DNA from: a virus
Virus record (IMG/VR): IMGVR_UViG_3300045988_146009
Span: 1 to 64,000 of that record
Length of the DNA: 64,000 nt
Reading direction: 5' to 3' (one strand)
Part shown: positions 1 to 64,000 of the stretch, piece by piece
How the letters are laid out: each line of letters starts with the position of its first letter
Position numbering within the stretch: position 1 is the first letter of the stretch
The notes under the pieces: model-generated
Database searches by the model: none
What the model was told of the DNA's origin: nothing
Seen by the model: only the letters and a program-made list of their open reading frames with translations
Program-made: the position numbers and the translations under genes

Positions 1-56
1 CCCGCTACGCCCGCTACGCCCGCTACGCCCGCTACGCCCGCTACGCCCGCTACGCA
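1..56. repeat. Tandem repeat of the 9-mer CCCGCTACG, about 6.2 copies, at the window edge
   Basis: Direct reading: cccgctacg is repeated head-to-tail from base 1. A single copy recurs at 39796..39804. Confidence 0.9.
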
Positions 57-177
57 ACCTGTCGTACCTACCGTTCCCCAGGTTCCTACGAGAGGTAGGA
101 CGGGCCCGGTTCAGAGAGACTATGACTACTTCCGAAAAGTATTCAACGATAGCGATGCTGGTGCAGAGGACCAGGAG

Positions 178-474
178 ATGGCAAAGGGCTACCTGCTGGT
201 GGACCAGATTAAAAATAACCCCAATCTCTCTGCTCGGTATGGCCGAATGTTGGAAAGGGACATCAGAACTTTTGAAAGGTCGCTTCGTTCCCAAGCAAGA
301 ACCGAGAAGGCGCAAGCCCCCCATATCCGTAAGGCCCGAGGTCTTGCAGGAACTCAAGCTGAGAGCATGAGGAATTTGAAGAAAACAAATCCGAAAGCTT
401 ATCAACTTGCGGTATGGAGAGAAGTTCTGAAACAACCTCAGTATCAAGGTCTAACTCTACAGCTTGGTTTTTAG
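178..474 (+). CDS. Hypothetical small basic protein (98 aa)
   Basis: ATG-initiated ORF with a basic, protein-like composition. The overlapping 122..370 frame is W/R-rich and less plausible. A hairpin plus T-run follows at 519..552. Confidence 0.35.
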   Translation: MAKGYLLVDQIKNNPNLSARYGRMLERDIRTFERSLRSQARTEKAQAPHIRKARGLAGTQAESMRNLKKTNPKAYQLAVWREVLKQPQYQGLTLQLGF

Positions 475-506
475 GACATATTTTCTTCTTGCAATAGTAA
501 ATATTC

Positions 507-3500
507 ATGGTACAAAAAGGGCACAGTCTTTACGGGCTGTGTCCTTTTCTCTTTACAAGAGAGGGATTAACCAACATACTATACGCATCTATGCCGAATG
601 ACACTAACCAAGAACCCTTGACTTATAGGAGTTTCGGACCCAAGAATCCGCAAACTGAATACTATAAGCAGTTGGGGCGAGAACAAAGCCAGACTAGATG
701 GCAGGAAGGAAGACAGGCGAGAGCGCAGGAAGCCCAGCAGACTCCTCTTTCGGAGGAAGCCAAGTTTCTTGATACACTCAACAAGACCTTCAAACAGGAA
801 GAGGAGGCCAGCTATACTCAGGAACAGCGAGCCTATACTCAGGAACAAAGGGCTATCTCTGCTGAGGATAGAGGAATCCGTAAGGAAGAAAAGGAGGAGT
901 CCAAGAAAGAGAAACAGGCTTCGAAGCGAGACAAGCAAATCAGAGACTGGCTTTCTGGTATCAATACCCGTACACCTGGAAAGTCTTTGGGCTTTTCTAC
1001 AGAGGCGGAGTATGAAGACTACCTCACCAAAACTAAGCCTGAAACCCTCGTAGACATTACCAAGTTCAAGGCCAACGACCCCGAAGAAATCGGGCGCGCC
1101 CGCTCTGCTGTTGAAGAGATGGGAGCCTCCCTTGTTCTTAGTGGGGAACATCCTCAAGTGGCCGAAGGTTCTTTCCGTAGTCTGGAACCGCAGGATAAAG
1201 CCAACAGGCTTCTTTCCAAATCCAAGTACGGACTCACCAAAACCGAAGATGGTTCTTATGTGGTAGACGAACGCTTCCTTGCTAGAGTTAATGACCCCTC
1301 CACCGCTGGCATGGGGAACGAGAATATCGCTCGTGCCATTGTAAACAATCTTAAATCCATTATTTCCAAGGAAGATGAAAGAGGCCGCAGTGATTACCTT
1401 ATCCCCGACGTTGAAGAAGTTACCAACCTCGTCAGAAACGCACGAGCAAAGAACAGGGAAACCTACCAAGAGTACGAAAAAATCAGGGAGAGATTCGCAG
1501 TACCAAAGGGTGAAGAAGAACAAAAGGCTGTAGCCCCTGAAAAGGTGGGGGAGCAAAATGGTGGAGACTCTTCTAGGACTCAACCTACTCTGGTGCAACA
1601 TGTGCTGAGTGAGGTTGACAGGTTCTTCACCGTCAACCCGGAAGCTATGGAGTACCTCAACACTCTTGGTGCCAAGACTGGTGAGGAAATTCCCGGAGCT
1701 ATCGAAGACCAAAAGTTTAGAGAGCAAGCCCGTAGGGGTATTGAACTCAAGGACCAACTGGCTCGTGCTATCTCCGAAGCCAACCCCGCCATCGACCTGA
1801 GAACCGTTCGAAATGAACTAGACGACGATGCGCTCCTGTACAGGGAAGCGGTCAGCCAGTTCTATGGTGGAGAGATTCCCGAAGAAGTTTCCTCTGCTAT
1901 CCTCAATCGAACCACACAACTCGCCCAGCAGAGGCAAGCCCTTGTGGCCAGCGACTATGCCAAGGCTGAGAAGGATGCTATCGCTGAACACCTCAAGTCT
2001 CTCGGCTTGGATGAAGGGGTAGCCCTTAGCATAGGTATATCTGGATTAACCAATCGCCATATCGCTGAGAGTGATACGGGGATGGGTACGATGCGTAGTG
2101 CCGTGAACGAAGCACTTCAACAGTATCAGTCAGGTGCGGGACAGCTCGCCGCTTCCATGAGCTTCGGTGAACAGAAAGGTTATCGGGACCCTCTCTCCCA
2201 CATGCAGTGGGTGAACATCGGGGATGGAAAAATAGCCTATGCTTTCGTTGACCCCGGCACAAATGAGCGTGTCGGGAATGGGTTCATTGTAGACTTTGGT
2301 AACGTAGACCAGCAAGCCAAGGCTCTTGGTGTTAGTAGGGAAGCCTACCTTGACAACCTCGCTCTTCCCTTCAAGATGGGCAACCTGAACGCAACGGACG
2401 AAGCGAACTCCTTGTTCGCTTGGGACAAGTTGAACGGTAAGCTCGTTGAGAACGCTACGGCGGAAAGCACAGGGGGTCTTGCCTACTACGACAATGACCT
2501 TATTGAACGAAGTGTCCTTCGTGCAGTTGAAGCTGGGGCCCCTGCTGAGGTGGTAGATAAGTACCGGGAGAACCTTCTCCAACTCCAGAAGCAGAATGCC
2601 AAGGATATGATTGACCAGATGCTCGGGCAGTATGAAGCTGTAGCTAATCTTGTGGCTTCTGATAGCAAGACTCTGGACATTCTGTTCCCCGGAATCCGTC
2701 TCGCAATGAATGCAATGCACAATGACTTCCGGGATTACTATGCGGAGAACAAGGGAAAGATGACCAACGAGGAAATCATTTCTTCCTTCCTTGCTGACGA
2801 GCAGAACCGACAGGGCTTCCTTGCCATCACTATGGCGGGAGCTAAGACCGTAGCCCGTTACAAGGCCGCGGCTATTGGTGCTTCCCAGTTCGTGAGTGAA
2901 GGCTCTCGTATCATAGGTCTTGGAACCGGAGACCCCGCTAAGTACAACAACATGTGGGAGAACCTTCACAAGGAGGAGCAAGCCATTAACACCATCACTA
3001 CCCGTGCTGGTGGGGTTGCTGAATGGGGTGCTGAAATTGGAAACGTCCTGTTGCAGATTGCAGAGACCACAACCACTGGTGGTATCGGTGGGGTTAGCGG
3101 AAGAGTTGGTACTATGACTGGTAGGCTTGCCAAATTGTTTGGTGAAGCTGTTGCCTTCAAGGCCGCTACTCCCGGAACCATGCGTCTCGGTCAGGTAATC
3201 ACGAAGCTCGGTGGCGGGGTGGAACGTCTGGTAGCTGGACCCGGTAGGGCCGCCCTCACTCAGGCTTCTTCCCGTGGTTCCAGTCTGGCTATCTCTGCCA
3301 AGCTCTTCACTGATGCCGCGGCTCCTACCTTTGGGGAAGTGTCCAACGCAACCTACAATGAAGAGATGGCCCGTCTTGCAAAGGACCCCGCTACCGCTGG
3401 GCTTCCTGAATCTGTGCGGATGGAGATGGCGCAGAACGTTGCTACTACCAAGGGAAGTATAGCAGGTATTGGATATGGTATCTTCTCTACTATCCTCAAT

Positions 3501-6500
3501 AACCGCGCTGGTTTCAACCGCATGATTCGCAAAGCCACGGGTGCTACCACCAAGGCCCCCGGTATTTTCGGAAAACTGGAAAGCTCTTTAGAAGGACCTG
3601 GAATCTTCAACCTCAAGGGTCTTCCCGGAAAGGAAAAGGCTATCTCTATTGCCAAGCAAGTTGGTCGTCTCTCTGCCTCCGCTGTTGAAGGTGGCACAGA
3701 AGAACTGGCTGATGAAGCTTTGCAGTGGGCATGGCAAACTCTTACCCAGCACGGGGAAATCCGTGAAGAAGATATTGCCAGTGAGCGTGACGTATGGGAT
3801 GCCGCCAGCAAGATTTTCATTCTCGGTGCAATCGGGGGCGAGGTTGGCCACGGCATTCAGGCCATGACTGCCCTCCCTGCTGAGGTTTCCAATAGAAGAG
3901 ACCAAGCCATCCAAGCCCAACAGCTTTATGGCGAAGCCATGAGGGATGCCCTGGATAGCGACGTAGAAGGAGCCAATACCGCTTTGATTGAAGCATTGAA
4001 GGAAGGACTGGAAAAGAGTTCTGCCATTGCGGATGCCGCCATCACAAGTAAGGAGGCCGCCATGTCGGTAGCTCGTAACGGACATATCCAGGCTGACGAG
4101 AATGTTATCAACGAATGGTCCTCCATGATTAGCCAGTTGCCGGATGGTGCCAGCGTTCAACTCAATAACTTCTCTGCTGAATACAGCAGGTTGAAAAGGA
4201 TTGGGGATGAAACGGGTGCGGCATCTCTGCATCAAGCTTTCGTTGAGGACATTGCGGCGAGTGACAACCTGTCGGACACCCAGCGTCAAATTGCAGGAGA
4301 GCTTATTCTTCAACTTACGCAAGGTACTCCTACCGCGGAGTTCGTGGAAGAGACATCTACCCAGGTGGTTCTGCCAGAGGGACTTGAAGAGTTGGCCGCC
4401 GTTGAAGTAGAAGAAGCCCCCGCCCCGGTAACGGAAGAACTGAAGCCCGAGGGGGACCTTGTTGAGCAGGAGGTTGAGGAAGAAGTTGTTCAAATTGGGG
4501 AACGTGACTACGGGTATAATGCCCCGAACCCGGTCCCCTTTGTTCAGATGCTTTCCGATTGGTACACCAGTGAGACCCCCATTACTCCCGAAATCCGGGG
4601 GGAAATGAACTCCGTGCTTACTGACCTGGAGCTTGAAGACCCCGACATTTATGACTTCATCACGGATGGTAAGGAAGAAGTGGACCGGGCTACGGTTCGC
4701 CGACTCCTCACGGTGGCTAACCTGACCGGACCTGATGGGCCCATCGCTGTTGACATGAAGGGGAACACTGAAATTCAGAAGGGGAATGCCCTGCTGACGG
4801 ACAAGACGGTATGGAGTAAGTATGACAAGAATGTCGAGATACAGGATTCCAACTGGGCCGCAGATGTGTTTAATATGGTGGGCGAAGGAATGCAACCTAT
4901 TCAAAACGTGCTCGACGATGTTCTCAATACTGTTCAGGATGAAAGAACCCGGAACAATATTAAAGACATTGTAGAGTTCCTTGAGGAACGTGGAGTTCCG
5001 GTGAGCGTGGCTACCATTCAGGGGGACAGCAACATTGCTGGTCTCACGATGATGGACCCGTCCTCTCCAGAACAGCATATCGCTCTGAACTTTAGCGCGA
5101 AGAATGTAAAATCCTCCCCTGCTGATGTCCTGCTCCACGAACTAACTCACGTTCTGGACAACCATCTGAGGGAGACAGACCCCCTGTATGCAGAACGCGT
5201 AGCAAGCATCGAAGAAATTGTCCGCTCCAACTGGGCCAACATCCAGAAGGAAGCGGAACGGGTGGCTCGCACTGCTGTAACTGAGGAGGAGCAGGCTGAG
5301 ATTGACCAGTTCATCGCTGAGATGGAACAGGCTTTGTTCAACAAGCAGACTGAGTTTGAGGGTGGACGTGAGTTCCTTCCTAATGTAATTACCAACCCCA
5401 TCATGGGAGAGGTGATTGCACAAGGCAATCTCCCGTTTGACCAAGCTCTCGACCAGTGGGCCTCCCCCAACAACCTTGCTCGAATCTCTCAGATTGGCAG
5501 AGGCAAGGTGAGCAGGATTGTTCATAACCTCATTAATGCTGTGTCCTCCATCCTCAAGGGTGCCCAGGTTGTTGAAGGGAAAGTTAATCCCAACACCGCG
5601 GTTATTCGTGTGGAAGAAGGAACCCTGGCTGACCCGACAAGGATGAAGATTGTCTCTCCGAAGCTGGCTGAATACAAGCCGGGAGTTGAAGACGAGAACG
5701 TATTCATTACGGACCGCGGCGTTGATGCCGCCCTCTTCTCGTCCTCTGAGAACTTTGTCGGAGCAGGGAAGAGACTATTCCGGACGGCGAATGTCAAGGG
5801 TGGATTCACCGCTGACAAACGTACTGGGAAAAAGGTTAAGGAATTCGCTGGTAACTTCCAGACTTACGTTAATGAACTTGTCGCACGAAACGAACGAACC
5901 AAGCGATATGTAACTCAGCAAACGAAGGGAATGGAAGACTCCGAACGGGCTACCGTCATCAACTCCATCGTGAACTACACGGGCGATTTGGGCAACACGC
6001 TCGACCCGAAGGTTACTCGCCGTATCTTTGCGGAGACTAACAACAAGGTCGAACAAGCCAGGGTGGCCAGGGAGGCTGAGGTGGACGCGGCGAACAATGA
6101 GTACGCCAAGTTCATTGCGGACCGGAGGAAGGCTATCATCCAGGCGGAGGCCAGGGTGAACGCCCTTGCCGGGACTCAAGCATTGCAGAATGTTGGAGTA
6201 GCTATTACCCAAGCTGTTCAGGTAGCTAAGGAAGTCCCCCAGGTGGACGAGAAGAACCCGATGGCTGTAGCCGCGGCTCGTTTCAGGAAGGCTCAGGAAG
6301 AACTCAACCCCGTGATGAAAGAGATTTACAGCACGTTGGACGAGGACGCTAAGGCCGAAATGAACGAAGCGTATGATAAGACCATGAAGGCCATTGCGGA
6401 AGACTTGGCCCAGGACTTCGACAACCCTGCTGAAATCGTACCGGGCCTTCTCAGTATCGGTGGACTTCAAAACGTTCCCAGTGTGGACGACTTGTCCGCA

Positions 6501-9500
6501 ATGTTCACTTCGGTCATCAAGGCCAACAGGCTGGGATGGTTGAAGAAGGATGCCGATGCTGTGCGTGCCGCCAAGGATATAACCGTAGCCCAGCAAGCCC
6601 GTAGAGAGCGCATAGCCCAAGCCGAAAAGAACTACCAGACGAAGGTAGGACGAGGAGGCATGAAGAATGGGGTATGGACTTCTCCTGGAACGGTATGGCT
6701 TGAGCGTGATGCGGCCATGCGTGCGGAGAAGAACCGGATGGAAACGGTATACGCCATGAAGAGGAATGAAGCCCGTAAGGAACTTCTCAAATATCCTTTT
6801 GGTGCCCGCCTGCTCAATGTGCTGGACGACAACCGAAGAGCTATTGCTACCATGGAAGCTAACCTGATGCAGAGAAGGGGTGCTATCGGACTCGGAACAA
6901 AGGTGAGGGACTTTACCTACCTCTCCCGAACGTTTGCCGCGGTAGGAAAGGAGTCCATCAACTTCCGTAAGGCCATGATGGAACTACTGGACAGCAACGG
7001 CGAAGTGAAGCCGGAGTTTACCCACCTTGTAGGTATCCTAAACAATGCAATCCAAAGCTACATGAGAGAAAACATCTCCCGTTACAACCGGGGTATTTCG
7101 GAAACCCTCGACAACATGCTTGCTATGAGCAAGGTAGCTGATGAACTTGGTCTGGACGGTAGTGAATACCTTGGCTTCAAGGGAAAGGATGTATGGAAGA
7201 ATGTAAGTGAATACCTGACGAAGGACCCGGCCCTGGCTGAGAGTGCTCTAAACACAATCAACAATGGTCACTGGAACGAGATTGCCAAGATGAAGGATGG
7301 CTCGGTTGAACTCCGTCTCATTATCAACAAGGCGAGCCAGCTAGATAACCTGCTCTCCTCTGCTGATGTTGGGGAGAAGAGCCGACTCCGTAGCAAGATG
7401 CGTAAGGCGAAGGCGGACCTGATGAACAAGGCGGCGGAAGACTATGTGCTTTCCAGTATGGGAGTAACCGATACTGACCTCCGCTCCTTCCTCCTCGGTC
7501 TAAATTCTCCGGAACAAATCACGGAAGCATTCAAATCAACTCCCTACCTGGACTCAAGTGTAATCTCCAACCTGATGGGAACGGATGAAAACCTCCGAAC
7601 CCGCATCAGCAACACCATGGATTATGTGAGAAAGTCCACCGCTATTGAAATGCAGAAGCAGGGGGTAAACCTGACCGCTAACCAGCGGGACATGTCCCTT
7701 CTTGCTGATGGTGAAGTAGCGGATGCCCTGATAGCTACCGCTCGGAATGTGTTCAAGGAGACCCTATCCAAGGAGCGTAACGAAGAAAACATCTTCGCCA
7801 ACCGTAAGAACCTGATGGATAGTGAACTTCAAATTCTTGGAGTTCGCGGGTTCAGTAATCTCACGGATGCCTTCGGTGTTATTCAAAACACCTTGTCCTC
7901 CCAGGGCAGAGCCTATGTCAACCAAGTAATTACGCATGACGTAGCAAGAAGCCTTGAAAGGCATGGGGTTGTTACCGGGGAGAGGACGAAGGAGAATACC
8001 CACCTGCTGGAATTCCAGAACAAGGCCAACCCGCTGAACGGAATGTATGCCGAAAGGGACATCGCCCTTGTCCTCTACCAAGCCATGCGACCTGACGAAG
8101 CAATTATGCGGGGTAAGGAATTTGGGAAGAAGTTGCAGAGCCATTGGGGTAACAACTGGGGAATGCTGAGAAGCATCGGTGGGTTTGTCTCCATGTTGAC
8201 CCTGGTCCGTACTCCCTCCGCTACCCTCCGTAACATGGCGGGGACCATGGGGCAAAGCCTGAACGCAGGTGCTCTCCCGTTTGACAAGGGGGTTATCAAG
8301 GGATATGGGGAAGTGTACCAGCTTGCCCAGGACTTCGTTGTTGCAAACATTCTAAGTGCCGCGGGTTCCGTTGGTGTGAGGGGTGCAGTGAACAGTGAGA
8401 TTATGGCGAACGCTGAGAAGCGATTCAACCAGTCCATGCAGAGGTATCGTGACCTTGGTCTGCTCGACGCGGGCGCGGCGAACTTCATGAAGGAACAGTG
8501 GAAGCAGGGGCTTAATGAAATGAGCCAGAAAGAGGGCAGTGAAATCAGCTTGCCCGACGAGGACGCAATGTTCTCTTCGCTCGTATCGGAACTAGGAGAC
8601 CGGAGCACTGCAAAGAAAGCGATGGACCTCGCCAAGCGCATTGCGTATGGTACGTTCGTTTCGCCTATGAGCGTTGCCGCTTCTGCTTACTCCGTCCCTG
8701 ACGTTATCGCCAAGATAATCCTCTTCAATGGGGAGAGCCACAAGGTAAGCAAGGTAGTGAAAGCCGAGCTCGCACAAGCTGAGAAGCTGAGTAGAGCAGG
8801 AAAGGAAGACAAGCTGACAAGCTACATGAAGGACGCTTTGGCCGCTAAGAAGGAAGGGACTCTTACTTCCTACATTGAACGTAGGGCGGCGGACAGGACG
8901 AAGAACCTTCTTCCCACGGGGGCAAGAACCCCTGACTGGGTGAATAAGGTAAGCATCTTTGGGATGCCCTTCTTCTCCTTCATGTACCACACTTGGCAGA
9001 GTGTACCTTACAGCATTGGCTACGGGATGGAAGAACTTCGCGCCGCAAGGTTTGCAACCAATACGGCAGATAAAGTCTCCCTCTACATGGATGCCACCCA
9101 AAAGTTTGGAGGTGCTATCCTGGGCCAGTATGCTATGATGGAACTGATGCGGTTTGCCCTTCCGATTGTTACTCAAGCAATCATGGGTATGGTCACGGGT
9201 GATGACGAAGAAGACAAGATGCAGATGCTCGAAGCAAGTTCGTTTACCCGTTGGCTTGCACGGAATGCTGGACTCTCCGCGGACTACGACCAGAACGGAG
9301 AACTCTTTTTCTGGTTTGACAAGGATAATGAAACCTTCATAGTCCAGGATGGTCAGTACCTTCTGCCATATAAGAGCCTTGGTGAAACCCTGGGTGCTAT
9401 TATCAACCTCGCTGGATTGAATCCTTTCTCTGACAAGAGTGAGGCTAACCAATTCGAGGATGACTACACCGCCCAGCTTCTGGATTATGTTCAGAGCACG

Positions 9501-10361
9501 GCTGGTTCTCCCTCCATGTGGATTCAAATGCTCATTGATATGGGTTCAAAGGAACCCCGTCAAAGCGCAGACCTGAAACAACTGGGTGGGGTATCAGCAA
9601 TCCCGGAAGCCTTTGGGAATGCCCTGCTCATGAGCTTAGGACTCCGCCCTTCTGCTGAACTTGCGGGAGGTAGGACGCTCGACTGGATGGAAAGGATAGC
9701 TACGACTGTAAAGGATAACCTCCCCCTATGGCCTACTCTGGTTCAGGGGGTGCAGACCTGGACAGGGATGAATCCGGATAGTGAAAAGGCAGGATGGTTG
9801 TTGAAGAACCTTGGCTTTGGTGTTCGTCGTCCCAAGAATATTAATGATGTCCTCCGGGACAGTCTTGCTAAAGGTAACAAGGACCTCTCCAATTCGTTGA
9901 AGAACCAGCGCATCATGGATACCAACCTTTACACGGCTGACCTTAGCGATGCAGAGTATGACAAGATTATCGAAGCTGATAAGGCTATGGTAATTGAGCA
10001 GAGTATTTCCCTCGCTAATAGGTTCCTGGCGTTGAAGGGGTTCCTCAAGGGGATGGGAGTCAAGGACGTTGACACGGTTCTTGAAGCATCTGCTCAGGAG
10101 GCGGGCATATCGTTGAAGGCTATGGATGACCTTATCTCTGGCCGGGCCAAAGACTTCATCTCTAACCAGAGGTTTGACAAGATTGAAGAGACGAGAGACC
10201 GCTTGCTTAACAGGCCCGGTATTACTCCGGAAGCTAAGAAAGCCATCCTCCGCCAGTTCCAACAAGCTGAGAAGGTGTATGACATCGACGCAGTAGATAT
10301 TACTTCCAGCTTGATTGAGCCGGATAATGTGGAGCAGGAGGTGAAGAGCCAGAAGAGATAG
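507..10361 (+). CDS. Giant virion-associated/ejected protein (3284 aa; probable true start at 591). It has an internal HExxH zincin-like motif and long Ala/Glu/Gln/Lys-rich helical regions. Candidate polyvalent/cargo protein.
   Basis: Uninterrupted 9.85-kb ORF. The motif LLHELTHVLDNH is at nt 5136..5150. No DxDGD or NADFDGD RNAP motif was found by eye. Every antisense ORF over this interval is shorter (longest 516 aa at 3588..5138) and treated as artefact. Confidence 0.85.
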   Translation: MVQKGHSLYGLCPFLFTREGLTNILYASMPNDTNQEPLTYRSFGPKNPQTEYYKQLGREQSQTRWQEGRQARAQEAQQTPLSEEAKFLDTLNKTFKQEEEASYTQEQRAYTQEQRAISAEDRGIRKEEKEESKKEKQASKRDKQIRDWLSGINTRTPGKSLGFSTEAEYEDYLTKTKPETLVDITKFKANDPEEIGRARSAVEEMGASLVLSGEHPQVAEGSFRSLEPQDKANRLLSKSKYGLTKTEDGSYVVDERFLARVNDPSTAGMGNENIARAIVNNLKSIISKEDERGRSDYLIPDVEEVTNLVRNARAKNRETYQEYEKIRERFAVPKGEEEQKAVAPEKVGEQNGGDSSRTQPTLVQHVLSEVDRFFTVNPEAMEYLNTLGAKTGEEIPGAIEDQKFREQARRGIELKDQLARAISEANPAIDLRTVRNELDDDALLYREAVSQFYGGEIPEEVSSAILNRTTQLAQQRQALVASDYAKAEKDAIAEHLKSLGLDEGVALSIGISGLTNRHIAESDTGMGTMRSAVNEALQQYQSGAGQLAASMSFGEQKGYRDPLSHMQWVNIGDGKIAYAFVDPGTNERVGNGFIVDFGNVDQQAKALGVSREAYLDNLALPFKMGNLNATDEANSLFAWDKLNGKLVENATAESTGGLAYYDNDLIERSVLRAVEAGAPAEVVDKYRENLLQLQKQNAKDMIDQMLGQYEAVANLVASDSKTLDILFPGIRLAMNAMHNDFRDYYAENKGKMTNEEIISSFLADEQNRQGFLAITMAGAKTVARYKAAAIGASQFVSEGSRIIGLGTGDPAKYNNMWENLHKEEQAINTITTRAGGVAEWGAEIGNVLLQIAETTTTGGIGGVSGRVGTMTGRLAKLFGEAVAFKAATPGTMRLGQVITKLGGGVERLVAGPGRAALTQASSRGSSLAISAKLFTDAAAPTFGEVSNATYNEEMARLAKDPATAGLPESVRMEMAQNVATTKGSIAGIGYGIFSTILNNRAGFNRMIRKATGATTKAPGIFGKLESSLEGPGIFNLKGLPGKEKAISIAKQVGRLSASAVEGGTEELADEALQWAWQTLTQHGEIREEDIASERDVWDAASKIFILGAIGGEVGHGIQAMTALPAEVSNRRDQAIQAQQLYGEAMRDALDSDVEGANTALIEALKEGLEKSSAIADAAITSKEAAMSVARNGHIQADENVINEWSSMISQLPDGASVQLNNFSAEYSRLKRIGDETGAASLHQAFVEDIAASDNLSDTQRQIAGELILQLTQGTPTAEFVEETSTQVVLPEGLEELAAVEVEEAPAPVTEELKPEGDLVEQEVEEEVVQIGERDYGYNAPNPVPFVQMLSDWYTSETPITPEIRGEMNSVLTDLELEDPDIYDFITDGKEEVDRATVRRLLTVANLTGPDGPIAVDMKGNTEIQKGNALLTDKTVWSKYDKNVEIQDSNWAADVFNMVGEGMQPIQNVLDDVLNTVQDERTRNNIKDIVEFLEERGVPVSVATIQGDSNIAGLTMMDPSSPEQHIALNFSAKNVKSSPADVLLHELTHVLDNHLRETDPLYAERVASIEEIVRSNWANIQKEAERVARTAVTEEEQAEIDQFIAEMEQALFNKQTEFEGGREFLPNVITNPIMGEVIAQGNLPFDQALDQWASPNNLARISQIGRGKVSRIVHNLINAVSSILKGAQVVEGKVNPNTAVIRVEEGTLADPTRMKIVSPKLAEYKPGVEDENVFITDRGVDAALFSSSENFVGAGKRLFRTANVKGGFTADKRTGKKVKEFAGNFQTYVNELVARNERTKRYVTQQTKGMEDSERATVINSIVNYTGDLGNTLDPKVTRRIFAETNNKVEQARVAREAEVDAANNEYAKFIADRRKAIIQAEARVNALAGTQALQNVGVAITQAVQVAKEVPQVDEKNPMAVAAARFRKAQEELNPVMKEIYSTLDEDAKAEMNEAYDKTMKAIAEDLAQDFDNPAEIVPGLLSIGGLQNVPSVDDLSAMFTSVIKANRLGWLKKDADAVRAAKDITVAQQARRERIAQAEKNYQTKVGRGGMKNGVWTSPGTVWLERDAAMRAEKNRMETVYAMKRNEARKELLKYPFGARLLNVLDDNRRAIATMEANLMQRRGAIGLGTKVRDFTYLSRTFAAVGKESINFRKAMMELLDSNGEVKPEFTHLVGILNNAIQSYMRENISRYNRGISETLDNMLAMSKVADELGLDGSEYLGFKGKDVWKNVSEYLTKDPALAESALNTINNGHWNEIAKMKDGSVELRLIINKASQLDNLLSSADVGEKSRLRSKMRKAKADLMNKAAEDYVLSSMGVTDTDLRSFLLGLNSPEQITEAFKSTPYLDSSVISNLMGTDENLRTRISNTMDYVRKSTAIEMQKQGVNLTANQRDMSLLADGEVADALIATARNVFKETLSKERNEENIFANRKNLMDSELQILGVRGFSNLTDAFGVIQNTLSSQGRAYVNQVITHDVARSLERHGVVTGERTKENTHLLEFQNKANPLNGMYAERDIALVLYQAMRPDEAIMRGKEFGKKLQSHWGNNWGMLRSIGGFVSMLTLVRTPSATLRNMAGTMGQSLNAGALPFDKGVIKGYGEVYQLAQDFVVANILSAAGSVGVRGAVNSEIMANAEKRFNQSMQRYRDLGLLDAGAANFMKEQWKQGLNEMSQKEGSEISLPDEDAMFSSLVSELGDRSTAKKAMDLAKRIAYGTFVSPMSVAASAYSVPDVIAKIILFNGESHKVSKVVKAELAQAEKLSRAGKEDKLTSYMKDALAAKKEGTLTSYIERRAADRTKNLLPTGARTPDWVNKVSIFGMPFFSFMYHTWQSVPYSIGYGMEELRAARFATNTADKVSLYMDATQKFGGAILGQYAMMELMRFALPIVTQAIMGMVTGDDEEDKMQMLEASSFTRWLARNAGLSADYDQNGELFFWFDKDNETFIVQDGQYLLPYKSLGETLGAIINLAGLNPFSDKSEANQFEDDYTAQLLDYVQSTAGSPSMWIQMLIDMGSKEPRQSADLKQLGGVSAIPEAFGNALLMSLGLRPSAELAGGRTLDWMERIATTVKDNLPLWPTLVQGVQTWTGMNPDSEKAGWLLKNLGFGVRRPKNINDVLRDSLAKGNKDLSNSLKNQRIMDTNLYTADLSDAEYDKIIEADKAMVIEQSISLANRFLALKGFLKGMGVKDVDTVLEASAQEAGISLKAMDDLISGRAKDFISNQRFDKIEETRDRLLNRPGITPEAKKAILRQFQQAEKVYDIDAVDITSSLIEPDNVEQEVKSQKR
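519..552 (+). terminator. Putative intrinsic terminator hairpin (8-bp stem with one mismatch, T-run)
   Basis: GGGCACAG...CTGTGTCC followed by TTTTCTCTTT. It lies inside the 5' end of the longest version of the giant ORF, which suggests the real start is the ATG at 591. Confidence 0.4.
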
Positions 10362-10390
10362 TAAATAAAACACAGGCATAGAACAGAATA

Positions 10391-10428
10391 CCCCCTTGAC
10401 CTTCGCGGGTTAAGGGGGTATATTTTAT
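10391..10428 (+). terminator. Putative terminator hairpin after the giant gene
   Basis: CCCCCTT...AAGGGGG 7-bp stem followed by TATATTTTAT. Confidence 0.45.
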
Positions 10429-10430
10429 CC

Positions 10431-11036
10431 ATGAAGAAACTCAAACAACACTACGGCACTATCCCACCTGGGGGTTGGTCATTCACCATACCGCTCGAAA
10501 TGAGCGAAGTGCTCGTAGGGACCAAGATGATTGCTCCGACCTTGTGGCAGTTGAAGGACGAATTGAACAAGCTGTTCATCCGTAATCAGGAAAGCTTTAA
10601 TGAAACTCTGTTCGAACAGTTCATGTGCAGGAACCTTCCGGAGGACTGGTGTGAAACGTGTGGAGATGAAGGGGACCCGTGGATGGAAGAGAGACCCTTC
10701 GATGCGAAGAAGATTGCCGCCTTCTTTATTACCCTGCTCAGATGGCTACGCAATGGGAAGAAGTTTGTGAGCAAGGAGGAAGCCCAGCGGAGGTATTCGA
10801 AGTGCCTGTCCTGTCCGTTTAGTACACGAGATGTTCCTCCAAGTTTACGCTTAGAGGGGTGCAAGAGTTGCGAGGTGGAGAAGGCCGCGAGGGGAACCAT
10901 CCTGGAAGCGACGAAGAAGTATGGTGCCGTGGACGAGGGAGAGGAGGAACAGGGATTGTCTCCCCTCTATTGCAAGGTGTGTGGATGTGAGTTAAGAGCC
11001 AAAGTCTGGTTTGATATACAGACCAAGTGCTGGTAA
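10431..11036 (+). CDS. Hypothetical Cys-rich protein (201 aa) with several CxxC pairs
   Basis: ORF with pairs CETC, CLSC, CKSC and CKVCGC. Looks like a zinc-binding protein of unknown function. Confidence 0.65.
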   Translation: MKKLKQHYGTIPPGGWSFTIPLEMSEVLVGTKMIAPTLWQLKDELNKLFIRNQESFNETLFEQFMCRNLPEDWCETCGDEGDPWMEERPFDAKKIAAFFITLLRWLRNGKKFVSKEEAQRRYSKCLSCPFSTRDVPPSLRLEGCKSCEVEKAARGTILEATKKYGAVDEGEEEQGLSPLYCKVCGCELRAKVWFDIQTKCW

Positions 11037-11050
11037 GAAAAAATACAAAA

Positions 11051-11090
11051 AGCCCCGAAGAGAACTGGAAAAACTCTTCGGGGCTTTTTG
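11051..11090. terminator. Strong, probably bidirectional, intrinsic terminator at the convergence of the + and - blocks
   Basis: AGCCCCGAAGAG-loop-CTCTTCGGGGCT, a 12-bp perfect stem. An A-run lies 5' and TTTTTG lies 3'. Confidence 0.75.
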
Positions 11091-11159
11091 ATTGACAACA
11101 ATAAGTGAGGGGGCGTAACCCTCTTGACATGTTGAATATACTATATAGGGATTATTATG

Positions 11160-11438
11160 TCAAGGACAAAATTCCGTAGATGGGCAGACGGTGAAAGAGT
11201 TGCGGGGAGAGGGAGGGATAAGTGGAGGTTGTTTCCATTCAAATTTTCCAAAGTAAAGAGAGGTGTGTAGTCCCATCGGAGCAACCTGTTCTTCTGTTCT
11301 GATGAAGAAGGAATCAACGCCACCGCCGTAGAAGATAGGGTTGCTCAAGGGTTCCTGTCTGTTGCTTGGGGTGAAGAGAATGAGTCTTCCCCAATTGTTC
11401 TGGTCCTTTAGTTCGATGATTAATTCGTGATAGTTCAT
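11160..11438 (-). CDS. Hypothetical protein (92 aa)
   Basis: ORF only. Proline-rich C-terminus. First gene of the leftward block. Confidence 0.4.
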   Translation of the reverse strand: MNYHELIIELKDQNNWGRLILFTPSNRQEPLSNPIFYGGGVDSFFIRTEEQVAPMGLHTSLYFGKFEWKQPPLIPPSPRNSFTVCPSTEFCP

Positions 11439-11920
11439 TACTTTGAGGTGGGTAGAATTACTACTTTGAAAAGTTGAAGGTAGTGATGATAGGTGAAAAG
11501 GATTATGTCCATCCAGTCGTCATCCTCCTTGTTGTACAGGGTAATCCTACCATCAGGCTCAACCCGTATCACATCCAAGGTGTTCCCGCAAAGCTCCAGG
11601 GTTGGGGAAGGAACATTTTCGTATGTGCAAAACATAGACTTTGCGAACCCGATGTCGAGTAAGGCCAGTCCCTCGTCGAAAGAAAGGGGAAGAGAAAGGA
11701 TGGGGTCAATCGTCGTGCTGTGAATGTACCCATTAATATTTTCACTGCATCCCTCCTGGAGAAGTTTTTTCCTGCTAGAAAAGAACATAGCTGGGTGGAA
11801 GGACTTCCGTTCACAGGAGAATATCTTCTCGTGGTGGTTCTTGAAAACCAGCTTGCTTGAATCCGTGGTCTCATACAAGGTGTATGGCTTGAGGATTGTT
11901 TCGATAATTGTGTCGCTCAT
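11438..11920 (-). CDS. Hypothetical protein. The ORF track gives 11438..12025, but the likely start is MSDTIIE at 11920.
   Basis: The N-terminal extension of the long ORF covers a terminator hairpin and the GTATGACACAA motif, so an internal start is favoured. Confidence 0.55.
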   Translation of the reverse strand: MSDTIIETILKPYTLYETTDSSKLVFKNHHEKIFSCERKSFHPAMFFSSRKKLLQEGCSENINGYIHSTTIDPILSLPLSFDEGLALLDIGFAKSMFCTYENVPSPTLELCGNTLDVIRVEPDGRITLYNKEDDDWMDIILFTYHHYLQLFKVVILPTSK

Positions 11921-11974
11921 TGTTACTGGACTATAGCAGGGGAGATTAAAATGTAAAGGGTCTCTTGTGTCATA

Positions 11975-12012
11975 CAAAATAAAACCCCAGGAACGCGCCA
12001 ACGTTCCTGGGG
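11975..12012 (-). terminator. Minus-strand intrinsic terminator (11-bp perfect stem) followed by TTTTATTTTGTATGACACAA
   Basis: CCCCAGGAACG-cgccaa-CGTTCCTGGGG. On the minus strand a T-run follows, then the recurring GTATGACACAA motif. Confidence 0.65.
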
Positions 12013-12043
12013 TAGGTGTATTCATGTATTAGCCGCAAAAATT

Positions 12044-12589
12044 TTAGTGTAACAATTCGTCAACTAGTTCGTAGCAATAGGGGGTATAAAGATGGTTGAA
12101 CTCAGGTGAGGTGTTGAGTAAGTGCAGAGGGAAAGGGTTGGGTGGAGCCGATGGATTCATAAACAACTTTACTCTCGGTAGCTCTTTCGTCCCTATGGTA
12201 TAGTAGAGATGGCCATCCCCGCCCTTAAAAACAAATTGATGTCCATCGCAAGTCGGGAGATTAATGAAGTTAGTGGACGAGTTTCCTTGACATACGAGAA
12301 CACCATTAGGGGAGTGCTTGAAGAAAGACATAGCACTTACCAAATCCATGGAAAACAAACTCATAATATGGGGAATATCATTCGTTTCCATTTTAGTAAG
12401 GTCAGACAAGGTGGGATTGATTTCTGTGATTCTAGGAGATGCACAGAGTTGTTTTATACTCATATACGGCATATCGTAGGTGTAATATGCTTCACTTATA
12501 TGAAACAACCTGTCCTCTTTTTCAAACACAATCATTCCCGACTCGCCGTGGTCTAATCGGAAAGGTCCTTTTGGAAATTTAATTTTCAT
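12044..12589 (-). CDS. Hypothetical protein (181 aa)
   Basis: ORF with 4-nt start/stop coupling to its upstream neighbour. Confidence 0.6.
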   Translation of the reverse strand: MKIKFPKGPFRLDHGESGMIVFEKEDRLFHISEAYYTYDMPYMSIKQLCASPRITEINPTLSDLTKMETNDIPHIMSLFSMDLVSAMSFFKHSPNGVLVCQGNSSTNFINLPTCDGHQFVFKGGDGHLYYTIGTKELPRVKLFMNPSAPPNPFPLHLLNTSPEFNHLYTPYCYELVDELLH

Positions 12590-13038
12590 TTTTCGTAGAT
12601 AACAAGTAGATTAAGAGAGCCAAATGCAGAGGCTCTATCCCCTGGTTTCATTGCGAGGATGTCGGTATGGTATCCAGGGGGTAGATAAGGCGTATACTCC
12701 TTGATAGTTTTTAACATCTGGTAATCTTCTCCCTTCAATTTTACGAAGGTGTAGGGTGGGGAGAACACCTTTTGAATAGCTTTGGTCATAGGACCATTGA
12801 ACAATCCTCCTTCACAGAATCGAACCTTGGCATGCCTTACGTCGGGGACAACATAGAAATTCCCATAGCTGGCCCACGGAAGATGGGGGCTTCCCTCATA
12901 TTGTGATTTGAGCAGATGGAGAATGCGTTCAAGCCTTCCCTGGTCGGTGGCAAAATCTCTATTAAAGAGGTCGATAAGATAGATTACTTCATCAACATCC
13001 ATCCCGTCCCTTACATATGATTCAAGAAACTGTTTCAT
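12586..13038 (-). CDS. Hypothetical protein (150 aa)
   Basis: ORF, translationally coupled to its neighbours. Confidence 0.6.
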   Translation of the reverse strand: MKQFLESYVRDGMDVDEVIYLIDLFNRDFATDQGRLERILHLLKSQYEGSPHLPWASYGNFYVVPDVRHAKVRFCEGGLFNGPMTKAIQKVFSPPYTFVKLKGEDYQMLKTIKEYTPYLPPGYHTDILAMKPGDRASAFGSLNLLVIYEK

Positions 13039-13529
13039 GATACTAAATGGAATAAGGTTTTTGTATGTTTGGCCACGGGGAAAGCATTTGCTTCATCATG
13101 CACGGGTTCGAGTACACCTACTTCATTTACAGTCAGGTCCCTCACTTCCCAAAGGAAGCCATCTCTACCCACGTAAACAAAACGATAACGAATATCCTTA
13201 TAGTCTGGTGGCTTAGGTACAGAGTTGGATGCTGGAGCATAGGTATCGTATGCAAAGATTCCTTTATTGGAATTAATGACATCATTCAAGGTCTTGTTAA
13301 AATCCCAGGAAGGTTTCTGTGTGTAGTATTCAATATTCCCGTGAAGGATAGACCAGTAGATATACCCTGTGGAAGTGTCATGTGGTTTCCCAGCTATGAC
13401 TTTAATTACATTCTTTTCCATATCATACTGATATACTACGCTGGGGTTGCCAGTGATATAGAAGGGGCCCAAACTTGCATACATCAATTGAAGGGCACGA
13501 GCTATTTTCCTAGGGTCTTCTCTAGACAT
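13035..13529 (-). CDS. Hypothetical protein (164 aa)
   Basis: ORF, translationally coupled to its neighbours. Confidence 0.6.
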   Translation of the reverse strand: MSREDPRKIARALQLMYASLGPFYITGNPSVVYQYDMEKNVIKVIAGKPHDTSTGYIYWSILHGNIEYYTQKPSWDFNKTLNDVINSNKGIFAYDTYAPASNSVPKPPDYKDIRYRFVYVGRDGFLWEVRDLTVNEVGVLEPVHDEANAFPVAKHTKTLFHLVS

Positions 13530-14040
13530 TGTGGCTGGAATAAATTTGAGTTGAAGCGGGCGAAGCGTTCGTATCGTCCTCCATCAGTTTGATTTTATTT
13601 ACTAGAGCGGTGAGGTCACGTCGTACATTTCGGAATTCCTGGCTGATATTAATCGTGTCACTCTCCATATCGAGATACATGGCGTGAACCATGCGAATAA
13701 TAATCAGGTCCTCCGCTCGCTTGTCAATAGAAGGGGAAGCCATTGAGCGGAGGAACCGAGCCATGTTCATCATGAACTTTGAATTGCTCTTGATTCCCTG
13801 CCAGTGGTTCATGAAATCGTTCAGGTAGAATAGGGCCTTGCTCACATCTTCCCTACGCTTACGTTGTCCACCCTTGAGTCCACTCCGCCAGAGATACTTG
13901 ATGCAGTTGCCCATATCAAAGGGAAGGTAACGGGTAAGCTCAATACATTCCATGCCCGAGGGGTGGGAAGTGTAGTGGCTGGGATGGTTAACGATAGACT
14001 GGTTGTCAAGGATAGATTCGATTACGTCTTTTTGATTCAT
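13522..14040 (-). CDS. Phage DUF3310-like protein (VNHPSHYT...ECIE...GNCIKYLWR motifs) with a C-terminal extension
   Basis: N-terminal motifs IVNHPSHYTSHPSGMECIELTRYLPFDMGNCIKYLWRSGLKGG match the conserved phage HPSHY family, as recalled from memory. Confidence 0.6.
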   Translation of the reverse strand: MNQKDVIESILDNQSIVNHPSHYTSHPSGMECIELTRYLPFDMGNCIKYLWRSGLKGGQRKRREDVSKALFYLNDFMNHWQGIKSNSKFMMNMARFLRSMASPSIDKRAEDLIIIRMVHAMYLDMESDTINISQEFRNVRRDLTALVNKIKLMEDDTNASPASTQIYSSHNV

Positions 14041-14071
14041 GTATTATTGTTTGGTTGATTAGGGGAAAGTA

Positions 14072-14278
14072 TTAGTCGTGAATTCCGAGGGCTTCTCCGA
14101 TTAGGCAGGAGTAGACCCCCATGAATAAAAGGAGACAGAAGGACATCTGATTATAGGGGAGGTCTCCCGAACAGGCATCCATTAATGTTAGGGATGTGCC
14201 CGTTAAGAGAAGGATATGTAGGGTTTTAGCCATTAACGTAGTTGTCAATATCTTCCTGGATAGCCCAGGCTTCCTCAT
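14072..14278 (-). CDS. Possible small hydrophobic protein (68 aa)
   Basis: ORF with a hydrophobic core. It overlaps the next gene by 53 nt. Confidence 0.25.
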   Translation of the reverse strand: MRKPGLSRKILTTTLMAKTLHILLLTGTSLTLMDACSGDLPYNQMSFCLLLFMGVYSCLIGEALGIHD

Positions 14279-14534
14279 AACAATGGATTTGAATCTTGCA
14301 AAGCTTCTTGAACGCGAAGAACGCTAAGACCAAATAGAGCGCATAGGCCGAGACGAACGTTACGTAAGGGATGAAGTTCTTAGGGGTCATAACGAGTATA
14401 AAAAACGCTACGATGAAGACGGCAACATCCAGGAGAACCAGCATGGACATCCAGTCTCCAATTTTACGTGCTCTCATTTCGTGTTGTTCCTTGAGCTTTA
14501 CTTTGTTGTCAATGATTGATTGGTTGGTTGTCAT
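14226..14534 (-). CDS. Small integral membrane protein (two predicted TM helices)
   Basis: Hydrophobic stretches MSMLVLLDVAVFIVAFFILVM and YVTFVSAYALYLVLAFFAF. Confidence 0.55.
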   Translation of the reverse strand: MTTNQSIIDNKVKLKEQHEMRARKIGDWMSMLVLLDVAVFIVAFFILVMTPKNFIPYVTFVSAYALYLVLAFFAFKKLCKIQIHCYEEAWAIQEDIDNYVNG

Positions 14535-14589
14535 TTCGAGGTAACTTTATCAGATGGATTTAATATTGCAAGACTTTTCTTTGTCAATT

Positions 14590-14847
14590 TTATAACTTAC
14601 TAAGATTTAATTGGAAGGATAATATTCCCAGGCGAGGGAGAAATAGTCTCACCCCATTGCACCTATCTAAAATAGGATTGAGCAGATGAATCTTTGTGAG
14701 GGCCTTATTAATTGAAAGGGTTGTTATTGACCACCCTATTCTATACATGGCTTCATCAATTTTTTCAACGTGGTCTGGCTGAGGGAATCCTATTTCCGTT
14801 AATGAGTTGGTAATCTTTTTTGTTGCTTTCTCTTTATCGGTATTCAT
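14590..14847 (-). CDS. Hypothetical protein (85 aa)
   Basis: ORF only. Confidence 0.4.
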   Translation of the reverse strand: MNTDKEKATKKITNSLTEIGFPQPDHVEKIDEAMYRIGWSITTLSINKALTKIHLLNPILDRCNGVRLFLPRLGILSFQLNLSKL

Positions 14848-14870
14848 AGAACCTCTATTCTACCACAGTT

Positions 14871-15230
14871 CTAATCATCATTCAATTCTTTTGTTATGAT
14901 GTCAATGATTGTTTTGCAGTCAGACAATAGTGCTTTCTTTTCATCAGCCATTTCCTTGGGGACCTGCGTACCCCGGACCTTGGCTTCGAGACTAGTAACC
15001 CTGTCGAGTATGGAACGAAGGGATTTGATTGCCGCAGGAGTGTCCAGGTTGGCCTTCCACATTTGCTCAGTCTCTGCTATCTTAATGACATAGATGAACA
15101 GGTCAGACCGGAGGGTGTAGAAATACCGGGCTTGGTTGGCTTGGGATATTACTTCTTCAAGATGGTCCGCATGAAGAGGGCCGGAAAGAAGAACGGCTAT
15201 AGCTGAGATTAGTAGGGTTGGTTTTTTCAT
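14871..15230 (-). CDS. Secreted/periplasmic protein with an N-terminal signal peptide
   Basis: MKKPTLLISAIAVLLSGPLHA, then a helical, charged body. Confidence 0.55.
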   Translation of the reverse strand: MKKPTLLISAIAVLLSGPLHADHLEEVISQANQARYFYTLRSDLFIYVIKIAETEQMWKANLDTPAAIKSLRSILDRVTSLEAKVRGTQVPKEMADEKKALLSDCKTIIDIITKELNDD

Positions 15231-15679
15231 TTTCGTAGTACTTTTAAAATGGTTAGTTCGTGGGAGTCAAAGTATGAGGTATTTACGTGGGAACATATTT
15301 CTCCATCAGTGATTTCAGTCCATGCCAACTCATAACCGCGGGCCTTGTCGAGAGCTTCTTCCATTGCTTCTTTGTCTTCCCCAAACTCACTGGGTTTATC
15401 TATATACTCCTTTGGGTTCCGTATTATCTCAAATGCAGTCCATAAGGAATTAGTGATGGTAAAATAACGAAGTTCCTGGTCGAAATCCATCTTTCCAAAT
15501 CCGCTATAGAGAGCAACTACGTAGTTTCCTGGAAGTCCCGCGGCTCTGGCCAGCAGGAAAGTAATCTTCGGTTCGCCAGGAATAGGGGTCTCTTCTACTT
15601 CCTGCTCCTGGCCGGGCTTAAACTGAATGTCCAGTTCAATCATCTTTGAGCAGTGGGGACACGGTATTTGATTTGTCAT
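15227..15679 (-). CDS. Hypothetical protein (150 aa), N-terminal CPHC zinc knuckle
   Basis: ORF with 4-nt coupling to flanking genes. Confidence 0.55.
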   Translation of the reverse strand: MTNQIPCPHCSKMIELDIQFKPGQEQEVEETPIPGEPKITFLLARAAGLPGNYVVALYSGFGKMDFDQELRYFTITNSLWTAFEIIRNPKEYIDKPSEFGEDKEAMEEALDKARGYELAWTEITDGEICSHVNTSYFDSHELTILKVLRK

Positions 15680-16074
15680 TGTGCTTCCTCCTTTTGTTTG
15701 AGTTCTTCCAGGAGAACCTCCTCATTGCCCACCTGTATATTTTGAGTGTTCAGGTTGATAATCTTCCTATGCCCATCACCTGTGTAATTTAGTTCAGCCA
15801 GATAGATGTCATGTTCGAATAATTGCCATGCTCTTTTCCTCTTTTCATAGGTTCCAAAGATGTCACTAGGCCAGTTGCCTACATTCTCTCGGTCTTCAAC
15901 AAGAGAGATAGCTTCCTCCAATGTATTCACAACCGTCAGGTATTCTAGTTTAATAATGCGGCCTACCTCTTTGTAGATGACTACACGGAAATAATTACCT
16001 GGGGTACGATAGATTGAAAATGTAAGTTGTGGGTTCATTTCTTGCTCAGTTCGTTGTATATCGTAGGTTTTCAT
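15676..16074 (-). CDS. Member of the tandem paralog family (TFxhYRTP..FRVhIYKE....EEAISLhEDRE..WPSD)
   Basis: Shares an N-terminal ~60-aa domain with the next two genes. ATGA start/stop overlaps link the array. Confidence 0.65.
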   Translation of the reverse strand: MKTYDIQRTEQEMNPQLTFSIYRTPGNYFRVVIYKEVGRIIKLEYLTVVNTLEEAISLVEDRENVGNWPSDIFGTYEKRKRAWQLFEHDIYLAELNYTGDGHRKIINLNTQNIQVGNEEVLLEELKQKEEAQ

Positions 16075-16421
16075 TGGGGTAATTCTTTCTCTATAAATTC
16101 AATAAGCTTGGTAAGTTCGTCAGGGTCTACTCTAGACTGATACAGGTTACATGCAATTTGGTTGTCCGTATTCACATAAAATTCCAGAAGCTCCACATCT
16201 CTGAGTAAACTTCTCCATATGTCTTCCCTTTCATCATCAGATTCATAGCCATCATCCAGCAGGCCCCGATAATCTTCCCTGTGTCTGGCTATCCATAATG
16301 CTTCATCCAAGGTATAGGTTGTTGCCATGTGCTTGACATAGAAGTTCCTACTATCTTCTTTGAAAATAAAAACCCGGAACCTATTGTTAGGGGTTCTATA
16401 AAGGGTGAATGTAACTTTCAT
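16071..16421 (-). CDS. Member of the tandem paralog family
   Basis: MKVTFTLYRTPNNRFRVFIFKE...DEALWIARHREDYRG aligns with the genes at 15676 and 16418. Confidence 0.65.
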   Translation of the reverse strand: MKVTFTLYRTPNNRFRVFIFKEDSRNFYVKHMATTYTLDEALWIARHREDYRGLLDDGYESDDEREDIWRSLLRDVELLEFYVNTDNQIACNLYQSRVDPDELTKLIEFIEKELPQ

Positions 16422-16756
16422 TTTAAAAAGGCATCTGCAATTTGTTTTCTTTGAGTGAGCTTAACCTTCCGATTAGTGAAGCCAAGTCTTTCCTTAAACG
16501 TATATACCGTGGAATAGGCCATCCTGTTTTTGCAGGGGTAATCAACAAGAAGCGTTCCCATTCTTGAAGCATTATCGAAGCCGTCACTCGGCCACTCCTT
16601 GTAAGTATCCCTGTCCTTAATGAGCGAGATGGCCTCCTCGAACGAATCCACATGCGGGACGAGATGGACACAGTTTCGATGGGTAGCCGTCTCTTCGAAC
16701 AAGAAAATACTATAGTACGAATCGTCCATTTCGTACAGTTCAAACGTTATGTGCAT
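16418..16756 (-). CDS. Member of the tandem paralog family
   Basis: MHITFELYEMDDSYYSIFLFEE...FEEAISLIKDRDTYKEWPSDGF aligns with its neighbours. Confidence 0.65.
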   Translation of the reverse strand: MHITFELYEMDDSYYSIFLFEETATHRNCVHLVPHVDSFEEAISLIKDRDTYKEWPSDGFDNASRMGTLLVDYPCKNRMAYSTVYTFKERLGFTNRKVKLTQRKQIADAFLK

Positions 16757-16760
16757 TAGA

Positions 16761-17120
16761 TTAAAGAAGGGGTTTAAGGTGTTTATAAATACTGGAATTA
16801 ACCGCGGCGGGATAAATATGTTTGACTATTTTGGTAAATCCCATTGCTGGTTTAACGCTAGTCTGAACAAGAAACTTTGTACTTCTCCTGGAGTATAACC
16901 TCTGCACATTAGCAGGATAGATTACATCGGGGAGGGTAGTGTTTACGTCAAAGGTAGAGTATAGATTCTTAATGTACGTAACGGCCTCTTCGGGCGAATA
17001 GGTCAGGAGGTATCCTACTATCCTCAAATAACGTAAACTCTCCTGTTGTACTATCACGATATAGCTCTCCTCAGCCGTCAAGAGCAAATCGTAGGTTAAG
17101 TATTTTTCTTCTTTGTTCAT
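16761..17120 (-). CDS. Possible distant member of the same paralog family (119 aa)
   Basis: LTYDLLLTAEESYIVIVQQES...SPEEAVTYIKNL is a weak match to the family pattern. Confidence 0.45.
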   Translation of the reverse strand: MNKEEKYLTYDLLLTAEESYIVIVQQESLRYLRIVGYLLTYSPEEAVTYIKNLYSTFDVNTTLPDVIYPANVQRLYSRRSTKFLVQTSVKPAMGFTKIVKHIYPAAVNSSIYKHLKPLL

Positions 17121-17167
17121 ATGTCTTACTATAGTATGTGATTTTTAAATGTCGAGATTATTTTTTG

Positions 17168-18079
17168 TCATTCTCTTTCAAGAAACTTAATCTCGTCATA
17201 TTTTGATTTGACTTTTTCAAGGAAGGATTTGAGCATAGCTTTTTCTAATTTGGTAGCCGTCCGTGGAAGTCTAAAATGATTCAGGGTTTGTCCTGTATGT
17301 CCTTTCTTTCCAGAGTTCTCGTTAACAAGAGATACCATAACAGGAATACGGGAGGTGTTGCTTACCCTAAAATAGGTGTGTTGGTCAGGTGTCCCGTTAA
17401 TATCTACAAAATTTATATCCTCAATCCTTTTCATAACTTCCTCAAATGTTTTGAAGATACTAATCTCGATGGCTTGAGAATGTGTAGTTGTTTCCCTGTA
17501 GAAAGTGAGAGCATACTTGTCTTCTAGCTGTAGATAATGCACGGAGAAGGTTACATGGATTCCATTATCCTTACGGTTTTCCCTCTCAATAAAAGCCTTG
17601 GTTTCATCATATAGTTCGGTTACTTTCAGCCATTCGTCAAGAGAAGGAGGGCCCTCCCGGTATTCACCTATGAATACTTCGAGTTGTCCTATGTCGCTAA
17701 GACAAAGCTCAACCAGAACATGAAGATTCTTAAAACGAAGGAATTCTTTGGTGGCTTCTATCTCGTCTCCGTATGTACCAAAAGGAATTTTGTTCCTGCT
17801 CTTGCAAAACTTAATGACATAATCCAATTTCCTATGACTCATAACCCCCAAAACTTTGAAGGAATACATGCCGGAAGAAGTCGTCTCTTCGGTTGCTACC
17901 CCCACATACTTTTTTGATTGAGGGTGATAGTACAGGCCAAAGGTAATGTGTTTCAGGTTCTTCATCTTAATTACAGGGGCATTCTTGAAACGATAGTGAG
18001 TTCCTTGGAAAGAATAACGGAGGCCCATGAGAGGCGCATATACTTTGCAAGTTCCGTCAGGAGGTTGAGGCTCAAACAA
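17168..18079 (-). CDS. Protein with two internal copies of the paralog domain (303 aa in the ORF track; the true start is probably internal, near 17965 or 18028)
   Basis: HITFGLYYHPQSKKYVGVATEE at aa ~44 and VTFSVHYLQLEDKYALTFYRE...FEEVMKRIED at aa ~190. The long form overlaps the 17971..18552 gene. Confidence 0.55.
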   Translation of the reverse strand: MFEPQPPDGTCKVYAPLMGLRYSFQGTHYRFKNAPVIKMKNLKHITFGLYYHPQSKKYVGVATEETTSSGMYSFKVLGVMSHRKLDYVIKFCKSRNKIPFGTYGDEIEATKEFLRFKNLHVLVELCLSDIGQLEVFIGEYREGPPSLDEWLKVTELYDETKAFIERENRKDNGIHVTFSVHYLQLEDKYALTFYRETTTHSQAIEISIFKTFEEVMKRIEDINFVDINGTPDQHTYFRVSNTSRIPVMVSLVNENSGKKGHTGQTLNHFRLPRTATKLEKAMLKSFLEKVKSKYDEIKFLERE

Positions 18080-18552
18080 GCGGTATTTCCAAGCCGTCTT
18101 TCGGGCTCTACTCCGTTCTTGTCCAGACTGATACTAAGGTGAAGAGCAAGGAAAGCCAGGGCCAGCTTTGGAAGATTCTCACATTCCTTTAGAAGGCTTG
18201 CCACCTGCTTTTTGTCCAACGTTGAATAAGAACTCCTGTTCTCCATGTCAATACCATGGCCGTGAATCTTGGCAAGGTTTTTATTGTAGCAATGCAAGGC
18301 GCGGGTGAATGAAGAGTTGAATACATGGTTCAAGTCCTTCCGGTGTTCACTACAGAACTCAATGGGGTTCTCAACCCGGCACAAAGTAATAGCATCCTGA
18401 ATCAGAAATGCCTTAGAAGTTGCGGGAACCATAAGGCCAAACAATACATTTTCAGGCGTTGTTTTTTCAGTATAGGCCCGTTCAATAAGAGTCTTGCTGG
18501 TTCCTTCTTCGGTAAAGTTGAATTCGTTTTTGGAAATATTATCGTTCATCAT
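17971..18552 (-). CDS. Hypothetical protein (193 aa)
   Basis: ORF only. Confidence 0.55.
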   Translation of the reverse strand: MMNDNISKNEFNFTEEGTSKTLIERAYTEKTTPENVLFGLMVPATSKAFLIQDAITLCRVENPIEFCSEHRKDLNHVFNSSFTRALHCYNKNLAKIHGHGIDMENRSSYSTLDKKQVASLLKECENLPKLALAFLALHLSISLDKNGVEPERRLGNTACLSLNLLTELAKYMRLSWASVILSKELTIVSRMPL

Positions 18553-18711
18553 TTTTATATAGGTTATTAAGTAGGTTAATGTTGCTTTTAGGATTCTGTA
18601 GTTGCAGGATGGATTTTCTAAAAAATAGAATGAGGGCTAGGCTAGCTGGAATCAATACCGCCAGAATGGACATGAATGCTATTAACAGTAGAACCAAGAA
18701 AAGAATCTTCA

Positions 18712-19290
18712 TCATAGAGTTATCTTGCTTGTGTCAAGTTTGTTCTTCAAATAATCCAGTTCACGGGGGGTTAACTTGTTAAATTGGAACACCTTAATTC
18801 TTTGTTCGTCAAGCATAAGAGGCTCTTTATCATTAACAATAAGCCTTCTCTCCTTGTTGAGGGGTTTCCGGGTTATGGTGTTGATTTGTGAAAGAGTCCG
18901 CATAGCCACCCCGAAAGATTGCGCTTGAAAATGCCTGATTATTTTGTAAGTTGTACTATTATAAATCTGGACATACAATTTAGAGTCAGGCAAGCGGTGA
19001 ATGCTGAAACTCTTTTCCGGAGACATAGGCGTAATTTGGTAGTCAATAATTAGGGAATCCCCTTCACGGACTACAAAGCCGTCAGTCAAATTCTCCAGCA
19101 TTAAGTGCGCCATGGAGATAATGCAAGGTACTGGATTGGCAAACCACACTTTCATTTTGTAATGGCAATTATATTCAGTCTTCATCTGCGTGCAACTAGG
19201 ACCATATACCCTCACATCCTTACTACTGAAATAACAGAGGGTTAGAAGTTGAGACTGCCATGCACGAAGGCAGTTCATTTTATTGGTCAT
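18712..19290 (-). CDS. Hypothetical protein (192 aa)
   Basis: ORF only. Confidence 0.55.
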   Translation of the reverse strand: MTNKMNCLRAWQSQLLTLCYFSSKDVRVYGPSCTQMKTEYNCHYKMKVWFANPVPCIISMAHLMLENLTDGFVVREGDSLIIDYQITPMSPEKSFSIHRLPDSKLYVQIYNSTTYKIIRHFQAQSFGVAMRTLSQINTITRKPLNKERRLIVNDKEPLMLDEQRIKVFQFNKLTPRELDYLKNKLDTSKITL

Positions 19291-19573
19291 AATTTTTATT
19301 GAGTAGGTTATAAAGTTCTGTCCAGGTTTTTACTTCGTTGATAAGTTCCTTTTTGAAGAAGGCAACCCTTGCATAGGTTGGAGTGGCGATTAAGACCGCC
19401 ATGCGGTGAGGTGAATGAAAAAGCCGTCTCTGAAATGTGGGGAAGAGTTCTTCCCTGTTATTGTGATAAAGCTCCACATAGACCACGGGAAAGGCATTGG
19501 AGATTTGTTTTTCTCTGCTCTCCTTCTTCCGGAACCCTATGCTTTCAAGCTCTAAAATGTAGCCATCAATCAT
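19280..19573 (-). CDS. Hypothetical protein (97 aa)
   Basis: ORF with 4-nt coupling to the 19570..20247 gene. Confidence 0.45.
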   Translation of the reverse strand: MIDGYILELESIGFRKKESREKQISNAFPVVYVELYHNNREELFPTFQRRLFHSPHRMAVLIATPTYARVAFFKKELINEVKTWTELYNLLNKNYDQ

Positions 19574-20247
19574 TTTGCAAAGAAGTTAGACGTTGACCGG
19601 ATATAGGGGCGGGTATAGTGCAGTCTCATGTTAGGGTAAACTTCCTTTTCCAATACGTCTTCCAACTCATAAGAGCTTTTCAAAACTTTCTGAATAAGGA
19701 CTTTGGCTTTTTCTACCGCTTTAGAATGGTTCTTGAAAGCTTCTTCAATCTTGACAAGCTCACTGTTCACGAAGTTTATGCACTTGTCCAGTTCCGTTTT
19801 AAAGTTAGGGTTAAGCCGTCCATTTTGCGAAGTGGTAATACCCTCCAGAACATACCGTTCATAACGGGAACTCCATGTGTCTTCCCCGTAAATATCCTTA
19901 ACTCCGGTAGGGAGCATGACGCGCAGGGAAATAGCGGGGAAGAAGGTGCGTGAAGAATAGTTGTCTACGCTTCCCGGAGCAAGGACGCTTGCCCCTCTAA
20001 CATAATCATCTCCTCGGAAGTGCCTATTGAGAATATGACTAACATTACTCCAATCCTTTTCCCTCATAACCTTAAATTCGCCTGACTTTGTTTTAAAATC
20101 TGGACTGTCAAAAACGACTTTGAGATATTCAAGTGCATCCTTAAGCCGTTCATAGAAATATTGAAGTCCTTTCAAGTCACGCATGGCCTTATCATCTTCT
20201 TCAACGAATTTCCGAATAAAGTAGTTCATCATATCATTATTATTCAT
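19570..20247 (-). CDS. Hypothetical protein (225 aa)
   Basis: ORF. The conserved TAGAAAGACA leader lies upstream. Confidence 0.55.
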   Translation of the reverse strand: MNNNDMMNYFIRKFVEEDDKAMRDLKGLQYFYERLKDALEYLKVVFDSPDFKTKSGEFKVMREKDWSNVSHILNRHFRGDDYVRGASVLAPGSVDNYSSRTFFPAISLRVMLPTGVKDIYGEDTWSSRYERYVLEGITTSQNGRLNPNFKTELDKCINFVNSELVKIEEAFKNHSKAVEKAKVLIQKVLKSSYELEDVLEKEVYPNMRLHYTRPYIRSTSNFFAK

Positions 20248-20279
20248 TTCTTTTTGTCTTTCTATTTTTGTTTGTAGTT

Positions 20280-20972
20280 TTAGAGATTGTAGAATTTAAT
20301 ATATTCTTCCCTGCTTTTAAATGTCCTCACCTTCCCCCCGTGACCGTTGTATACGATTGTTTCAATTCCTTCGCCATTCGAACGGTTGTCATAAACATGA
20401 ATAGTAGAGCCGTCTTTTAAAGTAAAAGCCGTAGCAATTCCCTTATACTTAGGGTTTTTACGGGAGACTACACTGCGTGCGAGGTTGTAATTAGTATACA
20501 CACGCCCCATTTTTTGAGGCCACGGGTATGGGGTGCTATCCAGGCTCATAAACACATGGTCCATGCCGTTAGGATAGGAAAAGAAGTCCCATTTTTCCGG
20601 AGCTAGTTCGGCATCCCATTTGACTAGGTGAGTTAGCGAAAATTGGAACTGTGCATAAAACGGAACCAAATCCTCAAAGGCGAAAAGGAAACGTGCTCCC
20701 TGCTCAATAGCGTACTTAACCATTTTTTTACCAAATCCTTTCCCCTGGAATAGGTGAGAGACTATGAGGGAAACAAGTTCCCCCTCCGCGGTTATCGAAA
20801 ATACTCCGACGATGGAGCCGTCATTTACTAGCCTGAAACACTTGCATCCATTATCCCTGTACCAGTCACCGGGGTAAACGTCAACATGTACCTGATTCAT
20901 GTCTGACAGATAATGGCGCAGTTCCCCTGCAAGGCTCTCCATTGCATAAGGATTTATCTTTTCAATATACAT
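20280..20972 (-). CDS. GNAT-family N-acetyltransferase domain fused to a C-terminal domain of unknown function
   Basis: The acetyl-CoA-binding motif Q/R-x-x-G-x-G/A is present as HLFQGKGFGKKMVKYAIEQGARF. The roughly 130-aa C-terminal part is unrecognised. Confidence 0.65.
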   Translation of the reverse strand: MYIEKINPYAMESLAGELRHYLSDMNQVHVDVYPGDWYRDNGCKCFRLVNDGSIVGVFSITAEGELVSLIVSHLFQGKGFGKKMVKYAIEQGARFLFAFEDLVPFYAQFQFSLTHLVKWDAELAPEKWDFFSYPNGMDHVFMSLDSTPYPWPQKMGRVYTNYNLARSVVSRKNPKYKGIATAFTLKDGSTIHVYDNRSNGEGIETIVYNGHGGKVRTFKSREEYIKFYNL

Positions 20973-21065
20973 TTTCTTTTGTCTTTCTGTTTGTTGTGCC
21001 GGACGTTTTGGCCTCCGGCTCGCCTTACATGAACAGTTATACCATAGGAGCAGGGAAAAACAAGA

Positions 21066-21905
21066 CTAATCTTTTTTGTCTTGTGTCATACACCAATTAA
21101 ACGCCGCTTTACCTTGTTCAGAAATGGCCCATGGACTAAAAGAACGGTGGACAATACGGGGGCGGGTAACCACTTCTGCTAGAATACATCCATCTTCTTC
21201 CATGCTTTTATTACAATTGCATGGCATAGGGGTTCCCTTGCATTCTCCTCCCCTGTTTTTACGAATATGGCTCTCATAATCCATTGTTAGTAGCAATTCC
21301 TTTAACTCTTTCATGGCCTTATAATTATGGATAGGGTAAGCCATTCGCAAAGAGGTAGAGCTAAAATTCTCTGACTCTAAATAGATTGTGAGATAAAACT
21401 CCTTATTCTCCGTGTTTTCCGTAACGTGTGCAGTATACACGGCTTCCTCACCCTCCAAAATGTTCACAACGTCAGCCTCATACTCAATATATTGAGTTTC
21501 AGGGAGTTCTTCCGTTTTTGCAGGTTGTTTCGGAGCGTCCTTAATGGGCGTAGCGTACACATCAACCGTTGCACAGGGGAGGCCAAAACAGGGATATTGA
21601 TTAAAAGAATCCTCCGTTCCCTCAATTTCGACAATTACCTTCCATTCAGCGCGGAAATCGTCAAGTTCAGCGCGGTCTTCCTCGCTAAGTTCGCCTTCAT
21701 CATCTCCATACCCCATTAAATAAGGGAATGCCCATTGAGGAACGCCCTCAACCCTTTCGTAACTGTCTGACGTTTCATCCGTTTCAGATAAGATAATGTA
21801 CGTACTTCCGCAATGGGGGCATAGTCCGTTTAGAGGCGTAACGCTTCGGTTATCGCATTCCATGCAGTCATATTTTTCGTTTTCGTCGATAATAACAGTG
21901 CTCAT
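21066..21905 (-). CDS. Hypothetical protein with an N-terminal zinc ribbon (CMEC...CPHC), 279 aa
   Basis: ORF. The conserved 5' leader repeat lies upstream at 21906..21975. Confidence 0.6.
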   Translation of the reverse strand: MSTVIIDENEKYDCMECDNRSVTPLNGLCPHCGSTYIILSETDETSDSYERVEGVPQWAFPYLMGYGDDEGELSEEDRAELDDFRAEWKVIVEIEGTEDSFNQYPCFGLPCATVDVYATPIKDAPKQPAKTEELPETQYIEYEADVVNILEGEEAVYTAHVTENTENKEFYLTIYLESENFSSTSLRMAYPIHNYKAMKELKELLLTMDYESHIRKNRGGECKGTPMPCNCNKSMEEDGCILAEVVTRPRIVHRSFSPWAISEQGKAAFNWCMTQDKKD

Positions 21906-22029
21906 TTTTATGTTTTCTATTTTAGTTTGTTGGTTGGTTGCGGGGTTGTGTTCCCCTTACGCAATCCTTTATATTATATTAGAGGGGAAACGCAAGGGAA
22001 ATGTTCATGCCTTGTGTCATACTTAACTG

Positions 22030-22332
22030 TTAAGGCTTTACGAGGTATTCTTTATAAATCTTCAACGCTTCTCCATGCGTTCTTGGTGCTTCATTCCCAT
22101 CTATGGCTCCCCACATGCTTAATATTTCAAAGTTCGTTTCCGTCCTTTTCATGGACAAAACGGCATAAATGTTATACTTTAGTTGTCCATCTTTCCGGAA
22201 AGCCTTGTCTTTAGGTATGTCATTGTCTATAGCTAATGGGCCGTTAAACGGTTGCTTGAAAAACTTAAATTCCGTAACTTCCTCATTTGCATAGGGGTAC
22301 AAATCTTTCGTCCAATAATATACTTTTTTCAT
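22030..22332 (-). CDS. Hypothetical protein (100 aa)
   Basis: ORF. The perfect palindrome GTTCCACGTGGAAC lies 10 nt upstream of the start. Confidence 0.5.
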   Translation of the reverse strand: MKKVYYWTKDLYPYANEEVTEFKFFKQPFNGPLAIDNDIPKDKAFRKDGQLKYNIYAVLSMKRTETNFEILSMWGAIDGNEAPRTHGEALKIYKEYLVKP

Positions 22333-22376
22333 TTTAGGATTGTTCCACGTGGAACATTTTAGTTATTGATTTGTGA

Positions 22377-22946
22377 TTAGGCGGTTATAGTCTTTTTGAC
22401 TGATAGAGTCAAATGGTAGCGGGTAAAACAAGCTCCTGTATCCGAATCATAAGAACAATTGGCCCGCAACTCTTCATGTTCTGCTTCAACCATTTCCGCT
22501 AGTTCGTTAGGCGAACAATCCAGAACAGGGGTGTACGCCTCAATTTTGGTGAGGAAAAAGTTGGCTTCAATTTCTTTTGTCTTCCCTCCGTTCTTTCTTA
22601 CAAGGTTTTCCACCGTGCCTAGTGCCGCGGTCAGAATCTCCTTGCGTTTATCCTGCAATATGGTAATAATCGCAAGCGGCTTTCCTTCAATGCGTTGGAT
22701 ACGGGAACAAACCAAAAAGCCTTGTTTGTGCAATACATTTAAAGCAACGTCTTTTTTGTCCACCGGAACGGCAATGCGTCGAATGTTGTGCTCTACCTGC
22801 TTCTCCGTTGCTGATTGCAGGTCATAAACCTTACAACCTAAGCCTGTTAAGGTATTCAGGATGATTTTTGAAAAAAAGTCTTTACGCATCTTTTTGAATA
22901 AGCCATGTTGTTTCGGTAGTTTCCCGGTCAAATCCAATGCTTGCAT
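22377..22946 (-). CDS. Hypothetical protein (189 aa; start possibly at 22889)
   Basis: ORF. The long form overlaps the 22882..23115 ORF. Confidence 0.5.
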   Translation of the reverse strand: MQALDLTGKLPKQHGLFKKMRKDFFSKIILNTLTGLGCKVYDLQSATEKQVEHNIRRIAVPVDKKDVALNVLHKQGFLVCSRIQRIEGKPLAIITILQDKRKEILTAALGTVENLVRKNGGKTKEIEANFFLTKIEAYTPVLDCSPNELAEMVEAEHEELRANCSYDSDTGACFTRYHLTLSVKKTITA

Positions 22947-23115
22947 AAGACGGCCCTACAAAGTCACTGACTTCACGGACGATTTTAATGTCTGGACCTG
23001 CTTTAGCTAAAACCCTTAATAGCAGGTTCTTTCCGGGTTTAAAAGAGAGTTCTACTTTTTCAACTCCTTCCCGGTTGTTCAAATGGCTTAATGCTTCAAA
23101 TAGTTTCTTGTTCAT
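22882..23115 (-). CDS. Hypothetical protein (77 aa)
   Basis: ORF only. Confidence 0.4.
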   Translation of the reverse strand: MNKKLFEALSHLNNREGVEKVELSFKPGKNLLLRVLAKAGPDIKIVREVSDFVGPSYASIGFDRETTETTWLIQKDA

Positions 23116-23120
23116 GTTTT

Positions 23121-23537
23121 TTATGCGTTAAAGTTAAAGGCTTTTTGAATATTTTTCCCCTGTACCGTTACGGACGTGAGGGAATACATTTTATACTGCA
23201 ACATGTGTATGTTTTGTTCAGACTTTAGGGCAAGGATTTTTGAATCATACTTGTTTGTCTTATCAATCGCCACCTCTACCACGGCACAATAGGCAAACCA
23301 TAAGAGAGTTAATGCGCTTGCGTAAACTCCAACGATACAAAAAAGCTCCGTTACGTTGGTTCCGTTGTAAATCTTGGTTGCCAAAATGATGACAAGAATA
23401 AAGGCAAGCCATGCAGAGATTCTTTCAAAGTTCAATCCATCCAAGGCCCTATATATTCCCCGCCACCTTTTAAATGAGCGGGTGAGTTCCGAAATCTCAC
23501 GGGCGTGAACAAAGCTAGCGTAAAAAGCGTATTTCAT
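23121..23537 (-). CDS. Integral membrane protein (2 TM helices), 138 aa
   Basis: Hydrophobic stretches WLAFILVIILATKIY and LFCIVGVYASALTLLWFAYCAVV. Confidence 0.5.
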   Translation of the reverse strand: MKYAFYASFVHAREISELTRSFKRWRGIYRALDGLNFERISAWLAFILVIILATKIYNGTNVTELFCIVGVYASALTLLWFAYCAVVEVAIDKTNKYDSKILALKSEQNIHMLQYKMYSLTSVTVQGKNIQKAFNFNA

Positions 23538-23542
23538 AAATG

Positions 23543-23743
23543 TTAGAAGTTAAGGGCCGATATAAAACGCTTCATTTCAGCGATAGAGGTGCATTCAAAT
23601 GTTAGTGCTGGATTCCAATTTGAGCGGAAAATAAATCCTCCCTCCGTTTTCTGAACATAGGCAAAGGTGGAGAGCAATTCTTCCCTATCATGGATAAAGC
23701 TATTTTCCAGTCTGTCCAGAGCATCAATGTCTTTCTTATTCAT
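23543..23743 (-). CDS. Hypothetical small protein (66 aa)
   Basis: ORF. Conserved leader AACTAAAATAGAAAAATG. Confidence 0.4.
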   Translation of the reverse strand: MNKKDIDALDRLENSFIHDREELLSTFAYVQKTEGGFIFRSNWNPALTFECTSIAEMKRFISALNF

Positions 23744-23855
23744 TTTTCTATTTTAGTTTTAGGCGGTTGCCTCGTTACGTGTTTCTTTATAACATTTTTG
23801 AGCAGGTAAACAAGGAAAATGTTCATGCCTTGTGTCATACTTCACTGTTAATCAG

Positions 23856-24191
23856 TTATGCAGAAAAATTAAAATTTAGCATATCCGGGTGCGTGGTAAA
23901 TTGTAGTTGTCTATCCTCAAAAATGACAAATCCTAAGATGTTGCTATCAATACTCATTCTCTTTTTTAACTCTATAGCGAGATTGTGGAGGACGGTATGC
24001 CCGCATAAGGTCCACGCTAGCATTGCGTGGCTTACAAGCTCCCCTGCATCATTCCGGGTTATGGGGTGGATGTGGATGCCTTGTCTTCCAACGTCATCAT
24101 ACAAGTCCCACAACATAAATTGGTTATCATACACAATGCAATCCGGGAAAATCTCCTTCAAATCCTGCAAATATTCTTTTATTTCTTTCAT
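23856..24191 (-). CDS. Hypothetical protein (111 aa)
   Basis: ORF only. Confidence 0.5.
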   Translation of the reverse strand: MKEIKEYLQDLKEIFPDCIVYDNQFMLWDLYDDVGRQGIHIHPITRNDAGELVSHAMLAWTLCGHTVLHNLAIELKKRMSIDSNILGFVIFEDRQLQFTTHPDMLNFNFSA

Positions 24192-24218
24192 GGTTCTATG
24201 TCTTTCTAATTTAGGGGT

Positions 24219-24554
24219 TTAAACTAAGTCAATAGCGCGTAAAAACAAACGCTTGTCATGGTCAAAATAGGTCCACCCGTACTTTCCGAGGTTGTATCCG
24301 GCTACTTTCCTATCTCCATGTATCCGGTGAGGCATCCATTCGACACTGATATTTTCTTCCCCTACCCCGTGGATGACGGCATGAGTTCCTTCCTCCATCA
24401 ATTCCCGGAGGGTTCCGAAACGGACAAAACTGCGGGCAACTTGGTAGTGTGTATGACCTTCCTTTTTGTAATACTCTTCTGCAAACTTATGCAGGCCCTT
24501 GCTTGGTTTTTGTATGATTATCATTGTTTTATGTCTTTCCAGTTTATTTTCCAA
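24219..24554 (-). CDS. Hypothetical protein (111 aa)
   Basis: ORF only. Confidence 0.5.
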   Translation of the reverse strand: MENKLERHKTMIIIQKPSKGLHKFAEEYYKKEGHTHYQVARSFVRFGTLRELMEEGTHAVIHGVGEENISVEWMPHRIHGDRKVAGYNLGKYGWTYFDHDKRLFLRAIDLV

Positions 24555-24831
24555 GGGATATTTTAGTAAGGGCCTCCCTCATTTTCTCCATGCTAGCGGC
24601 GTATATAAAATGACGCACAAGGGGAGTTGCATCCGTGCGGGTTGCAAGATAACCTAACCCTGTTTTATCAATCCAATAAGGCACTGATTCCAGAGTTATC
24701 CTTGCCCCTTCTGCCCCTAATTTTTCCAGCTCCAATAGTGCTTTTAAATCGTTGGATGTTAACATTTTCTTGTATCTTTCTATTTTAGTTCGTTGCTTGG
24801 TTGGTTGTAGGGTTGTGTTCCCCTTACGCAT
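24544..24831 (-). CDS. Hypothetical protein (95 aa)
   Basis: ORF. The conserved 50-nt leader lies upstream at 24832..24860. Confidence 0.45.
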   Translation of the reverse strand: MRKGNTTLQPTKQRTKIERYKKMLTSNDLKALLELEKLGAEGARITLESVPYWIDKTGLGYLATRTDATPLVRHFIYAASMEKMREALTKISLGK

Positions 24832-24911
24832 TCTTTATAGCATCTTTGAGCAGGGGCACAAGCGTTTTATTTCACGTTTGTGTCATACAAAATTGTTCCA
24901 CGTGGAACTTT

Positions 24912-25604
24912 TTATCTCTCCGCATGTTCTTTTACCTTGTCACGTTTAACCAACGGCAAGACGGGAGGAAACACCCCGCTTGCGTAGTCCTCCCGGCTAA
25001 CTCCCTGCCAAGCATAACCTTTGTATGTAGGCTGACGGCGTTTTACTACGTTGTTAATTCCAGCCGCTAACCCCTTTACCGCCCGCGCCGCATCCCAGTA
25101 ACTAGGATACATGGTGATAGGCTCCAGGGTTTCCCGGTTTATCTGCATGACGGGCCGCGCGGATTTGTGCAATCCCTTTTCAATGTTCCCCTTCAATGTC
25201 TTTTTCCGTTTTTTCACGCAGTTACCGTAACGTATGTTTTCCCGGTGAGTACACCATTGCAGATTCTCCGCACGGTTGTTCATGGGGTTTTCATCTAAAT
25301 GGTTTACATCTAACTCGCTTATTTTGTACCCTTTAAGATGCGCGCCTAACGGCACAAACGCACCCGCAACAAGGCGATGAACATAATATTTATAGTGCCA
25401 TCCTCCCTTTTCATCCAGCAAGGGAACATATTTATAACCGTTCCGGCTAGTCTGGATGCGTAAAAGCCTGTTGACAAGCTTGCTCCACACCGCGCCCATG
25501 TTACTCACAAGGTACAATTCCCTGCAACCTTTCAGCGGTACAGGTTCCCACAGTTCCCCCGGTCTAGTACATTCAGCTAGTGTCTTCTTCTCCTTCTTCT
25601 TCAC
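24912..25604 (-). CDS. HNH homing endonuclease (HNH_3 core plus a C-terminal AP2/NUMOD-like DNA-binding region)
   Basis: Motif LDVNHLDENPMNNRAENLQWCTHRENIRYGN. The C-terminal part carries YKGYAWQ. Confidence 0.7.
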   Translation of the reverse strand: MKKKEKKTLAECTRPGELWEPVPLKGCRELYLVSNMGAVWSKLVNRLLRIQTSRNGYKYVPLLDEKGGWHYKYYVHRLVAGAFVPLGAHLKGYKISELDVNHLDENPMNNRAENLQWCTHRENIRYGNCVKKRKKTLKGNIEKGLHKSARPVMQINRETLEPITMYPSYWDAARAVKGLAAGINNVVKRRQPTYKGYAWQGVSREDYASGVFPPVLPLVKRDKVKEHAER

Positions 25605-25789
25605 TTATCAATCCCTTTCCTGCTTTTAATCCCTTTCAATTTCTCTCCTAATTCTTTAAGCCGCGCTTCTTCTTCCGTAAGCTTTCGATTCCCCTGCTTA
25701 ATCCCTCGGTTTATGCGCCTAAAATCCTCGGAGAGTTTATCCAGTTTCCGCCTCAACTCTATAAACTGTTCGGTACTGTTAATTGCCAT
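25601..25789 (-). CDS. Small coiled-coil protein (62 aa)
   Basis: ORF with 4-nt coupling to the HNH gene. It is the first gene of the leftward block beside the control region. Confidence 0.4.
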   Translation of the reverse strand: MAINSTEQFIELRRKLDKLSEDFRRINRGIKQGNRKLTEEEARLKELGEKLKGIKSRKGIDK

Positions 25790-25835
25790 GTCTCCTTTAT
25801 ATAGTAGGCACGCCGTTTTTCAAGCTTTTTGTGCG

Positions 25836-25871
25836 CCATTTCCCCGCTTTTCAAGCTTTTTATAGTGTACC
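25836..25871. promoter_or_regulatory. Direct repeat TTTTCAAGCTTTTT x2, 22 bp apart, at the left edge of the control region
   Basis: Read directly. Candidate promoter or operator element for the leftward block. Confidence 0.35.
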
Positions 25872-26199
25872 GCAATTGTTGCGTTAGCCCTAAAAACTGC
25901 ACCATTACTGTTACTTTTGGCTTTCTTTGGACTTTCTCCCGAATTCCTTCGCACAGAAAGGGGCCTATAAGGGCCTTTTGAGCAGGGAGCCTTACTATTA
26001 TACCCGGCGATTTTGCCCGCCCGTATACGCAAACCTCATGCGTTTTATTTTCGCCAATTCCGCACTTTTCGCCCTAAACGTACTAAGTGCACCTAAAATG
26101 GTACATAAATCATCCATTCGTAACGGAAAGAGTACTATTCACTTTTTATACAACTGTATACATTCTGGCATTTCGTACCGTTATAGGTACTGGTTCGTA

Positions 26200-28110
26200 T
26201 CATTTCCGTGCTATACGCCCTAAACGGTCTTCCCGTTCGTGTAGGGAGTAATGGGCATTTCGTCCTTTTCGTTCGTGTAGGGCGTGGAGTCTGCTACGTC
26301 ATTCCGGTCCATGTAGTGCATTCCGTTCACTTCGTTCTTCCGTCCTTCTGGTCCATGTAGTTCGATTAGGGCGTGTAGTGCGTATAGCTCCATCTAGGGC
26401 ATTCCATCCTTTCAGTCCCTATAGTTCGATTAAGGCATTCCGTTCACTTCGTCCTTTAAGTCCGTATAGTGCGTTTAGTGCGTTTAGTGCGTTTAGAGTT
26501 TTACATTTTTGTAAAATATCAACATATCATGATGTGTAAATATGTTGTTTCCTATTGACCCCTTCACTACATATCGGGGCATATAATGGGAGAGACACAC
26601 TATATGTAGTGTTCTCTGCTCTATCAGGCACCAATCATTTTGACGAATATCAAAATGTAAAACTAAAAATTTATACGTTTGAGAGGTTTTGTATAAAGAT
26701 TATATACACTTGTATACAAAGTGAGAGTAAAAGGTATTTGTTTCCCATTGGCACCATACATCATGTAGTGCCTATTGGTTACGGGAACACTACATACAGG
26801 AGTCATGATAACATATCTACATATCATGATATGATGATGTTTTACATTTTTGTAAAACTAAAAGGAGAGAAGCCTCTTCTGTTTCCTATTGACCCCTTTA
26901 TATTTCAGAGCAGGGAAATTCCAACACTCCGGACTTCACGCACTAAACGTCACTTTACGTTCTAAGTCAACACGTTACGCATATCCGCAACCGATTAGGC
27001 ATTACAAACGTTTCTCGAAATTATCTCTTAAAAAACAAATGTTATTTCATAGTACGTATTGATTATTAGGGACTTACGTTTTCAATGTCGTACATAAACG
27101 TAATGATAATATTAGTTCAGAAAGGTACGCTATCGGCGTAGAATACAATAAGCCCCCTGAAAAAGGTACTTGAATCGGTGCATTTCGAGCGTGAAAATCG
27201 CTTAGAACGTGAAGGACACCACGACGGTGACTCCCCCTTCGAGCGTAACGCGCTCATTAGTAAATCATTAGGTCACATTTTTCCGGAAATGGGGTTTCTG
27301 CTTTTTCAAAATGGGCCCCATGCCGAGGGGACACCACGGGTCTCGATTGCCTTTTCCTGCTCCGGCGTGGGCCTAAAATAGGCGAGAGGGGGTACGTATG
27401 GACAGACTGTACGTGAACGGGGGTGTGAGGGGCCTTCTATGGGCCTACGCATAGGTGAGTGCGGTTGAGGTCATTTAGCCCGGAAGGTCCATATTGGGAT
27501 GGAAATTCCTGAACTATTTTCATAACTGCCTCAGTGATAATCATTTTATGGAGCAGGGAAGTCCAAATAATCCGATTGTGTGATGATGTGTATATTTTGA
27601 ATACGAGATAACTTCACTCTCCAGGTTACGCCCTAAATCCTTAATTTTTAATAATATATAAATACTGTGTACTATGTAATATCTAATTACTATATAGAGG
27701 TATAAAAATATTTATTATTTAATATAAAAATAATACCAAAAAAGAAAAGAAGAAAAGACGAAATTGAAAAAGTAAAAAAAAATAATTCTAGGTCTATATG
27801 GGGGAGGGGGGAATAACAACACACACTATGCCCCTTTTTTTCACTGCTTGTATTTACATATTAAAGGGTTATGGTGTGAAAAGACACGTAAATATCGTGA
27901 ATACGCATCTGCACACTTTTTGATACAGTAACACAAGTTTTCACCACGTTATCCCAAATTTATACCTGTTTTAACCCCATTTTGTACATTACCATTATAT
28001 CTTGGGATATTCTGTTATTCTCTAAAAAACACCAAATCGAATCGCCCTACACGCCCTAATCGTACCTAAGCGGACCCTATCGCACTCCACGTTCTCTACG
28101 TCCTCTTCCT
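26200..28110. repeat. Complex non-coding repeat region, candidate replication origin and divergent control region. It holds iteron-like direct repeats, nested inverted repeats and small palindromes.
   Basis: Direct repeats: CGTTCGTGTAGGG x2, GCATTCCGTTCACTTCGT x2, TGCGTTTAG x3 in tandem (26470..26496) with an inverted copy at 26939..26949, and GTTTCCTATTGACCCCTT x2 (26547 and 26881). The palindrome TTTTACATTTTTGTAAAA occurs twice (26499 and 26839). A 16-bp inverted pair CGATTAGGGCGTGTAG (26353..26368) and CTACACGCCCTAATCG (28047..28062) flanks the region. No credible ORF lies anywhere in it. Confidence 0.6.
27641..27795. other. Extreme A+T-rich tract (~155 bp), candidate DNA-unwinding element, followed by the G-tract GGGGGAGGGGGG
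   Basis: Direct reading: taatatataaatactg...aaaaataataccaaaaaagaaaagaagaaaagacgaaattgaaaaagtaaaaaaaaataatt. Confidence 0.5.
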
Positions 28111-28173
28111 CCCAAAACCCCCTCTTCGCCCCTCTCCTCCCCAACTTTTTCTCTCCGCACACGCAAATTTAGG

Positions 28174-28202
28174 TTGACTCTTTCTCTGCTACCTGCTATA
28201 TC
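28174..28202 (+). promoter_or_regulatory. Sigma70-like promoter TTGACT-N17-TATATC upstream of the primase gene
   Basis: The hexamers are read directly, about 80 nt upstream of the ATG at 28282. Confidence 0.45.
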
Positions 28203-28281
28203 TCTCCCACACGCGAAGGACCTGTTTTACCCCTTCGCACCACCAAATGCCACATCCTATGTGGCCAAACACTAATCGAAC

Positions 28282-31200
28282 ATGAACCCCGTAGAATACG
28301 ATAAGCCCACTTCGGGCGGTACGGACCTGACCATTGTAGCCTTGTCTGCTCAGTCATGGTCCACCTGTTATAGACGGAATACAGCCCGCCGAGCCCATGT
28401 GGGGAGTTGTAAAAACCCCGCACTTCTCCCATTTTCCAAGCTGGCAAGCTTCCTGCAAAGTGGAGATAACCATAATCTTTCCCTGCTCGAAGAAGTAAGC
28501 AATCAAATTTCAGTACACTACTGTATCTCAAATGGTATTAAACCTGACGAAGTTGAGGGCATTTTGCCGGACGGGGTGTACAGTTATGGCTTGAAAAGCT
28601 TGAGCGGGATGGAAAAAGAGGAGGCGGCGAAGATTTCAAAAGCCCACCTCCCGGCTATTGTCCCCTCTGTTATTTTCGACCCTTCCTACAGCTATGCCGA
28701 CATGTCCCCGAAGAAAGCCGTCTCCTACTACGGCGAAAGCTGGAAGCATACCGGAGTCTTCGGATTTGACATTGACCTGGGCAAGGACGGCAACACGGAC
28801 GATGCGGACGAGTTGTACGATATGGGCGTTTCTTTCTTTTCCACCCTGCCGGGCTTCCTGCTCCTGTTCCGCAGTCCCAGCGGTGGATTGAAGGTGCTCA
28901 TACAGGTAGACGGAGCTACGCGGGTTCGGTTGAACGAAGGAAGTAACGAAGGAAGAATTGCGTTGCACAAGGCCATCTACAAGCGGATTAGCGAGGGGAT
29001 TAACGAGAGTGCCCCGTTTATTCTTGATTCCCGCACCAACGATGTAGCCCGGATTCAGTACCTTTACCGGGAACCGGGCTACGTATATGTACCATCCGAA
29101 TTAGATTCGAATGGTACATACTCGGGGTTGGGCCATTGGGATGCACGGGATATTTATGCGGAGAAGGATGCGGATTCCCTCCATTTGCTGGACGAAGAAA
29201 ACCGAAAGGCTTTGCCTTCCAGCTTGTTGGGCTTTATATCCTACCTGCACGATACGGGCTACACGAACTACGCGGAGCACCTGGAAGGTAATCTCGTAGG
29301 GTATGCGGACGGGTTCAAGTGTTCCTGCCCCTGCTGTGTTGAAGAAGCGGGAGGGCAGGTAGGCAATATGGACTTGTGGTTCATACCGGGCGACGGGGAC
29401 ATGAATACGTGGAGAGTGACCTGCTTCCATGAGAGCTGTAAGACCGGGAAGGGCACTAAGACCGGGAAGGACATTACCAGCATGGCCGAGCTATACCGCG
29501 GGTATGAGAGCTATTTAAGCGAGAAGGTAAGCAACCTAACTAGCGAAGCGGTAGCCTCGGCGAAGGAAAAAGAAAAGGAGCCGGAAGAAGGGGAAGAAAA
29601 TATAGCGTTCGATTACATGCGGGACTACATTACCTCCCTGCTCCAATCCAACAGCAAGACCCGTTACCGGGTGAACCCTCCTTACAGCACTGAGCAGATA
29701 CTTGAGGGCGCGAAGCCCTGGGCTGGCAAGCTTATCATGGAAGAATATACCGTGAAGAGCAAGGGCCGCCCGAAGAAGGGAGAAGAAGGAGAAGAGGGCG
29801 GCGAGAAGAAGGAAAGGCCCGCGATTTGCCGGGAGAACCTTGAAATCATCCTTGCTGAATGCTTTGACATCTTCGTTACCTACAATACTGTTTCCCAGGA
29901 ATACTGGGCGATTGATACCAAGAACAGGTACGTATCCAACTGCTATAGTATCGACCAGTTCCGGAAACCGCTGGCCTATGCTGTTCATGAGTTCGTGTAC
30001 AAGCCGTTCGGGGTAGCCTACGGGATGGTGGATGTTGAGCTTGAACGCGCCCTTCCAGTCATCGGCAATAGCCATTACTTCAATCCATTCCTGAAAATGA
30101 TTGAGTATGATGATTGGGATGGGAAGGAGGACCGGGTGGGGAGGTTTATTGACATCCTCATTTCGGCGGTTGACCCGGCGTGGAGCCTTGATGGTGGAAG
30201 CGGAGAACTTCTGAACAAGATAAAGGCAGACATCGAACGGGACCCGAAGGGGGCTGAGAAGATTGGTTTGACCGAAGCCCTGGTGGACCCGAAGGAATAC
30301 ACGAGGGAGGTGATGAAGACATTCCTCGTTTGTGCCTACCGGAAATACATACATGGTTGCGAACCCCACATGTACACCAAGGCCGAGGAGCACGACAACA
30401 TGTGCCCTGTAATTTATGGTGAGCAGGGGGTGGGGAAGAACACGCTGATTGAAAGTCTTGTTACCGTGCTTGGTGAAGGCTATCTGTGGAACCCTTCCGG
30501 CCTCCGTGACATCAGTGGGGATAACAAGGACAACAACATGAAGGCTTCCTCCTGCCTTATTGCCCACCTGGACGAAGTGGACAAGTATACTGAGGGGGAA
30601 GAAGCGATTAGCACGTTGAAGCAGGTCATCACGAGCAAGACCAACAAGATTCGTCTTCCTTTTGCCCGGCACTTGCAGGACCTCCCTGTAAAAGTCAGCT
30701 ATATCGGAAGTACGAACAAGAGTGCTTTCCTGCTTGATGCCAGCGGAAACCGACGCTTCGCTACCATCATCACCAAGGGGGGCTACAACATGAATGAAAT
30801 CCAGTGGCTACGTGCTACCAACATCTGGCCCCAGGTAAAACGGATGGCGGAAGAAGACGAGAACGTAGGCCGCTACGGGTGGTACAAGCTACAGAAGATA
30901 ACCGAGCATAACAACTCAACGAACGTAATGAGCGAAGGGACCGATGTGGCCTTACTGGAACTTCTGGTTGATGCCAGCGACATCATGGATACCAAGGGCC
31001 ACATTCTTCTTCGTCACGTTAGTCAGGAGTTCTCCAACTACACGACAATCCTGGAGACCCTACGCTCTATGCAAGGGTCTACCAAGCGTGTTACCCGGAA
31101 CGATGTAATGAGATTTACGAACGACATCATCAAAAAGTACGAGTTGAGCGATAGGTCCGATTTGTACAAGAGGGTCCGAAAGACTCTTTCCGGCAAACGC

Positions 31201-31302
31201 CCAGGTTCCACTATCAGCAAGGTTGTCAACCAACCCTCCTTCATCCCTGCTTTCCTGTATGAAGAGATGGTCGCCGAAGGCTTGGCACCGAGAATACGCT
31301 AA
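28282..31302 (+). CDS. Primase-polymerase (AEP-like) fused to an SF3/D5-like helicase (1006 aa)
   Basis: The N-terminal region has a DxD motif (GFDIDLGKDG) and SPSGGLKV, which is AEP-like. A Cys cluster CSCPCC...CFHESC follows. The C-terminal region has Walker A GEQGVGKNT and Walker B LIAHLDEVD, typical of D5-type primase-helicases. Confidence 0.8.
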   Translation: MNPVEYDKPTSGGTDLTIVALSAQSWSTCYRRNTARRAHVGSCKNPALLPFSKLASFLQSGDNHNLSLLEEVSNQISVHYCISNGIKPDEVEGILPDGVYSYGLKSLSGMEKEEAAKISKAHLPAIVPSVIFDPSYSYADMSPKKAVSYYGESWKHTGVFGFDIDLGKDGNTDDADELYDMGVSFFSTLPGFLLLFRSPSGGLKVLIQVDGATRVRLNEGSNEGRIALHKAIYKRISEGINESAPFILDSRTNDVARIQYLYREPGYVYVPSELDSNGTYSGLGHWDARDIYAEKDADSLHLLDEENRKALPSSLLGFISYLHDTGYTNYAEHLEGNLVGYADGFKCSCPCCVEEAGGQVGNMDLWFIPGDGDMNTWRVTCFHESCKTGKGTKTGKDITSMAELYRGYESYLSEKVSNLTSEAVASAKEKEKEPEEGEENIAFDYMRDYITSLLQSNSKTRYRVNPPYSTEQILEGAKPWAGKLIMEEYTVKSKGRPKKGEEGEEGGEKKERPAICRENLEIILAECFDIFVTYNTVSQEYWAIDTKNRYVSNCYSIDQFRKPLAYAVHEFVYKPFGVAYGMVDVELERALPVIGNSHYFNPFLKMIEYDDWDGKEDRVGRFIDILISAVDPAWSLDGGSGELLNKIKADIERDPKGAEKIGLTEALVDPKEYTREVMKTFLVCAYRKYIHGCEPHMYTKAEEHDNMCPVIYGEQGVGKNTLIESLVTVLGEGYLWNPSGLRDISGDNKDNNMKASSCLIAHLDEVDKYTEGEEAISTLKQVITSKTNKIRLPFARHLQDLPVKVSYIGSTNKSAFLLDASGNRRFATIITKGGYNMNEIQWLRATNIWPQVKRMAEEDENVGRYGWYKLQKITEHNNSTNVMSEGTDVALLELLVDASDIMDTKGHILLRHVSQEFSNYTTILETLRSMQGSTKRVTRNDVMRFTNDIIKKYELSDRSDLYKRVRKTLSGKRPGSTISKVVNQPSFIPAFLYEEMVAEGLAPRIR

Positions 31303-31337
31303 AAGCTACCTAACCCACCATAAACGATACTTAACAA

Positions 31338-31645
31338 TGAACACGAACACAAAACGAACAATTCCAGAACAATTCATTCGGGACGGCTACGTATCCACCC
31401 TGCTCAAGAGGGACGGGAATGTGGCCATGTACGAATGCCGCGGCCAGGAAACCGACGTAAAATTCTTCGAGGTTGTGAAAGTCCGCCGTCACACCAGGGA
31501 CAAACTGGACTTCAACATCCACGAGGGGGACGAATATCTTCCCTCCGCCCGTGAGTGGGGAACCTACGGTTGGACCTTTACGGACAAACCGAGAGCGAAA
31601 AACAAGTACAAAAAGGAGGTGAAGAAAGAACAGGAACAAGCCTAA
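31338..31645 (+). CDS. Hypothetical small protein (ORF track 31223..31645; the start at 31338 avoids overlap with the primase gene)
   Basis: ORF. MNTNTKRTIPEQF is a plausible start. Confidence 0.45.
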
Positions 31646-31667
31646 TCTCTTCTATTCGATAGTGTTA

Positions 31668-31699
31668 GCCCCAGGTAGCCCATGTTGGTTGCCTGGGGC
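31668..31699 (+). promoter_or_regulatory. Hairpin with an 8-bp stem GCCCCAGG/CCTGGGGC and a 16-nt loop
   Basis: Read directly, downstream of the 31338..31645 gene. Confidence 0.35.
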
Positions 31700-31706
31700 C
31701 CCTTTG

Positions 31707-31730
31707 TATACGCATAGGTTTATGCGTATA
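31707..31730. promoter_or_regulatory. Perfect 24-bp palindrome TATACGCATA-GGTT-TATGCGTATA. No T-run on either side, so a candidate operator (dimeric DNA-binding site).
   Basis: 10-bp arms read directly. The partial motif GTATGACAAAAAG follows immediately. Confidence 0.5.
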
Positions 31731-32007
31731 TAGTATGACAAAAAGGATGGAGATTGTTCTTGAAATAATGACTACGCGGTGGTAGGGTCTGTTCATGGAC
31801 ACAGAACAAGATGAATGGAAATCCTGCACGACTTGCGCTTATGCCATCTGGCCAGGAGCTTCCTACCCCTGCTCGGTTTGCAACTATAAGGACATGTGGG
31901 TTCCACAGGAAGGGGACGGGGACGAAGAAGATTCCAAACATGGGGGTGAAGCCGAGTACGAATAAAAGCTAAATATTATACAGTAAAAACTTACACCTGT
32001 CAAGCCA

Positions 32008-32241
32008 ATGGGTATGAATAATAAAATCTTCGCATGCTTCAAATGTCATCTCTATTTTACGCACGACGACTATGCTGTTGTTAACCACGAAAAGTGCCCA
32101 GTATGCTCTGCCAAATTGGTAGCTTTAAACCCGGTTCAAATCAGTTGTGATACTTGCTTGCATATAGCTAGAAGAATAACGGAATCTCCGTGCAATAGAT
32201 GCTTCGCAAAAGAAGACTATGAATTTTGGGTCCCGAATTAA
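32008..32241 (+). CDS. Zinc-ribbon mini-protein (two CxxC...CxxC units), first member of a tandem zinc-ribbon array
   Basis: CFKCHLYF...CPVC and CDTC...CNRCF. Confidence 0.5.
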   Translation: MGMNNKIFACFKCHLYFTHDDYAVVNHEKCPVCSAKLVALNPVQISCDTCLHIARRITESPCNRCFAKEDYEFWVPN

Positions 32242-32242
32242 A

Positions 32243-32470
32243 ATGAAGAAGATATGCGAGACCTGCCATTACTTTGGCCAGGACCCCATAGATACTCCGT
32301 GCCATATATGTGAAGAGTCTTTCTTTTGGGAACCCAGGGACCCCAACGACCCTCTTCCCAAACAACCAATGGAACGAGATTGCAGAAACTGTGGTTTTAG
32401 TACTCAACCCGCACACACCTATCCCTGTAGCATGTGCTATACCTTTTCCCAATGGAAATCCAAGTCATGA
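32243..32470 (+). CDS. Zinc-ribbon mini-protein (two CxxC...CxxC units). The ORF track starts at 32219; MKKICETC at 32243 is preferred.
   Basis: CETCHYF...CHIC and CRNCGF...CSMC. Confidence 0.5.
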   Translation: MKKICETCHYFGQDPIDTPCHICEESFFWEPRDPNDPLPKQPMERDCRNCGFSTQPAHTYPCSMCYTFSQWKSKS

Positions 32471-32646
32471 AGAAGACCTGCATTAACTGTTGGAGAACCT
32501 TCTACCCTAATCCTGACAATGAAGATGAAATGAGAGGGTATTGCCCCTCATGCAATCTTTCGTTTGACAAGATGCTAGAACATCTAGAAAAGCTAGAAGC
32601 TCTTATCATTAAAAACATTTCTAAGAAATACACACCATCAACATGA
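32467..32646 (+). CDS. Zinc-ribbon mini-protein. The ORF track starts at 32434; MKKTCINCW at 32467 is preferred, giving an ATGA overlap with the upstream stop.
   Basis: CINCWRTF...CPSC. Confidence 0.5.
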   Translation: MKKTCINCWRTFYPNPDNEDEMRGYCPSCNLSFDKMLEHLEKLEALIIKNISKKYTPST

Positions 32647-33161
32647 ATAAAAAAGTCGATAAACTTCTCAATACCCTCCTTACCGCGGATGACCTCCGTG
32701 AAATCCTTTACTTGTGCAAAGCTAAAAAGACTCCCAGCTTGGCCAGGGCCATGTCCTACCTGCTCCCCTACATTGAGCACAACACCCTGGAATGGGACGA
32801 AGCCATGGACTACTTGTTTAAAGAGCAGACTTGCGCCCACGTTTTCACCTGTCCTAAGTTCAAAGCGGAACCCCTTATCTTCATTAACCCCTACATGCTC
32901 TTTCCGAACGATATGGCCGAAGTGCTCGTTGCTCGTTTTGGATGGACTACTGAGGTTTTTTGTTTGTCCGGACTCTATAACTTCAAGGACTTCTGCAAGG
33001 CCCTGGGTGGACTTCACCCGGAACTTCCCTTTGAAAGTGAGGCTAGTTTCGTGAACGCTTGGGAAGACTATCAGGAGGTAAGGTCTACTGGTGAGATGAA
33101 GACCTTCTATTTCAAACGGGATAGCACAAACTCGTTCTTTAAAATTATCTTTCAACCCTAA
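32643..33161 (+). CDS. Hypothetical protein (172 aa)
   Basis: ORF with 4-nt coupling to the upstream zinc-ribbon gene. Confidence 0.6.
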   Translation: MNKKVDKLLNTLLTADDLREILYLCKAKKTPSLARAMSYLLPYIEHNTLEWDEAMDYLFKEQTCAHVFTCPKFKAEPLIFINPYMLFPNDMAEVLVARFGWTTEVFCLSGLYNFKDFCKALGGLHPELPFESEASFVNAWEDYQEVRSTGEMKTFYFKRDSTNSFFKIIFQP

Positions 33162-33170
33162 ACAAGAATA

Positions 33171-33210
33171 GCCGCGCAAGACTTCTAACATCTTGCGCGG
33201 CTACCCTTTT
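33171..33210 (+). terminator. Intrinsic terminator (11-bp perfect stem GCCGCGCAAGA/TCTTGCGCGGC) with a weak T-run
   Basis: Read directly after the stop of the 32643..33161 gene. Confidence 0.55.
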
Positions 33211-33289
33211 CACCAATCAAACATACATGAAACACATGGACTTCGATAGGGGTAAAGTATCATATATCTGTCATAATGTCAAGATGTGA

Positions 33290-33317
33290 TTGACTTACGA
33301 GACAGCTAATGTAGAAT
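33290..33317 (+). promoter_or_regulatory. Sigma70-like promoter TTGACT-N16-TAGAAT upstream of the 33376 gene
   Basis: Read directly. Confidence 0.45.
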
Positions 33318-33375
33318 AGACCCATGAACAAAATCAAGTTTCAATGCTCTACTTGTTCTAACACTTTCAACTTGA

Positions 33376-33630
33376 ATGAAACCGTTTGACACCCATTTCC
33401 TTTTTGCGTGCTTCTCCTGCTATACTCCCTTCAATCTTTCCGAAATCGACCAGACGAAACTGTGTTGTCCAATATGCGGAGACGAAGTAGACTACAAGCA
33501 AGACCCTGGGGATGTCGTAGAATATAAAACCCCGCTCACATGCTTCGAGCAGGACCCTCCCATATCCACTAGGGTAACTTACCAGTGCCCCCATTGCCAA
33601 GCTCCTTTATCTGAACTACCCAAACTCTAA
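33376..33630 (+). CDS. Zinc-ribbon mini-protein (84 aa)
   Basis: CFSCYTPF...CCPICGDE...CPHC. Confidence 0.5.
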   Translation: MKPFDTHFLFACFSCYTPFNLSEIDQTKLCCPICGDEVDYKQDPGDVVEYKTPLTCFEQDPPISTRVTYQCPHCQAPLSELPKL

Positions 33631-33651
33631 CAAACAAAACAGAACAAAACA

Positions 33652-33951
33652 ATGTTGCCAGAAATCAGCCCGCTCGAATTGCAAATCCAGACGATGACTT
33701 CCGAACTGGAACGTCTCCCTCAAGACAAGTCTATTTGGTCCCTCACCCCTACAGGTAAAGGAGGACAGCTTGCTCTTGACTTGAAGCTTAAAGTAAACGA
33801 GAACCAGTACCTGGATGCCAGCAGGGTATATGAGATGGACGAAATTCCCACCGCAAACGAAAGCATCAAGCGCATTGTGGATGCTTTCCTGCTCAATATT
33901 TCTCTCCTGGATTATCAAAAGGATTTCCTCAAATCAGCAGAAGTAGAATAG
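33652..33951 (+). CDS. Hypothetical protein (99 aa)
   Basis: ORF only. Confidence 0.5.
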   Translation: MLPEISPLELQIQTMTSELERLPQDKSIWSLTPTGKGGQLALDLKLKVNENQYLDASRVYEMDEIPTANESIKRIVDAFLLNISLLDYQKDFLKSAEVE

Positions 33952-34037
33952 CATGCAAGGTATTAATTTCTTCTTTTATATCCTCTGTTCAATCCTCTGT
34001 TTAATCCTACTCGTTTTTATCCTATTCTCAGCACATA

Positions 34038-35927
34038 ATGACGACCCCTACGCCTAACACTACACCTAAGCCAACCAGGAATAGCCTGACTCCACGCAAG
34101 GTAGCCGATTGCCATGAACTTAACGGCGATACTATCGCTATTGACTTTGAAACGTATTACGACAAAGACTATAGCTTGAAGAAGACCTGCTACCATCATT
34201 ACTGCAATGACCCCCGGTTTGATGCGTACATTATGTCCGCGGCGACCGACGAGGAAGTTTGGGTGGGACACCCGAGGGATTTCGACTGGGAAGTAACGAG
34301 GGATAAGACCGTCATCTCCCATAACGCCGCATTTGACCGGACGGTATACGAGATTGGTTTGAAAGCCCCCGGAGACTGGCCTATGCGTAGCTGGATGTGT
34401 TCGATGGCCGCGTGCAACTACTTGAACATCCGTGGCAACCTTGCACAGATTTCTTGGAAGCTCCTGAATATCTCCATGAGTAAAGAAGTTCGTGAAGCCG
34501 CTCAGGGCGTAGACTTTAGCAAGATGGAAGAAATCCCGGAGGACATGATAAACTACGTGGCCTTCGATAGTATTTCCTGTCTTGCCGTCTGGTATGCCAT
34601 TGAAAAGTATTGGCCCTCTGATGAAAGATACCTGTGGAGTCAGACGGTGGACATGGGCGTAAGGGGCATTCCCACCAACAAGAAATGGCTCCAGGCCGCA
34701 TTGAAGCGTTTAGAGGAGAGGGTGGCCTATCACGAAAGCCAGATTCCATTACAGAAAACACAATCCAGAAACGAGCTCATTGCCTATTGCAAAGCCAACG
34801 GAATCGAACCCCCCACCACTACCGCAAAGACCAATCCCCTGTGGGAGAAGTGGCTGGACGAATGGGGCCAGAGTGTCCCATGGATTCGGCATCTGGCTTT
34901 ACAGCGGTCAGCCAATCGCGTCCGCTCTATTTTCACCACTGCTCTGGAACGACTCTATACCGACGAGAATGGCGTAGACCGGGTTCCCTTCACCCTTCGT
35001 TATATGGGGGCTGGAACAGGAAGGTGGTGTGCGGGTTCTGATGGGTTTAACGCCCAACAGTTTAACAGAGAACGAGTTGAGGGAATTAACACCCGTCACA
35101 TGATTCAAGCAGGTAAAGGATTCCGTCTTGTCGTAGCCGACTTCGCCGCCGTTGAGGTACGAGTAGTTATGTGGCTATCAGGTCAGACGGAGATTTTCGA
35201 TTACCTAAAGCAAACCCCTGACCTCTATGAAGCTTTTGCACGATTCCTTGGGCAGATGCCCGCAGGTGCCAAGACGCTAAAAGGGTGGTGTGAAGAAAAT
35301 CACAGTCCCCTTCGCCATCAGATTAAATCTCAGGTTTTGGGGGCTGGCTTCTGTTTGGGTTACAAGGGACTTCACAAGAACAACCCCAACATCCCTCTTG
35401 AACGGTGCAAGGAGCTGATTGATGGTTTCCGTGCGAAGTGTCCCAAAGTGGTAGCTATGTGGCATAATCTAGAACGAATCATGAAGCGAGGTATTGCGTC
35501 CCCCAACCGTTGCTTTGCTTTGACTCTCCCCTCCGGGCGAAAGGTTTGGTATCGAGACATCCACCGTGAACTAATTACACCGAAGGACAAAGATAAAAAA
35601 CCTTTCACTGCATGGGTTGCAAGCACCCCTGATGATAACGGAAAACCAGGGAACGTAATCCTTTCGGTCGCCCTACTCACCAATAACATTGTTCAGGCCA
35701 CCGCCCGTGACCTCATGAAGAACGCTATTGTGAAGGCTGGGATTCAGGGGAAGAACTTCGAACTCGTTCTTCCGGTGCATGACGAACTGGTTGTACGATG
35801 CCGGAAGGAGGATGCCCCCGCTGTAGAGAAAGCCCTGTCCAAATTCATGACGGAACAACCTTCCTGGGCTTCAACCCTGGAGCTTTCTGCACCCCCTTCT
35901 ACCTTCTATAACTACACAAAGGATTAA
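34038..35927 (+). CDS. Compact family-A DNA polymerase with an N-terminal 3'-5' exonuclease domain (629 aa)
   Basis: Exonuclease motifs: Exo I IAIDFETYY, Exo II ISHNAAFDRTV, Exo III YVAFDSIS. Polymerase motifs: motif A VVADFAAVEVRV, motif B KSQVLGAGFCLGYKG, motif C PVHDELVV. Confidence 0.85.
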   Translation: MTTPTPNTTPKPTRNSLTPRKVADCHELNGDTIAIDFETYYDKDYSLKKTCYHHYCNDPRFDAYIMSAATDEEVWVGHPRDFDWEVTRDKTVISHNAAFDRTVYEIGLKAPGDWPMRSWMCSMAACNYLNIRGNLAQISWKLLNISMSKEVREAAQGVDFSKMEEIPEDMINYVAFDSISCLAVWYAIEKYWPSDERYLWSQTVDMGVRGIPTNKKWLQAALKRLEERVAYHESQIPLQKTQSRNELIAYCKANGIEPPTTTAKTNPLWEKWLDEWGQSVPWIRHLALQRSANRVRSIFTTALERLYTDENGVDRVPFTLRYMGAGTGRWCAGSDGFNAQQFNRERVEGINTRHMIQAGKGFRLVVADFAAVEVRVVMWLSGQTEIFDYLKQTPDLYEAFARFLGQMPAGAKTLKGWCEENHSPLRHQIKSQVLGAGFCLGYKGLHKNNPNIPLERCKELIDGFRAKCPKVVAMWHNLERIMKRGIASPNRCFALTLPSGRKVWYRDIHRELITPKDKDKKPFTAWVASTPDDNGKPGNVILSVALLTNNIVQATARDLMKNAIVKAGIQGKNFELVLPVHDELVVRCRKEDAPAVEKALSKFMTEQPSWASTLELSAPPSTFYNYTKD

Positions 35928-35933
35928 ACATAA

Positions 35934-36101
35934 ATGTACTATGAAACAATTTTAGCGTACACTTACGCTGTATCAGGAGCACTCTTCGTTCTGTCATATG
36001 CCTCATATCACTTCTTCCTAAAGGTGTGGCCCTTCGTATATCTGATGGCTATACTCAACTTAACGTCAGGCATTTTAATCTTTCTTCCAAAATACCTCTA
36101 A
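35934..36101 (+). CDS. Possible small membrane protein (~55 aa, 2 TM). Below the ORF-track length cutoff.
   Basis: MYYETILAYTYAVSGALFVLSYASYHFFLKVWPFVYLMAILNLTSGILIFLPKYL, read in frame immediately after the polymerase stop. Confidence 0.3.
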   Translation: MYYETILAYTYAVSGALFVLSYASYHFFLKVWPFVYLMAILNLTSGILIFLPKYL

Positions 36102-36105
36102 CCAA

Positions 36106-36390
36106 ATGAACCAACGAAAGAAACTTCAAAAAGAACTTACCGCCAATCGGATTTCAATGCGCCACCTGAGACGGTTGGCGTATAGTCTTGAATCCAAGGG
36201 AGATTTAACCGCTACGCAGTGCATCATTGTAAACAACAAGATTCCCCTTTTCTTCAATTTCTCTCCTTCCATTCCCGTCAACTTCAAACCCATCTACCCC
36301 TTCATTTACAATCACGCTTATTGGATGAAGGACAAAAAGGACTGGGCTTTGACCTGCTACGAAGACGACAGTTATGCTTACAATAAATAG
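36106..36390 (+). CDS. Hypothetical protein (94 aa)
   Basis: ORF. It overlaps the HNH gene start by 17 nt. Confidence 0.4.
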   Translation: MNQRKKLQKELTANRISMRHLRRLAYSLESKGDLTATQCIIVNNKIPLFFNFSPSIPVNFKPIYPFIYNHAYWMKDKKDWALTCYEDDSYAYNK

Positions 36391-37114
36391 TATGGATACT
36401 TCTAGTGAAATATGGGGGATTATTAAGGATTTCCCGAATTACAGTGTAAGCACTTTAGGAAGAGTAAAAAATAACCTTAGTGGGAAATTGTTGTCACTTT
36501 CAACTTCTCAAGGAGGATATTATTTTGTAGCTCTATATCGAAATAATGGTGGAGATAAAAAATATCTTCGGGTAAATCGTCTGGTGGCGATGACGTTTAT
36601 TCCGAATCCTCATAATAAATCTCAAGTAAATCATATAGATGAAAATAAAAAGAATAATAGATGGGATAATTTAGAATGGACTACACCTACGGAAAATAGA
36701 AATCATGGGACAAGTATTATTCGTTCAGCAAAAAGTCTCAGTCCCGCGGTTGTCCAATATTCTTCAACAGGTTATTTTATTGCAGAATACCCAAGTGCTG
36801 TGGAAGCAAGAATAGTTACAGGAGTATCTAATTTAGCCATTGCTAAATCATGTAGAAAAGAAAGGGCGATGGGGGGAGGCTATCAATGGAGAAAAAGGGA
36901 GGATGATTACCCTCTTCAAATTGAATCCGCAGTTGGACCTATTAAAGCGATACTTAAATATAGCCCTACAGGGGAACTTCTTTGGATATATTCAAGTATA
37001 AAAGAAGCGAGCGAAGATACCACGGCTACTCTTTCAAATATTGTAAGTAATATAAAAGGAAGGAAGAGTGTAAAAACAGTAGGGGGCCACATTTATAGAG
37101 AGGAAATAGTATAA
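36374..37114 (+). CDS. HNH homing endonuclease with an N-terminal NUMOD4-like motif
   Basis: N-terminal WGIIKDFPNYSVSTLGRVKN, then HNH_3 core NHIDENKKNNRWDNLEWTTPTENRNHG. The codon usage is AT-rich and unlike its flanking genes. Confidence 0.7.
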   Translation: MLTINSMDTSSEIWGIIKDFPNYSVSTLGRVKNNLSGKLLSLSTSQGGYYFVALYRNNGGDKKYLRVNRLVAMTFIPNPHNKSQVNHIDENKKNNRWDNLEWTTPTENRNHGTSIIRSAKSLSPAVVQYSSTGYFIAEYPSAVEARIVTGVSNLAIAKSCRKERAMGGGYQWRKREDDYPLQIESAVGPIKAILKYSPTGELLWIYSSIKEASEDTTATLSNIVSNIKGRKSVKTVGGHIYREEIV

Positions 37115-38466
37115 TGTTAACACCCTATCCTCTTCAACAGCGGGCAATAGAAAAGCAAGCAAAAATAATTAGGGACAGGAATTTTGCCCTTTGTACATCT
37201 TCCCTCGGTTCAGGAAAGACCCTAATGGCTATTGAGACCGCAAGGTCTCTTGGCCTCACCCCTTTGGTGGTAGCACCCAAGTCCACTCTTACTTCATGGG
37301 AACGAACCCTCGACGAGCAAGGGGTGGACTACTACGACATTCTGTCGTGGGAGAAAATGAGACGCGGTGATACGAAGTGGTATAAGAAAGTCAATCAGAA
37401 GAGCAGGAATGGGAAGTGGAACCTTCCTAAGAATACCCTGCTGATACTTGATGAAGTGCACAAAGCAAAAGCTGGTTCCCTCTCCCAGCAAGGGAGGATG
37501 GTGATTCATGCGGCTATGCAGAACATCCCCATCTTAGCCATGTCCGGAACCCCCTTCGTCAACCCCCTGGATATGGAATTCATCGCTATCGCCACCAAGC
37601 AGATACGGGATTCCTTTTCTTTCCGCCGCTGGTGCAAGCAACATGGATGCACTCAGAACTGGTTCAATGCCTGGGAGTTCAACCCCAGGACCCCCGGAGG
37701 GGAGAAAGGATTGAAAGACATCCGGGAACTTCTCTACGGGAAGAGCCCCACGGCGGTTCAGATTACACGGCAGGACTTGAAGGAGTTCTTCACGGACTCA
37801 ACGCTCTCAGAGGTCTTAGTGGACTTTGATGCCAAGGTGCTCAAGAAAATGAAGGAGCTTGAGAAGTTCGTTCTGAAACAGGACCAGCAACGGAAGGAAG
37901 ACTTGGAAAGGGACGAAGCCAAAGTTCTGGAAGCTCTCGCCAAGGGTAAGGAAGCGAACGTTTCTTCCACCCTGCGGGAAATCCTCCGTGTTCGGCAGGA
38001 GATTGAACTCCTTAAAACCCCCGTCATGTCAGAGTATATCCAGAATCTTCTTGACGAAAACAAGAGTGTCGTGGTATTCGTTTCATTCAAGGAAACAATC
38101 AATGCCCTGCTCGAAGCATTCAAGGAAGTTCCGAGCGTAGTAATCGACGGTTCTGTAACCGGGAAAGACAGGCAAAGGGCTATTGACCAGTTTCAGGCTG
38201 ATGAAGCTCACCTTGCCTTCGTTAACTTCCAGGCGGGAGGTGCAGGTATTTCCCTGCATGACACCCGTGGAGAAAGGCCCCGTGCTTCCGTCCTGAATAC
38301 CACGTTCAGCATTACAGATACGCTCCAAGCTCTCGGACGAATTGACAGAGCCGGAGCTAAGAGCAATACCGAACAGTATGTTCTAGTTGCCGCAGGCACC
38401 TACGAAGAAGAGGTATTCAAATCAGTGAAGGATAAACATTACTCTATGACTCAAGCAGTTTTATGA
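37114..38466 (+). CDS. SF2 DNA/RNA helicase (DEXH box)
   Basis: Motif I CTSSLGSGKTLMAIE, motif II LILDEVHKA, motif VI QALGRIDRAG. A coiled-coil insertion lies between the two RecA-like lobes. Confidence 0.8.
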   Translation: MLTPYPLQQRAIEKQAKIIRDRNFALCTSSLGSGKTLMAIETARSLGLTPLVVAPKSTLTSWERTLDEQGVDYYDILSWEKMRRGDTKWYKKVNQKSRNGKWNLPKNTLLILDEVHKAKAGSLSQQGRMVIHAAMQNIPILAMSGTPFVNPLDMEFIAIATKQIRDSFSFRRWCKQHGCTQNWFNAWEFNPRTPGGEKGLKDIRELLYGKSPTAVQITRQDLKEFFTDSTLSEVLVDFDAKVLKKMKELEKFVLKQDQQRKEDLERDEAKVLEALAKGKEANVSSTLREILRVRQEIELLKTPVMSEYIQNLLDENKSVVVFVSFKETINALLEAFKEVPSVVIDGSVTGKDRQRAIDQFQADEAHLAFVNFQAGGAGISLHDTRGERPRASVLNTTFSITDTLQALGRIDRAGAKSNTEQYVLVAAGTYEEEVFKSVKDKHYSMTQAVL

Positions 38467-39695
38467 AAGAACCAATCGAAACAGAAGTTGACGGACACAG
38501 TAAGTACAGTCCCTCTTCCATAGCCAGTTATGCAACATGTCCAGGCTATTCCCCAAAAGAGAAGGAAGAAGTTAATGACGAAGAACTAACTGAGATGGAC
38601 CCCGCGAGCGTAGGCTCTCGAATCCACGAAGCCCTGGAAAAAGATGACCCTTCAATTCTTCTTTCCAGTCAGGAACACTGGATGTACAACAAGTGCAAAT
38701 CTGAAATGGAAGAGCTCATTATCTTGTTCTCCAAGGTGTGTGACGTTAAACCAGAAGAGATTGAGGTAATACCTGAACACAAGTTCCCCGGAGTATCTAT
38801 GCCACTTGTGGGTATCCAGACCGGAACCACGGACGTTCTTCTCAGGTGTGGGGAAGCCAGCCTCATTGCTGACTATAAGACAGGTATGATTGAAGTGGGG
38901 CATCCCAAGACTAACAGTCAGACCGCGGTCTATTCCCTGTATGAATTCAGTGAGCGTCCGGAATGTAACATGATTATCGTCGCCACTATTCAACCCCAAT
39001 CGGAGCAGTGTACGAAGGTAGCCATGATTCTCCGGAACAAGGAAGATAAAGACATCTACACTGTACCGGACATCCCGATGTATGAGAACGGAGATATGAG
39101 TGATATATCCCTGCTCTATGCTTCCACCATAGAAAGGGCTGAAAAACTAATAGCCCACACTTCTGAATACCGTGTAAGTCCTGATGTTTGCATTCATTGC
39201 AGACGACTTCCCGTTTGTCCGAATATTGCCAAGTTGACTTCTCGATTCGGAAAAGAAATTCTCCATCTTGAAGAAGACGACAAGCTTATTGTAGATATGA
39301 ATGAAGCTATTGACTCTCCTGAAAACATTGGAAGGTTAATGAGCTTCTATAAAATTGCCCTTGAAAGCGAGAAAGAGATTAAGAAAATTGCACGAGGGCT
39401 CTTCAACATGAATGTGGAAATCCCCGGATGGAAAGCATCCAAGGGAGCTAGGACCATAAGTGTTGACAAGGAGAGGTTTAAAGAGTACGCCCGAAACCGA
39501 TTAGAGGATTCTGAGATTGTTGAAATCCTGGGTTCCCTTCCTGTAGGAAAGATTCTCAATGCTATTATTGATAAGTTTGACTCGGACATGGAGAAGGACG
39601 AACGGAATGAAATTAAGGACACTATGATTTCCGACCTCGAAGATTCCGGAGTAGTGAGAGGAGTAAATACTGGAGTTCGAATTATTCGTTCTTGA
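38463..39695 (+). CDS. PD-(D/E)xK nuclease of the Cas4/RecB type, with a 4-Cys (Fe-S) pattern
   Basis: N-terminal Cys (YATCPGY). Nuclease motifs are present, ending IADYKTG. C-terminal CIHCRRLPVC gives the Cx(n)CxxCx5C layout. An 803-nt antisense ORF is rejected. Confidence 0.7.
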   Translation: MKEPIETEVDGHSKYSPSSIASYATCPGYSPKEKEEVNDEELTEMDPASVGSRIHEALEKDDPSILLSSQEHWMYNKCKSEMEELIILFSKVCDVKPEEIEVIPEHKFPGVSMPLVGIQTGTTDVLLRCGEASLIADYKTGMIEVGHPKTNSQTAVYSLYEFSERPECNMIIVATIQPQSEQCTKVAMILRNKEDKDIYTVPDIPMYENGDMSDISLLYASTIERAEKLIAHTSEYRVSPDVCIHCRRLPVCPNIAKLTSRFGKEILHLEEDDKLIVDMNEAIDSPENIGRLMSFYKIALESEKEIKKIARGLFNMNVEIPGWKASKGARTISVDKERFKEYARNRLEDSEIVEILGSLPVGKILNAIIDKFDSDMEKDERNEIKDTMISDLEDSGVVRGVNTGVRIIRS

Positions 39696-39803
39696 CATCC
39701 AGAAAAACATATAGTATAAGAATCTCACCACAGCCCCTCCACCTCTGCTCACGTAACTAATAGAATCTCGCATGTGTAAATGAGGGGCTTATTTCCCCGC
39801 TAC

Positions 39804-39843
39804 GTCCTCTCTCGCCTCTGATTCAAGCGCATCTAGAGAGGAC
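39804..39843 (+). promoter_or_regulatory. Hairpin with a 9-bp stem GTCCTCTCT/AGAGAGGAC and a 22-nt loop, upstream of the 39885 gene
   Basis: Read directly. No T-run follows. It is adjacent to a single CCCGCTACG 9-mer. Confidence 0.35.
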
Positions 39844-39884
39844 ATCAAAACAAAAAGAACCGACCAAAAACAAAACAGAACATT

Positions 39885-40628
39885 ATGGCTAAGATTGAAG
39901 AACCCGAAATCGTTGATACCGAAGTCGCTTGCGAATGCCCCCAAGAACCCTGCGAACTTGCCACCACTGGCACCGACACCAAGCTCCCTGCTTTCGAAGG
40001 TGAGATTACCGCTCAGGACGTTCGCCTTGAAAAACTGAAACTGTTCCATCCTCTCAGCGGTGAAGCGGGCCAGGGTATCGGCAAGATGGGTCAGGCCCTT
40101 TTCTCCAACGTTGTCGTTGCTGATGAAAATACCCCGGTATCTACCATCATTCTTTCTTTTGTAAAGACCTACGTAGAACGTCTCCCCTATGGTGTCGAAG
40201 AACGTCCTCGCATCTACAAGACTCAGAAGGACTATGTGGCTGATGGCCTCACCTTCAAGGATGTTGACGAGACCGCTAAAATGAGTGTTCTTATCCGTAA
40301 GCCTGAGAAACCTCTCGACCAGACTTCCGAAGATGACATGGACTTCCTGTTCAACATCGACCTCGCTGGTGAGAAGTGGGCATTGGGATATATGTACGTC
40401 CGAGGCGTGGCCTTCAAGGAAGCCATCACGCCGATTACTTCCTTCATTGCCCATAAGGGTTTTGAGAATGGGTTCCGTCCGTACCGTGTTAACTGGACTC
40501 CCGTAATTTGCTCTCGAAAGGCTAGTCCCAATACGAAGTACGCGAAGTGGAAAACCTCCATTACCCGCGGCAGTGAAGGTCAGCTTGATGAAGTCCTGGC
40601 ACTTCCTTTTGCTGATGCTCTCGCTTAA
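39885..40628 (+). CDS. Hypothetical protein (247 aa), N-terminal CECPQEPC. Candidate recombination partner such as a single-strand annealing protein. Function not recognised.
   Basis: GC3-rich codon usage suggests high expression. It lies between the Cas4-like nuclease gene and the RuvC-like gene. Confidence 0.7.
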   Translation: MAKIEEPEIVDTEVACECPQEPCELATTGTDTKLPAFEGEITAQDVRLEKLKLFHPLSGEAGQGIGKMGQALFSNVVVADENTPVSTIILSFVKTYVERLPYGVEERPRIYKTQKDYVADGLTFKDVDETAKMSVLIRKPEKPLDQTSEDDMDFLFNIDLAGEKWALGYMYVRGVAFKEAITPITSFIAHKGFENGFRPYRVNWTPVICSRKASPNTKYAKWKTSITRGSEGQLDEVLALPFADALA

Positions 40629-40707
40629 AATCCTTGACTAACCGAGGTCTCTAACTGTAAACTGCGAACACGATTAAGAACGTGTTCGCAGTTTTACTTT
40701 ATACCCC

Positions 40708-41268
40708 ATGACAAAAAAACTTACTAAAAGAATCGTCGCATGCGACCCCGGTAAAAGCGGAGGTCTCGTTCTCCTTTCCCCCAGCAATACGACGGTTTAC
40801 TATGCCGCGATGCCAGAAGACTTGAACCATGTACTCAAGTTTTTTAACATCGTGGATAAACCAAAGCAGGCGGTATATTGGTATGAATACCTTACTTTCG
40901 CCCAACAGGCCAGGGGCAAGGATGGAGAAGTACTCAGGTTCTCCAATCCCCGTGCCATGGGTATACTCGGTAAGAATTCTGGTCACATTGAAGGTATCGC
41001 AAAGGCAAAGGGTTTTGATGTTAAGTCCGTTGTACCTCAACGATGGATGGCCGAGATTGGAGCGCACGAAGCGGGCATTACGTACTTAGAGAAAACTAAG
41101 TGGAAGAATAATCTCAAATCAATTGCACAGCGCGAATTCCCCAAGGCCAAGGTAACGCTCAAGATTGCCGACGCTTTGCTGATTGCTCTCTACGCTTGCC
41201 GAACGGAACTTAATGACCCAACATATAGTCTTACCGATTGGGAATGTGTTAAAGTAATTTTCGATTAA
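40708..41268 (+). CDS. RuvC-like Holliday junction resolvase
   Basis: IVACDPGKSGGLVLL (GIDPG-type motif), a conserved Glu in YWYEY, and C-terminal KIADALLIALYA (DAADALAIA-type motif). Confidence 0.75.
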   Translation: MTKKLTKRIVACDPGKSGGLVLLSPSNTTVYYAAMPEDLNHVLKFFNIVDKPKQAVYWYEYLTFAQQARGKDGEVLRFSNPRAMGILGKNSGHIEGIAKAKGFDVKSVVPQRWMAEIGAHEAGITYLEKTKWKNNLKSIAQREFPKAKVTLKIADALLIALYACRTELNDPTYSLTDWECVKVIFD

Positions 41269-41270
41269 TC

Positions 41271-43094
41271 ATGGCTCGCACATTCACCAAGTATGGTCTC
41301 TCCTGGCCTATTGGAACGAGTGCAGTAGATATTGAACTGTACTGTTTCAAGTACGACCACCCCACGGAAAAGGGAGGACTCAACCGCTATGGTCACGCAA
41401 AGAATGCGATTGACCTGCTCTGGAATTACCAGGACTCCCCTACTCCAATCATATGGAACCCTTGGCTTGAGATGGGCCTAGAGGCATGTTGTAAAAACGA
41501 TGTGTGCATCATGGGGGGAGGTTCCTCCTGTGGGAAGAGCATGATGATGGCTATTATGGCCCTATTGTTCTACCTTGCGGACCCAGTAAATACCTTATGC
41601 CTCGTTACCTCCACAACCATTGATGGCGCGAAACAGCGTATCTTCAAGGATATTAAACGATTTTGGAGAACATCCTTTCCAGGCAAGCTGGTAGATGGCA
41701 GGGGACAGATTAAAGGCATCAACGAAGAAGGTCTTCTGGACGATTCCCGCGGTATCAAGATTGTCCCCTGCGCGAACATTGGCGACCCGAGCTCCAGGTT
41801 CATTGGTATCAAGGCAAAGAACATGCACGTATTTTATGACGAGCTTTCCGAACTTCCGATTGAACTTGTAGATGTCTGGCGAAGCAACCTTCGAACCAAC
41901 GCCGTTGATACTCCCCCGACTCTTATGGCCGCCTCCAACCCGAAGAGCAAGATGGACGCTTTTGGCCTTCTGGCAAAACCACGACTTGGGTGGAACAGCT
42001 TAGACATCACGGAGGTAGATACGTGGGAAACTACTGATGGCATTTATGTCAGGTTTGATAACACTAAGAACCCCCGTATTTCTCTTGGACGTGAAGACTG
42101 GTCTTGGTTTACAGATTACCAAACTATTCAGGATGCAATTGATACCTACGGGGAGAACTCTCCCCAGGTTCTCCGATTCTACAAAGCGACCTTTTCGGAC
42201 GATGTGGAAGAAGGGTGCCTAATCTCCGAGAATGAGATTATCGCCGCGGCATGCGACACTCGCCCCATTTGGGGTTCGGAAGAGCCTGTGAAGATTGCGG
42301 CTATGGACCCTGCCTACACCAACGGCGGGGACTTGACGGTTCTTAAAACAGCCTTCGTTGGTCTCACGATTGAGGGGAACCTCGCCCTCTGCCAGGACAG
42401 AACGGTCGTACTCAAGGCTCCGAGCGCAAAGTCCTCTACGATGAACAAGAAGGACCGGAGCTTTGTAATCGCAAGACAGGTGAAGGAAATCCTGGAAGAA
42501 GAAGGCATCCCTGCTGAGAACTTCATTGTGGACATTACTGGTGGGGTTAGTTTCGGGGACGTACTCAGTTCTTTCATTGATTCTAATTTCATCTCTCTGT
42601 CCTATGCTGGCAAGGCTTCTACCGCGGCCATATCAGCGAAGGATTCCGCAAGGGCCTGTGACGTTTACCACAACAAGGTATCCGAACTTTGGGGTTCCAT
42701 GCAACAGGCTATCAAGGCGCGTCAGCTTTTTGGTCTTGACCCAACTACCATCAACGAGATTAAATCTCGAAAGTACACCCTCGTTGGTAACAGGATTAAG
42801 ATGGAAGAGAAGGCGGATATGAGAAAGAGGCTTCGAAAGAGTCCGGATAACGCTGATACGGTAGCCATGCTTTGCATGCTTGCCCGCCGTAAGTTCCCAG
42901 CACTATTCGGGAAGATTGCAAGGAGGAGCTACACCTCTACGCCTACGGTGGAAAGCCAAGTTGAAGTGAATAGCAATGGGGTTAAAGTAATCCGAGGACC
43001 CTATCTCAAAGCCTACCTAAAAGATGTAGAGGTAGTTCCGGATAAAAGAGACTGGCGGGATGAAGCCCTACGTTTAAGAAATTTAAAACTCTAA
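41271..43094 (+). CDS. terL: Terminase large subunit
   Basis: Walker A CIMGGGSSCGKSMMMA and Walker B HVFYDELSE in the ATPase domain. The C-terminal RNase-H-like nuclease has acidic residues (IAAMDPAYTNGGD, DNADTVAM). An 84-aa antisense ORF is rejected. Confidence 0.85.
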   Translation: MARTFTKYGLSWPIGTSAVDIELYCFKYDHPTEKGGLNRYGHAKNAIDLLWNYQDSPTPIIWNPWLEMGLEACCKNDVCIMGGGSSCGKSMMMAIMALLFYLADPVNTLCLVTSTTIDGAKQRIFKDIKRFWRTSFPGKLVDGRGQIKGINEEGLLDDSRGIKIVPCANIGDPSSRFIGIKAKNMHVFYDELSELPIELVDVWRSNLRTNAVDTPPTLMAASNPKSKMDAFGLLAKPRLGWNSLDITEVDTWETTDGIYVRFDNTKNPRISLGREDWSWFTDYQTIQDAIDTYGENSPQVLRFYKATFSDDVEEGCLISENEIIAAACDTRPIWGSEEPVKIAAMDPAYTNGGDLTVLKTAFVGLTIEGNLALCQDRTVVLKAPSAKSSTMNKKDRSFVIARQVKEILEEEGIPAENFIVDITGGVSFGDVLSSFIDSNFISLSYAGKASTAAISAKDSARACDVYHNKVSELWGSMQQAIKARQLFGLDPTTINEIKSRKYTLVGNRIKMEEKADMRKRLRKSPDNADTVAMLCMLARRKFPALFGKIARRSYTSTPTVESQVEVNSNGVKVIRGPYLKAYLKDVEVVPDKRDWRDEALRLRNLKL

Positions 43095-43096
43095 TC

Positions 43097-43756
43097 ATGA
43101 ACATACAAGACGCAAAGAACACGACTACTCTTCAATCAGAAAGGACCAGCAAAATGGAAAGGCTGGCTCAGAAGGCGGTAGCTTTCTACAGGAATGGTGC
43201 CCCCATGGATGTCATCGAAAAGGTGACTGGCCTTAAAGGGAAAGACCTTGACAATATCCTTTCGGAAGTTGAGCTTACTCCTGATGAACTGAGGGTGAGA
43301 GACGAGCTGGCCATGGCCTATCTCTCTAACACCACCAGCAGGATTCAGAAAAGGAGGGACGAAATCTCAAAGGAGAAGTCCCGAATTCTGGAAGCAATCT
43401 CCGGGAAGGCATCCAACCTTTTGACGAGCGGTGTGTCCAAGCTACTGAACTTTGTAGAGGATGTTGAACTCTTCGATATGAAGGATGCCGAGAAGCTTAT
43501 ACATGTCCTCGAAAAGGTGAATGGACTGACAGATAAGCTCCATGAAGGACTTATCAGAGCGGACCAGAATATCCTCAGTGACATTGTTGAGAGTATCCGA
43601 ATTGAACAGACGGATACCACACGCCAGATGATTCTGGACGATACTGATGAAGATGGAAGGGTTCTGCTTGATGGAGATGGCAGGAGGAAAAAGACCCGCG
43701 TCGTAGAAGAAGAAAGTGTTCAACGAGTGGTCGGCGTAAACGTTAAACCACTTTAA
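43097..43756 (+). CDS. Hypothetical protein (219 aa), acidic and helical. Possibly a small terminase-like or other packaging accessory protein.
   Basis: ORF overlapping the terL stop by TAATCATG. The N-terminal region has an HTH-like stretch. No motif was recognised. Confidence 0.6.
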   Translation: MNIQDAKNTTTLQSERTSKMERLAQKAVAFYRNGAPMDVIEKVTGLKGKDLDNILSEVELTPDELRVRDELAMAYLSNTTSRIQKRRDEISKEKSRILEAISGKASNLLTSGVSKLLNFVEDVELFDMKDAEKLIHVLEKVNGLTDKLHEGLIRADQNILSDIVESIRIEQTDTTRQMILDDTDEDGRVLLDGDGRRKKTRVVEEESVQRVVGVNVKPL

Positions 43757-43764
43757 CAGGAGAA

Positions 43765-43796
43765 GCCCCGTCTAGTAGGCGGGGTTTCTTTTTTGT
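43765..43796 (+). terminator. Intrinsic terminator followed by TTTTTTGTATGACACAACAC
   Basis: GCCCCG...CGGGGT stem, then TTTCTTTTTTG. The GTATGACAC motif overlaps the ATG of the next gene. Confidence 0.55.
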
Positions 43797-44696
43797 ATGA
43801 CACAACACAATATTGATAGAATCTATTTCTATGGTATAACTCAACAAGACATGGCCATTTCAAAAGCTGAACAACGAAAGAAAGAACGGATAGCCAAGAG
43901 CAAGGCCCGAAGGAACCGTGGCATAAAAAAACATGATGTAGACAAGAGTGACCTTCGACCCCGGAATTTTCAGGAGCTTATGTACAAGTGGCTCCCCGCT
44001 ACCCTTGAATTTAATTACAGGGGAGAAGACTTTGATGTATATGATTACTACGCCGCAGGAACAAGCGGAGGTGGACAGAACCCCCTTGCTATCGGTTCTA
44101 CAAATGGGGCATTAGAAATCATTGGGTACACCAAGTTCCCAAGTACTCCCTATGCAGTAAGATGTGTATGTGGTCGAGTAATGAAGCTGAATATTAAGGA
44201 CTTCAACGAACACCCCCACTGTGGGTGTTTTTTCCGTGCTGTCCGAACAGCCTACCTGATTCGCACCCGCATTGAAGCAGTTCGCTCCTGGCTGAATAAT
44301 GTGGGAGACTGGTTACTTGACCTTGAAGTTATCGAGGATTATATGGTAGACTTCATTGATAAGTCCCGAGGTCTGGACCAAAGGAAAACCCCCTATGTGA
44401 GAAAGTCCCCCGCTGAACCATTCATCAATTTACTTCACGGGAAAACTGACCCAATGCCGCAGGAATTTCTTGATTTCTTCCTGCTCATTTCTACGACGAA
44501 AAGCTATAAAAAGCTCCTTACAGAACTCGTTGATAAGAACAGCGAATACCCTTTGTGGGAAGCTATTCCCCTCAGCGACATGTCCGAGTATGAGAGGGTG
44601 AGCAATTCCCTCCCGGAGTTTGATGCGGCAACCTTCATTAATCTTATCCACCATCTCAATGAAACAGAAGCTTCCAAGTTTACGGAGGGTAGTTAA
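43797..44696 (+). CDS. Hypothetical protein (299 aa)
   Basis: ORF only. Confidence 0.6.
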   Translation: MTQHNIDRIYFYGITQQDMAISKAEQRKKERIAKSKARRNRGIKKHDVDKSDLRPRNFQELMYKWLPATLEFNYRGEDFDVYDYYAAGTSGGGQNPLAIGSTNGALEIIGYTKFPSTPYAVRCVCGRVMKLNIKDFNEHPHCGCFFRAVRTAYLIRTRIEAVRSWLNNVGDWLLDLEVIEDYMVDFIDKSRGLDQRKTPYVRKSPAEPFINLLHGKTDPMPQEFLDFFLLISTTKSYKKLLTELVDKNSEYPLWEAIPLSDMSEYERVSNSLPEFDAATFINLIHHLNETEASKFTEGS

Positions 44697-45194
44697 CTCC
44701 GATAAGACTTCCAAGAACAAAGACCTTACAGCCAATGGGTGGAGAACCAAGACTGGAAAGTGTATGGATGCCGGAACATGGGGAGATGCCTATAGATTCC
44801 AGAAGGTCTTCTTTACCTTCGTAAAATCCAATCAGAAGATGCAACCTCTTCTAGGTGAGAGTGCTCCACATTACAGTCCGTATTCCCCTACGTGTCCCGT
44901 CACCATAGCTCGTGGAACGAAGGTCGAGGTAGTTGATGCTTTTCGAATAAATATTTTCAGTAGTGAACGGAACCATCCTCCGTTTGAATTAAAACCCAAT
45001 AACCTAACCACCAACCAATTCTTTCCCCTGCTTTACCACCCCTTCATTGAGGCCCAGCTTTATTATAGTTGGTATCCTATGATGCGCTTAATGTGTCAAG
45101 ATAGAGCATTTTTATTGACACCACTGGGGTGTGTAACGTATGGTAAGAACCAACCAACTACGGTTAACACAGAACAACGTAATCAAATTATCTA

Positions 45195-46145
45195 ATGTCT
45201 ACGACACTAATCATCCCCTGCGAACCGAGAGTAGTAGCTAATGCTGATGCCATTATCCAGTCTATTCTGGATTCCCACGAAGAAGAACAGTTGAAGAGGC
45301 ACAACCTCGTTATCATTTCTCCATATCTTGGTGAATACAAAGCAGAGAAGTTCCTGGAAGAACTTACTCCTGTGTTCGGCAATACCTACCATCATGTTCT
45401 TAAGACCCCCTGCGCTGAACCCTTCGGCTTTATCAATGCCGCCTTCTCCGATACCCTCGCCTATCTTGACCTCAATTATTCCAAGGATTCTATCTCCCCT
45501 GTTATTTGGTATGACGAGAAAGGCCAGGACCGTTTTCAGAAAGATGCGCTCGACATCATCGAAGCGGTCTACTACAAGAAGAGTTCTTTCCAGCTTTACG
45601 GACCCGAAAATAAGACCATCGCAAAGAAGGGCACTCCCGGTACAATGTCCGCGGGAACCCCTGAGAAAAAGTTCCCGGACCATTCATTTGTGTTCAGTTC
45701 CGACTTTATCAGCCGTTACCCTCACACCGCCCCATATGTCCGCTCCTTGTCAAGCAACTCCCACTTTAGGCCCTTCCTCGCCGAAGCCTTGATTAATGAC
45801 AAGTCTGAAAAACTGAACTCCTGGGACTCTATTTTCCAGGTAGATGCGAATCCTGCGGTTCCGGAAGAAGTTACCGTAAGTTCTGTTCATGTTGCCTCAA
45901 CTCCGTCTAATACTCCTGTAGCCAACTTCTCCCGAACCAACCCCCCTGTTGTTTCCGGAGCCTCCCCCATCCCCGTTAACGAGCCTATGACCAGCACCAT
46001 TCCCGAAGGAAAGGCGGATGAACTTCGTTCATTCCTGCTTGGTAAAGGACAGACCACCGATACTGAGAAACAGGAATCTCCCGACCCCAAAACCAGCGGT
46101 AAAAAAAAGAAGGCTACTGGGGAAGATAAGGAATCCTCAATTTAA
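45195..46145 (+). CDS. Hypothetical protein (316 aa) with a Pro/Ser/Thr-rich and Lys-rich C-terminal tail
   Basis: ORF with low-complexity C-terminus ...KTSGKKKKATGEDKESSI. Confidence 0.6.
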   Translation: MSTTLIIPCEPRVVANADAIIQSILDSHEEEQLKRHNLVIISPYLGEYKAEKFLEELTPVFGNTYHHVLKTPCAEPFGFINAAFSDTLAYLDLNYSKDSISPVIWYDEKGQDRFQKDALDIIEAVYYKKSSFQLYGPENKTIAKKGTPGTMSAGTPEKKFPDHSFVFSSDFISRYPHTAPYVRSLSSNSHFRPFLAEALINDKSEKLNSWDSIFQVDANPAVPEEVTVSSVHVASTPSNTPVANFSRTNPPVVSGASPIPVNEPMTSTIPEGKADELRSFLLGKGQTTDTEKQESPDPKTSGKKKKATGEDKESSI

Positions 46146-46154
46146 TAAACCCTG

Positions 46155-48440
46155 ATGCAATACTCCACGTCTCCCGATAATCCCAGTTATGGGACAGCCA
46201 TGGTCTCTGTAATTGACCAGCAAGGAAACTTCCTAAAGCTTCGTGTTCCTAATGCTGTGATTGCACGAGGATTATACATGAATGCGTTGAGAGCCGATTT
46301 GGAGTCCCGGAGCAACCGCAACACCGCCCAGGAAGAACTGGACGGTGTTGCCCCCTTCGACGATGCCACTCTACAGGCATTAGGACAGTCTAACCGTACC
46401 AACAATAACTTTAGGTACATGAGGCTATTCCATAGTAAGGTAATGGCGGCTCTGAACGACACCATTGAATCGACTCCCTATCTTCTCTCCGTGAGAACGA
46501 AGGCTGGAAACAAGCAAGCCCAGGTAAGATATTCCGAGAGGCTTTCCTTCCACCTTACCAAACTCATTAGGAACATGGAAGGATACCATAGCATCATGAA
46601 CTACCTGCTTCACAATTTCGCGTATCACGGGTTTGCCGCCGCTTACTTCGATGATAAGGATACGTGGTATTGGAATGCGGGGGGACTTGATGACTTCGCT
46701 TTTGAACGAAAGACTAAGCCAGACCCCAAGACGATTGAAATCGTTTTTGCCAGCCGGACCCTTCGGGTTCACGAACTCTTGGATTTTATCCGAGATAAAG
46801 AAACGGCCAAGATGGCAGGGTGGAATCCGGAAGTAGTCGAACAGGTTTGCAAGACAGCCTCTTATTCTCTTCCGAACTATCTCAAGAGTGAAACAACTAT
46901 TGAGACAATGGAGAAGAATGGAGACCTTACCATGGCTGACATGACTGGGACGAGCATTCCCATTGTTCACGCATGGATTAAGGAATTTGATGGAACTGTT
47001 ACCCATGCTGTGTTTTATGAAATGAACCAGCAAACTCCCAACTCTTCTCAAGATTCTTCTTTTGAAGTGAAGGAAGATATTGTAAATGAGTTCCTCTACA
47101 TGAAAGAGAAGGCATATGACAGCATGGAACAGGCATTCGTTATGTTCCCCTATGGGACCAGCACGAACGGGTTTATTCACAGCCTCCGAGGATTTGGTAA
47201 TGACATTCTCCCTCAGACTAAGGTAGCTAACAAGCTGACCTGCGTAGGTGTGGATGCCGCTATGCAGAACCTTTCCATCACTCTCCAAGCAACCAATGAA
47301 GCCGCAAGGCTGGATGCCGCGGTGAACCCTATTGGGAACTACACCATCATTGATGGCAACTTTCAAATATCCAACTCCGCCAATGTAGATATTCCCAAAG
47401 GTATGGGCGGAATCATGGACATGATGCAGTCCTCCATCCGGGATTATCTCGGTGAGATTGACACCCAGGCCGATGGAAGTATGGGTAAGACCCAGTTTGA
47501 AACAGAAGTCATGCTGGGTAACGCCACCCGCCTTGCTCACCGGGTTCAAGCTCGCTTGATGGAGTGCCTCACTAAATTGTTCCGCGAGATTGTGAGACGA
47601 GTAATTTCCCCCGAACTTGACGAGCACGTAAAAGGATATGAAGAAGTCAAGGCTATGATTGAAGACCTGGACTACGAAGGGGTCCCCATCGAAGCTCTAC
47701 GTGCTATTGACCCGCGGTACACCATTGCTACTCCTGCCATTGGGGATGGTTCTCCTGTACGACGAAAGCTGATGTTGAATGACATGTTCAAATACATGCA
47801 GTTTCTTCCCAAGTCTGGTCAGGACAACCTCATGCGAATGATAACGGTTGAGAACATGACTCCATTCCTGGGCGACCTAGTTTATCCCGAACCCGGTTCT
47901 GAGTTTGGTCAACCGAACGTCGAGGCTATTGCCGCCATGCAGAACAATCAAATGATTCAAGGGATGGAAGTTCCCGTATTACCCAACGAAGACCACAGGG
48001 TACACGCGGATGTTCACGCCAACGAAATCCTTGTACTCATTCCTGAACAGGAACTTACCAAGGAACAGATGGCGGAACTCGCCCCCACTCTTGAAATCCT
48101 CGCATCACACTTGCAGGAACACATGCAGTATCTTGCTGTGAAGAAGGAAATCATTCCTGAATACGCACAGTATGAAAAGCTTCTGCGTAGGTGTAATGAA
48201 ATCATTACTAACGGAATGCGAGCCTTAGAAGCTATGGAGCGGGAAGAAGGGGGTGCCCCAGGTGAACAACAGCCGGGTGAACCTACCGAAGACCAGATTG
48301 CCATGATGAAAGCACAAGCCGAAGAAGAAAGAAAGAATGCGGCTTTTCAGGCAGAACAAGGTAGACTCGACAGGGAATCTACAGCGGAGATAGCTCGAAA
48401 GAGCGCGGAAGCGGCAGAAAAAATTATCTCTGGACTATAA
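46155..48440 (+). CDS. Putative portal protein (761 aa)
   Basis: The call rests on size and position: after terminase, and before the scaffold-like and capsid-like genes. No motif was verified. A 400-aa antisense ORF is rejected. Confidence 0.5.
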   Translation: MQYSTSPDNPSYGTAMVSVIDQQGNFLKLRVPNAVIARGLYMNALRADLESRSNRNTAQEELDGVAPFDDATLQALGQSNRTNNNFRYMRLFHSKVMAALNDTIESTPYLLSVRTKAGNKQAQVRYSERLSFHLTKLIRNMEGYHSIMNYLLHNFAYHGFAAAYFDDKDTWYWNAGGLDDFAFERKTKPDPKTIEIVFASRTLRVHELLDFIRDKETAKMAGWNPEVVEQVCKTASYSLPNYLKSETTIETMEKNGDLTMADMTGTSIPIVHAWIKEFDGTVTHAVFYEMNQQTPNSSQDSSFEVKEDIVNEFLYMKEKAYDSMEQAFVMFPYGTSTNGFIHSLRGFGNDILPQTKVANKLTCVGVDAAMQNLSITLQATNEAARLDAAVNPIGNYTIIDGNFQISNSANVDIPKGMGGIMDMMQSSIRDYLGEIDTQADGSMGKTQFETEVMLGNATRLAHRVQARLMECLTKLFREIVRRVISPELDEHVKGYEEVKAMIEDLDYEGVPIEALRAIDPRYTIATPAIGDGSPVRRKLMLNDMFKYMQFLPKSGQDNLMRMITVENMTPFLGDLVYPEPGSEFGQPNVEAIAAMQNNQMIQGMEVPVLPNEDHRVHADVHANEILVLIPEQELTKEQMAELAPTLEILASHLQEHMQYLAVKKEIIPEYAQYEKLLRRCNEIITNGMRALEAMEREEGGAPGEQQPGEPTEDQIAMMKAQAEEERKNAAFQAEQGRLDRESTAEIARKSAEAAEKIISGL

Positions 48441-48443
48441 TAA

Positions 48444-48767
48444 ATGAGAAGACCATTAGAAAGAAAAGAAGACTTCCGTAGAGACGAGGTGAAGGTCAAT
48501 GAATTGCATCGACTTTTACAGAGCCCCGTCATGAGAGAAGCCATCGACCTAATCCATGATTTGGCCTGCCCCACTACGGTGGCAGGTTCCATGGAAGTAG
48601 CGGCACTCCAAGGAAGCTATTATGCAGGATGCAATTTTGCAATAAATACCTTGCTTGAGTTAACAAGTTTGGATATGCTATCCAATACCTCAACCACCAA
48701 AACCCCTATACAAGACCCTCTCTTAGATAAGATTGAGAGGATTAGAGCATTCAATTCTAGACCTTAA
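48444..48767 (+). CDS. Hypothetical protein (107 aa)
   Basis: ORF only. Confidence 0.5.
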   Translation: MRRPLERKEDFRRDEVKVNELHRLLQSPVMREAIDLIHDLACPTTVAGSMEVAALQGSYYAGCNFAINTLLELTSLDMLSNTSTTKTPIQDPLLDKIERIRAFNSRP

Positions 48768-48772
48768 TTCAC

Positions 48773-49933
48773 ATGAGCGACGTAGTAATCATTCCCTCCA
48801 ACGAAGTACCTATCCCCACCAATGGTGGAAGCGATAACCTCCTCTCCAACCTGATGGAACAGGCCGCAGGGACCGTGGTATCAGACCCCACGCCTTCACC
48901 TCAGTCAACTCCAGCCCCAGCTCCGGCCCCACAGGATTCTCCAGAACCAGCTCCTGTTGAAACTATTGAGGACAACACTCTTCCCGAAGACGAAGAGAAT
49001 CCTTCCCCTGAAAACGAACCAACGGAACCTAAGGTAGAAGAGGATAAGCCTCGTGGACAACATCAGAGTGCCGCGGCGGGGAAAAGGTTCGCTGAGATGC
49101 GTGTTCAACTTCGTGAGCAGACGAAGACCATATCTGAACTGACATCCAAGCTCGAAGCACTTAAAGAGAACCCCCCTGCTTCCGAAGACGTAACTAATCT
49201 GAAAAAGGAAGTAGAAACCTACAAGGGGGTCCTCAATGCGTTTGCCTATCAAACTTCGGACCAGTATAAAACCGAAGTGTCCCAACCGTTCGAAAAAGCC
49301 TCAACGGCTATATCGTCCCTTGCCCCCTCAGTCACCCAGGATGCCTTGAATGAGGTAGCCCTGAATGGGGACCTGGATGACTTTGACCGGGAGAATGCCT
49401 ATGAAGAGATTGCTACCGAAGCGGGCTTACAGGCCAATGAGATTAGCAAGTTCGTCAGGCTCGCCAAGGTACGTGATGCCGCTATCGCTAAGGCTACCGA
49501 GTTCAAAGAGAAAGCTGATACCTTCCGTGAGAAATTCCTTTCCGAGATTAAGGGAGACGGAAAGTACGAAGTGGACTTAACGAACTATACGAACGATGCG
49601 TTCAAAGCGGAAGCTGAAAGCTTTGGTCTCAAACTGGACGACGAGGGTTTGTCAGAAATCGTGAAACAAGGTAGGCACCTTGCTCATAAAATTGACAACG
49701 CTTCCTTTATGAAAGCGGCCATCCTTCCGAAAGTTGTGGACGCATTGGAAGATGCCCGTTCAGAGATTGCAGAACTCAACAAAAAGATTGCAAAGCTCAG
49801 AGCATCAAATCCTTCTGCTACAAAGGGGGTCTCCTCTAATACGGCCCCCGCTCCAGCGAAGGCACCTGAGAGCAAGAGTCCTAGAAGTGTTGAAGACCTA
49901 TTTGGTGAAGCAATGAAAATGTCGGGGTTTTAA
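48773..49933 (+). CDS. Putative scaffolding/head-assembly protein (386 aa), Pro/Glu-rich N-terminus and coiled-coil-rich body
   Basis: Composition and position, immediately upstream of the capsid gene. Confidence 0.45.
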   Translation: MSDVVIIPSNEVPIPTNGGSDNLLSNLMEQAAGTVVSDPTPSPQSTPAPAPAPQDSPEPAPVETIEDNTLPEDEENPSPENEPTEPKVEEDKPRGQHQSAAAGKRFAEMRVQLREQTKTISELTSKLEALKENPPASEDVTNLKKEVETYKGVLNAFAYQTSDQYKTEVSQPFEKASTAISSLAPSVTQDALNEVALNGDLDDFDRENAYEEIATEAGLQANEISKFVRLAKVRDAAIAKATEFKEKADTFREKFLSEIKGDGKYEVDLTNYTNDAFKAEAESFGLKLDDEGLSEIVKQGRHLAHKIDNASFMKAAILPKVVDALEDARSEIAELNKKIAKLRASNPSATKGVSSNTAPAPAKAPESKSPRSVEDLFGEAMKMSGF

Positions 49934-49964
49934 AATAGCTTGACATAATCAACCTAAAAAGTGT

Positions 49965-50012
49965 AAAGAAGGTACATCAATTAACGATGTACCTTCTTTT
50001 GCTTTTCATCGT
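49965..50012 (+). terminator. Strong intrinsic terminator (14-bp perfect stem AAAGAAGGTACATC, 7-nt loop, T-run)
   Basis: Read directly, between the scaffold-like and capsid genes. Confidence 0.75.
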
Positions 50013-50143
50013 TGGCAAAACTTTTATCTAGTAGGAGCACCCGGTTTCCCTACGGCCACCAGACAGACAACATTAAGTAGTTAAATCTACCCTGGCCTTG
50101 ACAAAGCCAGACAAAACAAACCTTATTTTTTCTATCTATTTTT

Positions 50144-51418
50144 ATGGCTACTCCTACTAACCCCTCCGAAATCGCCGCAGGGGATACCATCATGGTAAAT
50201 ATGAGCAACCTCCTGAAAAAGGAGATGTTCAAAACTCAAGTCCGTATTTCTCCCTGGAACAGTCAGATGGTCCAGCAGATTGCGTGGGAAGACGGCGTGG
50301 GTGATACGGGCCGAGTCAACGTGTTCGGTGCGTCCTTCCTCCCGGCTCAGTGGAATCCGGTAACTCTCCAGTCCACCTCCTACGACCCTGGTCTCCAGGT
50401 GAACGAAGTTGGTTCTACGGAATACTCCTTCTCCCGCGACATCACGATGCTGGCCTCTCAGAAGATTGACGTGACTCGTCTCCGTCAGTCCTGGCAAGCT
50501 CGTCAACAGGCTGTTGCCATCGCGGAAGGTCTTGCCTCCATGGTGGGTTACAACTGGTCTGTGCGTTACCGTGACAACTATTCCTCCTGCGCCACCTACA
50601 AGCTGGTGCTGACCGCTAACGGCATTGTTGGCCTGGACGCTATTACGTCCGATATTACCTCCTTCCCGGAAGTCCAGCCCGAAGCGGCCCTGAACTCCGC
50701 GGTCATGGACATGGTTTACAACGATGTTCTCCAATTTGAAGGCGCGTTTGAATCTGCTGATGGTATGACCAATGGTGCTCCGGTGTTCACGGTTATGGCC
50801 TCTCGTAACACGATTGACTTCATTACCCGTGGCTCCGACGTTTCCCATAACGACTGGCGATGGGCTGAGGCAACCTACGGCGAAAAGTCCTTCCTCATGA
50901 ACCAGCTTGGTGCAAAGAAGGCTTACAAGAACTTCATGTATGTTCTTGACTCTCTCGCCCCGCGTTACACCTTTGATGCCACGAAGCCCGCTGGCCAGAA
51001 GTGGATTCGCGTTGAACCCTATATCCTGGTCCCCACCACGAACGGCACCCGTGCTATTCAGAACCCGGCTTACCGTGACGCTCCCTTCGAAGACACCATC
51101 GTGTTCGTGAAGGACGTGTTCAAGTCCATGGTGGTCAACCCGTACACGGGCGATGACCGAGCCACGTTCAATCCGCAGACCTTCTCCGGTGAACTGGAAT
51201 GGGTAAACAACCGAGACATGGATAAGAACTACCTTGGCACTCAGGGCCTGTTCATTGCTTCCCTGTCCAATGGTGTGATGCCCGTCAAGCCCCGTCATGG
51301 CGTTGTGATTCGTCACGTTCGCGCCCTGGCTAACGCTGAACTGGTGGACGCTAACGGCAATCCGATTGGCTCCCTGGCTTCCACGCCCGCTGTTGCTCTG
51401 ACCGCTAACGGCCTGTAA
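50144..51418 (+). CDS. Putative major capsid protein (424 aa)
   Basis: Position after the scaffold-like gene, size, and the strongest GC3/CTG/CGT codon bias in the window, which suggests high expression. A 436-aa antisense ORF is rejected. Fold not verified. Confidence 0.55.
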   Translation: MATPTNPSEIAAGDTIMVNMSNLLKKEMFKTQVRISPWNSQMVQQIAWEDGVGDTGRVNVFGASFLPAQWNPVTLQSTSYDPGLQVNEVGSTEYSFSRDITMLASQKIDVTRLRQSWQARQQAVAIAEGLASMVGYNWSVRYRDNYSSCATYKLVLTANGIVGLDAITSDITSFPEVQPEAALNSAVMDMVYNDVLQFEGAFESADGMTNGAPVFTVMASRNTIDFITRGSDVSHNDWRWAEATYGEKSFLMNQLGAKKAYKNFMYVLDSLAPRYTFDATKPAGQKWIRVEPYILVPTTNGTRAIQNPAYRDAPFEDTIVFVKDVFKSMVVNPYTGDDRATFNPQTFSGELEWVNNRDMDKNYLGTQGLFIASLSNGVMPVKPRHGVVIRHVRALANAELVDANGNPIGSLASTPAVALTANGL

Positions 51419-51425
51419 TCTAACC

Positions 51426-51470
51426 GGGGGTAGGGAATACACTTAGTATCCCTACCCCCATTCTCTTTTA
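51426..51470 (+). terminator. Intrinsic terminator (11-bp perfect stem GGGGGTAGGGA/TCCCTACCCCC)
   Basis: Read directly, then ATTCTCTTTTA. Confidence 0.6.
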
Positions 51471-51478
51471 AGAACACA

Positions 51479-51742
51479 ATGAAGATTCCTTTTAATGTAG
51501 ACAGCTTCCCGGATGCAAAGCCGGGTGACATCGTTGACCTCGTAGCCTCTGGTGTTGTGAGCGACGACGGGAAGGTCATCAAGATTACCTCCATTGAAGA
51601 TACGGAGATTGACGAGGATGACGATGAAGATGACGAGGAAGGCAAGGGCAAAGAAACCGAAGAAGTAACGGAAGAAACCGAAACGACTGGCTCCCCTGCT
51701 GACCTCTCTATGGCTATGGAACAATTCGCAAAACAGGCTTAA
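51479..51742 (+). CDS. Small acidic protein (87 aa) with a D/E-rich tract. Possible head decoration or assembly factor.
   Basis: ORF with the tract DEDDDEDDEEGKGKETEEVTEETE. Confidence 0.5.
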   Translation: MKIPFNVDSFPDAKPGDIVDLVASGVVSDDGKVIKITSIEDTEIDEDDDEDDEEGKGKETEEVTEETETTGSPADLSMAMEQFAKQA

Positions 51743-51746
51743 CACC

Positions 51747-52355
51747 ATGTCAAATCAAGTTGTACCCCCTTATCCCAGTGAAGTAACAACCGTTACTCTC
51801 GCTCAAGCTCAGGCTGGAATTCAGATTGCGGTTAATCAACCTGTTTCTATTACCGGGTTGACCGCCAATACCCGGTATCGAGTCACCTGTATTACCGACA
51901 AACACAGTACTATCAAAGTAGCTACCGATGGGTCCACTGTAGCCGATGGACAGATTAGCGGCATTCCCGCTTACATTTCTCCCGCCGCAACTACGGCCAC
52001 CATTACTGTAACCACGTTCGCTACTACGGTCGCCACGTTAACGGTGGAAGCCGCTCCTATTGCCGCCCCAACAGACGTAACCCTCCCCTCCCTTCTTACC
52101 CCCAATGTAAGGTATAAAGTCACTGGTGCTCCAGGTGCCAACGTTCCTTTCATACTTTCTTTGAAGGCACCCTCCGTGGTTTCCCTTTTTGTGTCATACC
52201 TTTCCTCTGATGGGAGTGTGGTATTCAGGGATGTTGTCATTGGTATGAATGAGTTACGAAATTTAACGAACCTCGGCAAGGGGGACATCCTCCTCTATGT
52301 TGATGGAGACAGTCAGGCCGAAGTGAATTTTTCCTTTACACCTGCCGCTCCGTAA
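51747..52355 (+). CDS. Virion protein with Ig-like/beta-sandwich repeat modules (202 aa)
   Basis: Thr/Val/Ala-rich beta-strand patterns (TATITVTTFATTVATLTVEAAP). Repeats are shared with the next gene. Confidence 0.55.
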   Translation: MSNQVVPPYPSEVTTVTLAQAQAGIQIAVNQPVSITGLTANTRYRVTCITDKHSTIKVATDGSTVADGQISGIPAYISPAATTATITVTTFATTVATLTVEAAPIAAPTDVTLPSLLTPNVRYKVTGAPGANVPFILSLKAPSVVSLFVSYLSSDGSVVFRDVVIGMNELRNLTNLGKGDILLYVDGDSQAEVNFSFTPAAP

Positions 52356-52386
52356 TATACTATAACATCAATTCTTTTACTGAAAA

Positions 52387-53334
52387 ATGACTGCCATTCC
52401 TATTCCAGCTACTGACGTTACCCTCCAGGCGGGGGTAACGTATCAGCTTACAGGTCTTACGGCCTCCACAAAGTACACCCTAACAGTATCTTCGGACAAG
52501 TTCTGCGAAGTCCTGGTAACTACCGACGTTAACGAGAATCCTACCGTTCTTGCTCAGGGCCAGCTCTACAACGCTCCGTTTACTTTCACCGAACCTGCGG
52601 CTCAGACAACCGCTCGTATCACGGTATATGCCCCCACTGGTGCCAACCTGAAACTTACGGGCGCGGCCACCCCGGCAACTCCCGCCGCAGTTGAGCTGGT
52701 TTCCCCCGCTCTCCCTAATACGGCTTACAAGAAGACGGGACTCACCGTAGGTAAAACCTACGTCGTACAGATTAGCGGGAACACCCCTAGCTGTGTTGGT
52801 CTTGGTTGGGAGGGAGGTACGGAACTCGAACCGCTCATTGCTACCAATGGCAAGGCTATTATTGTGGCCGAAGCTACCCAGCTAAATCTTTGGCTGGACA
52901 GTGCGGAATCTGCCACCATTACTGTAACGGAAGCCACGTCTCTTCCCCCGTGTTATATCCCAACCGTAACCGTTGATTTAGCTGAGGCCACCAAGGTAGT
53001 ATCCCTGCCCGCTGGCTCCCCTGCTGGATTATACAGGGTGGATATTTCTGTGGATGATAAATCCGCAACGGCTCATGACTCCACCATTACCGCAACTCCT
53101 ACAAATTCTATCTTATTGAATTCTGTATTGGGCTATGCTGACGCAGGGGGCTACATGGCTCCTTCCACTCTTGCCGCTGGAGTAATTTCTGGAGTGAGCG
53201 ACATGAAGGGTAGCCTCGTTATTACCTCTCCGTATCAAGCCCAGGCAACTACGGTACTCACCTATAAGCCTGCAACGGGTGCAACAGGTTGGAGCGGTAA
53301 AGCGATTGTGTCTTACCTCGGTCCGATTTCCTAA
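52387..53334 (+). CDS. Virion or tail-associated protein with repeated Ig-like modules (315 aa)
   Basis: TDVTLQAGVTYQLTGLTASTKYTLT, TARITVYAPTGANLKLTGAATPATPAAV and ESATITVTEATSLPP are internal repeats similar to those in the gene at 51747. Confidence 0.55.
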   Translation: MTAIPIPATDVTLQAGVTYQLTGLTASTKYTLTVSSDKFCEVLVTTDVNENPTVLAQGQLYNAPFTFTEPAAQTTARITVYAPTGANLKLTGAATPATPAAVELVSPALPNTAYKKTGLTVGKTYVVQISGNTPSCVGLGWEGGTELEPLIATNGKAIIVAEATQLNLWLDSAESATITVTEATSLPPCYIPTVTVDLAEATKVVSLPAGSPAGLYRVDISVDDKSATAHDSTITATPTNSILLNSVLGYADAGGYMAPSTLAAGVISGVSDMKGSLVITSPYQAQATTVLTYKPATGATGWSGKAIVSYLGPIS

Positions 53335-53343
53335 AACAAAAAA

Positions 53344-53380
53344 AGGGTAGGAGCTAACACCTCCTACCCTAAACCTTTCT
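53344..53380 (+). terminator. Hairpin terminator GGGTAGGA/TCCTACCC, related in sequence to the one at 51426
   Basis: Read directly. An A-run lies upstream and TAAACCTTTCTTC downstream. Confidence 0.5.
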
Positions 53381-53389
53381 TCAAAATCT

Positions 53390-55459
53390 ATGGCATTTAC
53401 GATTCAACCTTACACTTTAGGGGACCCTATTACGCCGAATACGACATATAGCCTCCCCTCGCTGACACATTCTGCCGCGGCCCTAACTTCTACATATCCG
53501 AAGGTAGTCCTTGAAGTGGTTACAAAGGCCCCTGCGGATGATGCGTGGAGTAATATCCTTCCTATTGACTACCTCGTTAATGGCGAAGTCTGTGGAACCA
53601 TGCTTGATTTAACCGCAGGTACTAGTCAAATCCTATATTTCCGAGTACCTGTTACTGACCCCGCTGTTAAATACGCCACCCTAAAGCTCGATACGCTCGG
53701 CTTCAACTATCCGGACGTAGAGGAAATTAAGACCTATGAGGACGCTTCGGGCGCAACGAGCGGGTACTGGGATATTACCTCCCTCGTAGAAAAGGGAAGC
53801 GTTCATACTCTCAGCGTGGTACAGGCCAACCTCGGCGTATCAGACCCAAACATTACCCAACCAGTCATCAATATCCTCGGTGTAGGTGCTGACTCGAATG
53901 TCCGTTCAGTAATGAGAGAGGGTCAGCAAGGCCCCGCTCAGTTTCCCTTCCTCCCCGATAGCCTGAGAACGGTGGTTCATCTATCTGCTCCGGAAGGATT
54001 TACTTATAAGTTTACTGTTCAGAAGGTAAATTTTGGTGGAGCATCTGGCGGATTTGACCCCACGCAAGATGCTGATATTACTGGGACTTGGAGTTTCAGT
54101 AAGGTATCGGGGTTAACGATGAATAACGAGGCACCTATCATTTTAGGACAGGGGGTTAATGCAGTAAAAATCCATGGTTCTGGAACAGGGCCCGCAGTTA
54201 TTGAGGGTAGTAATTCCAGTTCTCTCAGCATTGCAATTCCTATTAGTACTCAGGAAACAGTAACCGCCCATGATGGTATATCCTTTGATAGTAGCACTAT
54301 CACTACAGAGAAGAACTTACTCCTTTTTGTAGGACCCTCTTCCACAATGAGATTAGCTCAGTCCGCGGACGGCAACCTCCATGTTGGACCCTTACCTCGA
54401 GGGGGACTAAGCGTGGGGACGACAGGGGTTTGCGCTTTCTCTTCCTATGTTTATTTTAAAGGAGCGACCTTCGAACAGGGGGTTACTTTAGGAAGCACCA
54501 TGACTGTAGCAGGTGCCGCCACCTTCTCTAGTGGGATTCAAACCCCCGCAACAGCGGTGTCTTATTTTGGACCACTTACCCAGGTTCAAGGGACTAGCGA
54601 TGGTGGACTCAACATTACGGGGGGTATAGATAAAAAGTTGACGACGAACTTGGCTATCGACCCCGCGGGTGGTATCAATTACGTGATTGTAGGAGGCAGT
54701 AGCACTGCTCAAACTCTCTGCACCATGTACCACCCTACCTTGGACTCCTATGGTTGTAAGTGGACCTATACAGCCAACAACGGCTACTATCAGCTTCGCC
54801 ACAAGAACGGTACAGCCTGGATGACTTTCGACCCGACAGGAGATGTATTCTTTTCTCAGACCATTGACGTAACAGGGGCTTCCGTTTTTAAGGCGGGCGT
54901 GACGATGAATCAGACCCTTACTGTTGCCGGAGGTTCTATTTTAAGTGGGGGAATCACGTTTAAGACAGGGTTCCAAACCATAGTGGGGCAACGTACCCCG
55001 GTGGCAGTAACTTTCCAGCCTGCCAATGAGGGTCAGATGGAAGATATTCAGCTACAGACGGATGCTGGAGGGGCTTATATTAGACTAAGCCGTACTACCT
55101 TCTATATGGGAAGTACAACCCCCGATGCTAATGATGTGCTCAATGTATCTGAAATGGACCTGCGGTACATGCAAAAACCTGCGAACGATGCACCTATGAT
55201 ATTTCCGGGGGAGCTACAGGTTGCTGGCCTTGTACAAGCTCAGAACCTGCGAGCCACCAGCGGTATCAACAAGAATAACCAGCCTATAGCAAACCTGACG
55301 GACATGTCGGTGCTGAACCGGAGTGAAAATGATGACAGATATTGCAAGTTCGTTTCATTGACGTCTGCTCAGTATACGGATTTGGCCACAAAAGACCCCA
55401 CTACCCTATACCGAATTACTGACAGCAATCTCGTGTACCTGGGAACCATTCAACTCTAA
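53390..55459 (+). CDS. Putative tail fibre or receptor-binding protein (689 aa)
   Basis: Gly/Thr/Ser-rich beta-type composition, position within the tail module, and a hydrophobic C-terminal region typical of fibre tips. Confidence 0.55.
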   Translation: MAFTIQPYTLGDPITPNTTYSLPSLTHSAAALTSTYPKVVLEVVTKAPADDAWSNILPIDYLVNGEVCGTMLDLTAGTSQILYFRVPVTDPAVKYATLKLDTLGFNYPDVEEIKTYEDASGATSGYWDITSLVEKGSVHTLSVVQANLGVSDPNITQPVINILGVGADSNVRSVMREGQQGPAQFPFLPDSLRTVVHLSAPEGFTYKFTVQKVNFGGASGGFDPTQDADITGTWSFSKVSGLTMNNEAPIILGQGVNAVKIHGSGTGPAVIEGSNSSSLSIAIPISTQETVTAHDGISFDSSTITTEKNLLLFVGPSSTMRLAQSADGNLHVGPLPRGGLSVGTTGVCAFSSYVYFKGATFEQGVTLGSTMTVAGAATFSSGIQTPATAVSYFGPLTQVQGTSDGGLNITGGIDKKLTTNLAIDPAGGINYVIVGGSSTAQTLCTMYHPTLDSYGCKWTYTANNGYYQLRHKNGTAWMTFDPTGDVFFSQTIDVTGASVFKAGVTMNQTLTVAGGSILSGGITFKTGFQTIVGQRTPVAVTFQPANEGQMEDIQLQTDAGGAYIRLSRTTFYMGSTTPDANDVLNVSEMDLRYMQKPANDAPMIFPGELQVAGLVQAQNLRATSGINKNNQPIANLTDMSVLNRSENDDRYCKFVSLTSAQYTDLATKDPTTLYRITDSNLVYLGTIQL

Positions 55460-55474
55460 CATTTCACAACTACT

Positions 55475-55852
55475 ATGTTCATTCATATCCAATACCATCT
55501 GAACGAAGAAAGAAAATTTCTCCCCATGGAAGGGACTATTTCTTTCGTAGGTCCGAAATCTGATAACTGGGCCTATTCCTCCTCCATGAGTCTCAAGGAC
55601 CTCCCTGCCAAACAACTCGCAGTTTATCAGGGAATTACAACCCTCATTCAAAGTGGAAGTCAACCTTGGGTAGCCTCTCAGATTCATGCTTTCCCCACCG
55701 CTACAGCGACTGGGGCTAAAGCTGTTAGCCTACATATTGAGGCCATCCATGATACCACGAATGCTATCCGTGTTTTCACACCCAAGGAAGACCCCAATCT
55801 CCTGGTGGAAGGAGACGAAGCATATTCGTTCTTTGATTATTTTACTAAGTAA
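55475..55852 (+). CDS. Hypothetical protein (125 aa)
   Basis: ORF only. Confidence 0.5.
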   Translation: MFIHIQYHLNEERKFLPMEGTISFVGPKSDNWAYSSSMSLKDLPAKQLAVYQGITTLIQSGSQPWVASQIHAFPTATATGAKAVSLHIEAIHDTTNAIRVFTPKEDPNLLVEGDEAYSFFDYFTK

Positions 55853-55863
55853 ACATTATGAAA

Positions 55864-55893
55864 AAAGGCAAAGGCAAAGGCAAAGGAAAGGGT
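55864..55893 (+). repeat. Hexanucleotide tandem repeat (AAAGGC)n inside a 17-codon micro-ORF (55858..55911, MKKGKGKGKGKGKGCGK)
   Basis: Read directly. Confidence 0.6.
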
Positions 55894-55931
55894 AAGGGTT
55901 GCGGTAAGTAATCCGACCTTATAAAAATTCA

Positions 55932-55972
55932 GCAACCCCGCTTTGTATGACACAGAGCGGGGTTGCTTTTTA
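55932..55972 (+). terminator. Intrinsic terminator whose loop carries TTGTATGACACAG
   Basis: GCAACCCCGCT...AGCGGGGTTGC, an 11-bp stem, then TTTTTAT. Confidence 0.6.
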
Positions 55973-55996
55973 TCTATATTGCATTATCCTCAAACC

Positions 55997-56638
55997 ATGT
56001 CTGAACCAATCGACGTAATCGAACAAAGCGTAGAGATGTGGACTCCACCCCCACTGCTTGAACAGCAACTTGAGTTAGCCGCAAAGGCTGGACGAGTATG
56101 TTACCAAAGTGAAGGTAAAACCCCCAAGGAAGAATTTTTACGCCGCATTATTAAGATGGGACATGAGAGCGTACTTGAACACGCTTCCGTCACTTTCTCT
56201 ATCATCACGAACAGGGCAGTAACTCACCAGCTTGTTCGCCATCGTATCGGCGTAGCATATAGCCAGGAAAGCCAGCGTTACTGCAACTACCAGGGGAAGC
56301 TACAGGTTATCCGACCTTCCGAACCTATGGACAAGAATGCCTATTTGGATTGGGAATACTCCATGAAGACGTGCGCTCAAACCTATAATTGGCTGGTATG
56401 CAAGGACAATGAGTACCGAGTTAAGCCGGAGGTAGCCCGCGGTGTTCTCCCCAACGATACCAAAACACAGGTTGTCGTGACCTTCAACATCCGTTCACTT
56501 CGTCACTTCCTAACTCTCCGTCTGGATACTCATGCCCAGCACGCCATCCGGGACATCGCCAGTAAAATCTACAAGCTAATAGACTTGCATGGCTTTGGTT
56601 ATCTGCTCGAAGGAATTAACACCAAGGGATTAATCTAA
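55997..56638 (+). CDS. thyX: Flavin-dependent thymidylate synthase ThyX. The ORF track starts at a TTG at 55943; the ATG at 55997 is preferred.
   Basis: ThyX signature RHR-x7-8-S is present as LVRHRIGVAYSQESQRY. Confidence 0.8.
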   Translation: MSEPIDVIEQSVEMWTPPPLLEQQLELAAKAGRVCYQSEGKTPKEEFLRRIIKMGHESVLEHASVTFSIITNRAVTHQLVRHRIGVAYSQESQRYCNYQGKLQVIRPSEPMDKNAYLDWEYSMKTCAQTYNWLVCKDNEYRVKPEVARGVLPNDTKTQVVVTFNIRSLRHFLTLRLDTHAQHAIRDIASKIYKLIDLHGFGYLLEGINTKGLI

Positions 56639-57360
56639 TGAAGAAAGAACAACACACAGTAAAGCTCGTTGCTGAACTACAGAAGGCATACGATTACTTT
56701 AATGAACACCTTTTCAAGGACGAACTCCCTGATTGCATCATGGGGTTGTGCAATGCAAATAAAAGAACCTTGGGATATTACCACCGTAGTCAATACCTGA
56801 CTACGGAAGGAGCTATCAAAGTAGATAAGATTTCCTTAAACCCCTCATACTTTGTATCCCAAGGTGTTAAAAAAGTCATGGGGACTCTCGTCCATGAGAT
56901 GTGCCACCTTTGGCGTGAAAGGATGTGTGACAAGCCATCTCGGGGTGGGTATCATGACCGTAAATGGGGGAGCAAGATGAAAGAGGTAGGGTTGTACCCT
57001 TCCAATACCGGGGAAGAAGGTGGAAAAGAAACAGGGAATCAGATGACCCACTACATTATTGTGGATGGTCCTTTTGATAAAGCCTTCAAGGAGCTTAAGG
57101 AAGAGCACAATATAACTCTTCCCTATATTCACAAGACCCAACTGGGCTTCCTCAATGGAGTCAACAATCCCATGCTCAAAGAGAATCCTGAACTTCTGGA
57201 AGCTATTGAGAGGGAAAATCCTTTTGGAAGCATCTCCAAGAACCGTTCCAACCGGGTCAAGTACATTTGCCCTGTATGCAACTCCAAAGTATGGGGAAAG
57301 AAAGAGCTCTATATTGTATGTGGGGCCTGCAAAGTAACTATGGACCCGGATGATAATTAG
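56638..57360 (+). CDS. SprT-like zinc metallopeptidase domain protein with a C-terminal zinc ribbon
   Basis: HExxH present as LVHEMCHLWRE. C-terminal CPVCNSKVWGKKELYIVCGACKV. Confidence 0.7.
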   Translation: MKKEQHTVKLVAELQKAYDYFNEHLFKDELPDCIMGLCNANKRTLGYYHRSQYLTTEGAIKVDKISLNPSYFVSQGVKKVMGTLVHEMCHLWRERMCDKPSRGGYHDRKWGSKMKEVGLYPSNTGEEGGKETGNQMTHYIIVDGPFDKAFKELKEEHNITLPYIHKTQLGFLNGVNNPMLKENPELLEAIERENPFGSISKNRSNRVKYICPVCNSKVWGKKELYIVCGACKVTMDPDDN

Positions 57361-57397
57361 CATTGACACGCACATAACCATATACTAAACTACATAG

Positions 57398-57775
57398 ATG
57401 GAAAACGAAAATCAAAAGAGCCTTGCCGAAACCTTGTATTACGCCGCTGGCAATACCTCTCCCTATGATAAAGCAACCTATGAACAACAGCGTCCCTTCA
57501 TTCATCAAGCAACCTATATTCATGCCCATAAAGATGAAATTGCCGCAGAAGTTCTCGGTGAAACCATCTCCCGATTTGGAGCCAACAACAAAGTAGTTGA
57601 AGTGGTAAAGGGCATTATCATTGCTGGGCTTGGTGTAGCCGCGGCTCTCGGATTACAGGGTTGCACCACCACCTCTTTTTCCTATGATGCTGATACCGGA
57701 CTTTTCTCTGTGTATGGCTCTAGCCAGGAAGTAGAACAGACGGATGTTCCTCCGGCTGTCCAGGAATCCCATTAA
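57398..57775 (+). CDS. Hypothetical protein (125 aa) with an internal lipoprotein-signal-like segment
   Basis: GIIIAGLGVAAALGLQGC lies at aa 70-87. A GTG at 57602 would give MVKGIIIAGLGVAAALGLQGC, a textbook lipoprotein signal with lipobox LQGC. Confidence 0.45.
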   Translation: MENENQKSLAETLYYAAGNTSPYDKATYEQQRPFIHQATYIHAHKDEIAAEVLGETISRFGANNKVVEVVKGIIIAGLGVAAALGLQGCTTTSFSYDADTGLFSVYGSSQEVEQTDVPPAVQESH

Positions 57776-58811
57776 CATGTTAGAGGACAAACAACCACTT
57801 AGCGAGAGGACGGGGGAAGTTATTCCCCCTCCTCTTCATACCCTCCCACCTCTTCCTGAATTAAATACAGAAGGGGTAAATTGGCCTGGAATTCAATCCC
57901 CGTTCTATGGGAATGAAGGAATCCAGACCGAACCCCCTTTTATTGATTCTGACATTCCATCCCTCCGTAATAATCCGGGGCATTACTTCCAGGTATTTTA
58001 TGACCCCGAGGAAGATGGAACATGGCCCCAACTTCGTTTTACTCAGGGACTTATCATTGATGGGAACGAAAAATTCACCATAGGTTCCCAGCCGTATAGT
58101 AGCCCCAGGGGGAACCCTGTAACAGGATGTTCTTCTGGTTCAAACCCCTCCAATAAAAAAGTTTGGCTAAACGTACTAAGTGACCGAAGTGCTTCTACTG
58201 TAAGTCTGGACGAAGATACAAGCTCCGACTATAGCTTTGAGATTGCCAGGATTGATGACAACGGGAACCTGCAACAGTTGCACGATGGTGCTCTCGTTAT
58301 CGGAGGGGGCGGAGGAGGCTCTTTCCCATTCCGAGTAACTACCCGCCGCCAGCAGAATCCCGTCACTCAGGCTTGGGAAACATTCGCTGTAGTAGATAAG
58401 GGGGGATTCCGGGATACTAAGAGGACTACTGTTCCGCTCACCCAATTTGGGACTACGGGGAAGGTAGAAATACCTATCGTTACTACCGGAACTTTACCTG
58501 TCCAACTGGAATGGAATTACACATGGCCCTATGCCCCCATTACGGGCGCAACGGTCGTTGTGGACGATTCGCCCTGGGATGGCAAAACGGTCGTTACGCC
58601 CATTACGAGCGGTACGGGAACCGGGAAAAGCAAATGTGTTCTGGCCCTGCTCGAAGTAACCGCTAACCCGCAAGGTGGATTTGATGCCACTGTTAAATCC
58701 CAGCTTGTAACCACGGGCCTCAGAGCGATGTGGTATTCTGCTTACGTGGATGATATCTCTGGCCAGATGGGACAGTATGCAGAAGTTTCAATAACTAATC
58801 CAGATGCCTAG
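57744..58811 (+). CDS. Hypothetical virion/tail protein (355 aa)
   Basis: ORF only. Confidence 0.6.
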   Translation: MFLRLSRNPINMLEDKQPLSERTGEVIPPPLHTLPPLPELNTEGVNWPGIQSPFYGNEGIQTEPPFIDSDIPSLRNNPGHYFQVFYDPEEDGTWPQLRFTQGLIIDGNEKFTIGSQPYSSPRGNPVTGCSSGSNPSNKKVWLNVLSDRSASTVSLDEDTSSDYSFEIARIDDNGNLQQLHDGALVIGGGGGGSFPFRVTTRRQQNPVTQAWETFAVVDKGGFRDTKRTTVPLTQFGTTGKVEIPIVTTGTLPVQLEWNYTWPYAPITGATVVVDDSPWDGKTVVTPITSGTGTGKSKCVLALLEVTANPQGGFDATVKSQLVTTGLRAMWYSAYVDDISGQMGQYAEVSITNPDA

Positions 58812-59619
58812 TCTATTAACCTTTCCTGAACCCATTGAGGGAAACTCCGGCAATGAGATTCTTTCTAAATGGTATAATCAGTATGCCTCTCCCCTAACCC
58901 CCGACAACTGGCTATGGTATAATACTGGTGGTCCTACGCTTGAAGGAATGCCTACCCCAGGGGGGATGGCCTGCTCAATTCAGCAAGGGGCCACGTATAG
59001 GCCGGGCGTGAGGTGTTCCAACATAGTAGATGCCTGGAAGATATACAACGCTTTGGGGGATATTAACACACCTGCTCTCGCCGCATCTACTGGTTCTACC
59101 GGATGGAAGACCAATATTAACGCGGAGAAAAGACAAAGAATTTTTAATCCTGATGTTTGGAGTGTGTGGAATCCAGGCTCTCCCCAGCACGTCATGGCAG
59201 GATACGAAATCCCTACTTGGCCTGTTGGGTTTCCCCCGGATGTAACAGGGGACCTAGCCGCTACTCTTGAATCAGACCAGACAGCCGTGCGCTACAACCT
59301 GCTTGGCCCCTGGTACATTGAGAAAGATACAGGTGCAGTATATCTTGATTTTACCATATCCCTTGGGGGAACCTATGCACGAAGGATTCAGAGCCAGATT
59401 CAAACCCTTTTAATTTCCGCTAAACTTGGGAAGACCCAGTATGTCAGGTCCGGAACAAACCCATCATCCGTAAGAGAGATTACCTGGAACACCACTATAG
59501 CTGGTATTCCTGTAGAGTGCCTAGCTACATATTGGTGTTGGAGCCCGATAACTGTACCTGTCCCGGTAATATCACAAGTTGAGAAATGGTTTAAAGGTAT
59601 TCAGTTTGGTTCATTATGA
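58804..59619 (+). CDS. Hypothetical virion/tail protein (271 aa)
   Basis: ORF, translationally coupled to its neighbours. Confidence 0.6.
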   Translation: MPSLLTFPEPIEGNSGNEILSKWYNQYASPLTPDNWLWYNTGGPTLEGMPTPGGMACSIQQGATYRPGVRCSNIVDAWKIYNALGDINTPALAASTGSTGWKTNINAEKRQRIFNPDVWSVWNPGSPQHVMAGYEIPTWPVGFPPDVTGDLAATLESDQTAVRYNLLGPWYIEKDTGAVYLDFTISLGGTYARRIQSQIQTLLISAKLGKTQYVRSGTNPSSVREITWNTTIAGIPVECLATYWCWSPITVPVPVISQVEKWFKGIQFGSL

Positions 59620-60347
59620 CACAACCTGCTCTTGTAAATCCAGACGAAACAGATACAGTAAAACGCATGGAAACGAAAAGCACCGAGGATTGGCTCGACG
59701 GAGACTTCAAAGTATTTGTCCTCGTGGAGTCCTACGTAACACCGCTCTACCCCTCAAGGGACGTGGACCTGCTCCACCTCAGTATTAACTATCTTAGAAA
59801 TATTGGTGTAAAGCAGGAGGATATTGTTATTGTTGGGGATGAACCACAAGCACTCGCATATGGTGAGCAGTATGGAATGAAGACCTACAATACTTTGGAA
59901 TATGATAGGACCAAGCGTAACTTGGAACCTATGGAACGAGCCTATGCGAAGCATGGGGAAGGGAAGAACCTTATTCTCCTCGCTAGTTCTTCCATATGTC
60001 CCTACCGGGAACATAACTTTCTTCGTCAGTTCCAGAATGAAGTATTAGCTAATCCGGATAGCCAGTGCGTCTCCTTCGTGATGGACCCCTATCGTAAGAA
60101 AGATACCTACACGGGAGTTATGGGGTTCAATAAGAAGATGTTGAAGGAGTACTCTCTGGACAATCTTCTGATGGGAATCATCCCTGAAAGAAATGTATAC
60201 CATAACCTGTTCTGCTCATACCGTATTATAACCCCTGACCAGCTTGGGAATGAAGATGTCATCAGAGCCATGACCAATCACGCCTACAATCTTAACATCT
60301 ATGAATCTCCAGTACCCTCTAACTATTCTTACAGCATTCCTCTCTAA
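59616..60347 (+). CDS. Hypothetical protein (243 aa)
   Basis: ORF with 4-nt coupling to the upstream gene. Confidence 0.6.
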   Translation: MTQPALVNPDETDTVKRMETKSTEDWLDGDFKVFVLVESYVTPLYPSRDVDLLHLSINYLRNIGVKQEDIVIVGDEPQALAYGEQYGMKTYNTLEYDRTKRNLEPMERAYAKHGEGKNLILLASSSICPYREHNFLRQFQNEVLANPDSQCVSFVMDPYRKKDTYTGVMGFNKKMLKEYSLDNLLMGIIPERNVYHNLFCSYRIITPDQLGNEDVIRAMTNHAYNLNIYESPVPSNYSYSIPL

Positions 60348-60460
60348 GGACATATTGGATGTAGCAGAAAATCTGAGAGAGTATATTCAAAACCAACCCA
60401 CTAGAAGTTATTCCTATTACCGGGAACAGTGGGAGGAAAGTATCAAACAAAAGGAAAACT

Positions 60461-60691
60461 ATGAAAACTAAAGACCCAACGCGGGAGAAACGGTTCGTAC
60501 ATATCTTGGATGAATTCGTTGAAGTAGACCCCTACATTACTATCCGTTTAAACGTAGGTCCTCATAAAGGAGAACTAAGATATGTCCCTAATCCAGATTA
60601 TTTCCATGCTGAATATATCCAGGAGGGTAGGGAATACAAGAAGAGAAAGAAATACTTACCTAGACAAACCTCTAACCCAAAAACGCTATAA
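60461..60691 (+). CDS. Hypothetical protein (76 aa)
   Basis: ORF only. Confidence 0.4.
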   Translation: MKTKDPTREKRFVHILDEFVEVDPYITIRLNVGPHKGELRYVPNPDYFHAEYIQEGREYKKRKKYLPRQTSNPKTL

Positions 60692-60713
60692 CCTCTTAGA
60701 ACTTATTAGAACC

Positions 60714-61169
60714 ATGGAAAAAGAAAACAAACAATATGTCGAAGCCATCACGAAAGAAATCCGTTATCCCTACGGTCCCGGTATCCAGAAACTCGACGAC
60801 GGGTCGTTCAAAATCACTGTATGTCGTTCTGAATGTAGGGCTGTTGCTAAGGCTGATAACCTTGAAGTGGCTAAGGCCATCCAAGACAAACTGAAAACTG
60901 ATTCAGGATATTTCCTTTCTTGCGTATCTAGTATTCTCCACAAGGAGGTTACGAAGATTCGGAACCAGGATATTGAATCCAAGTCAGCCTCCATTATACG
61001 ATTGGTCAATGAGATTATGGGACTTGTGGAAGAAGGGAGGATGCTATTTCAACAAGCTGTGTCCCAAGGCATTGAGGGAGACGTTCTCACCCGAGCCTAT
61101 TCGGGGCTTGCTGAGTTATATCCCGGGAATCCGGAAGTACCCCTTCTCCATCTAATCTCTGAGGATTAA
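60714..61169 (+). CDS. Hypothetical protein. The ORF track gives 60582..61169; the start at MEKENKQ (60714) is preferred to avoid overlap with the 60461..60691 ORF.
   Basis: ORF only. Confidence 0.5.
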   Translation: MEKENKQYVEAITKEIRYPYGPGIQKLDDGSFKITVCRSECRAVAKADNLEVAKAIQDKLKTDSGYFLSCVSSILHKEVTKIRNQDIESKSASIIRLVNEIMGLVEEGRMLFQQAVSQGIEGDVLTRAYSGLAELYPGNPEVPLLHLISED

Positions 61170-61206
61170 TCTTGTCATACCGTACTAAACGTACTACACT
61201 TTCGAT

Positions 61207-61683
61207 ATGGACTGGAACAACCTATATTATGATGCAGGACGGAACTCGTGGATTACCCAGCAACAAGCTAGCTGGCCTTCCGTCTCCGTCCCTCCTCCGG
61301 CTGTAGTAGCCGATGCAAGCCTAATCCTTTCTTCCCCGGACGTTACTCAAGCTTTAACCATCACTGTTAAGAATGTTCCTACAGGTGGGAGTGTGTCAAC
61401 CCCTGCTGTCTTCGATATAGCCATGGTGAGTAAAAATGGAGAGGTAGTTTATAATAGTCAGAAACCCTTTAAAGTAGATATGAGCGGAAATACTTATACT
61501 GTTTCAGGAGCTTTCTCACTTATTGATTCTTACCCCACTATCATCTCCATTCTTGAAGATTACCCCTACATTGATGTAGACATGACCTTAAAGGATACCA
61601 CCAACTTTAAATTCATAACCTCCCCTGTTCGTGTACGAATCTACAATGAACTCTCTAATGTAAAGAAGCCCTATGGAAACTAA
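61207..61683 (+). CDS. Hypothetical protein (158 aa)
   Basis: ORF only. Confidence 0.55.
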   Translation: MDWNNLYYDAGRNSWITQQQASWPSVSVPPPAVVADASLILSSPDVTQALTITVKNVPTGGSVSTPAVFDIAMVSKNGEVVYNSQKPFKVDMSGNTYTVSGAFSLIDSYPTIISILEDYPYIDVDMTLKDTTNFKFITSPVRVRIYNELSNVKKPYGN

Positions 61684-62101
61684 TATGGAAACAGATTTAT
61701 TTGATACCTATTTCTCTGGAAAGACCCTCAATCTTCGTGCCCTATATGAAGTGAGGAATGCTATTCGGCTTTCCCATTATGGAACCAAATCGGGATTCCA
61801 TCACCTCAAGTACGACAAGGTAACGAAGATTGTTGATGATTACCTGGACAAGTATGTTGAGGCCACCATCGGTCTCGATGGGACCACTGCGAACTTGGTG
61901 TACGAAGACCTGGAAACGAACCCCTTTGGTACGATAAGTCCGAATAGTACGGAAAGAGCTAAGGAACAATTCGAAAACGCAATCACCTTCTTCAAGAAAA
62001 CTCTGGAAGAACACAGTTCCCACCGTGTCCAGCGAACTATCATTGAGAGCTTTGAAGAGGATATGGAACCATACATTGGTGTAACTGACCAGTATGTCTA
62101 A
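61673..62101 (+). CDS. Hypothetical protein (142 aa)
   Basis: ORF only. Confidence 0.55.
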   Translation: METNMETDLFDTYFSGKTLNLRALYEVRNAIRLSHYGTKSGFHHLKYDKVTKIVDDYLDKYVEATIGLDGTTANLVYEDLETNPFGTISPNSTERAKEQFENAITFFKKTLEEHSSHRVQRTIIESFEEDMEPYIGVTDQYV

Positions 62102-62597
62102 TATTGTCTATCCCCCTGCTAATGGAATTGGCATCTGCTCCAATACCCCTTCTCTAACTAAAAGCATCTTGAGGCATCATGTTCCCCAGCTAACCAAGAA
62201 AGCTCACAAGGAAGAAGATGCTTGGTTCTACATGTGGTACTACCGGGAAGGTCTTTACCTTCCTTTCGGCATTGCTCTTGAATCCATGAGGATTGGGATG
62301 GCCGCAAGGTTTGGTGGTATGGAACCGGGGTGGCTTGTCGTAACCACTGAAAAAGACGAAGATGAAGACGAGCCGGAAGCATGGGAAGGAAGGGAAGCTA
62401 CGGGAGGAAAGGGAGACGACTGGTGTTTCCGTTATATGATTCCCTGTGAGAATCCCCCTGCTGATACCCCAAGCTTCATAATCCAGGGCTTGAGGTATAT
62501 CATCGAAGAGGAATCTGAATTTTTCCCCGACTACAAACACCTCATGGATTTAAAATGGGAGATTGCTGAATGCACTCCCTACAACCAAACACAATAA
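62094..62597 (+). CDS. Hypothetical protein (167 aa)
   Basis: ORF only. Confidence 0.55.
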   Translation: MSNIVYPPANGIGICSNTPSLTKSILRHHVPQLTKKAHKEEDAWFYMWYYREGLYLPFGIALESMRIGMAARFGGMEPGWLVVTTEKDEDEDEPEAWEGREATGGKGDDWCFRYMIPCENPPADTPSFIIQGLRYIIEEESEFFPDYKHLMDLKWEIAECTPYNQTQ

Positions 62598-63401
62598 ATG
62601 ACCTTATCTGAACTAACAAAGCTTATTCAAAAGCACGTAGGCGTAACTGCTGATGGCATTTACGGGAAGAACACCGCCTCCGCTGTTATCCAGTCCCTTG
62701 GGATTGAGCAGGAGGAGCCCAAGGAAGAAGCTAAGGAATACCCTTCTGCGTATAGTCTTGAGCCAAAAGACATGAAGGATGATTGGGAACTACTGACCCA
62801 GTGCATGATTCTCAATATCGTCAATTTGGAAGACCCCAAGTGCGTCGACCCGGAGACCATCCGAGTGACCAAGCTCCCCGCGGCGGACCGCGGTGGAGAT
62901 TGGGAAGTAGCTGGATTGAGCGATGGGTTTGAGCTGGGTATCGTAAACAACATCAGAAATCTTATCAACAAGGGAAACAAGATACAGGCATGGCATGAAA
63001 TGATTCGGGCCATTGATGGCAAGTCTTTATCTCCCAAAGTGGCTGATGTTATGAGGGCTCTGGATATTCCTGCTATCGAATACCGTTGCCGTTCCTTTGG
63101 ATTTAATGCTGGATTGAGTGCGGCTATTAAGTGCCTACAGCGAGCCCTTGTATTTGTTTCAGGAATATCCATGGTGATTGATGGGAAGTGGGGACCGGAC
63201 ACACGTCAGTTCCTTGTCTCATACACCACCCTGGATTCCGAGAAGAAAAGACTCCTTGCACAATACAATCTTGAAATCCAGAAATACTATAAGTCCCTCA
63301 AGCAATACAAGGATGGGACCTTCGCTAAGGGTTGGACCCGGAGGTGGACAGAAGACGAGAGAGTTGCTAATAAATTTCTTGACTTAGGGCCTATTAAATA
63401 A
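62598..63401 (+). CDS. Protein with two peptidoglycan-binding-like repeats (putative endolysin or cell-wall-binding protein)
   Basis: VGVTADGIYGKNTASAVIQSLGI and ISMVIDGKWGPDTRQFLVSY resemble the PG_binding_1 consensus. No catalytic domain was recognised. Confidence 0.55.
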   Translation: MTLSELTKLIQKHVGVTADGIYGKNTASAVIQSLGIEQEEPKEEAKEYPSAYSLEPKDMKDDWELLTQCMILNIVNLEDPKCVDPETIRVTKLPAADRGGDWEVAGLSDGFELGIVNNIRNLINKGNKIQAWHEMIRAIDGKSLSPKVADVMRALDIPAIEYRCRSFGFNAGLSAAIKCLQRALVFVSGISMVIDGKWGPDTRQFLVSYTTLDSEKKRLLAQYNLEIQKYYKSLKQYKDGTFAKGWTRRWTEDERVANKFLDLGPIK

Positions 63402-63498
63402 TATATTGAGGGTAGCCAATTTCCCCTCCTTTCTCTACAACCATGAGGGCGTACTCTAAACACTGGGTACGCCCTCATTTTGTTTACTCTTCTATGTT

Positions 63499-63795
63499 AT
63501 GTGTCAGTTCAATCTATACACCCTAGCTCAGGCTAGTCCACAGGGTCTTTCCCTGTATGACAAAATACTTTCCGAGGCCACCCCGTTCGCGGCGGTTGTC
63601 CTCGTCGCTGTCGTATTAGGTATCCGATTAGCATACAAGTATTTGTCTCAGCGTATGCAACAGACACTAAAGAAGGATGAACAGTTTATTGAATTGACAA
63701 AAGAATCTCTCAATGCTATACACGAAGTAGGGGAGGGCCTCAACAACCTTAATCGGAAACTGGATTACCTGCTCCGTTCCAAGCGTGAAAATTAA
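63499..63795 (+). CDS. Single-TM protein with a coiled-coil tail (holin- or i-spanin-like), 98 aa
   Basis: TM segment FAAVVLVAVVLGIRLAYKYL, then a charged helical tail. It follows the PG-binding gene. Confidence 0.5.
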   Translation: MCQFNLYTLAQASPQGLSLYDKILSEATPFAAVVLVAVVLGIRLAYKYLSQRMQQTLKKDEQFIELTKESLNAIHEVGEGLNNLNRKLDYLLRSKREN

Positions 63796-63806
63796 CTCGA
63801 CTCATT

Positions 63807-64000
63807 ATGAAATCACTAATCTCCAAGGTTTTAAAACGCGAAAACGCTTTAACAGAAGCGGCTAGTAGCCTCGTTAGAAAATACAGAGAGGAGACCCATC
63901 AGATTCGGAATCGAGCAAGAACTTTTTGTGTCATCCCTTTTTGGAACATGCACAATCACATGGATATGCTAACCGAATTACCCCAAGGGGAATGGGTTAC
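63807..64000 (+). CDS. Partial ORF running off the window end (MKSLISKVLKRENALTEAASSLV...)
   Basis: Open frame with an ATG at 63807 and no stop before the end of the window. Confidence 0.35.
   Translation, partial: MKSLISKVLKRENALTEAASSLVRKYREETHQIRNRARTFCVIPFWNMHNHMDMLTELPQGEWV

Follow-up and report, generated by a model that had tools for sequence, protein, structure and literature searches.

The giant gene and its flanks

The window analysed here, a stretch of 64,000 nucleotides, contains on its + strand an open reading frame of 3284 aa (507..10361), and the giant gene originally predicted at this position is borne out. The true start is probably the ATG at nt 591 (M29), since all homologues begin at that point, which gives a product of 3256 aa (Table 1). 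The gene, of ~3,250 codons and belonging to an uncultured human-gut phage, is real. Under the ATG-507 reading, the hairpin at nt 516-547 falls within the first 28 codons. The product is devoid of cysteine (0/3256 aa, compared to 1.3% in 22 other genes), and across the family the count per giant protein is 0-3. It has long Ala/Glu/Lys-rich stretches and a mostly helical prediction; AlphaFold2 models of low confidence (pLDDT 38.6 and 53.4) consist of nearly all helix, and no fold match was obtained with these poor models. Searches of Pfam, PHROGs and NCBIfam with the giant protein returned no match, as did comparison with PDB sequences (phmmer and profile) and a search for the gene in 50,697 phage records (megablast and tblastn). 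Three other assignments (tape measure, crAss-type RNAP, polyvalent protein) were each rejected, as the defining families or motifs were not matched.

Table 1. Features in and around the giant gene (aa numbering from the ATG at nt 507)
Feature	Position (nt)	Strand	Remarks
u1, 3' end	1..474	+	157 codons; 65% identity to L001:8628-9890
(PAT)6 repeat, CCCGCTACG x6	1-55	+	coding, inside u1 3' end
Hairpin, 14-bp stem and U-rich run	516..547	+	MFE -30.5 kcal/mol, z = -4.26
Giant gene from M29 (probable start)	591..10361	+	3256 aa, 358 kDa, pI 5.1, no cysteine
Gly/Ala-rich region	3057..3872	+	aa 851-1122
AVEGGxEELxDExxxW motif	3681-3728	+	family-invariant, inside Gly/Ala-rich region
Glycine-zipper-like hydrophobic helix	3789-3857	+	by hydropathy, inside Gly/Ala-rich region
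C1-like HExxH domain	4911..5564	+	aa 1469-1686; hhalign to vRNAP C1
HELTH (H1544, E1545, H1548)	5136..5150	+	aa 1544-1548; family-invariant; putative metal ligands and catalytic Glu
E1622-F1623 ... N1630-P1631	5370..5399	+	invariant, 74 residues past H1548
Block K..LLPTGxRTPxWV..P.F.F..HT..S..Y	8889..9035	+	aa 2795-2843; most conserved of the family
Block G..xDYDxxG[DE]L	9270..9305	+	aa 2922-2933; conserved, spacing not canonical DxDxD
Hairpin, 15-bp stem and T-run	10388..10421	+	27 nt past giant-gene stop codon
d1, conserved downstream gene	10431..11036	+	~200 aa, CxxC pairs
Perfect 17-bp bidirectional terminator	11046-11090		3' of d1

The upstream gene (u1) enters the window with its 3' end only. 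In the related locus L001 a 421-aa gene, 65% identical to this 3' end, lies upstream of the giant gene, and in relatives u1 encodes a Pro/Gln-rich protein of 356-421 aa with 0 Cys in all clades. Of the two hairpins that flank the giant gene, the one on the u1 side resembles a terminator or attenuator and the one past the stop codon resembles an intrinsic terminator closing the late operon; d1, which follows, has 11 Cys in most clades. A sigma-70 promoter scan gave no enrichment over shuffled sequence. The giant gene is the last large gene of a late structural operon, with terminator-like hairpins on both sides, and the operon ends 953-244-421-giant before converging leftward genes are met. The original prediction had regarded the location beside tandem repeats at the window edge as that of a first-injected protein; this did not hold, since the repeat encodes (Pro-Ala-Thr)n within u1 and the giant gene closes its late operon in the manner of N4 gp50.

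The N4 operon ends gp53-gp52-gp51-gp50, and that of other Schitoviridae 624-297-402-vRNAP. The synteny shared with Schitoviridae is one of order and size only, because the neighbouring genes have no detectable similarity: u3, u2, u1, d1 and the portal-, capsid- and gp54/55/57/58-like genes gave none with six Schitoviridae (phmmer, hhalign). No terminase similarity to Schitoviridae was detected, and tblastn against phages was also without match; the DNA polymerase lies at similar distances from many groups, with no special affinity to Schitoviridae. Neither the giant protein nor its neighbours gave a match to tape-measure or tail-fibre families.

The family and its HExxH site

Sequence comparison establishes the giant protein as the founder of a family of at least six clades at 24-52% identity. 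Relatives are contained in 7 protein clusters, are carried by 43 IMG/VR loci (in 6-7 clades) and by 46 loci from human-gut metagenomes (contigs of 65-73 kb), and include two distant giant proteins recovered when 1.84 billion proteins were searched exhaustively. None was found in 185,579 bacterial and archaeal genomes, and searching a word index with the family profile did not enlarge the family. The phage group has ~70 kb genomes, with assembly coverage as high as ~160x in some samples. In every clade the protein is conserved and collinear from end to end, and its domains are not shuffled. Conservation is strongest at aa 2795-2843, and the second C-terminal block (aa 2922-2933) sits in a C-terminal extension of about 440 aa.

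The motif reported by eye at nt 5136..5150, LLHELTHVLDNH, is present and is the sole HExxH of the giant protein; when the residues of the protein were shuffled 20,000 times, 1.3% of the resulting sequences contained an HExxH of any kind. Each of the 39 relatives of full or almost full length, the most distant at 24% identity, has the HExxH together with an ‘EF’ 67-76 residues downstream, so that the motif appears functional and not a product of chance. In the alignment with Schitoviridae C1 the downstream element falls on the invariant NEFMAW..N, and E1622 is a candidate third metal ligand in the style of gluzincins. The invariance of HExxH and this Glu across clades of 24% identity and Schitoviridae argues for a functional site. 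At the motif, the low-confidence AlphaFold2 model has three strands followed by the HExxH helix, and the putative gluzincin pattern combines invariant residues (HExxH and E1622) with a helix placement taken from that model.

Likeness to zincins extends to sub-threshold Pfam matches, namely M90 and M91 for the giant-protein family and SprT-like, Tox-MPTase4 and M91 for N4 C1, which span only about 15-75 residues around the motif. No curated peptidase family reached its cut-off for the giant protein, and there was no fold match. Of the proposed zincin metallopeptidase, the likeness therefore stands, whereas membership of a recognised peptidase family or fold was not obtained. The region resembles minimal zincins (SprT/Wss1-like, Tox-MPTase4, M90/M91 and the ArdC protease domain) in having a strand and then the HExxH helix, with a candidate Glu downstream, and differs from them in that its matches lie below curated cut-offs and the third-ligand spacing is ~74 residues.

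Comparison with the N4 virion RNA polymerase

A comparison with N4 vRNAP, suggested as a check when the gene was first described, proved productive. The region aa 1469-1686 is, by profile-profile comparison, homologous to subdomain C1 (~residues 2141-2349) of the CTD of N4-type vRNAP: hhalign at the domain level gave a probability of 96.8% (E = 2.6e-10, 176 columns), and the C1 match had probabilities of 84.5% and 76.5% in whole-protein runs. Controls for this comparison all scored 14-31 (shuffles 14.2 +/- 2.9), and with the motif deleted the match persisted at a score of 43.1 (E = 1.1e-5). The helix and strand elements ahead of the HExxH are the same in the giant protein and N4 C1. BLASTP, HMMER profile-versus-sequence and reverse searches found no link between the family and N4 vRNAP, and, because the HMMER family profiles do not retrieve N4 vRNAP even though it is in the PDB sequence set, the homology is one seen in HMM-HMM comparison only. 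The C1 subdomain of N4 vRNAP has a conserved HExxH (PMC13434306), which is likewise conserved in a set of 57 Schitoviridae representatives as well as in phage R22Y. C1 is the sole part of the giant protein demonstrably related to vRNAP, and, given that its gene neighbours, portal, capsid and terminase lack similarity to those of Schitoviridae, the domain could have been gained independently.

Elsewhere the resemblance fades. The Gly/Ala-rich region aa 851-1122, a candidate membrane-inserting segment, aligned with residues 225-444 of the N4 vRNAP NTD at an hhalign score of 48 (E = 1e-3; controls <=31), and the domain-level comparison gave E = 0.028 over 47 columns; the similarity to the N4 NTD is accordingly weak, and homology unproven. 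The NTD-like and C1-like parts are separated by ~350 aa, compared to ~1,700 in N4. For the large helical C2 region (CTD2-4, N4 2376-3500), a score of 47 (E = 2e-3) was obtained with a thin profile. Scores were at null level once better profiles were used, and again in a dedicated test that combined local and global alignment with shuffles; C2 homology was dropped as unproven on the result of that test.

No RNAP domain was detected in the giant protein by Pfam, profile comparison or motif search. The Pfam vRNAP families did not match it, while the positive control P0014 was matched, and N4 998-2103, the RNAP part, gave no credible hhalign match. The vRNAP motifs tested were T/DxxGR, A (EADG), B (RxxxKx7YG) and C (FDG), and TxxGR, EADG, RGIAKNPLTITIYG and FDG are all absent from the giant protein. 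A regular-expression search found neither DxDGD nor DxDxD-type motifs, and an RNAP of the DPBB type (crAss gp66, YonO, jumbo-phage vRNAP) was likewise without PHROG or Pfam match and without a DxDGD/DxDxD loop. The absence of DxDGD noted by eye was thus confirmed, and it extends to the T7/N4-type motifs. DxDGD belongs to multisubunit and two-barrel RNAPs, whereas N4 vRNAP is a T7-like single-subunit enzyme with other motifs; the original test was therefore right about the absence, and its choice of DxDGD was ill suited to N4 vRNAP.

A probable ejected protein and the alternatives

Since C1 is shared with N4 vRNAP but no polymerase part was found, an injected ‘pilot’ protein is probable. Our best reading, which we hold with modest confidence, is that the giant gene, from a deep-branching family of uncultured phages, encodes a ~358 kDa virion-packaged, host-ejected protein that carries a zincin-like module and works like a Schitoviridae vRNAP lacking the RNAP; the virion-packaged, host-injected protein of the original prediction is upheld in this form, and its packaging and ejection are what we infer. 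Copies of the protein would be packed in the capsid, like N4 gp50 and T7 gp16, and would pass through the tail as unfolded chains during infection, a route that would account for a giant protein without cysteine. The Gly/Ala-rich N-terminal region may help to build or anchor a trans-envelope conduit together with the cysteine-free u1. On the cell side, the C1-like module would refold around a metal ion and act as a zincin-type hydrolase, most likely as a protease on the ejected protein itself or on a host protein bound close to the incoming DNA, much like ArdC or SprT; alternatively, it may be a purely structural metal site. Early transcription would rely on host RNAP.

We considered whether the protein could instead be a polyvalent effector carrier, in which the zincin would self-cut an injected polyprotein into anti-defence or host-takeover modules and the tie to vRNAP would go no further than a mobile peptidase domain present in both. 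In phages and conjugative elements, polyvalent proteins are long, injected and often equipped with a zincin-like peptidase, a domain type that is reportedly recurrent among them, and the conserved, zincin-like HExxH domain as the sole demonstrable overlap with vRNAP fits this proposal, as do size, lack of cysteine and late-operon position, which suit an injected protein. However, the giant protein has no second recognisable effector domain: Pfam, PHROGs and NCBIfam revealed no methylase, helicase, ParB, MuF, ADP-ribosyltransferase or LPD domain, and the match to polyvalent or anti-defence effectors raised originally thus found no support. Its fixed architecture, collinear in all clades, is also unlike the mosaic make-up of polyvalent proteins, and the chain of N4 vRNAP, in which the homologous domain is found, has been described as 3,500 residues long and unprocessed (PMC13492108). 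We regard this explanation as unlikely.

Slightly less probable still is genuine orthology to vRNAP, the polymerase part having changed past recognition or been relocated by rearrangement, possibly to the well-conserved aa 2500-3284, in which case the phage would inject its own RNAP. Size class, operon position and lack of cysteine are as in N4 gp50, no further RNAP gene turned up among the tested ORFs of the window, and the LPTGxRTPxWV and DYDxxG[DE] blocks are invariant. Furthermore, aa 2632-2810 and 2801-2822 matched N4 mini-vRNAP 202-370 and 571-592 with hhalign scores of 37.8 and 31.6, respectively, above the 14-22 of 13 shuffled or reversed controls, and the same pairs appeared in a whole-length run; the most conserved block of the family overlaps this region. 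Yet the probabilities of these matches are <=15%, five segments were tested, so that P-values have to be multiplied by five, and the matches are non-collinear: they would skip ~200 residues including TxxGR and motif A, and they lie after the C1 domain and not before it. With 0/4 of the T7/N4-type catalytic motifs, no DxDxD and no match to the Pfam vRNAP models, the proposal is hard to sustain, and a polymerase of an unrecognised kind within the conserved C-terminal third is very improbable.

Finally, a structural protein that stays with the particle (tape measure, tail fibre, inner core or scaffold), its HExxH a structural or vestigial metal site, would accord with the late-operon gene, the helical, Ala/Glu/Lys-rich chain and enzymatic family matches that are all below threshold, but is improbable, since no tape-measure or tail family, the kind of match named at the outset as able to overturn the prediction, was hit in Pfam or PHROGs, a 3,256-aa tape measure would by our own estimate (1.5 A per residue) give a tail of roughly 480 nm, HExxH and its Glu are invariant, and the sole demonstrable relative, N4-type vRNAP, is known to be ejected (PMC13434306).

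Among known systems, the preferred reading of an ejected, RNAP-less protein has its nearest parallel in the Schitoviridae vRNAP (N4 gp50, 3,500 aa; PDB 9PNR, 11GP). Both are giant single chains of similar size that close a late operon after three similar-sized genes, both have 0 cysteine (in N4, 0 in 3500 residues), and they share the homologous HExxH...E subdomain (C1/CTD1) and a weak similarity in a Gly-rich N-terminal segment. Unlike N4 gp50, the giant protein has neither a T7-like RNAP domain nor its motifs, shows no demonstrable C2/NTD homology and carries ~440 extra C-terminal residues, and its family comes from human-gut metagenomes, with no cultured member. T7 gp16 carries a lytic transglycosylase, and podovirus ejection proteins in general (T7 gp14/gp15/gp16, N4/DEV gp51-gp52) resemble the giant protein in lying at the end of the structural module, in being large and helical, in their expected unfolded passage through the tail and in embedding an enzymatic module in a long scaffold. 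They differ in that there is no sequence or profile similarity, the giant protein is two to three times larger, and its embedded module is zincin-like and not a transglycosylase. The crAss-like virion RNAP (gp66-type) and cargo proteins are likewise giant, presumably packaged and from human-gut phages, but the giant protein lacks the DxDGD/DPBB signature and has no PHROG, tblastn or HMM similarity to them, and the suggested kinship with crAss-like cargo was not borne out.

The largest gene of an uncharacterised ~70 kb human-gut phage group is now annotated. In N4-type vRNAPs, the roles of the ~2,400 non-polymerase residues and of the conserved HExxH site are treated as open (PMC13434306, PMC13492108). 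The widespread gut-phage family, which keeps the HExxH domain, the size and the gene position without the polymerase, represents a natural ‘deletion mutant’, and the retention of HExxH under these circumstances suggests a role of the module in packaging, ejection or entry into the host, and not in transcription; the family also offers a second, independent system for testing the role of the module, and it hints at a route by which virion RNAPs could have arisen, a polymerase being inserted into an ejection protein. More tentatively, the giant protein may be the positional and evolutionary counterpart of N4 vRNAP in an abundant, deep-branching lineage of human-gut phages, in which the polymerase was never present or was lost, a possibility that we consider doubtful. 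If true, the HExxH-bearing scaffold would be an ancient DNA-ejection device onto which Schitoviridae grafted a T7-like RNAP, and what the enigmatic HExxH domain does would relate to ejection or to entry into the host and not to transcription.

The giant gene, its family and its genomic setting

The giant gene forms one ORF of 3284 codons (507..10361, +). Its true start is probably ATG 591, which would give a protein of 3256 aa (358 kDa, pI 5.1), because all homologues begin at the position of M29 and because the first 28 codons of the ATG-507 reading (which numbers the residues here) overlap a 14-bp hairpin and U-run (nt 516-547, z = -4.3). As the original prediction stated, the ORF carries an embedded HExxH motif: LLHELTHVLDNH was found, and HELTH (aa 1544-1548, nt 5136-5150) is the sole HExxH of the protein, whose composition (24 His, 278 Glu) yielded any HExxH in just 1.3% of 20,000 residue shuffles. 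All 39 full or nearly full-length family members (39/39) have exactly one HExxH, at aa ~1490-1600, and an 'EF' 67-76 residues after it.

The giant protein had no match in Pfam, PHROGs, NCBIfam or PDB sequences, nor in 50,697 phage records by megablast or tblastn, and a scan of 185,579 genomes of bacteria and archaea gave no family member. When 5.8 billion proteins were searched by word index, a single near-identical protein came up, together with a tight group of 49-51% identity; an exhaustive HMMER search with aa 1330-2529 against 1.84 billion representatives returned only two further giants (25-26% identity). Pattern scans retrieved 43 family loci in IMG/VR and 46 in metagenome assemblies, the latter on contigs of 65-73 kb, many labelled human gut. 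The giants fall into 6-7 clades (24-52% identity), and all are collinear and 3,200-3,380 aa long. The window is otherwise clearly phage (primase-helicase, family-A DNA polymerase, helicase, exonuclease, large terminase, thymidylate synthase, endolysin) and, judged by sequence comparison, its phage is very distant from cultured phages; the terminase had no tblastn match at all in the phage records and the DNA polymerase is ~25% identical to those of many unrelated phages.

The proposal that the gene lies beside window-edge repeats, where a first-injected protein would be expected, did not hold. The tandem repeat (CCCGCTACG x6, nt 1-55) is coding sequence: nt 1-474, read in frame 1, encode (Pro-Ala-Thr)n and then the final 137 residues of the upstream protein, with 65% identity to the product of the 421-aa gene directly upstream of the giant gene in L001, a related 73.4-kb contig. 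At its end, the rightward late operon of L001 has an endolysin-like gene, then genes of 98, 161, 953, 244 and 421 aa, and finally the 3238-aa giant gene with a ~200-aa gene behind it; there it runs into a leftward block of small genes. Across clades, the giant gene keeps both the trio ahead of it (~840-985, 245 and 356-421 aa) and the ~200-aa gene behind it. From this order and the flanking hairpin and terminator, the giant gene is therefore the final large gene of the structural operon and is not placed at the genome end. The conserved ~200-aa gene (window 10431-11036, +; L001 19750-20382), beyond the terminator-like hairpin of the giant gene, encodes in most clades 11 Cys in CxxC pairs and looks like a zinc finger.

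Features of the giant gene, its product and its 3' flank
Feature	Position	Remark
Family-invariant residues	H1544, E1545, H1548, D1551, Y1561	
Family-invariant residues	E1622, F1623, N1630, P1631	
AVEGGxEELxDExxxW	aa 1059-1074	Family-invariant block
K..LLPTGxRTPxWV..P.F.F..HT	aa 2799-2829	Family-invariant block
DYDxxG[DE]	aa 2926-2932	Family-invariant block
Stretch with above-null hhalign matches	window 8400-8972 (aa 2632-2822)	Two non-adjacent mini-vRNAP pieces
15-bp hairpin and T-run	27 nt 3' of giant gene	
Perfect 17-bp bidirectional terminator	11046-11090	3' of ~200-aa gene

Elsewhere in the window, a non-coding, AT-richer region (26000-27000) separates the early block, read leftward, from the replication genes, read rightward. 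Iteron-like repeats whose spacings are multiples of 9 nt crowd 26249-26490, an inverted repeat of 50 nt (26497-26546 / 26810-26859) and more direct repeats are also present, and the region is likely a replication origin or divergent control region. Repeated intergenic cassettes lie upstream of the leftward genes at 20241-24836 (minus strand), with an A-rich leader on the coding strand, AAAC(T/A)AAAATAGAAAGACAAAAGAAATG, that has no Shine-Dalgarno (SD) sequence, and an element of 48-77 nt, present twice, that contains the hairpin GGGGTTGTGTTCCCC; taken together, the leaders and hairpin elements point to promoter and terminator units specific to the phage and to a host without SD-led initiation, such as Bacteroidota. 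Also in the early block are genes for a GNAT acetyltransferase and a DUF6926 protein (20283-20972 and 21069-21905, both -) and for one of two NUMOD4 + HNH_3 homing endonucleases (24915-25604, -); the gene for the other (36374-37111, +) is flanked by those for DNA polymerase and helicase. An IS605 OrfB / TnpB (Cas12f-like) gene is present in the early-gene block of L001 (25580-26791, -), with nothing at the equivalent place in the window. A thymidylate-synthase gene (55943-56638, +; PHROG 85, E = 6e-51) lies mid structural operon, with a tail-protein gene (53390-55459; Phage_tail_C tip domain) on one side and other late genes on the other.

Relationship of the HExxH domain to N4 vRNAP

The C-terminal domain of N4 gp50 (3,500 aa), the virion RNA polymerase (vRNAP) of Schitoviridae, consists of subdomain C1 (residues 2124-2375), which has a conserved HExxH, and then a large helical C2 without known relatives (2026 structural paper, PMC13434306). 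Since BLASTP and HMMER gave no link between the giant-protein family and N4 vRNAP, we compared profiles with hhalign, using 12 giant-family sequences from 7 clades and the C-terminal regions of 80 Schitoviridae loci in IMG/VR reduced to 57 representatives. At whole-protein level, aa 1470-1683 matched N4 2142-2346 with a probability of 84.5% (E = 7e-6, score 69), and a second whole-protein run gave 76.5% for the HExxH domain; with domain-level L-INS-i alignments the values were 96.8%, E = 2.6e-10 and score 73.8 over 176 columns. Control scores were 14.2 ± 2.9 (maximum 22) for 30 block shuffles and 17.2 for the reversed profile. When the 12 residues around HExxH were deleted from both profiles, the remainder scored 43.1 (E = 1.1e-5), with 23.7 from the stretch before the motif and 25.5 from the stretch after. 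In the alignment, E1622-F1623...N1630, invariant in the giant family, faces NEFMAW..N, invariant in Schitoviridae; this block lies 74 residues after the second His in the giant protein and 78 in N4, an arrangement that fits a putative gluzincin-like third ligand. The comparison with N4 vRNAP that the original prediction proposed thus shows, at the level of HMM-HMM comparison, that aa 1469-1686 are homologous to C1, which is the decisive known relative of the giant protein.

The same domain occurs in the very divergent Alteromonas phage vB_AmeP-R22Y (PP212876, an unannotated record), a distant N4-like phage with a portal 34% identical to that of N4. The giant gene of this phage seems to be broken into four ORFs (919, 457, 1008 and 2083 aa), the last having both a weak RNAP match and the C1 domain (HEIVH at residue 1087), which shows that vRNAP modules are separable.

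Peptidase and polymerase signatures

Pfam gave only sub-threshold peptidase matches, to Peptidase_M91 (E = 0.0064) and M90 for the giant family and to SprT-like (4/8 sequences), Tox-MPTase4 and M91 for the N4-family C1, all limited to the strand-plus-helix around HExxH. An AlphaFold2 model of aa 1330-1800 (pLDDT 53.4) has three strands directly before the HExxH helix and then helices, a predicted arrangement compatible with a zincin core. With only sub-threshold matches and a low-pLDDT model, peptidase-family membership is therefore not established, and metal-dependent catalysis is what we infer for the HExxH domain. We consider it unlikely that the giant protein is a self-processing polyvalent effector.

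A cryptic polymerase is a distinctly unlikely reading. It draws on aa 2632-2822, where hhalign matched aa 2632-2810 to residues 202-370 (score 37.8, E = 0.0018) and aa 2801-2822 to residues 571-592 (score 31.6, E = 0.011) of mini-vRNAP, the RNAP domain of N4 (998-2103), against scores of 14-22 in 13 shuffled or reversed controls. Nothing else speaks for a cryptic or vestigial polymerase. Both matches are situated C-terminal to C1, lack collinearity with a complete polymerase and leave out the TxxGR and A motifs; they may be due to chance, to a helical motif common to both proteins or to the remains of a polymerase. Against this reading, the part of the protein upstream of the HExxH domain gave no match to N4 998-2103, and only ~350 residues lie between the NTD-like and C1-like regions, compared with ~1,700 in N4. 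Moreover, the Pfam vRNAP families, which readily match Schitoviridae fragments, gave no match to the giant protein, and it has no counterpart of the Schitoviridae RNAP motifs MTRVGR, EADGVTNGP, RGIAKNPLTITIYG and FDGMN. As a pattern search also found no DxDGD or DxDxD-type pattern in the protein, the earlier statement that it has no recognisable RNAP catalytic motif was borne out. The window ORFs that were tested yielded no separate RNAP gene.

Probable ejection and a proposed function

Outside C1, resemblance to gp50 is weaker. A region at aa 851-1122, with a Gly/Ala-rich part, an AVEGGxEEL motif and a glycine-zipper-like helix, matched N4 NTD 225-444 with a score of 48 (E = 1e-3; controls <=31), and at domain level with only E = 0.028 over 47 columns. 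The C-terminal end scored 47 against C2 with a thin profile; better profiles and a dedicated test with 15 shuffles gave null-level scores. In gene order and size, the trio of Vibrio Schitoviridae (624-672, 227-297 and 285-402 aa) is close to the 953-244-421 of L001, the N4 late operon ends with gp53 (885 aa), gp52 (150), gp51 (644) and gp50, and the window's upstream genes (761, 106, 386, 424, 202 and 315 aa) resemble N4 gp59 (portal)-gp54 (763, 115, 405, 401, 208 and 299 aa); however, neighbours, portal, capsid and terminase had no detectable similarity to those of six Schitoviridae. Given the weak NTD match, the null-level C2 scores and neighbours without detectable similarity, we treat orthology with gp50 over the whole protein as a hypothesis.

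The giant protein has 0 Cys in 3256 residues, compared with a mean of 1.3% in 22 other window genes; family members have 0-3 and N4 vRNAP (3,500 residues) has 0. The protein of the nearest upstream gene is cysteine-free in every clade, and Cys counts are 10-17 in the ~950-aa protein encoded three genes upstream and 11 in the downstream ~200-aa protein. In several clades, the hydrophobic maxima coincide with the glycine-zipper helix around aa 1095-1115. Together, the cysteine pattern and hydrophobic helix give circumstantial support for an ejected protein. Packaging in the virion and ejection into the host is the best-supported account, and a non-ejected structural protein is the least probable alternative. 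Of the original suggestion of an injected giant protein with a zincin peptidase, injection thus appears probable and the peptidase is unproven.

We propose that the giant protein may act much as the non-polymerase scaffold does in N4 vRNAP: the N-terminal Gly-rich part would engage the envelope, the central metal-dependent, zincin-like module common to vRNAP would act after ejection, and the C-terminal part would be long and helical. The likeliest role of the module would be that of a protease, with either the giant protein or a host target close to the incoming DNA as its substrate; alternatively, it may be a structural metal site. Overall, the enigmatic HExxH domain known from virion RNA polymerases has a natural RNAP-less setting in the giant protein of these human-gut phages, a group that is abundant and uncharacterised.

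What the first reader, a model, noticed from the sequence alone, without database searches (positions are those of the whole stretch)
11967..55953. Recurrent intergenic motif TTGTATGACACAA, often right after a terminator hairpin. Candidate phage-specific promoter.
GTATGACAC, in the direction of transcription, occurs upstream of at least seven genes on both strands. The plus-strand copies are at 43795 (overlapping the ATG of the next gene) and 55945 (inside the terminator loop before thyX). The minus-strand copies, written as GTGTCATAC, are at 11967, 21083, 22014, 23832 and 24880. A partial copy, GTATGACAAAAAG, is at 31733. Four copies follow a stem-loop terminator directly. The minus-block copies are preceded by a second motif GAGCAGGG about 33-37 nt away (21044, 23795, 24848, and also 25978, 26905, 27549). 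Neither motif looks like a sigma70 hexamer pair, so the phage may use its own RNAP or sigma-like factor, which would be encoded outside this window.
Basis: seen in the sequence. Interest (0 to 1): 0.7.

Follow-up and report, generated by a model that had tools for sequence, protein, structure and literature searches.

The report
Upstream promoter element of a gut phage
GTATGACAC is a real, conserved signal placed at a fixed distance upstream of ordinary bacterial-type promoter hexamers in an uncultured ~69 kb human-gut phage, so it most likely marks a separately regulated promoter class and is not a promoter for a phage-made RNA polymerase.

Summary
GTATGACAC occurs 8 times against 0.31 expected. 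Six copies lie in the 11.5% of the window that is non-coding (P = 5e-5). Seven point towards the next gene.

The interpretation needs revising. Every gene-oriented copy, plus the variant at 31733 and a new candidate at 59614, obeys one grammar: GTATGACA(C/A), then 9 or 18-19 nt, then TTGnnn, then 16-17 nt, then TAnnnT, often preceded by TGn. There are 9 such sites against 0.045 expected in shuffles. The motif is therefore an upstream element, centred near -48 or -57 (one helical turn apart), of sigma70-type extended -10 promoters with weak -35 boxes. It is not a free-standing promoter.

In two related phage clades the motif, the TTG and the -10 stay invariant at the same spacing while the spacer varies. 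The complete genome, including the 4.8 kb outside the window, shows no recognisable RNA polymerase or sigma factor.

The best reading is a binding site for an unidentified activator that defines a second promoter class, alongside about 10 motif-less TTGACA promoters.

GAGCAGGG (CCCTGCTC) is a separate, genome-wide, strand-polar octamer and not a promoter element.

The interest is moderate. This is a new variant of a familiar kind of phage regulation, and it is untested experimentally.

The parts
24834..24890 (-). Class-2 promoter. Motif TTGTATGACACAA at 24878-24890, then an 18-nt gap, -35 TTGTGC at 24856-24861, a 16-nt spacer containing CCCTGCTC, and TGc-TATAAA at 24834-24839. A long A-rich leader runs to the ATG at 24765.
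   Evidence: The ortholog in L135:7516 has the same spacing.
23786..23842 (-). Class-2 promoter. Motif 9-mer at 23832-23840, then an 18-nt gap, -35 TTGTTT at 23808-23813, a 16-nt spacer, and TGt-TATAAA at 23786-23791. The ATG is at 23743. It is a paralog of the 22014 cassette.
21968..22024 (-). Class-2 promoter. Motif at 22014-22022, then an 18-nt gap, -35 TTGCGT at 21990-21995, a 16-nt spacer, and TATAAA at 21968-21973. The ATG is at 21905 (DUF6926/DUF7129 protein).
   Evidence: Orthologs at L135:9879 and L136:1493.
21036..21093 (-). Class-2 promoter. Motif at 21083-21091, inside the last codons of gene 21066-21905, then a 19-nt gap, -35 TTGTTT at 21058-21063, a 16-nt spacer, and TGg-TATAAC at 21036-21041. 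The ATG is at 20972 (GNAT acetyltransferase).
   Evidence: The ortholog at L135:10830 keeps GTATGACAC and the 41-nt distance although the following bases differ.
11930..11977 (-). Class-2 promoter, short phasing. Motif TTGTATGACACAA at 11965-11977, then a 9-nt gap, -35 TTTACA at 11952-11957, a 16-nt spacer, TGc-TATAGT at 11930-11935, then 9 nt to the likely start ATG at 11920.
   Evidence: Identical in L136:12208.
43793..43840 (+). Class-2 promoter, short phasing. Motif TTGTATGACACAA at 43793-43805, then a 9-nt gap, -35 TTGATA at 43813-43818, a 16-nt spacer, TGg-TATAAC at 43835-43840, then 10 nt to the likely start ATG at 43851.
   Evidence: Strain variants differ only in the 9-nt gap.
55943..55990 (+). 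Class-2 promoter of thyX, short phasing. Motif at 55945-55953 in the top of terminator hairpin 55931-55967, then a 9-nt gap, -35 TTGCTT at 55963-55968, a 16-nt spacer, TATCCT at 55985-55990, then 6 nt to the ATG at 55997.
31733..31788 (+). Class-2 promoter with variant motif GTATGACAA at 31733-31741, then an 18-nt gap, -35 TTGAAA at 31760-31765, a 17-nt spacer, TAGGGT at 31783-31788, then 6 nt to the ATG at 31795. It starts the first of several small CxxC (zinc-ribbon-like) ORFs.
   Evidence: Conserved in L135 (-800) with compensatory changes in the preceding hairpin.
59614..59659 (+). Candidate ninth site. Variant TTATGACAC at 59614-59622, then a 9-nt gap, TTGTAA, a 16-nt spacer, TACAGT at 59654-59659, then 7 nt to an in-frame ATG at 59667.
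   Evidence: grammar scan. Not examined in relatives.
52191..52199 (-). Exact GTATGACAC copy, antisense inside gene 51747-52355. There is no TTG or TAnnnT at the grammar positions. It is probably not a promoter.
11984..12013 (-). Terminator hairpin with a T-run ending directly at the motif.
   Evidence: z = -5.0
43758..43792 (+). Terminator hairpin with a T-run ending directly at the motif.
   Evidence: z = -5.5
55931..55967 (+). Terminator hairpin whose apex is the motif itself. Its 3' arm and T-run carry the -35 box.
   Evidence: z = -8.3

Best explanation
GTATGACA(C/A) is an upstream promoter element. It often extends to TTGTATGACACAAG.

Anatomy (shown). It sits at one of two helically phased positions, centred about -57 or -48. 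Those positions are inferred by taking the TSS as about 7 nt after the -10 hexamer. The core promoters downstream are sigma70-type: -35 TTGnnn, a 16-17-nt spacer, -10 TAnnnT, and usually a TGn extension. These motif-bearing promoters form a second class beside about 10 motif-less promoters whose -35 is close to consensus TTGAC(A/T).

Mechanism (inferred). A sequence-specific DNA-binding protein, probably phage-encoded and not yet identified, binds the motif on one face of the helix. It helps the host RNA polymerase holoenzyme use promoters with poor -35 boxes. That would place a set of genes under common, probably temporal, control: small early-block genes, the GNAT gene, thyX, the gene after terminase, and the zinc-ribbon ORF cluster.

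Because the element starts a transcription unit, it often lies right after, or even inside, the terminator of the preceding unit.

What is shown: the motif is real, it is oriented, it has fixed spacing to the hexamers, it is conserved in relatives, and no phage RNAP is detectable. What is inferred: that a protein binds it, that the effect is activation, and that the host polymerase reads these promoters.
For: (1) Enrichment and placement. There are 8 exact copies against 0.31 expected. Six of the 8 are in the 11.5% non-coding DNA, P = 5e-5. Seven of the 8 are co-oriented with the downstream gene.

(2) Grammar. The gaps from the motif to the -35 box are 18, 18, 18, 19, 18 and 9, 9, 9. The spacer is 16 nt, and 17 nt once. 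TGn precedes the -10 in 5 sites (and the hand count recorded in note). Nine sites satisfy the grammar against 0.045 in 200 shuffles, with a maximum of 1.

(3) The two spacing classes differ by 9-10 bp, one helical turn. That is expected for a protein that must face RNA polymerase.

(4) Conservation. In L135-type and L038-type relatives the 9-mer, the CTTG of the -35 and the TA.A of the -10 are invariant columns, while the 16-nt spacer varies. L135:10830 keeps the 9-mer and the 41-nt distance even though the flanking bases differ. Strain variants at the 43795 site differ only in the gap between motif and -35.

(5) Independent copies. The copies at 11967, 43795 and 55945 share nothing with the early-block cassettes beyond the 13-mer and the grammar, so the signal is not just recent duplication.

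(6) Weaker -35 boxes. Motif-bearing promoters have TTGTGC, TTGTTT, TTGCGT and TTGCTT (3 of 6 matches) or TTGATA, TTTACA and TTGAAA (5 of 6). Motif-less promoters mostly have TTGACA or TTGACT. At the site orthologous to 43795, relatives that lack the motif have consensus TTGACA-N16-TATAGT or TATTTT.

(7) Sigma70-type hexamers are the family's normal promoters. TTGAC[AT] occurs upstream of 11 of 76 genes against about 4 expected. The Bacteroidota-type box TAnnTTTG occurs upstream of 0 of 76.
Against: - No transcription start sites are known, so the -57 and -48 coordinates rest on the hexamer assignment.
- No DNA-binding protein, sigma factor or activator was identified among the phage proteins.
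- The structure model of the one lineage-restricted early protein was too poor to use, mean pLDDT 50.
- Extended -10 promoters can work without an activator, so the motif could be inhibitory or serve something else.
- Four of the window's copies (21083, 22014, 23832, 24880) belong to partly paralogous promoter plus leader cassettes, which reduces the number of independent observations.
- The host is unknown. Genes lack Shine-Dalgarno sequences, which points to a Bacteroidota-like host. The known primary sigma of that phylum does not use TTGACA/TATAAT (my own knowledge). So which polymerase or sigma reads these hexamers is not settled.
Confidence: 0.55

Rival explanations
1. Operator for a repressor or shut-off factor. 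A protein binds the motif but turns these promoters down, for example to switch off early or middle genes later in infection.
For: The anatomy is the same as for the activator model. Extended -10 promoters (TGn in 5 sites) may not need activation. The phasing is equally compatible with a repressor that contacts the polymerase or loops DNA.
Against: The motif lies entirely upstream of the -35 box and does not overlap the core promoter, which is an inefficient place for simple steric repression. Motif-bearing promoters have the weaker -35 boxes, the usual signature of activator dependence.
Confidence: 0.13
2. A UP-element-like contact. The host polymerase itself, through the alpha C-terminal domain or a host factor, recognises the motif without any phage protein.
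For: The position, -44 to -61, overlaps the range of UP elements. No phage regulator was found.
Against: The sequence is not A/T-rich like known UP elements (my own knowledge). It is sharply defined, with 9 invariant bases, and only a subset of the phage's promoters carry it. The more distant relatives, which have the same gene order, have none within 10 kb of the terminase gene.
Confidence: 0.09
3. The motif is itself the promoter of a phage-encoded RNA polymerase or a sigma-like factor.
For: The motif is lineage-specific and highly conserved. The phage has a 3284-aa ORF of unknown function, and giant virion proteins of N4, crAss-like phages and P23-45 hide RNA polymerases (abstracts listed). 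The host may be one whose own sigma does not read TTGACA/TATAAT.
Against: The motif is always tied at fixed distance to sigma70-type hexamers that are themselves conserved. The whole 68.8 kb genome was surveyed. There is no Pfam RNAP or sigma hit. No ORF over 219 aa has the DxDxD metal-binding motif of two-barrel polymerases. The giant ORF has no sequence match to any PDB chain at E <= 1 and carries an HExxH peptidase-like motif instead. The two spacing classes 9-10 bp apart are not expected for a promoter that sets its own start site.
Confidence: 0.08
4. An RNA-level or structural element: a processing site, a terminator accessory, or a hairpin (ACAAG...CTTGT) formed in RNA or single-stranded DNA, as in N4 early promoters.
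For: Five copies adjoin or sit within strong hairpins. In the early-block copies ACAAG pairs with the CTTGT of the -35 region.
Against: The inverted repeat has no covariation support: 79 of 500 shuffles reach the observed score, and only one pair shows a double change. L135:10830 lacks CAAG yet keeps the motif and spacing. The copies at 11967, 43795 and 55945 have no such repeat. The copies at 22014, 23832 and 21083 have no preceding terminator. The constant feature is the distance to the -35 and -10 boxes, which is a DNA-level promoter property.
Confidence: 0.06
5. Passive repeat. The copies are remnants of duplicated promoter cassettes that shuffle small genes, comparable to the PeSL cassettes of T4-type phages, with no function of the 9-mer itself.
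For: The cassettes at 22014, 23832, 24880 and 21083 share up to about 120 nt, including the leader GCGTAAGGGGAACACAACC...AACTAAAATAGAAAA. The window has one cassette (23832) that L135 lacks.
Against: Three copies (11967, 43795, 55945) share only the 13-mer and the grammar. The 9-mer is invariant between clades whose flanks have diverged completely.
Confidence: 0.06

Closest known systems
Activator-dependent late promoters of phage P2/P4 (Ogr/Delta; from my own knowledge, not tested by a tool)
   Same: These are sigma70-type promoters with poor -35 boxes and a short conserved element centred near -55, upstream of the core promoter. A small phage zinc-finger protein that contacts host RNA polymerase reads that element. 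This phage also encodes a cluster of small CxxC proteins (31795-33630), and one motif copy starts that cluster.
   Different: The P2 element is a dyad, TGT-N12-ACA. Here the invariant part is the asymmetric 9-mer GTATGACAC, and a TTGT...ACAA dyad appears only in some copies. It occurs at two phasings, about -48 and -57. No Ogr/Delta family hit appeared in Pfam scans of the small proteins.
T4 middle promoters (MotA box plus AsiA sigma appropriation; from my own knowledge)
   Same: Both are a second promoter class that keeps a good sigma70 -10 or extended -10 box, has a non-consensus -35, and is defined by a phage-specific box read by a phage protein.
   Different: The MotA box is centred at -30 and replaces the -35. 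Here TTG of the -35 is retained and invariant, and the motif lies 9-19 bp further upstream. No MotA or AsiA domain was found.
Class I CRP-type activation and phage Mu Mor/C-dependent promoters (from my own knowledge)
   Same: An activator site upstream of the core promoter works from positions that differ by whole helical turns.
   Different: Those sites are dyads bound by dimers, and CRP class I sites centre at -61.5, -71.5 and so on. This motif is asymmetric and is inferred to centre at about -48 or -57.
PeSL promoter/stem-loop cassettes of T4-type phages (from my own knowledge)
   Same: Repeated promoter units, often next to a stem-loop, punctuate a block of small early genes and differ in number between close relatives.
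   Different: PeSLs are ordinary early sigma70 promoters with no extra upstream specificity box. Here the box also occurs at unrelated promoters in the replication and structural gene regions.
Promoters of single-subunit phage RNA polymerases (T7, SP6) and N4 virion RNAP hairpin promoters
   Same: A phage-specific conserved sequence recurs in front of genes. SP6's promoter even contains TGACAC.
   Different: Those promoters include the start site and need a phage polymerase gene. Here no such gene is detectable, the motif is 40-60 bp from the inferred start, and the hairpin is not supported.

Membership tests
sigma70-type (extended -10) bacterial promoter | A -10 hexamer TAnnnT with a -35 TTGnnn 16-18 bp upstream | tested here: met
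   All 8 gene-oriented copies, plus the 59614 candidate, have TTGnnn (TTTACA once), a 16-17-nt spacer, and TAnnn(T/A/C). There are 9 sites against 0.045 in shuffles.
sigma70-type (extended -10) bacterial promoter | TG at -15/-14, one base upstream of the -10 hexamer | tested here: met
   TGc, TGt and TGg precede the hexamer at 24880, 23832, 21083, 11967 and 43795. TGc is invariant in the L038-type orthologs. It is absent at 22014, 31733 and 55945.
sigma70-type (extended -10) bacterial promoter | Hexamers conserved and spacer free to vary among orthologs | tested here: met
   In alignment A2, CTTG and TA.A are invariant, while the 16-nt spacer differs among L038-type sequences.
sigma70-type (extended -10) bacterial promoter | Transcription starts about 7 nt downstream of the -10 hexamer | not testable with these tools
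   No transcript data are available. It is consistent with the ATG lying 6-10 nt after the hexamer at 4 sites (leaderless layout).
Activator-dependent phage promoter (P2 Ogr type) | TGT-N12-ACA dyad centred about -55 | tested here: not met
   The invariant element is the asymmetric GTATGACAC. Only a TTGT-N5-ACAA partial dyad is seen, and only in some copies.
Activator-dependent phage promoter (P2 Ogr type) | An Ogr/Delta zinc-finger activator gene | tested here: not met
   No such Pfam family appeared among the small ORFs scanned. Unrelated CxxC ORFs are present.
T4 middle promoter | MotA box (a/t)(a/t)(a/t)TGCTTtA centred at -30, replacing the -35 | tested here: not met
   The motif lies 9-19 bp upstream of a retained TTG -35 box.
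T4 middle promoter | MotA and AsiA proteins | tested here: not met
   No hits in Pfam or PHROG scans of early proteins.
Single-subunit (T7-like) RNAP promoter | A phage gene for a T7-like RNA polymerase | tested here: not met
   The complete genome was recovered. No RNAP family appeared in the scans of the large window ORFs or of the four ORFs outside the window (PHROGs; Pfam for the giant ORF and those four), and none appeared in the Pfam scans of 10 concatenates covering the early-block and small replication-module ORFs or of 10 further ORFs.
Single-subunit (T7-like) RNAP promoter | A conserved block of about 20 bp that spans the start site | tested here: inconclusive
   The invariant core is 9 bp, up to about 35 bp in one subclass. 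The start site is unknown.
N4 / crAss-like virion RNAP system | A giant virion protein with polymerase motifs (two-barrel DxDxD, or homology to N4 vRNAP) | tested here: not met
   The 3284-aa ORF has no D.D.D motif, no PDB sequence match at E <= 1, and no Pfam or PHROG family. A fold-level test was not done.
N4 / crAss-like virion RNAP system | A promoter hairpin of 5-7 bp stem and 3-nt loop | tested here: not met
   The candidate repeat has a 10-14-nt loop and no covariation support. It is absent from several copies.

The most novel reading that the evidence does not exclude
The phage may infect a host whose own primary sigma does not read TTGACA/TATAAT. The genes lack Shine-Dalgarno sequences and have A-rich leaders, as in Bacteroidota, yet none carries the Bacteroidota TAnnTTTG box. 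In that case the phage would bring its own promoter-specificity system. GTATGACAC would be the DNA address of a new, sequence-orphan factor: a sigma-like or sigma-appropriating protein, or a cryptic polymerase in the 3284-aa ORF. That factor would redirect transcription to phage promoters.
Probability: 0.12. Interest if true: 0.7.

Novelty: new variant of a known kind. Interest (0 to 1): 0.4.

Why it matters
The phage lineage is common in human-gut metagenomes. The exact protein looked up occurs on 19 contigs, 13 of them 50-200 kb. The lineage has no cultured relative.

A short, sharply defined box that splits its promoters into two classes gives three things. It gives a handle for predicting the infection programme from sequence alone. 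It gives a bait for finding the regulator, by DNA pull-down or EMSA with early proteins. It gives a compact regulated promoter part for whatever host this phage infects.

If the host turns out to be one whose sigma does not read these hexamers, the box would point to a new way of redirecting transcription.

As it stands, this is a familiar regulatory logic in a new sequence form. It is not a new principle.

Tried and rejected
- Phage identity. blastn and tblastn of the terminase region and of TerL against 50,697 phage records found nothing. PolA gives only about 24% identity hits.
- Rfam and tRNA scans found nothing.
- Hairpin hypothesis (ACAAG...CTTGT). The counts show no covariation, so it was dropped.
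- Bacteroidetes non-canonical LexA box. Recalled as a lead, then checked in PMC8565304. The published motifs are GGA-N5-TCC and CTAA-N5-TTAG, not this one.
- Literature search for the 9-mer returned only unrelated eukaryotic primer hits.
- Using ATGACA inside the motif as a -35 box. No -10 lies 16-18 nt downstream, except weakly at 11967 (hand reading).
- Host from a chimeric contig. L050 joins the phage to Lachnospiraceae genes. The phage's lack of Shine-Dalgarno sites makes that host unlikely, so this is probably a misassembly. This search used the only genome-contig scan.
- Fetching relatives through primase, PolA, ThyX or the giant ORF of the window failed. TerL, a relative's primase fragment and the DUF6926 protein alignment worked.
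- Structure of the DUF6926/DUF7129 early protein, the only early protein shared with the L038-type clade. Mean pLDDT was 50, so no fold search was made.
- Looking for a regulator with Pfam and PHROGs among about 60 small ORFs. Only DUF3310, GNAT, HNH, NUMOD4 and SprT-like were found. The GS linkers I used to pack ORFs produced spurious Serglycin hits.
- The generic sigma70 consensus scan is not enriched over shuffles (32 against 34.9, and 16 against 21.1). The promoter assignment rests on the fixed grammar and on conservation, not on that scan.

Full report
CONTEXT

The window is most of a phage genome of about 68.8 kb assembled repeatedly from human-gut metagenomes. Contigs of 68,820 and 68,874 bp carry the same genes, and the window's exact protein 62598-63401 is found on 19 contigs.

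No cultured relative exists. blastn of 40000-47900 and tblastn of the terminase against 50,697 phage records found nothing.

The gene layout has three blocks:
- A plus-strand block at 1-11,100, dominated by a 3284-aa ORF.
- A minus-strand block of about 35 small genes at 11,160-25,800.
- A repeat-rich non-coding region at about 25.9-28.3 kb, followed by a plus-strand block. That block holds a primase-helicase, PolA, a helicase, an exonuclease, the terminase at 41271-43094, probable portal, capsid and tail genes (assigned from ORF size and order only), and thyX at 55997.

Almost no gene has a Shine-Dalgarno sequence, and leaders are A-rich.

THE OBSERVATION

GTATGACAC occurs 8 times against 0.31 expected. 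The 13-mer TTGTATGACACAA has 13 matches at up to 2 mismatches against 1.55 expected.

One further exact copy, 52191 on the minus strand, was missed.

After correcting three start codons, 11.5% of the window is non-coding. Six of the 8 copies lie there, P = 5e-5. A seventh, at 21083, lies in the last codons of a gene. Seven point towards the downstream gene.

The adjoining hairpins are real and strong at four sites. The z-scores are -5.0, -5.5, -6.6 and -8.3. At thyX the motif forms the apex of the terminator hairpin.

Reading each copy in the direction of transcription gives the same order of elements (thyX, 31733 and 59614).

| Site | Motif | Gap to -35 | -35 | Spacer | -10 | Distance to ATG |
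|---|---|---|---|---|---|---|
| 24880 | GTATGACAC | 18 | TTGTGC | 16 | TGc-TATAAA | long leader |
| 23832 | GTATGACAC | 18 | TTGTTT | 16 | TGt-TATAAA | long leader |
| 22014 | GTATGACAC | 18 | TTGCGT | 16 | TATAAA | long leader |
| 21083 | GTATGACAC | 19 | TTGTTT | 16 | TGg-TATAAC | long leader |
| 31733 | GTATGACAA (variant) | 18 | TTGAAA | 17 | TAGGGT | 6 nt |
| 11967 | GTATGACAC | 9 | TTTACA | 16 | TGc-TATAGT | 9 nt |
| 43795 | GTATGACAC | 9 | TTGATA | 16 | TGg-TATAAC | 10 nt |
| 55945 | GTATGACAC | 9 | TTGCTT | 16 | TATCCT | 6 nt |

A grammar scan also finds a candidate ninth site at 59614: TTATGACAC, a 9-nt gap, TTGTAA, a 16-nt spacer, TACAGT, then 7 nt to an in-frame ATG.

Nine sites satisfy the grammar against 0.045 in 200 shuffles, with a maximum of 1. 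The antisense intragenic copy at 52191 does not fit and is probably a chance copy.

So the motif is not a promoter without hexamers. It is an element 9 or 18-19 bp upstream of a sigma70-type -35 box. The two spacings differ by one helical turn. Taking the start as about 7 nt after the -10 hexamer, the motif is centred near -48 or -57.

CONSERVATION IN RELATIVES

Thirty-six relatives were found through the terminase, at 59-76% identity and with the same gene order. None has the 9-mer within 10 kb of the terminase gene. At the site orthologous to 43795 they have a consensus promoter instead: TTGACA-N16-TATAGT, TATATT or TATTTT, followed 6-7 nt later by the ATG.

Early regions of closer relatives were then fetched.
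- L136 is about 91% identical in protein 21066-21905.
- L134 and L135 are about 56% identical in that protein.
- The 70-73 kb L038-type clade has 76% terminase identity. Protein 21066-21905 is the only early-block protein with a tblastn match in the early region fetched from that clade.

The motif is present in all three groups at the same spacing.

In a 13-sequence alignment the invariant columns are GTATGACAC, the CTTG of the -35, and AT..TA.A of the extended -10. The 16-nt spacer varies freely among the L038-type orthologs. That is the pattern expected of a functional promoter.

L135:10830, the ortholog of 21083, keeps the 9-mer and the 41-nt distance to TATAAC although the bases after the 9-mer are different.

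Strain variants at the 43795 site differ only within the 9-nt gap.

A variant, GTATGACAA, recurs behind hairpins or T-runs with the same grammar: window 31733, L135 -800, and L138 -8231 (19-nt gap, TTGAGA, 16-nt spacer, TATAGG).

One subclass shares a longer upstream block, ATAACTnnnTTAAnAGnnAAGTATGACACAAG.

IS THERE A HAIRPIN?

In the early-block copies the ACAAG at the end of the motif is complementary to the CTTGT that contains the -35 TTG. Counting pairs on the alignment gives no covariation support. Seventy-nine of 500 shuffles reach the observed score, and only one pair shows a double change. The repeat is absent from L135:10830 and from the three short-phasing sites. I treat it as two invariant blocks that happen to be complementary.

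IS THERE A PHAGE POLYMERASE OR SIGMA?

The 4.8 kb of genome outside the window encodes proteins of 162, 949, 223 and 454 aa with no informative Pfam hit.

The 3284-aa ORF has the following properties:
- No PHROG or Pfam family.
- No sequence match to any PDB chain at E <= 1. The PDB includes N4 and crAss-like virion polymerases, by my own knowledge of its contents.
- No D.D.D motif.
- An HExxH motif near residue 1544.

No ORF longer than 219 aa anywhere in the genome has D.D.D.

Pfam and PHROG scans of about 60 small ORFs found only DUF3310, GNAT, DUF6926/DUF7129, HNH, NUMOD4 and SprT-like domains.

A cryptic, sequence-orphan polymerase cannot be excluded, but nothing points to one.

TWO PROMOTER CLASSES

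About ten intergenic regions carry near-consensus TTGAC(A/T)-N16-18-TAnnnT without the motif. Examples lie upstream of genes starting at 57398, 61207, 45195, 28282, 14534, 40708 and 50144.
- TTGAC[AT] occurs upstream of 11 of 76 genes against about 4 expected.
- The Bacteroidota-type TAnnTTTG box occurs upstream of 0 of 76.

Motif-bearing promoters have poorer -35 boxes, four of them with only 3 of 6 matches. Most compensate with a TGn extension.

This split is the logic of activator-dependent promoter classes in P2, Mu and T4 (my own knowledge). The supporting evidence here is indirect:
- the motif lies upstream of the core promoter
- the two spacings differ by a helical turn
- at the site orthologous to 43795, relatives have a consensus -35 box in place of the motif

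MOST LIKELY MECHANISM

A sequence-specific protein binds GTATGACAC on one face of the DNA and helps the RNA polymerase holoenzyme use these promoters. That puts a scattered set of genes under common control.

The following are shown: the motif is real and oriented, its grammar is fixed, it is conserved, and no phage RNAP is detectable. The following are inferred: that a protein binds it, the sign of the effect, and the identity of the polymerase.

Confidence is about 0.55 for the activator version. It is about 0.75-0.8 for the broader statement that the motif is an upstream regulatory element of sigma70-type promoters.

Candidate factors are speculative:
- The lineage-restricted zinc-ribbon protein 21066-21905. 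It has only 12 homologs among 5.8 billion proteins. Its family was found only in clades that have the motif, and an alignment-based scan of viral contigs returned only L038-type contigs.
- The cluster of small CxxC ORFs at 31795-33630.
- The 62-aa basic ORF at 25601-25789.

The structure model of the first was unusable, mean pLDDT 50.

THE SECOND MOTIF, GAGCAGGG

It is truly over-represented, with 17 copies against 2.07 expected, but it is a different phenomenon.
- Written as CCCTGCTC, it lies in the spacer of several early-block promoters. Its distance to the -10 box ranges from an overlap (at 11967) to 8 nt.
- Twelve of the 17 copies are inside genes. Nine of those are on the sense strand, and eight of the nine are in the reading phase xCC-CTG-CTC.
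- The orientation flips at the divergent non-coding region near 28 kb.
- The closest relatives have 6-8 copies per 21 kb, all on the sense strand. The more distant clade has 0-2 per locus, on either strand.
- The copies are mostly not orthologous. Where both genomes encode Ala-Leu-Leu, only one of them uses the codons that spell the octamer: GCC CTG CTC against GCT CTC CTT, and GCC CTG CTC against GCC CTA TTG. So it is selected at the DNA or RNA level, in the manner of Chi or KOPS/SRS-type polar octamers (my own knowledge).

Its function is unexplained.

VERDICT

This is a new variant of a known kind of regulation. Interest is 0.4.

The main open point is which polymerase or sigma reads TTGACA/TATAAT-type promoters in a phage whose translation signals look Bacteroidota-like. 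If the host's own sigma cannot, the finding becomes considerably more interesting.

Noticed in passing
Whole window. Examples: 9622, 10732, 28481, 29636, 38105, 39109 and 58645 (CCCTGCTC on +); 21048, 24848, 25980, 26908 and 27551 (on -). Also L001, L002, L034 and L035.: CCCTGCTC is a strand-polar, over-represented octamer with 17 copies against 2 expected. It is mostly on the sense strand, and inside genes mostly in phase xCC-CTG-CTC. Its orientation flips near 28 kb. Close relatives carry 6-8 copies per 21 kb, all on one strand and mostly at non-orthologous sites created by synonymous codon choice. The distant clade has 0-2 per locus. It resembles Chi or KOPS/SRS-type oriented signals. Its function is unknown.
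   Followed up: partly
window 25,900-28,280; L038 5,400-8,400: This is a repeat-rich non-coding region between the divergent gene blocks. It contains a 9-nt-periodic array at 26249-26499, several 16-26-nt repeat families, and two exact copies of GTTTTACATTTTTGTAAAA. The relative has many TGTGGAAA/TTTCCACA (DnaA-box-like) repeats at the same place. Contigs of the distant clade end here. It is probably the replication origin and/or the genome terminus.
   Followed up: partly
window 40634-40707 and 49940-50010: Ahead of the gene before terminase (40708) and of the probable capsid gene (50144), a near-consensus promoter, TTGAC(T/A)-N16-18-T(G)TAAA, is followed immediately by a strong hairpin plus T-run. 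This is a promoter-then-terminator layout reminiscent of lambda PR'-tR'. It suggests that late genes may need antitermination.
   Followed up: no
window 507-10361: This 3284-aa ORF has no Pfam, PHROG or PDB sequence match. It has an HExxH (HELTH) motif near residue 1544 and no DxDxD motif. No homolog was retrieved from viral contigs by peptide patterns.
   Followed up: partly
window 22342-22355 and 24895-24908; also L134, L135 and L136: The perfect 14-bp palindrome GTTCCACGTGGAAC occurs twice against 0.01 expected. It recurs in relatives just upstream of motif-bearing promoters or gene starts. It could be a weak terminator or a second protein-binding site.
   Followed up: partly
Whole window and relatives. 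Examples: 33330-33375, 57363-57400, 61172-61209, and L004-L036 near position 12,500.: Many promoters put the -10 hexamer only 6-10 nt before the ATG, a leaderless-mRNA layout. Nearly all genes lack a Shine-Dalgarno sequence. No gene has the Bacteroidota TAnnTTTG box upstream. This combination leaves the host phylum unclear.
   Followed up: partly
L050 16,100-20,804: One 23.7 kb assembly joins the phage's tail-gene region to Lachnospiraceae-like genes (sugar transferase, HtrA, GlmS; best genome hits are Faecalicatena and Mediterraneibacter). It is probably a chimeric assembly and not an integration junction.
   Followed up: partly
window 31795-33630: Here sits a run of five small ORFs of 56-84 aa, each with paired CxxC motifs (zinc-ribbon-like). 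They lie just downstream of the primase, and the first is driven by a motif-variant promoter.
   Followed up: no
window 15227-19290; L038 1,100-3,900: This is an array of paralogous small early proteins sharing an N-terminal pattern such as (I/V)TF(S/T)(I/L)YRTP.N.FRV.I(F/Y)KE. The relative has an analogous array with a different repeated pattern, TYRVYED..G.LH.
   Followed up: no
window 24912-25604 and 36374-37114; L001 about 18,670-19,170: HNH/NUMOD4 homing-endonuclease-like genes sit at different places in different relatives. One lies directly upstream of the 24880 promoter, and in some relatives one lies next to the capsid gene. They are signs of mobile-element traffic.
   Followed up: no
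L138 8,778-9,488 compared with L147 14,714-15,424: A 236-aa gene is called on opposite strands in two L038-type relatives, next to a reverse-oriented GTATGACAA promoter. This may be an inverted segment.
   Followed up: no

What the first reader, a model, noticed from the sequence alone, without database searches (positions are those of the whole stretch)
21906..24860. Long conserved 5'-leader and promoter repeats shared by unrelated early genes
The ~50-nt leader TGCGTAAGGGGAACACAACCC..CAACCAACCAA...AACTAAAATAGAAA precedes the ATGs at 21905 and 24831 at about 90% identity. It spans 21906..21975 and 24781..24860. A 37-nt block (G)GAAAATGTTCATGCCTTGTGTCATACTT-ACTGTTAA is duplicated at 22001..22036 and 23814..23851. 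A shorter TAGAAAGACA-(4-8 nt)-ATG element recurs before the genes ending at 20247, 20972, 24191 and 24554. These repeats indicate modular promoter/UTR cassettes, possibly carrying translation-enhancer or sRNA-binding signals, and point to recombination-driven shuffling of early genes.
Basis: seen in the sequence. Interest (0 to 1): 0.55.

Follow-up and report, generated by a model that had tools for sequence, protein, structure and literature searches.

The report
Repeated promoter–leader cassettes in gut phage
An uncultured ~69-kb gut phage carries four copies of a ~110–145-base "plug-in" control unit (promoter, 5' hairpin, ribosome-landing leader) in front of unrelated small genes; related phages show these units being kept, lost and swapped, a pattern already known from T4-type phages.

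Summary
The repeats are real and far above chance. All genes here are on the minus strand. Four intergenic cassettes sit upstream of ATG 24765, 23743, 21905 and 20972. They share one architecture: GTATGACACAA, 16–17 nt, TTG, 19 nt, TATAA(A/C) (TGn-extended in three), 6–7 nt, GTAAGG (predicted start site), a short GC hairpin, an unstructured A/C-rich tract, and an A-rich (T)AGAAAGACA-N7-ATG initiation region without a Shine-Dalgarno sequence.

Diverged relatives recovered from metagenomes keep the cassettes at the same positions. However, the P3 leader was replaced by a P1-type leader, P2 is absent from one relative, neighbouring genes are inserted or replaced, and identity breakpoints fall at the cassettes. 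This supports the reading of modular promoter/UTR cassettes that act as recombination joints. Nothing supports sRNA binding.

The closest known analogue is the PeSL cassettes of T4-type phages, so this is a new member of a known kind. One side lead emerged. The same upstream motif, at the same spacing, precedes a conserved chromosomal promoter in Akkermansia, which is SD-scarce. Akkermansia may therefore be the host.

The parts
24766..24908 (-). Cassette P3, upstream of the 73-aa gene (true start ATG 24765). Elements: palindrome 24895-24908; GTATGACACAA 24878-24888; TTG-N19-TATAAA 24834-24861; predicted start site G 24827; 5' hairpin 24807-24827; TIR TAGAAAGATA 24773-24782.
   Evidence: promoter half 94% identical to the L013 ortholog but leader only 55%
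23744..23851 (-). Cassette P2, upstream of the 66-aa gene (ATG 23743). Elements: GTATGACACAA 23830-23840; TTG-N19-TATAAA 23786-23813; predicted start site 23778; hairpin GAGGC/GCCUC within 23761-23778.
   Evidence: absent from relative L013 and carrying a different leader in L011
21906..22033 (-). Cassette P1, upstream of the DUF6926 gene (ATG 21905). Elements: GTATGACACAA 22012-22022; TTG-N19-TATAAA 21968-21995; predicted start site 21960; hairpin GGGG/CCCC 21942-21960; CA-rich leader.
   Evidence: ortholog in L012/L013 87% identical in the promoter half
20973..21091 (-). Cassette P4, upstream of the GNAT acetyltransferase-like gene (ATG 20972). Elements: GTATGACACAA 21081-21091; TTG-N19-TATAAC 21036-21063; predicted start site 21028; hairpin GCCGGA/UCCGGC 20998-21028; TIR AGAAAGACA 20980-20988.
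   Evidence: in L012 the hairpin changes A-U to G.U, which is compatible only with the RNA sense strand
26897..26924 (-). Promoter of the same class (TTG-N19-TATAAA with CCCTGCTC in the spacer) but without GTATGACACAA. It is the first promoter of the minus-strand block, inside the large non-coding region.
   Evidence: ortholog at L013 5616
25790..25823 (-). Promoter of the same class whose TATAAA lies 6 nt before ATG 25789, so the transcript is probably leaderless.
   Evidence: the L013 ortholog has TATAAA, 7 nt, then ATG, with a different intervening sequence
43795..43840 (+). GTATGACACAA (43795-43805) directly after a strong terminator, followed by 7 nt and TTGATA-N16-TATAAC. This is the short-spacing variant of the promoter, on the + strand before the gene starting near 43881.
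   Evidence: not conserved in relatives L016 and L018
11930..11975 (-). GTATGACACAA (11965-11975) directly after a strong terminator (11984-12013), followed by 7 nt and TTTACA-N16-TATAGT. Short-spacing variant.
   Evidence: conserved in L011
24895..24908 (.). Perfect palindrome GTTCCACGTGGAAC flanked by an A-run and a T-run. It resembles a weak bidirectional terminator and lies immediately upstream of P3.
   Evidence: 2 copies against 0.19 expected; flagged as terminator-like; conserved in L011, L012 and L013
22342..22355 (.). Second copy of the palindrome. In relatives it abuts cassette P1. Here the 100-aa gene is inserted between the two.
22030..22332 (-). 100-aa ORFan inserted between the palindrome and cassette P1. 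It is absent from L011, L012 and L013.
20248..20264 (-). Intercistronic initiation region TAGAAAGACA-N7 before ATG 20247, with no promoter.
   Evidence: (D2/D4)
24192..24208 (-). Intercistronic initiation region TAGAAAGACA-N7 before ATG 24191.
24525..24541 (-). Intercistronic initiation region TGGAAAGACA-N7 before ATG 24524. It is identical in L013 and marks a jump from about 50% to about 97% identity.

Best explanation
The repeats are four copies of a composite transcription-and-translation start cassette on the minus strand. Each cassette appears to hold five functional parts.

(a) An 11-nt asymmetric upstream element, GTATGACACAA, at about -61 to -51. It is probably a binding site for a host or phage factor, or an UP-like element. 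It sits one helical turn closer to the promoter in two other promoters of the genome.

(b) A sigma-70-family promoter with a weak -35 (TTG), a 16-nt spacer and a TGn-extended -10 (TATAAA).

(c) A start site at the conserved GTAAGG.

(d) A 5'-proximal GC hairpin. Its sequence differs between cassettes but its position does not. Its likely role is to protect the mRNA 5' end.

(e) An unstructured A/C-rich tract ending in an optimised Shine-Dalgarno-independent initiation region, (T)AGAAAGACA-N7-ATG.

Because the cassettes share 40-80 nt of near-identical sequence, they also act as homologous recombination joints. Leaders, whole cassettes and the adjacent ORFan genes are exchanged within and between related phages.

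Shown: the repeats, their geometry, their conservation and the mosaic joints. Inferred: promoter activity, the start site, the hairpin function, the factor binding and the early timing.
For: Repeats are far above chance.

Geometry. GTATGACACAA-N16/17-TTG-N19-TATAA is constant in the four copies and in distant relatives L014, L021 and L022. Seven of 8 TTG-N19-TATAA hits are intergenic and in the sense orientation. Leaderless geometry is conserved in two phages despite different intervening sequence.

Start site. GTAAGG lies 6-7 nt after the -10 hexamer in all four cassettes.

Hairpin. All 13 leadered cassettes examined, in the window and its relatives, have a hairpin within about 25 nt of the predicted start. 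There are six different stem sequences, and shuffle z-scores range from -1 to -5.8. One A-U to G.U change is compatible only with the sense RNA.

Initiation signals. SD-like 4-mers occur in 9 of 73 upstream regions, G is depleted, and A peaks at -6 (60%) and -3 (49%). This matches the determinants in PMC6847099.

Footprint. The P3 promoter half is 94% identical to its ortholog, while the flanking 73-aa protein is 50% identical.

Shuffling. The window P3 leader is 82% identical to P1 but only 55% to its positional ortholog, and the L011 P2 leader is of the P1 type. P2 is absent from L013. The w111 gene is replaced by an unrelated 81-aa gene, and w100 is inserted. Identity between L011 and the window switches from 86% to 98% exactly at the palindrome/P1 junction.

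Generality. A more distant clade has its own 4-6-copy cassette with the same architecture: A-tract, TTGACA-N16-TGCTAYTAT, 5' hairpin, CA-rich leader, ACTAAAAATATG.

Host-type element. The same motif at the same spacing precedes a conserved TTGCAT-N16-TATAAT chromosomal promoter in two Akkermansia MAGs.
Against: There are no transcript data, so no start site or promoter activity has been demonstrated.

The -35 is weak (only TTG). The conserved CCTGCTC block in the spacer is unexplained, and its distance to the -10 varies (5-8 nt).

If the host is a Bacteroidota, the promoter does not match the sigma-A consensus TTTG/TAnnTTTG. None is found in the window.

The host is unknown. The Akkermansia link rests on one orthologous locus within a scan whose total hit count equals chance. 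Tetranucleotide usage does not support it.

The hairpin between GTATGACACAA and the -35 is not kept in two orthologs.

The mosaic joints are correlative. Recombination could simply be tolerated in any intergenic DNA.
Confidence: 0.7

Rival explanations
1. The cassettes are promoters for a phage-specific transcription system rather than for the unmodified host holoenzyme. Candidates are a virion-delivered RNA polymerase (possibly within the 3,284-aa ORF at 507-10361) or host polymerase redirected by a phage factor that reads GTATGACACAA and/or CCTGCTC, in the manner of T4 MotA/AsiA.
For: Conservation goes well beyond a normal -35/-10 pair: the upstream 11-mer, a spacer block and the initial transcribed sequence are all conserved. 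The promoter does not fit the Bacteroidota consensus. A giant ORF with no detectable homologs sits among the structural genes, as in N4-like and crAss-like phages.
Against: Bipartite TTG-N19-TATAA geometry with a TGn extension and 6-7 nt to the start is the signature of sigma-70-family holoenzymes. The giant ORF has no DFDxD motif, no T7-like motifs B or C, and no PDB, Pfam or PHROG hit. The same motif and geometry occur at a conserved Akkermansia chromosomal promoter. Consensus TTGACA-type promoters are used throughout this phage and its relatives.
Confidence: 0.12
2. The whole conserved block is transcribed from elsewhere and acts at the RNA level, for example as a processing or attenuation signal, a structured riboregulator or an sRNA target. 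On this view the -35/-10 resemblance is incidental.
For: A hairpin (CAAGxx...xxCUUG) with different inner pairs lies between GTATGACACAA and TTG in most copies. GTATGACACAA often directly follows terminators. The genes are co-oriented, so read-through RNA would contain the block.
Against: No Rfam family matches. The hairpin is lost in two orthologs. The fixed N19 spacing between TTG and TATAA is also found in promoters that lack the rest of the block, including two with leaderless geometry. Leaders are exchangeable while promoter halves stay positional.
Confidence: 0.1
3. GTATGACACAA is an operator for a phage repressor or shut-off protein, analogous to the asymmetric 13-bp 'stoperators' of Cluster A mycobacteriophages. 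The cassettes would then be repeated mainly because they are regulated together.
For: The motif is asymmetric. It is mostly co-oriented with transcription and lies at gene boundaries on both strands. Stoperators are cited as a transcription-regulating repeat class in PMC3203893.
Against: No repressor, integrase or recognisable DNA-binding domain was found in the block (precomputed Pfam; PHROGs). Only about 6-9 sites exist. The motif is conserved at an Akkermansia chromosomal promoter, which points to a host factor. This rival overlaps with part (a) of the main explanation.
Confidence: 0.06
4. The repeats are non-functional remnants of recent local duplications, or a selfish MITE-like element.
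For: Copies within the genome can be more similar to each other than to their orthologs.
Against: All copies have a strict orientation and position directly upstream of start codons. No terminal inverted repeats or target duplications are present. The cassettes are conserved at orthologous sites across phages with 50-60% protein identity, and conserved more strongly than flanking genes. Element spacing is preserved even in distant relatives.
Confidence: 0.02

Closest known systems
PeSLs (promoter-early stem-loops) of T4-type phages (Arbiol et al. 2010, PMC2839356; Comeau et al. 2014, PMC4122927)
   Same: Both are repeated intergenic cassettes of about 100 bp concentrated in ORFan-rich variable regions. 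Both are bounded by the upstream stop codon and the downstream initiation signal and start codon. Both contain a sigma-70-like promoter and a stem-loop. Both are associated with insertions, deletions and replacements between close relatives and are proposed as homologous recombination joints.
   Different: The phage lineage is unrelated: TerL has no hit among 50,697 isolated phage records. There are 4 copies rather than about 50. An additional conserved far-upstream 11-mer is present. The most consistent stem-loop lies in the 5' UTR rather than acting as a terminator. The initiation region has no Shine-Dalgarno sequence. Promoter and terminator activity and mini-circles are untested here.
Tripartite middle/late promoters of crAss-like phage phi14:2 (10.1101/2020.03.07.982082)
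   Same: Both are phage promoters made of an upstream block plus -35-like and -10-like blocks, repeated upstream of several genes and read by host RNA polymerase in an SD-scarce host.
   Different: The phi14:2 promoters I read directly carry the Bacteroidota -7 element TAnnTTTG and an A-tract upstream block. The cassettes here carry TATAAA and GTATGACACAA, and no TAnnTTTG.
Start-associated sequences (SAS/ESAS) of Cluster K mycobacteriophages (PMC3203893)
   Same: Both are short asymmetric repeats at a fixed small distance upstream of the start codons of unrelated non-structural genes, conserved across related phages and proposed to act in translation initiation. This is the analogue of TAGAAAGACA-N7-ATG.
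   Different: SAS contains an SD core (AGGAG). The element here is purine- and A-rich with no anti-SD complementarity, and it fits the A(-3, -6, -12, -13) rule of SD-independent initiation.
5'-terminal stabiliser stem-loops of bacterial and phage mRNAs, such as the ompA 5' UTR (own knowledge, not tested here)
   Same: [quoted passage not shown]
   Different: The function is inferred only from position and from structural conservation without sequence conservation. The host RNases are unknown.

Membership tests
PeSL-type mobile regulatory cassettes | Repeated conserved intergenic motif concentrated in a variable, ORFan-rich region | tested here: met
   Four full copies lie within 20.9-24.9 kb of the small-gene block, and none elsewhere. 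The neighbouring genes are ORFans.
PeSL-type mobile regulatory cassettes | Contains a sigma-70-like promoter | tested here: met
   Met by sequence only: TTG-N19-TATAA(A/C), with a TGn extension in 3 of 4, GTAAGG 6-7 nt downstream, and conserved leaderless geometry at two sister promoters. Promoter activity was not tested.
PeSL-type mobile regulatory cassettes | Contains a stem-loop that terminates or attenuates upstream transcription | tested here: inconclusive
   The palindrome GTTCCACGTGGAAC followed by a T-run precedes P3 and, ancestrally, P1. A hairpin overlapping the -35 is present in most copies but lost in two orthologs. Only P4 has a U5 tail.
PeSL-type mobile regulatory cassettes | Insertions, deletions and replacements between related phages map to the cassettes | tested here: met
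   Leader swap; loss of P2 and replacement of w111 by an unrelated 81-aa gene; insertion of w100; the 86%/98% identity breakpoint at P1.
PeSL-type mobile regulatory cassettes | Host phage is a T4-type myovirus (the group in which PeSLs were defined) | tested here: not met
   The genome is about 69 kb. It has PolA, a VapE-like primase and a TerL with no hit in INPHARED. It works like a PeSL but is not a member of that sequence family.
PeSL-type mobile regulatory cassettes | Formation of cassette-bounded mini-circles | not testable with these tools
   This needs PCR or long reads on phage DNA.
Bacteroidota sigma-A promoter | -33 TTTG and -7 TAnnTTTG | tested here: not met
   There are zero TTTG-N17-22-TAnnTTTG matches. 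The six non-coding TAnnTTTG matches found lack a TTTG at -33 spacing and are not placed as sense promoters of the annotated genes. The positive control phi14:2 does have the element.
Canonical sigma-70 promoter | TTGACA, 17+/-1 nt, TATAAT | tested here: inconclusive
   The -10 matches 5 of 6 (4 of 6 in P4, TATAAC), with a TGn extension in three of the four cassettes. The spacer is 16 nt. The -35 matches only TTG. Full TTGACA versions occur in relatives and elsewhere in the window.
N4-type virion-RNAP hairpin promoters | DNA hairpin (5-7 bp stem, 3-nt loop) just upstream of the start site, plus a giant virion RNA polymerase with T7-like motifs (own knowledge of the family) | tested here: not met
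   The hairpins here have 6-16-nt loops and lie at -50 to -30, or downstream of the start. The giant ORF lacks motif B, motif C and DFDxD, and has no PDB hit. The regex and sequence tests are weak for very divergent enzymes.
Any Rfam RNA family | Covariance-model match | tested here: not met
   There are no matches in 10-29 kb at E<=1 apart from two chance-level hits elsewhere.

The most novel reading that the evidence does not exclude
GTATGACACAA is a host promoter element (an activator or UP-type site) of Akkermansia. This previously unclassified family of ~69-kb human-gut phages infects Akkermansia and has copied that element, together with host-style SD-less leaders, into portable expression cassettes. 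If so, the cassettes would be the first defined strong promoter/5'UTR parts for Akkermansia, the phage group would gain a host, and a new transcription-factor site would be defined.
Probability: 0.3. Interest if true: 0.6.

Novelty: new member of a known kind. Interest (0 to 1): 0.4.

Why it matters
The finding shows that the mobile regulatory cassette mode of phage genome evolution operates in an unrelated, uncultured and apparently prevalent human-gut phage lineage. Until now it has been described in the T4-type phages.

It also gives a precise, testable anatomy of transcription and SD-independent translation start signals for a host that is genetically hard to work with, probably Akkermansia or a Bacteroidota. 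Such cassettes are natural candidates for expression parts.

The analysis corrects two start codons and offers a host lead.

It is not a new principle. Repeated early promoters and leader modules are well known in phages.

Tried and rejected
1. Close relatives. Searches in INPHARED and IMG/VR found nothing real (leader 20-mer, DUF6926 protein, PolA, motif plus CCTGCTC). The five IMG/VR pattern hits were single chance matches inside genes.

2. Primase homologs. The search returned only the protein's own cluster.

3. TerL. It has no match in isolated phages and none in GTDB genomes.

4. CCTGCTC as an independent motif. It is too common in coding DNA (42 hits), and its distance to the -10 varies.

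5. Bacteroidota promoter consensus. Absent.

6. Giant ORF as an RNA polymerase. No motif or homology support.

7. Rfam. Nothing.

8. tRNAs. None.

9. Tetranucleotide comparison with the Akkermansia loci. Uninformative.

10. Literature search for the motif string. Only unrelated primers.

11. The phi14:2 supplement with promoter logos is not held, so I read the promoters directly from the genome.

12. TerL homolog P0018 from NCBI. It turned out to be a metagenome contig, not a host genome.

13. Reading ATG 24831 as an N-terminal extension. Rejected: the ATG lies upstream of the predicted start site, and the equivalent frame is closed in L013.


Full report
CONTEXT. The window is most of a ~68.8-kb phage genome. 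Identical sequence is found on 20 metagenomic contigs, the longest 68,820 bp. The + strand carries a 3,284-aa ORF with no detectable homologs (507-10361), a VapE-like primase (28282), PolA (34038), a helicase, an exonuclease, TerL (41271) and tail genes. The finding lies in a minus-strand block of about 33 small, mostly ORFan genes (10.8-26 kb). This block diverges from the replication genes across a 2.5-kb repeat-rich non-coding region (25.8-28.3 kb). No gene has a Shine-Dalgarno sequence. SD-like 4-mers occur in 9 of 73 upstream regions, G is depleted to 4-15%, and A peaks at -6 (60%) and -3 (49%).

OBSERVATION. All three repeat classes exist (D3, D5, D2/D4). In pairwise blastn, P1 and P2 share 41 nt at 95% (E=1e-13), and the P1 and P3 leaders share 34 nt at 94% (E=2e-9). 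AGAAAGAYA occurs 8 times against 1.6 expected. The palindrome GTTCCACGTGGAAC occurs twice against 0.19 expected. GTATGACACAA occurs 14 times at up to 1 mismatch against 0.77 expected. It is present in four copies upstream of ATG 24765 (P3), 23743 (P2), 21905 (P1) and 20972 (P4). A profile built from these copies finds exactly those four in 64 kb.

ATG 24831 is inside the cassette, 3 nt after the -10 hexamer. The same ATG in relative L013 opens a frame that closes after 8 codons. ATGTTAACATCYAACGATTTA at 24765 is the conserved start. The '24554' gene starts at ATG 24524.

ANATOMY. From 5' to 3', each cassette contains:
- for P3, and ancestrally P1, the palindrome followed by a T-run (a weak terminator-like hairpin);
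- GTATGACACAA;
- 16-17 nt that usually form, together with the following CTTG, a hairpin CAAGxx/xxCTTG whose inner pairs differ between copies (GG/CC, AC/GT, CAAA/TTTG);
- TTG;
- 19 nt, often containing CCTGCTC;
- TATAA(A/C), preceded by TGn in three of the four;
- 6-7 nt;
- GTAA(G/C)G;
- a 4-6-bp GC hairpin;
- an A/C-rich unstructured tract (CAACCAACCAAC...);
- ACTAAAATAGAAA or TAGAAAGACA, then N7, then ATG.

WHY IT IS A PROMOTER. TTG-N19-TATAA has 8 matches in the window. Seven are intergenic, in the sense orientation and upstream of genes: the four cassettes plus 26924(-), 25823(-) and 43813(+). At 25823 the hexamer lies 6 nt before ATG 25789. In L013 the orthologous hexamer lies 7 nt before the ATG, with a different intervening sequence. 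That is the geometry expected for a leaderless transcript, and it independently calibrates the hexamer as a -10 element. In the four cassettes the conserved GTAAGG begins at the equivalent distance. Full-consensus TTGAC(A/T)-N17-TAnnnT promoters, each followed by a 5' hairpin, also precede the primase and several other + strand genes. A more distant clade (L015, L021, L022) has its own repeated cassette with an A-tract, TTGACA-N16-TGCTAYTAT, a 5' hairpin, a CA-rich leader and ACTAAAAATATG, in 4-6 copies per genome. The polymerase used is therefore a sigma-70-family holoenzyme.

The Bacteroidota consensus (TTTG/TAnnTTTG; PMC6847099) is absent. The middle promoters of the Bacteroidota phage phi14:2, which I read directly, do carry TAnnTTTG. 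One caveat: the phi14:2 study also shows Cellulophaga RNA polymerase transcribing the T7 A1 promoter in vitro. Promoter type alone therefore does not exclude a Bacteroidota host.

THE UPSTREAM 11-MER. GTATGACACAA lies 16-17 nt upstream of TTG in the four cassettes and in the single class-A cassette of L014, L021 and L022. It lies 7 nt upstream of the -35 at 11965(-) and 43795(+), both directly after strong terminators. The two spacing classes differ by 9-10 bp, about one helical turn, which keeps the motif on the same face of the DNA. This arrangement, combined with a weak -35, is typical of activator or UP-element sites. That reading is an inference.

A scan of 185,579 species genomes for the full geometry gave 8 hits, about the number expected by chance. 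Two of them, however, are the same chromosomal intergenic region in two Akkermansia species. The order there is: stop codon of an rlmN-like gene, GTATGACACAA, N16, TTGCAT, N16, TATAAT, 9 nt, then the ATG of a secreted transglycosylase-like gene. All 20 element bases are conserved while the spacers are about 65% identical. Akkermansia gene starts in that locus lack SD and have A/C-rich leaders resembling the phage's, for example AAAATAGAAAAC. Akkermansia is also listed among the few 'SD-scarce' bacteria outside Bacteroidota (PMC10783764). This makes Akkermansia a credible host and suggests a host factor reads the motif. The evidence rests on one locus, and tetranucleotide usage gives no support.

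THE LEADER. All 13 leadered cassettes examined, in the window and its relatives, fold into a hairpin within about 25 nt of the predicted start. Six unrelated stem sequences are used: GGGG/CCCC, GAGGC/GCCUC, GCCGGA/UCCGGC, GGGGC/GCCUCU, GUUCCC/GGGAAC and GUACCU/AGGUAC. Shuffle z-scores range from -1 to -5.8, and the remainder of each leader is unpaired. In P4 the L012 ortholog changes an A-U pair to G.U, which is tolerated only in the sense RNA. A conserved position with free sequence argues for a structural role. The most economical reading is protection of the mRNA 5' end; this rests on established knowledge of 5' stabiliser hairpins and is not tested here.

The 3' part places A at -3, -6, -12, -13 and -14 with fixed 7-nt spacing. 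These are the positions shown to enhance SD-independent initiation in Flavobacterium (PMC6847099). The same element serves as a stand-alone intercistronic initiation region before ATG 20247, 24191 and 24524. No Rfam family matches, and nothing suggests an sRNA partner.

COMPARATIVE EVIDENCE FOR SHUFFLING. Relatives were reached through homologs of the DUF6926 protein and of TerL. The cassettes sit at orthologous positions in L012/L013. Flanking proteins there are 50-95% identical to those of the window, varying gene by gene.

Promoter halves follow position. P3 is 94%, P1 87% and P4 79% identical to its positional ortholog. Leaders do not follow position. The window P3 leader is 82% identical to window P1 and 74% to L013 P1, but only 55% to L013 P3, which has a shorter, different leader. 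The L011 P2 leader is of the P1 type (80%), not the window P2 type (53%). P2 is missing altogether in L013, where only its terminal initiation region remains. The gene upstream of P2 (w111) is replaced by an unrelated 81-aa gene. A 100-aa ORFan is inserted exactly between the palindrome and P1 in the window only.

The identity profile against L013 is a mosaic, and its steps fall at cassettes and initiation regions. For example, identity is about 50% across the 73-aa gene and then about 97% from the 24524 initiation region onward. L011 is 98.3% identical to the window downstream of P1 but 86% upstream of it, with the switch at the palindrome/P1 junction. These are the signatures described for PeSL-mediated modular shuffling in T4-type phages (PMC2839356; PMC4122927).

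VERDICT. sRNA binding is unsupported, and early timing is inferred only.

The feature works like a PeSL but is not a member of that sequence family. It differs by the conserved far-upstream element, the 5'-UTR hairpin and the SD-less initiation region. Novelty: a new member of a known kind, in a novel phage lineage. Interest is moderate (0.4). Most of it comes from the clean anatomy, the direct evidence of cassette and leader exchange, and the host and promoter-element lead towards Akkermansia.

Noticed in passing
L028 6704-6757 (-) and L030 1183-1236 (-); compare window 24834-24888: Two Akkermansia MAGs carry GTATGACACAA-N16-TTGCAT-N16-TATAAT-9nt-ATG in the same chromosomal intergenic region. 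All motif bases are conserved while the spacers diverge. Akkermansia genes in that locus also lack SD and have A/C-rich leaders. This is a possible host lead for this phage group.
   Followed up: partly
window 507-10361 (+): A 3,284-aa ORF at the end of the structural block has no Pfam, PHROG or PDB match and no DFDxD or T7-like polymerase motifs. Its size and position recall the virion RNA polymerases of N4-like and crAss-like phages, but nothing supports that here.
   Followed up: partly
window 25790-28281: A 2.5-kb non-coding region lies between the divergent gene blocks. It holds 9-nt iteron-like repeats (AGTGCGTTT x4 at 26459-26496, and a looser 35-nt direct-repeat family (63-80% identity) across 26249-26490), a 50-nt inverted repeat (26497-26546 and 26810-26859) and an AT-rich stretch (27600-27800). 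It is a likely replication origin and/or genome terminus. It is largely conserved in L013, with indels.
   Followed up: no
window 1-55: A perfect tandem repeat CCCGCTACG x6 lies at the very start of the window, probably inside a gene that runs off the window.
   Followed up: no
window 25789 (-), 10431 (+), 61207 (+): Several genes have a -10-like hexamer only 6 nt before the ATG (TATAAA, TATATT, TACACT). This suggests leaderless mRNAs. The 25789 case is conserved in L013.
   Followed up: partly
window 28170-28260 (+), 40633-40700 (+), 49938-50000 (+), 45125-45190 (+): Consensus-like TTGAC(A/T)-N17-TAnnnT promoters precede the primase and other + strand genes; three of the four are followed immediately by a GC hairpin and all by a CA-rich leader. 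The 45.1-kb leader contains AACCAACCAAC, like the P1 and P3 leaders.
   Followed up: no
window 24912-25604 (-) and 36374-37114 (+): There are two HNH homing-endonuclease genes. One ends 4 nt before the palindrome and P3 cassette. Distant relatives carry one or two larger NUMOD4/HNH genes at the same place, directly upstream of their single GTATGACACAA cassette.
   Followed up: no
window 22030-22332 (-): A 100-aa ORFan is present only in this strain. It is inserted between the palindrome and cassette P1, is flanked by CCTAAA/CCTTAA microhomology, and has no promoter of its own.
   Followed up: partly
window 31700-31760 (+); L013 ~770-810 (-): A hairpin with compensatory changes between the two phages (TATACGCATA/TATGCGTATA versus TATACACAGA/TCTGTGTATA) is followed by a conserved GTATGACAAAAAGGATGGAGATTGTTCTTGAAATAA. 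No TTG-N19-TATAA promoter follows it, and its function is unexplained.
   Followed up: no
window 55930-55975 (+): An intrinsic terminator (GCAACCCCGCT ... AGCGGGGTTGC followed by T5) has a loop that is TTGTATGACACAG, so the upstream motif is embedded in a terminator loop.
   Followed up: no
L015 3191-3290, 5274-5360, 6015-6110, 8305-8412; L021 and L022 equivalents: A more distant clade of the same phage group has its own 4-6-copy cassette: A-tract, GTATTGACA, N16, TGCTAYTAT, 5' hairpin, CA-rich leader, ACTAAAAATATG. Its -35 context GTATTGACA resembles GTATGACACAA.
   Followed up: partly
window 20232/20247, 20942/20972 and 24765/24831: Start codons in the public gene calls disagree with the conserved initiation-region spacing and with orthologs. 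ATG 20247 and ATG 20972 are favoured over 20232 and 20942. ATG 24765 is favoured over 24831.
   Followed up: partly
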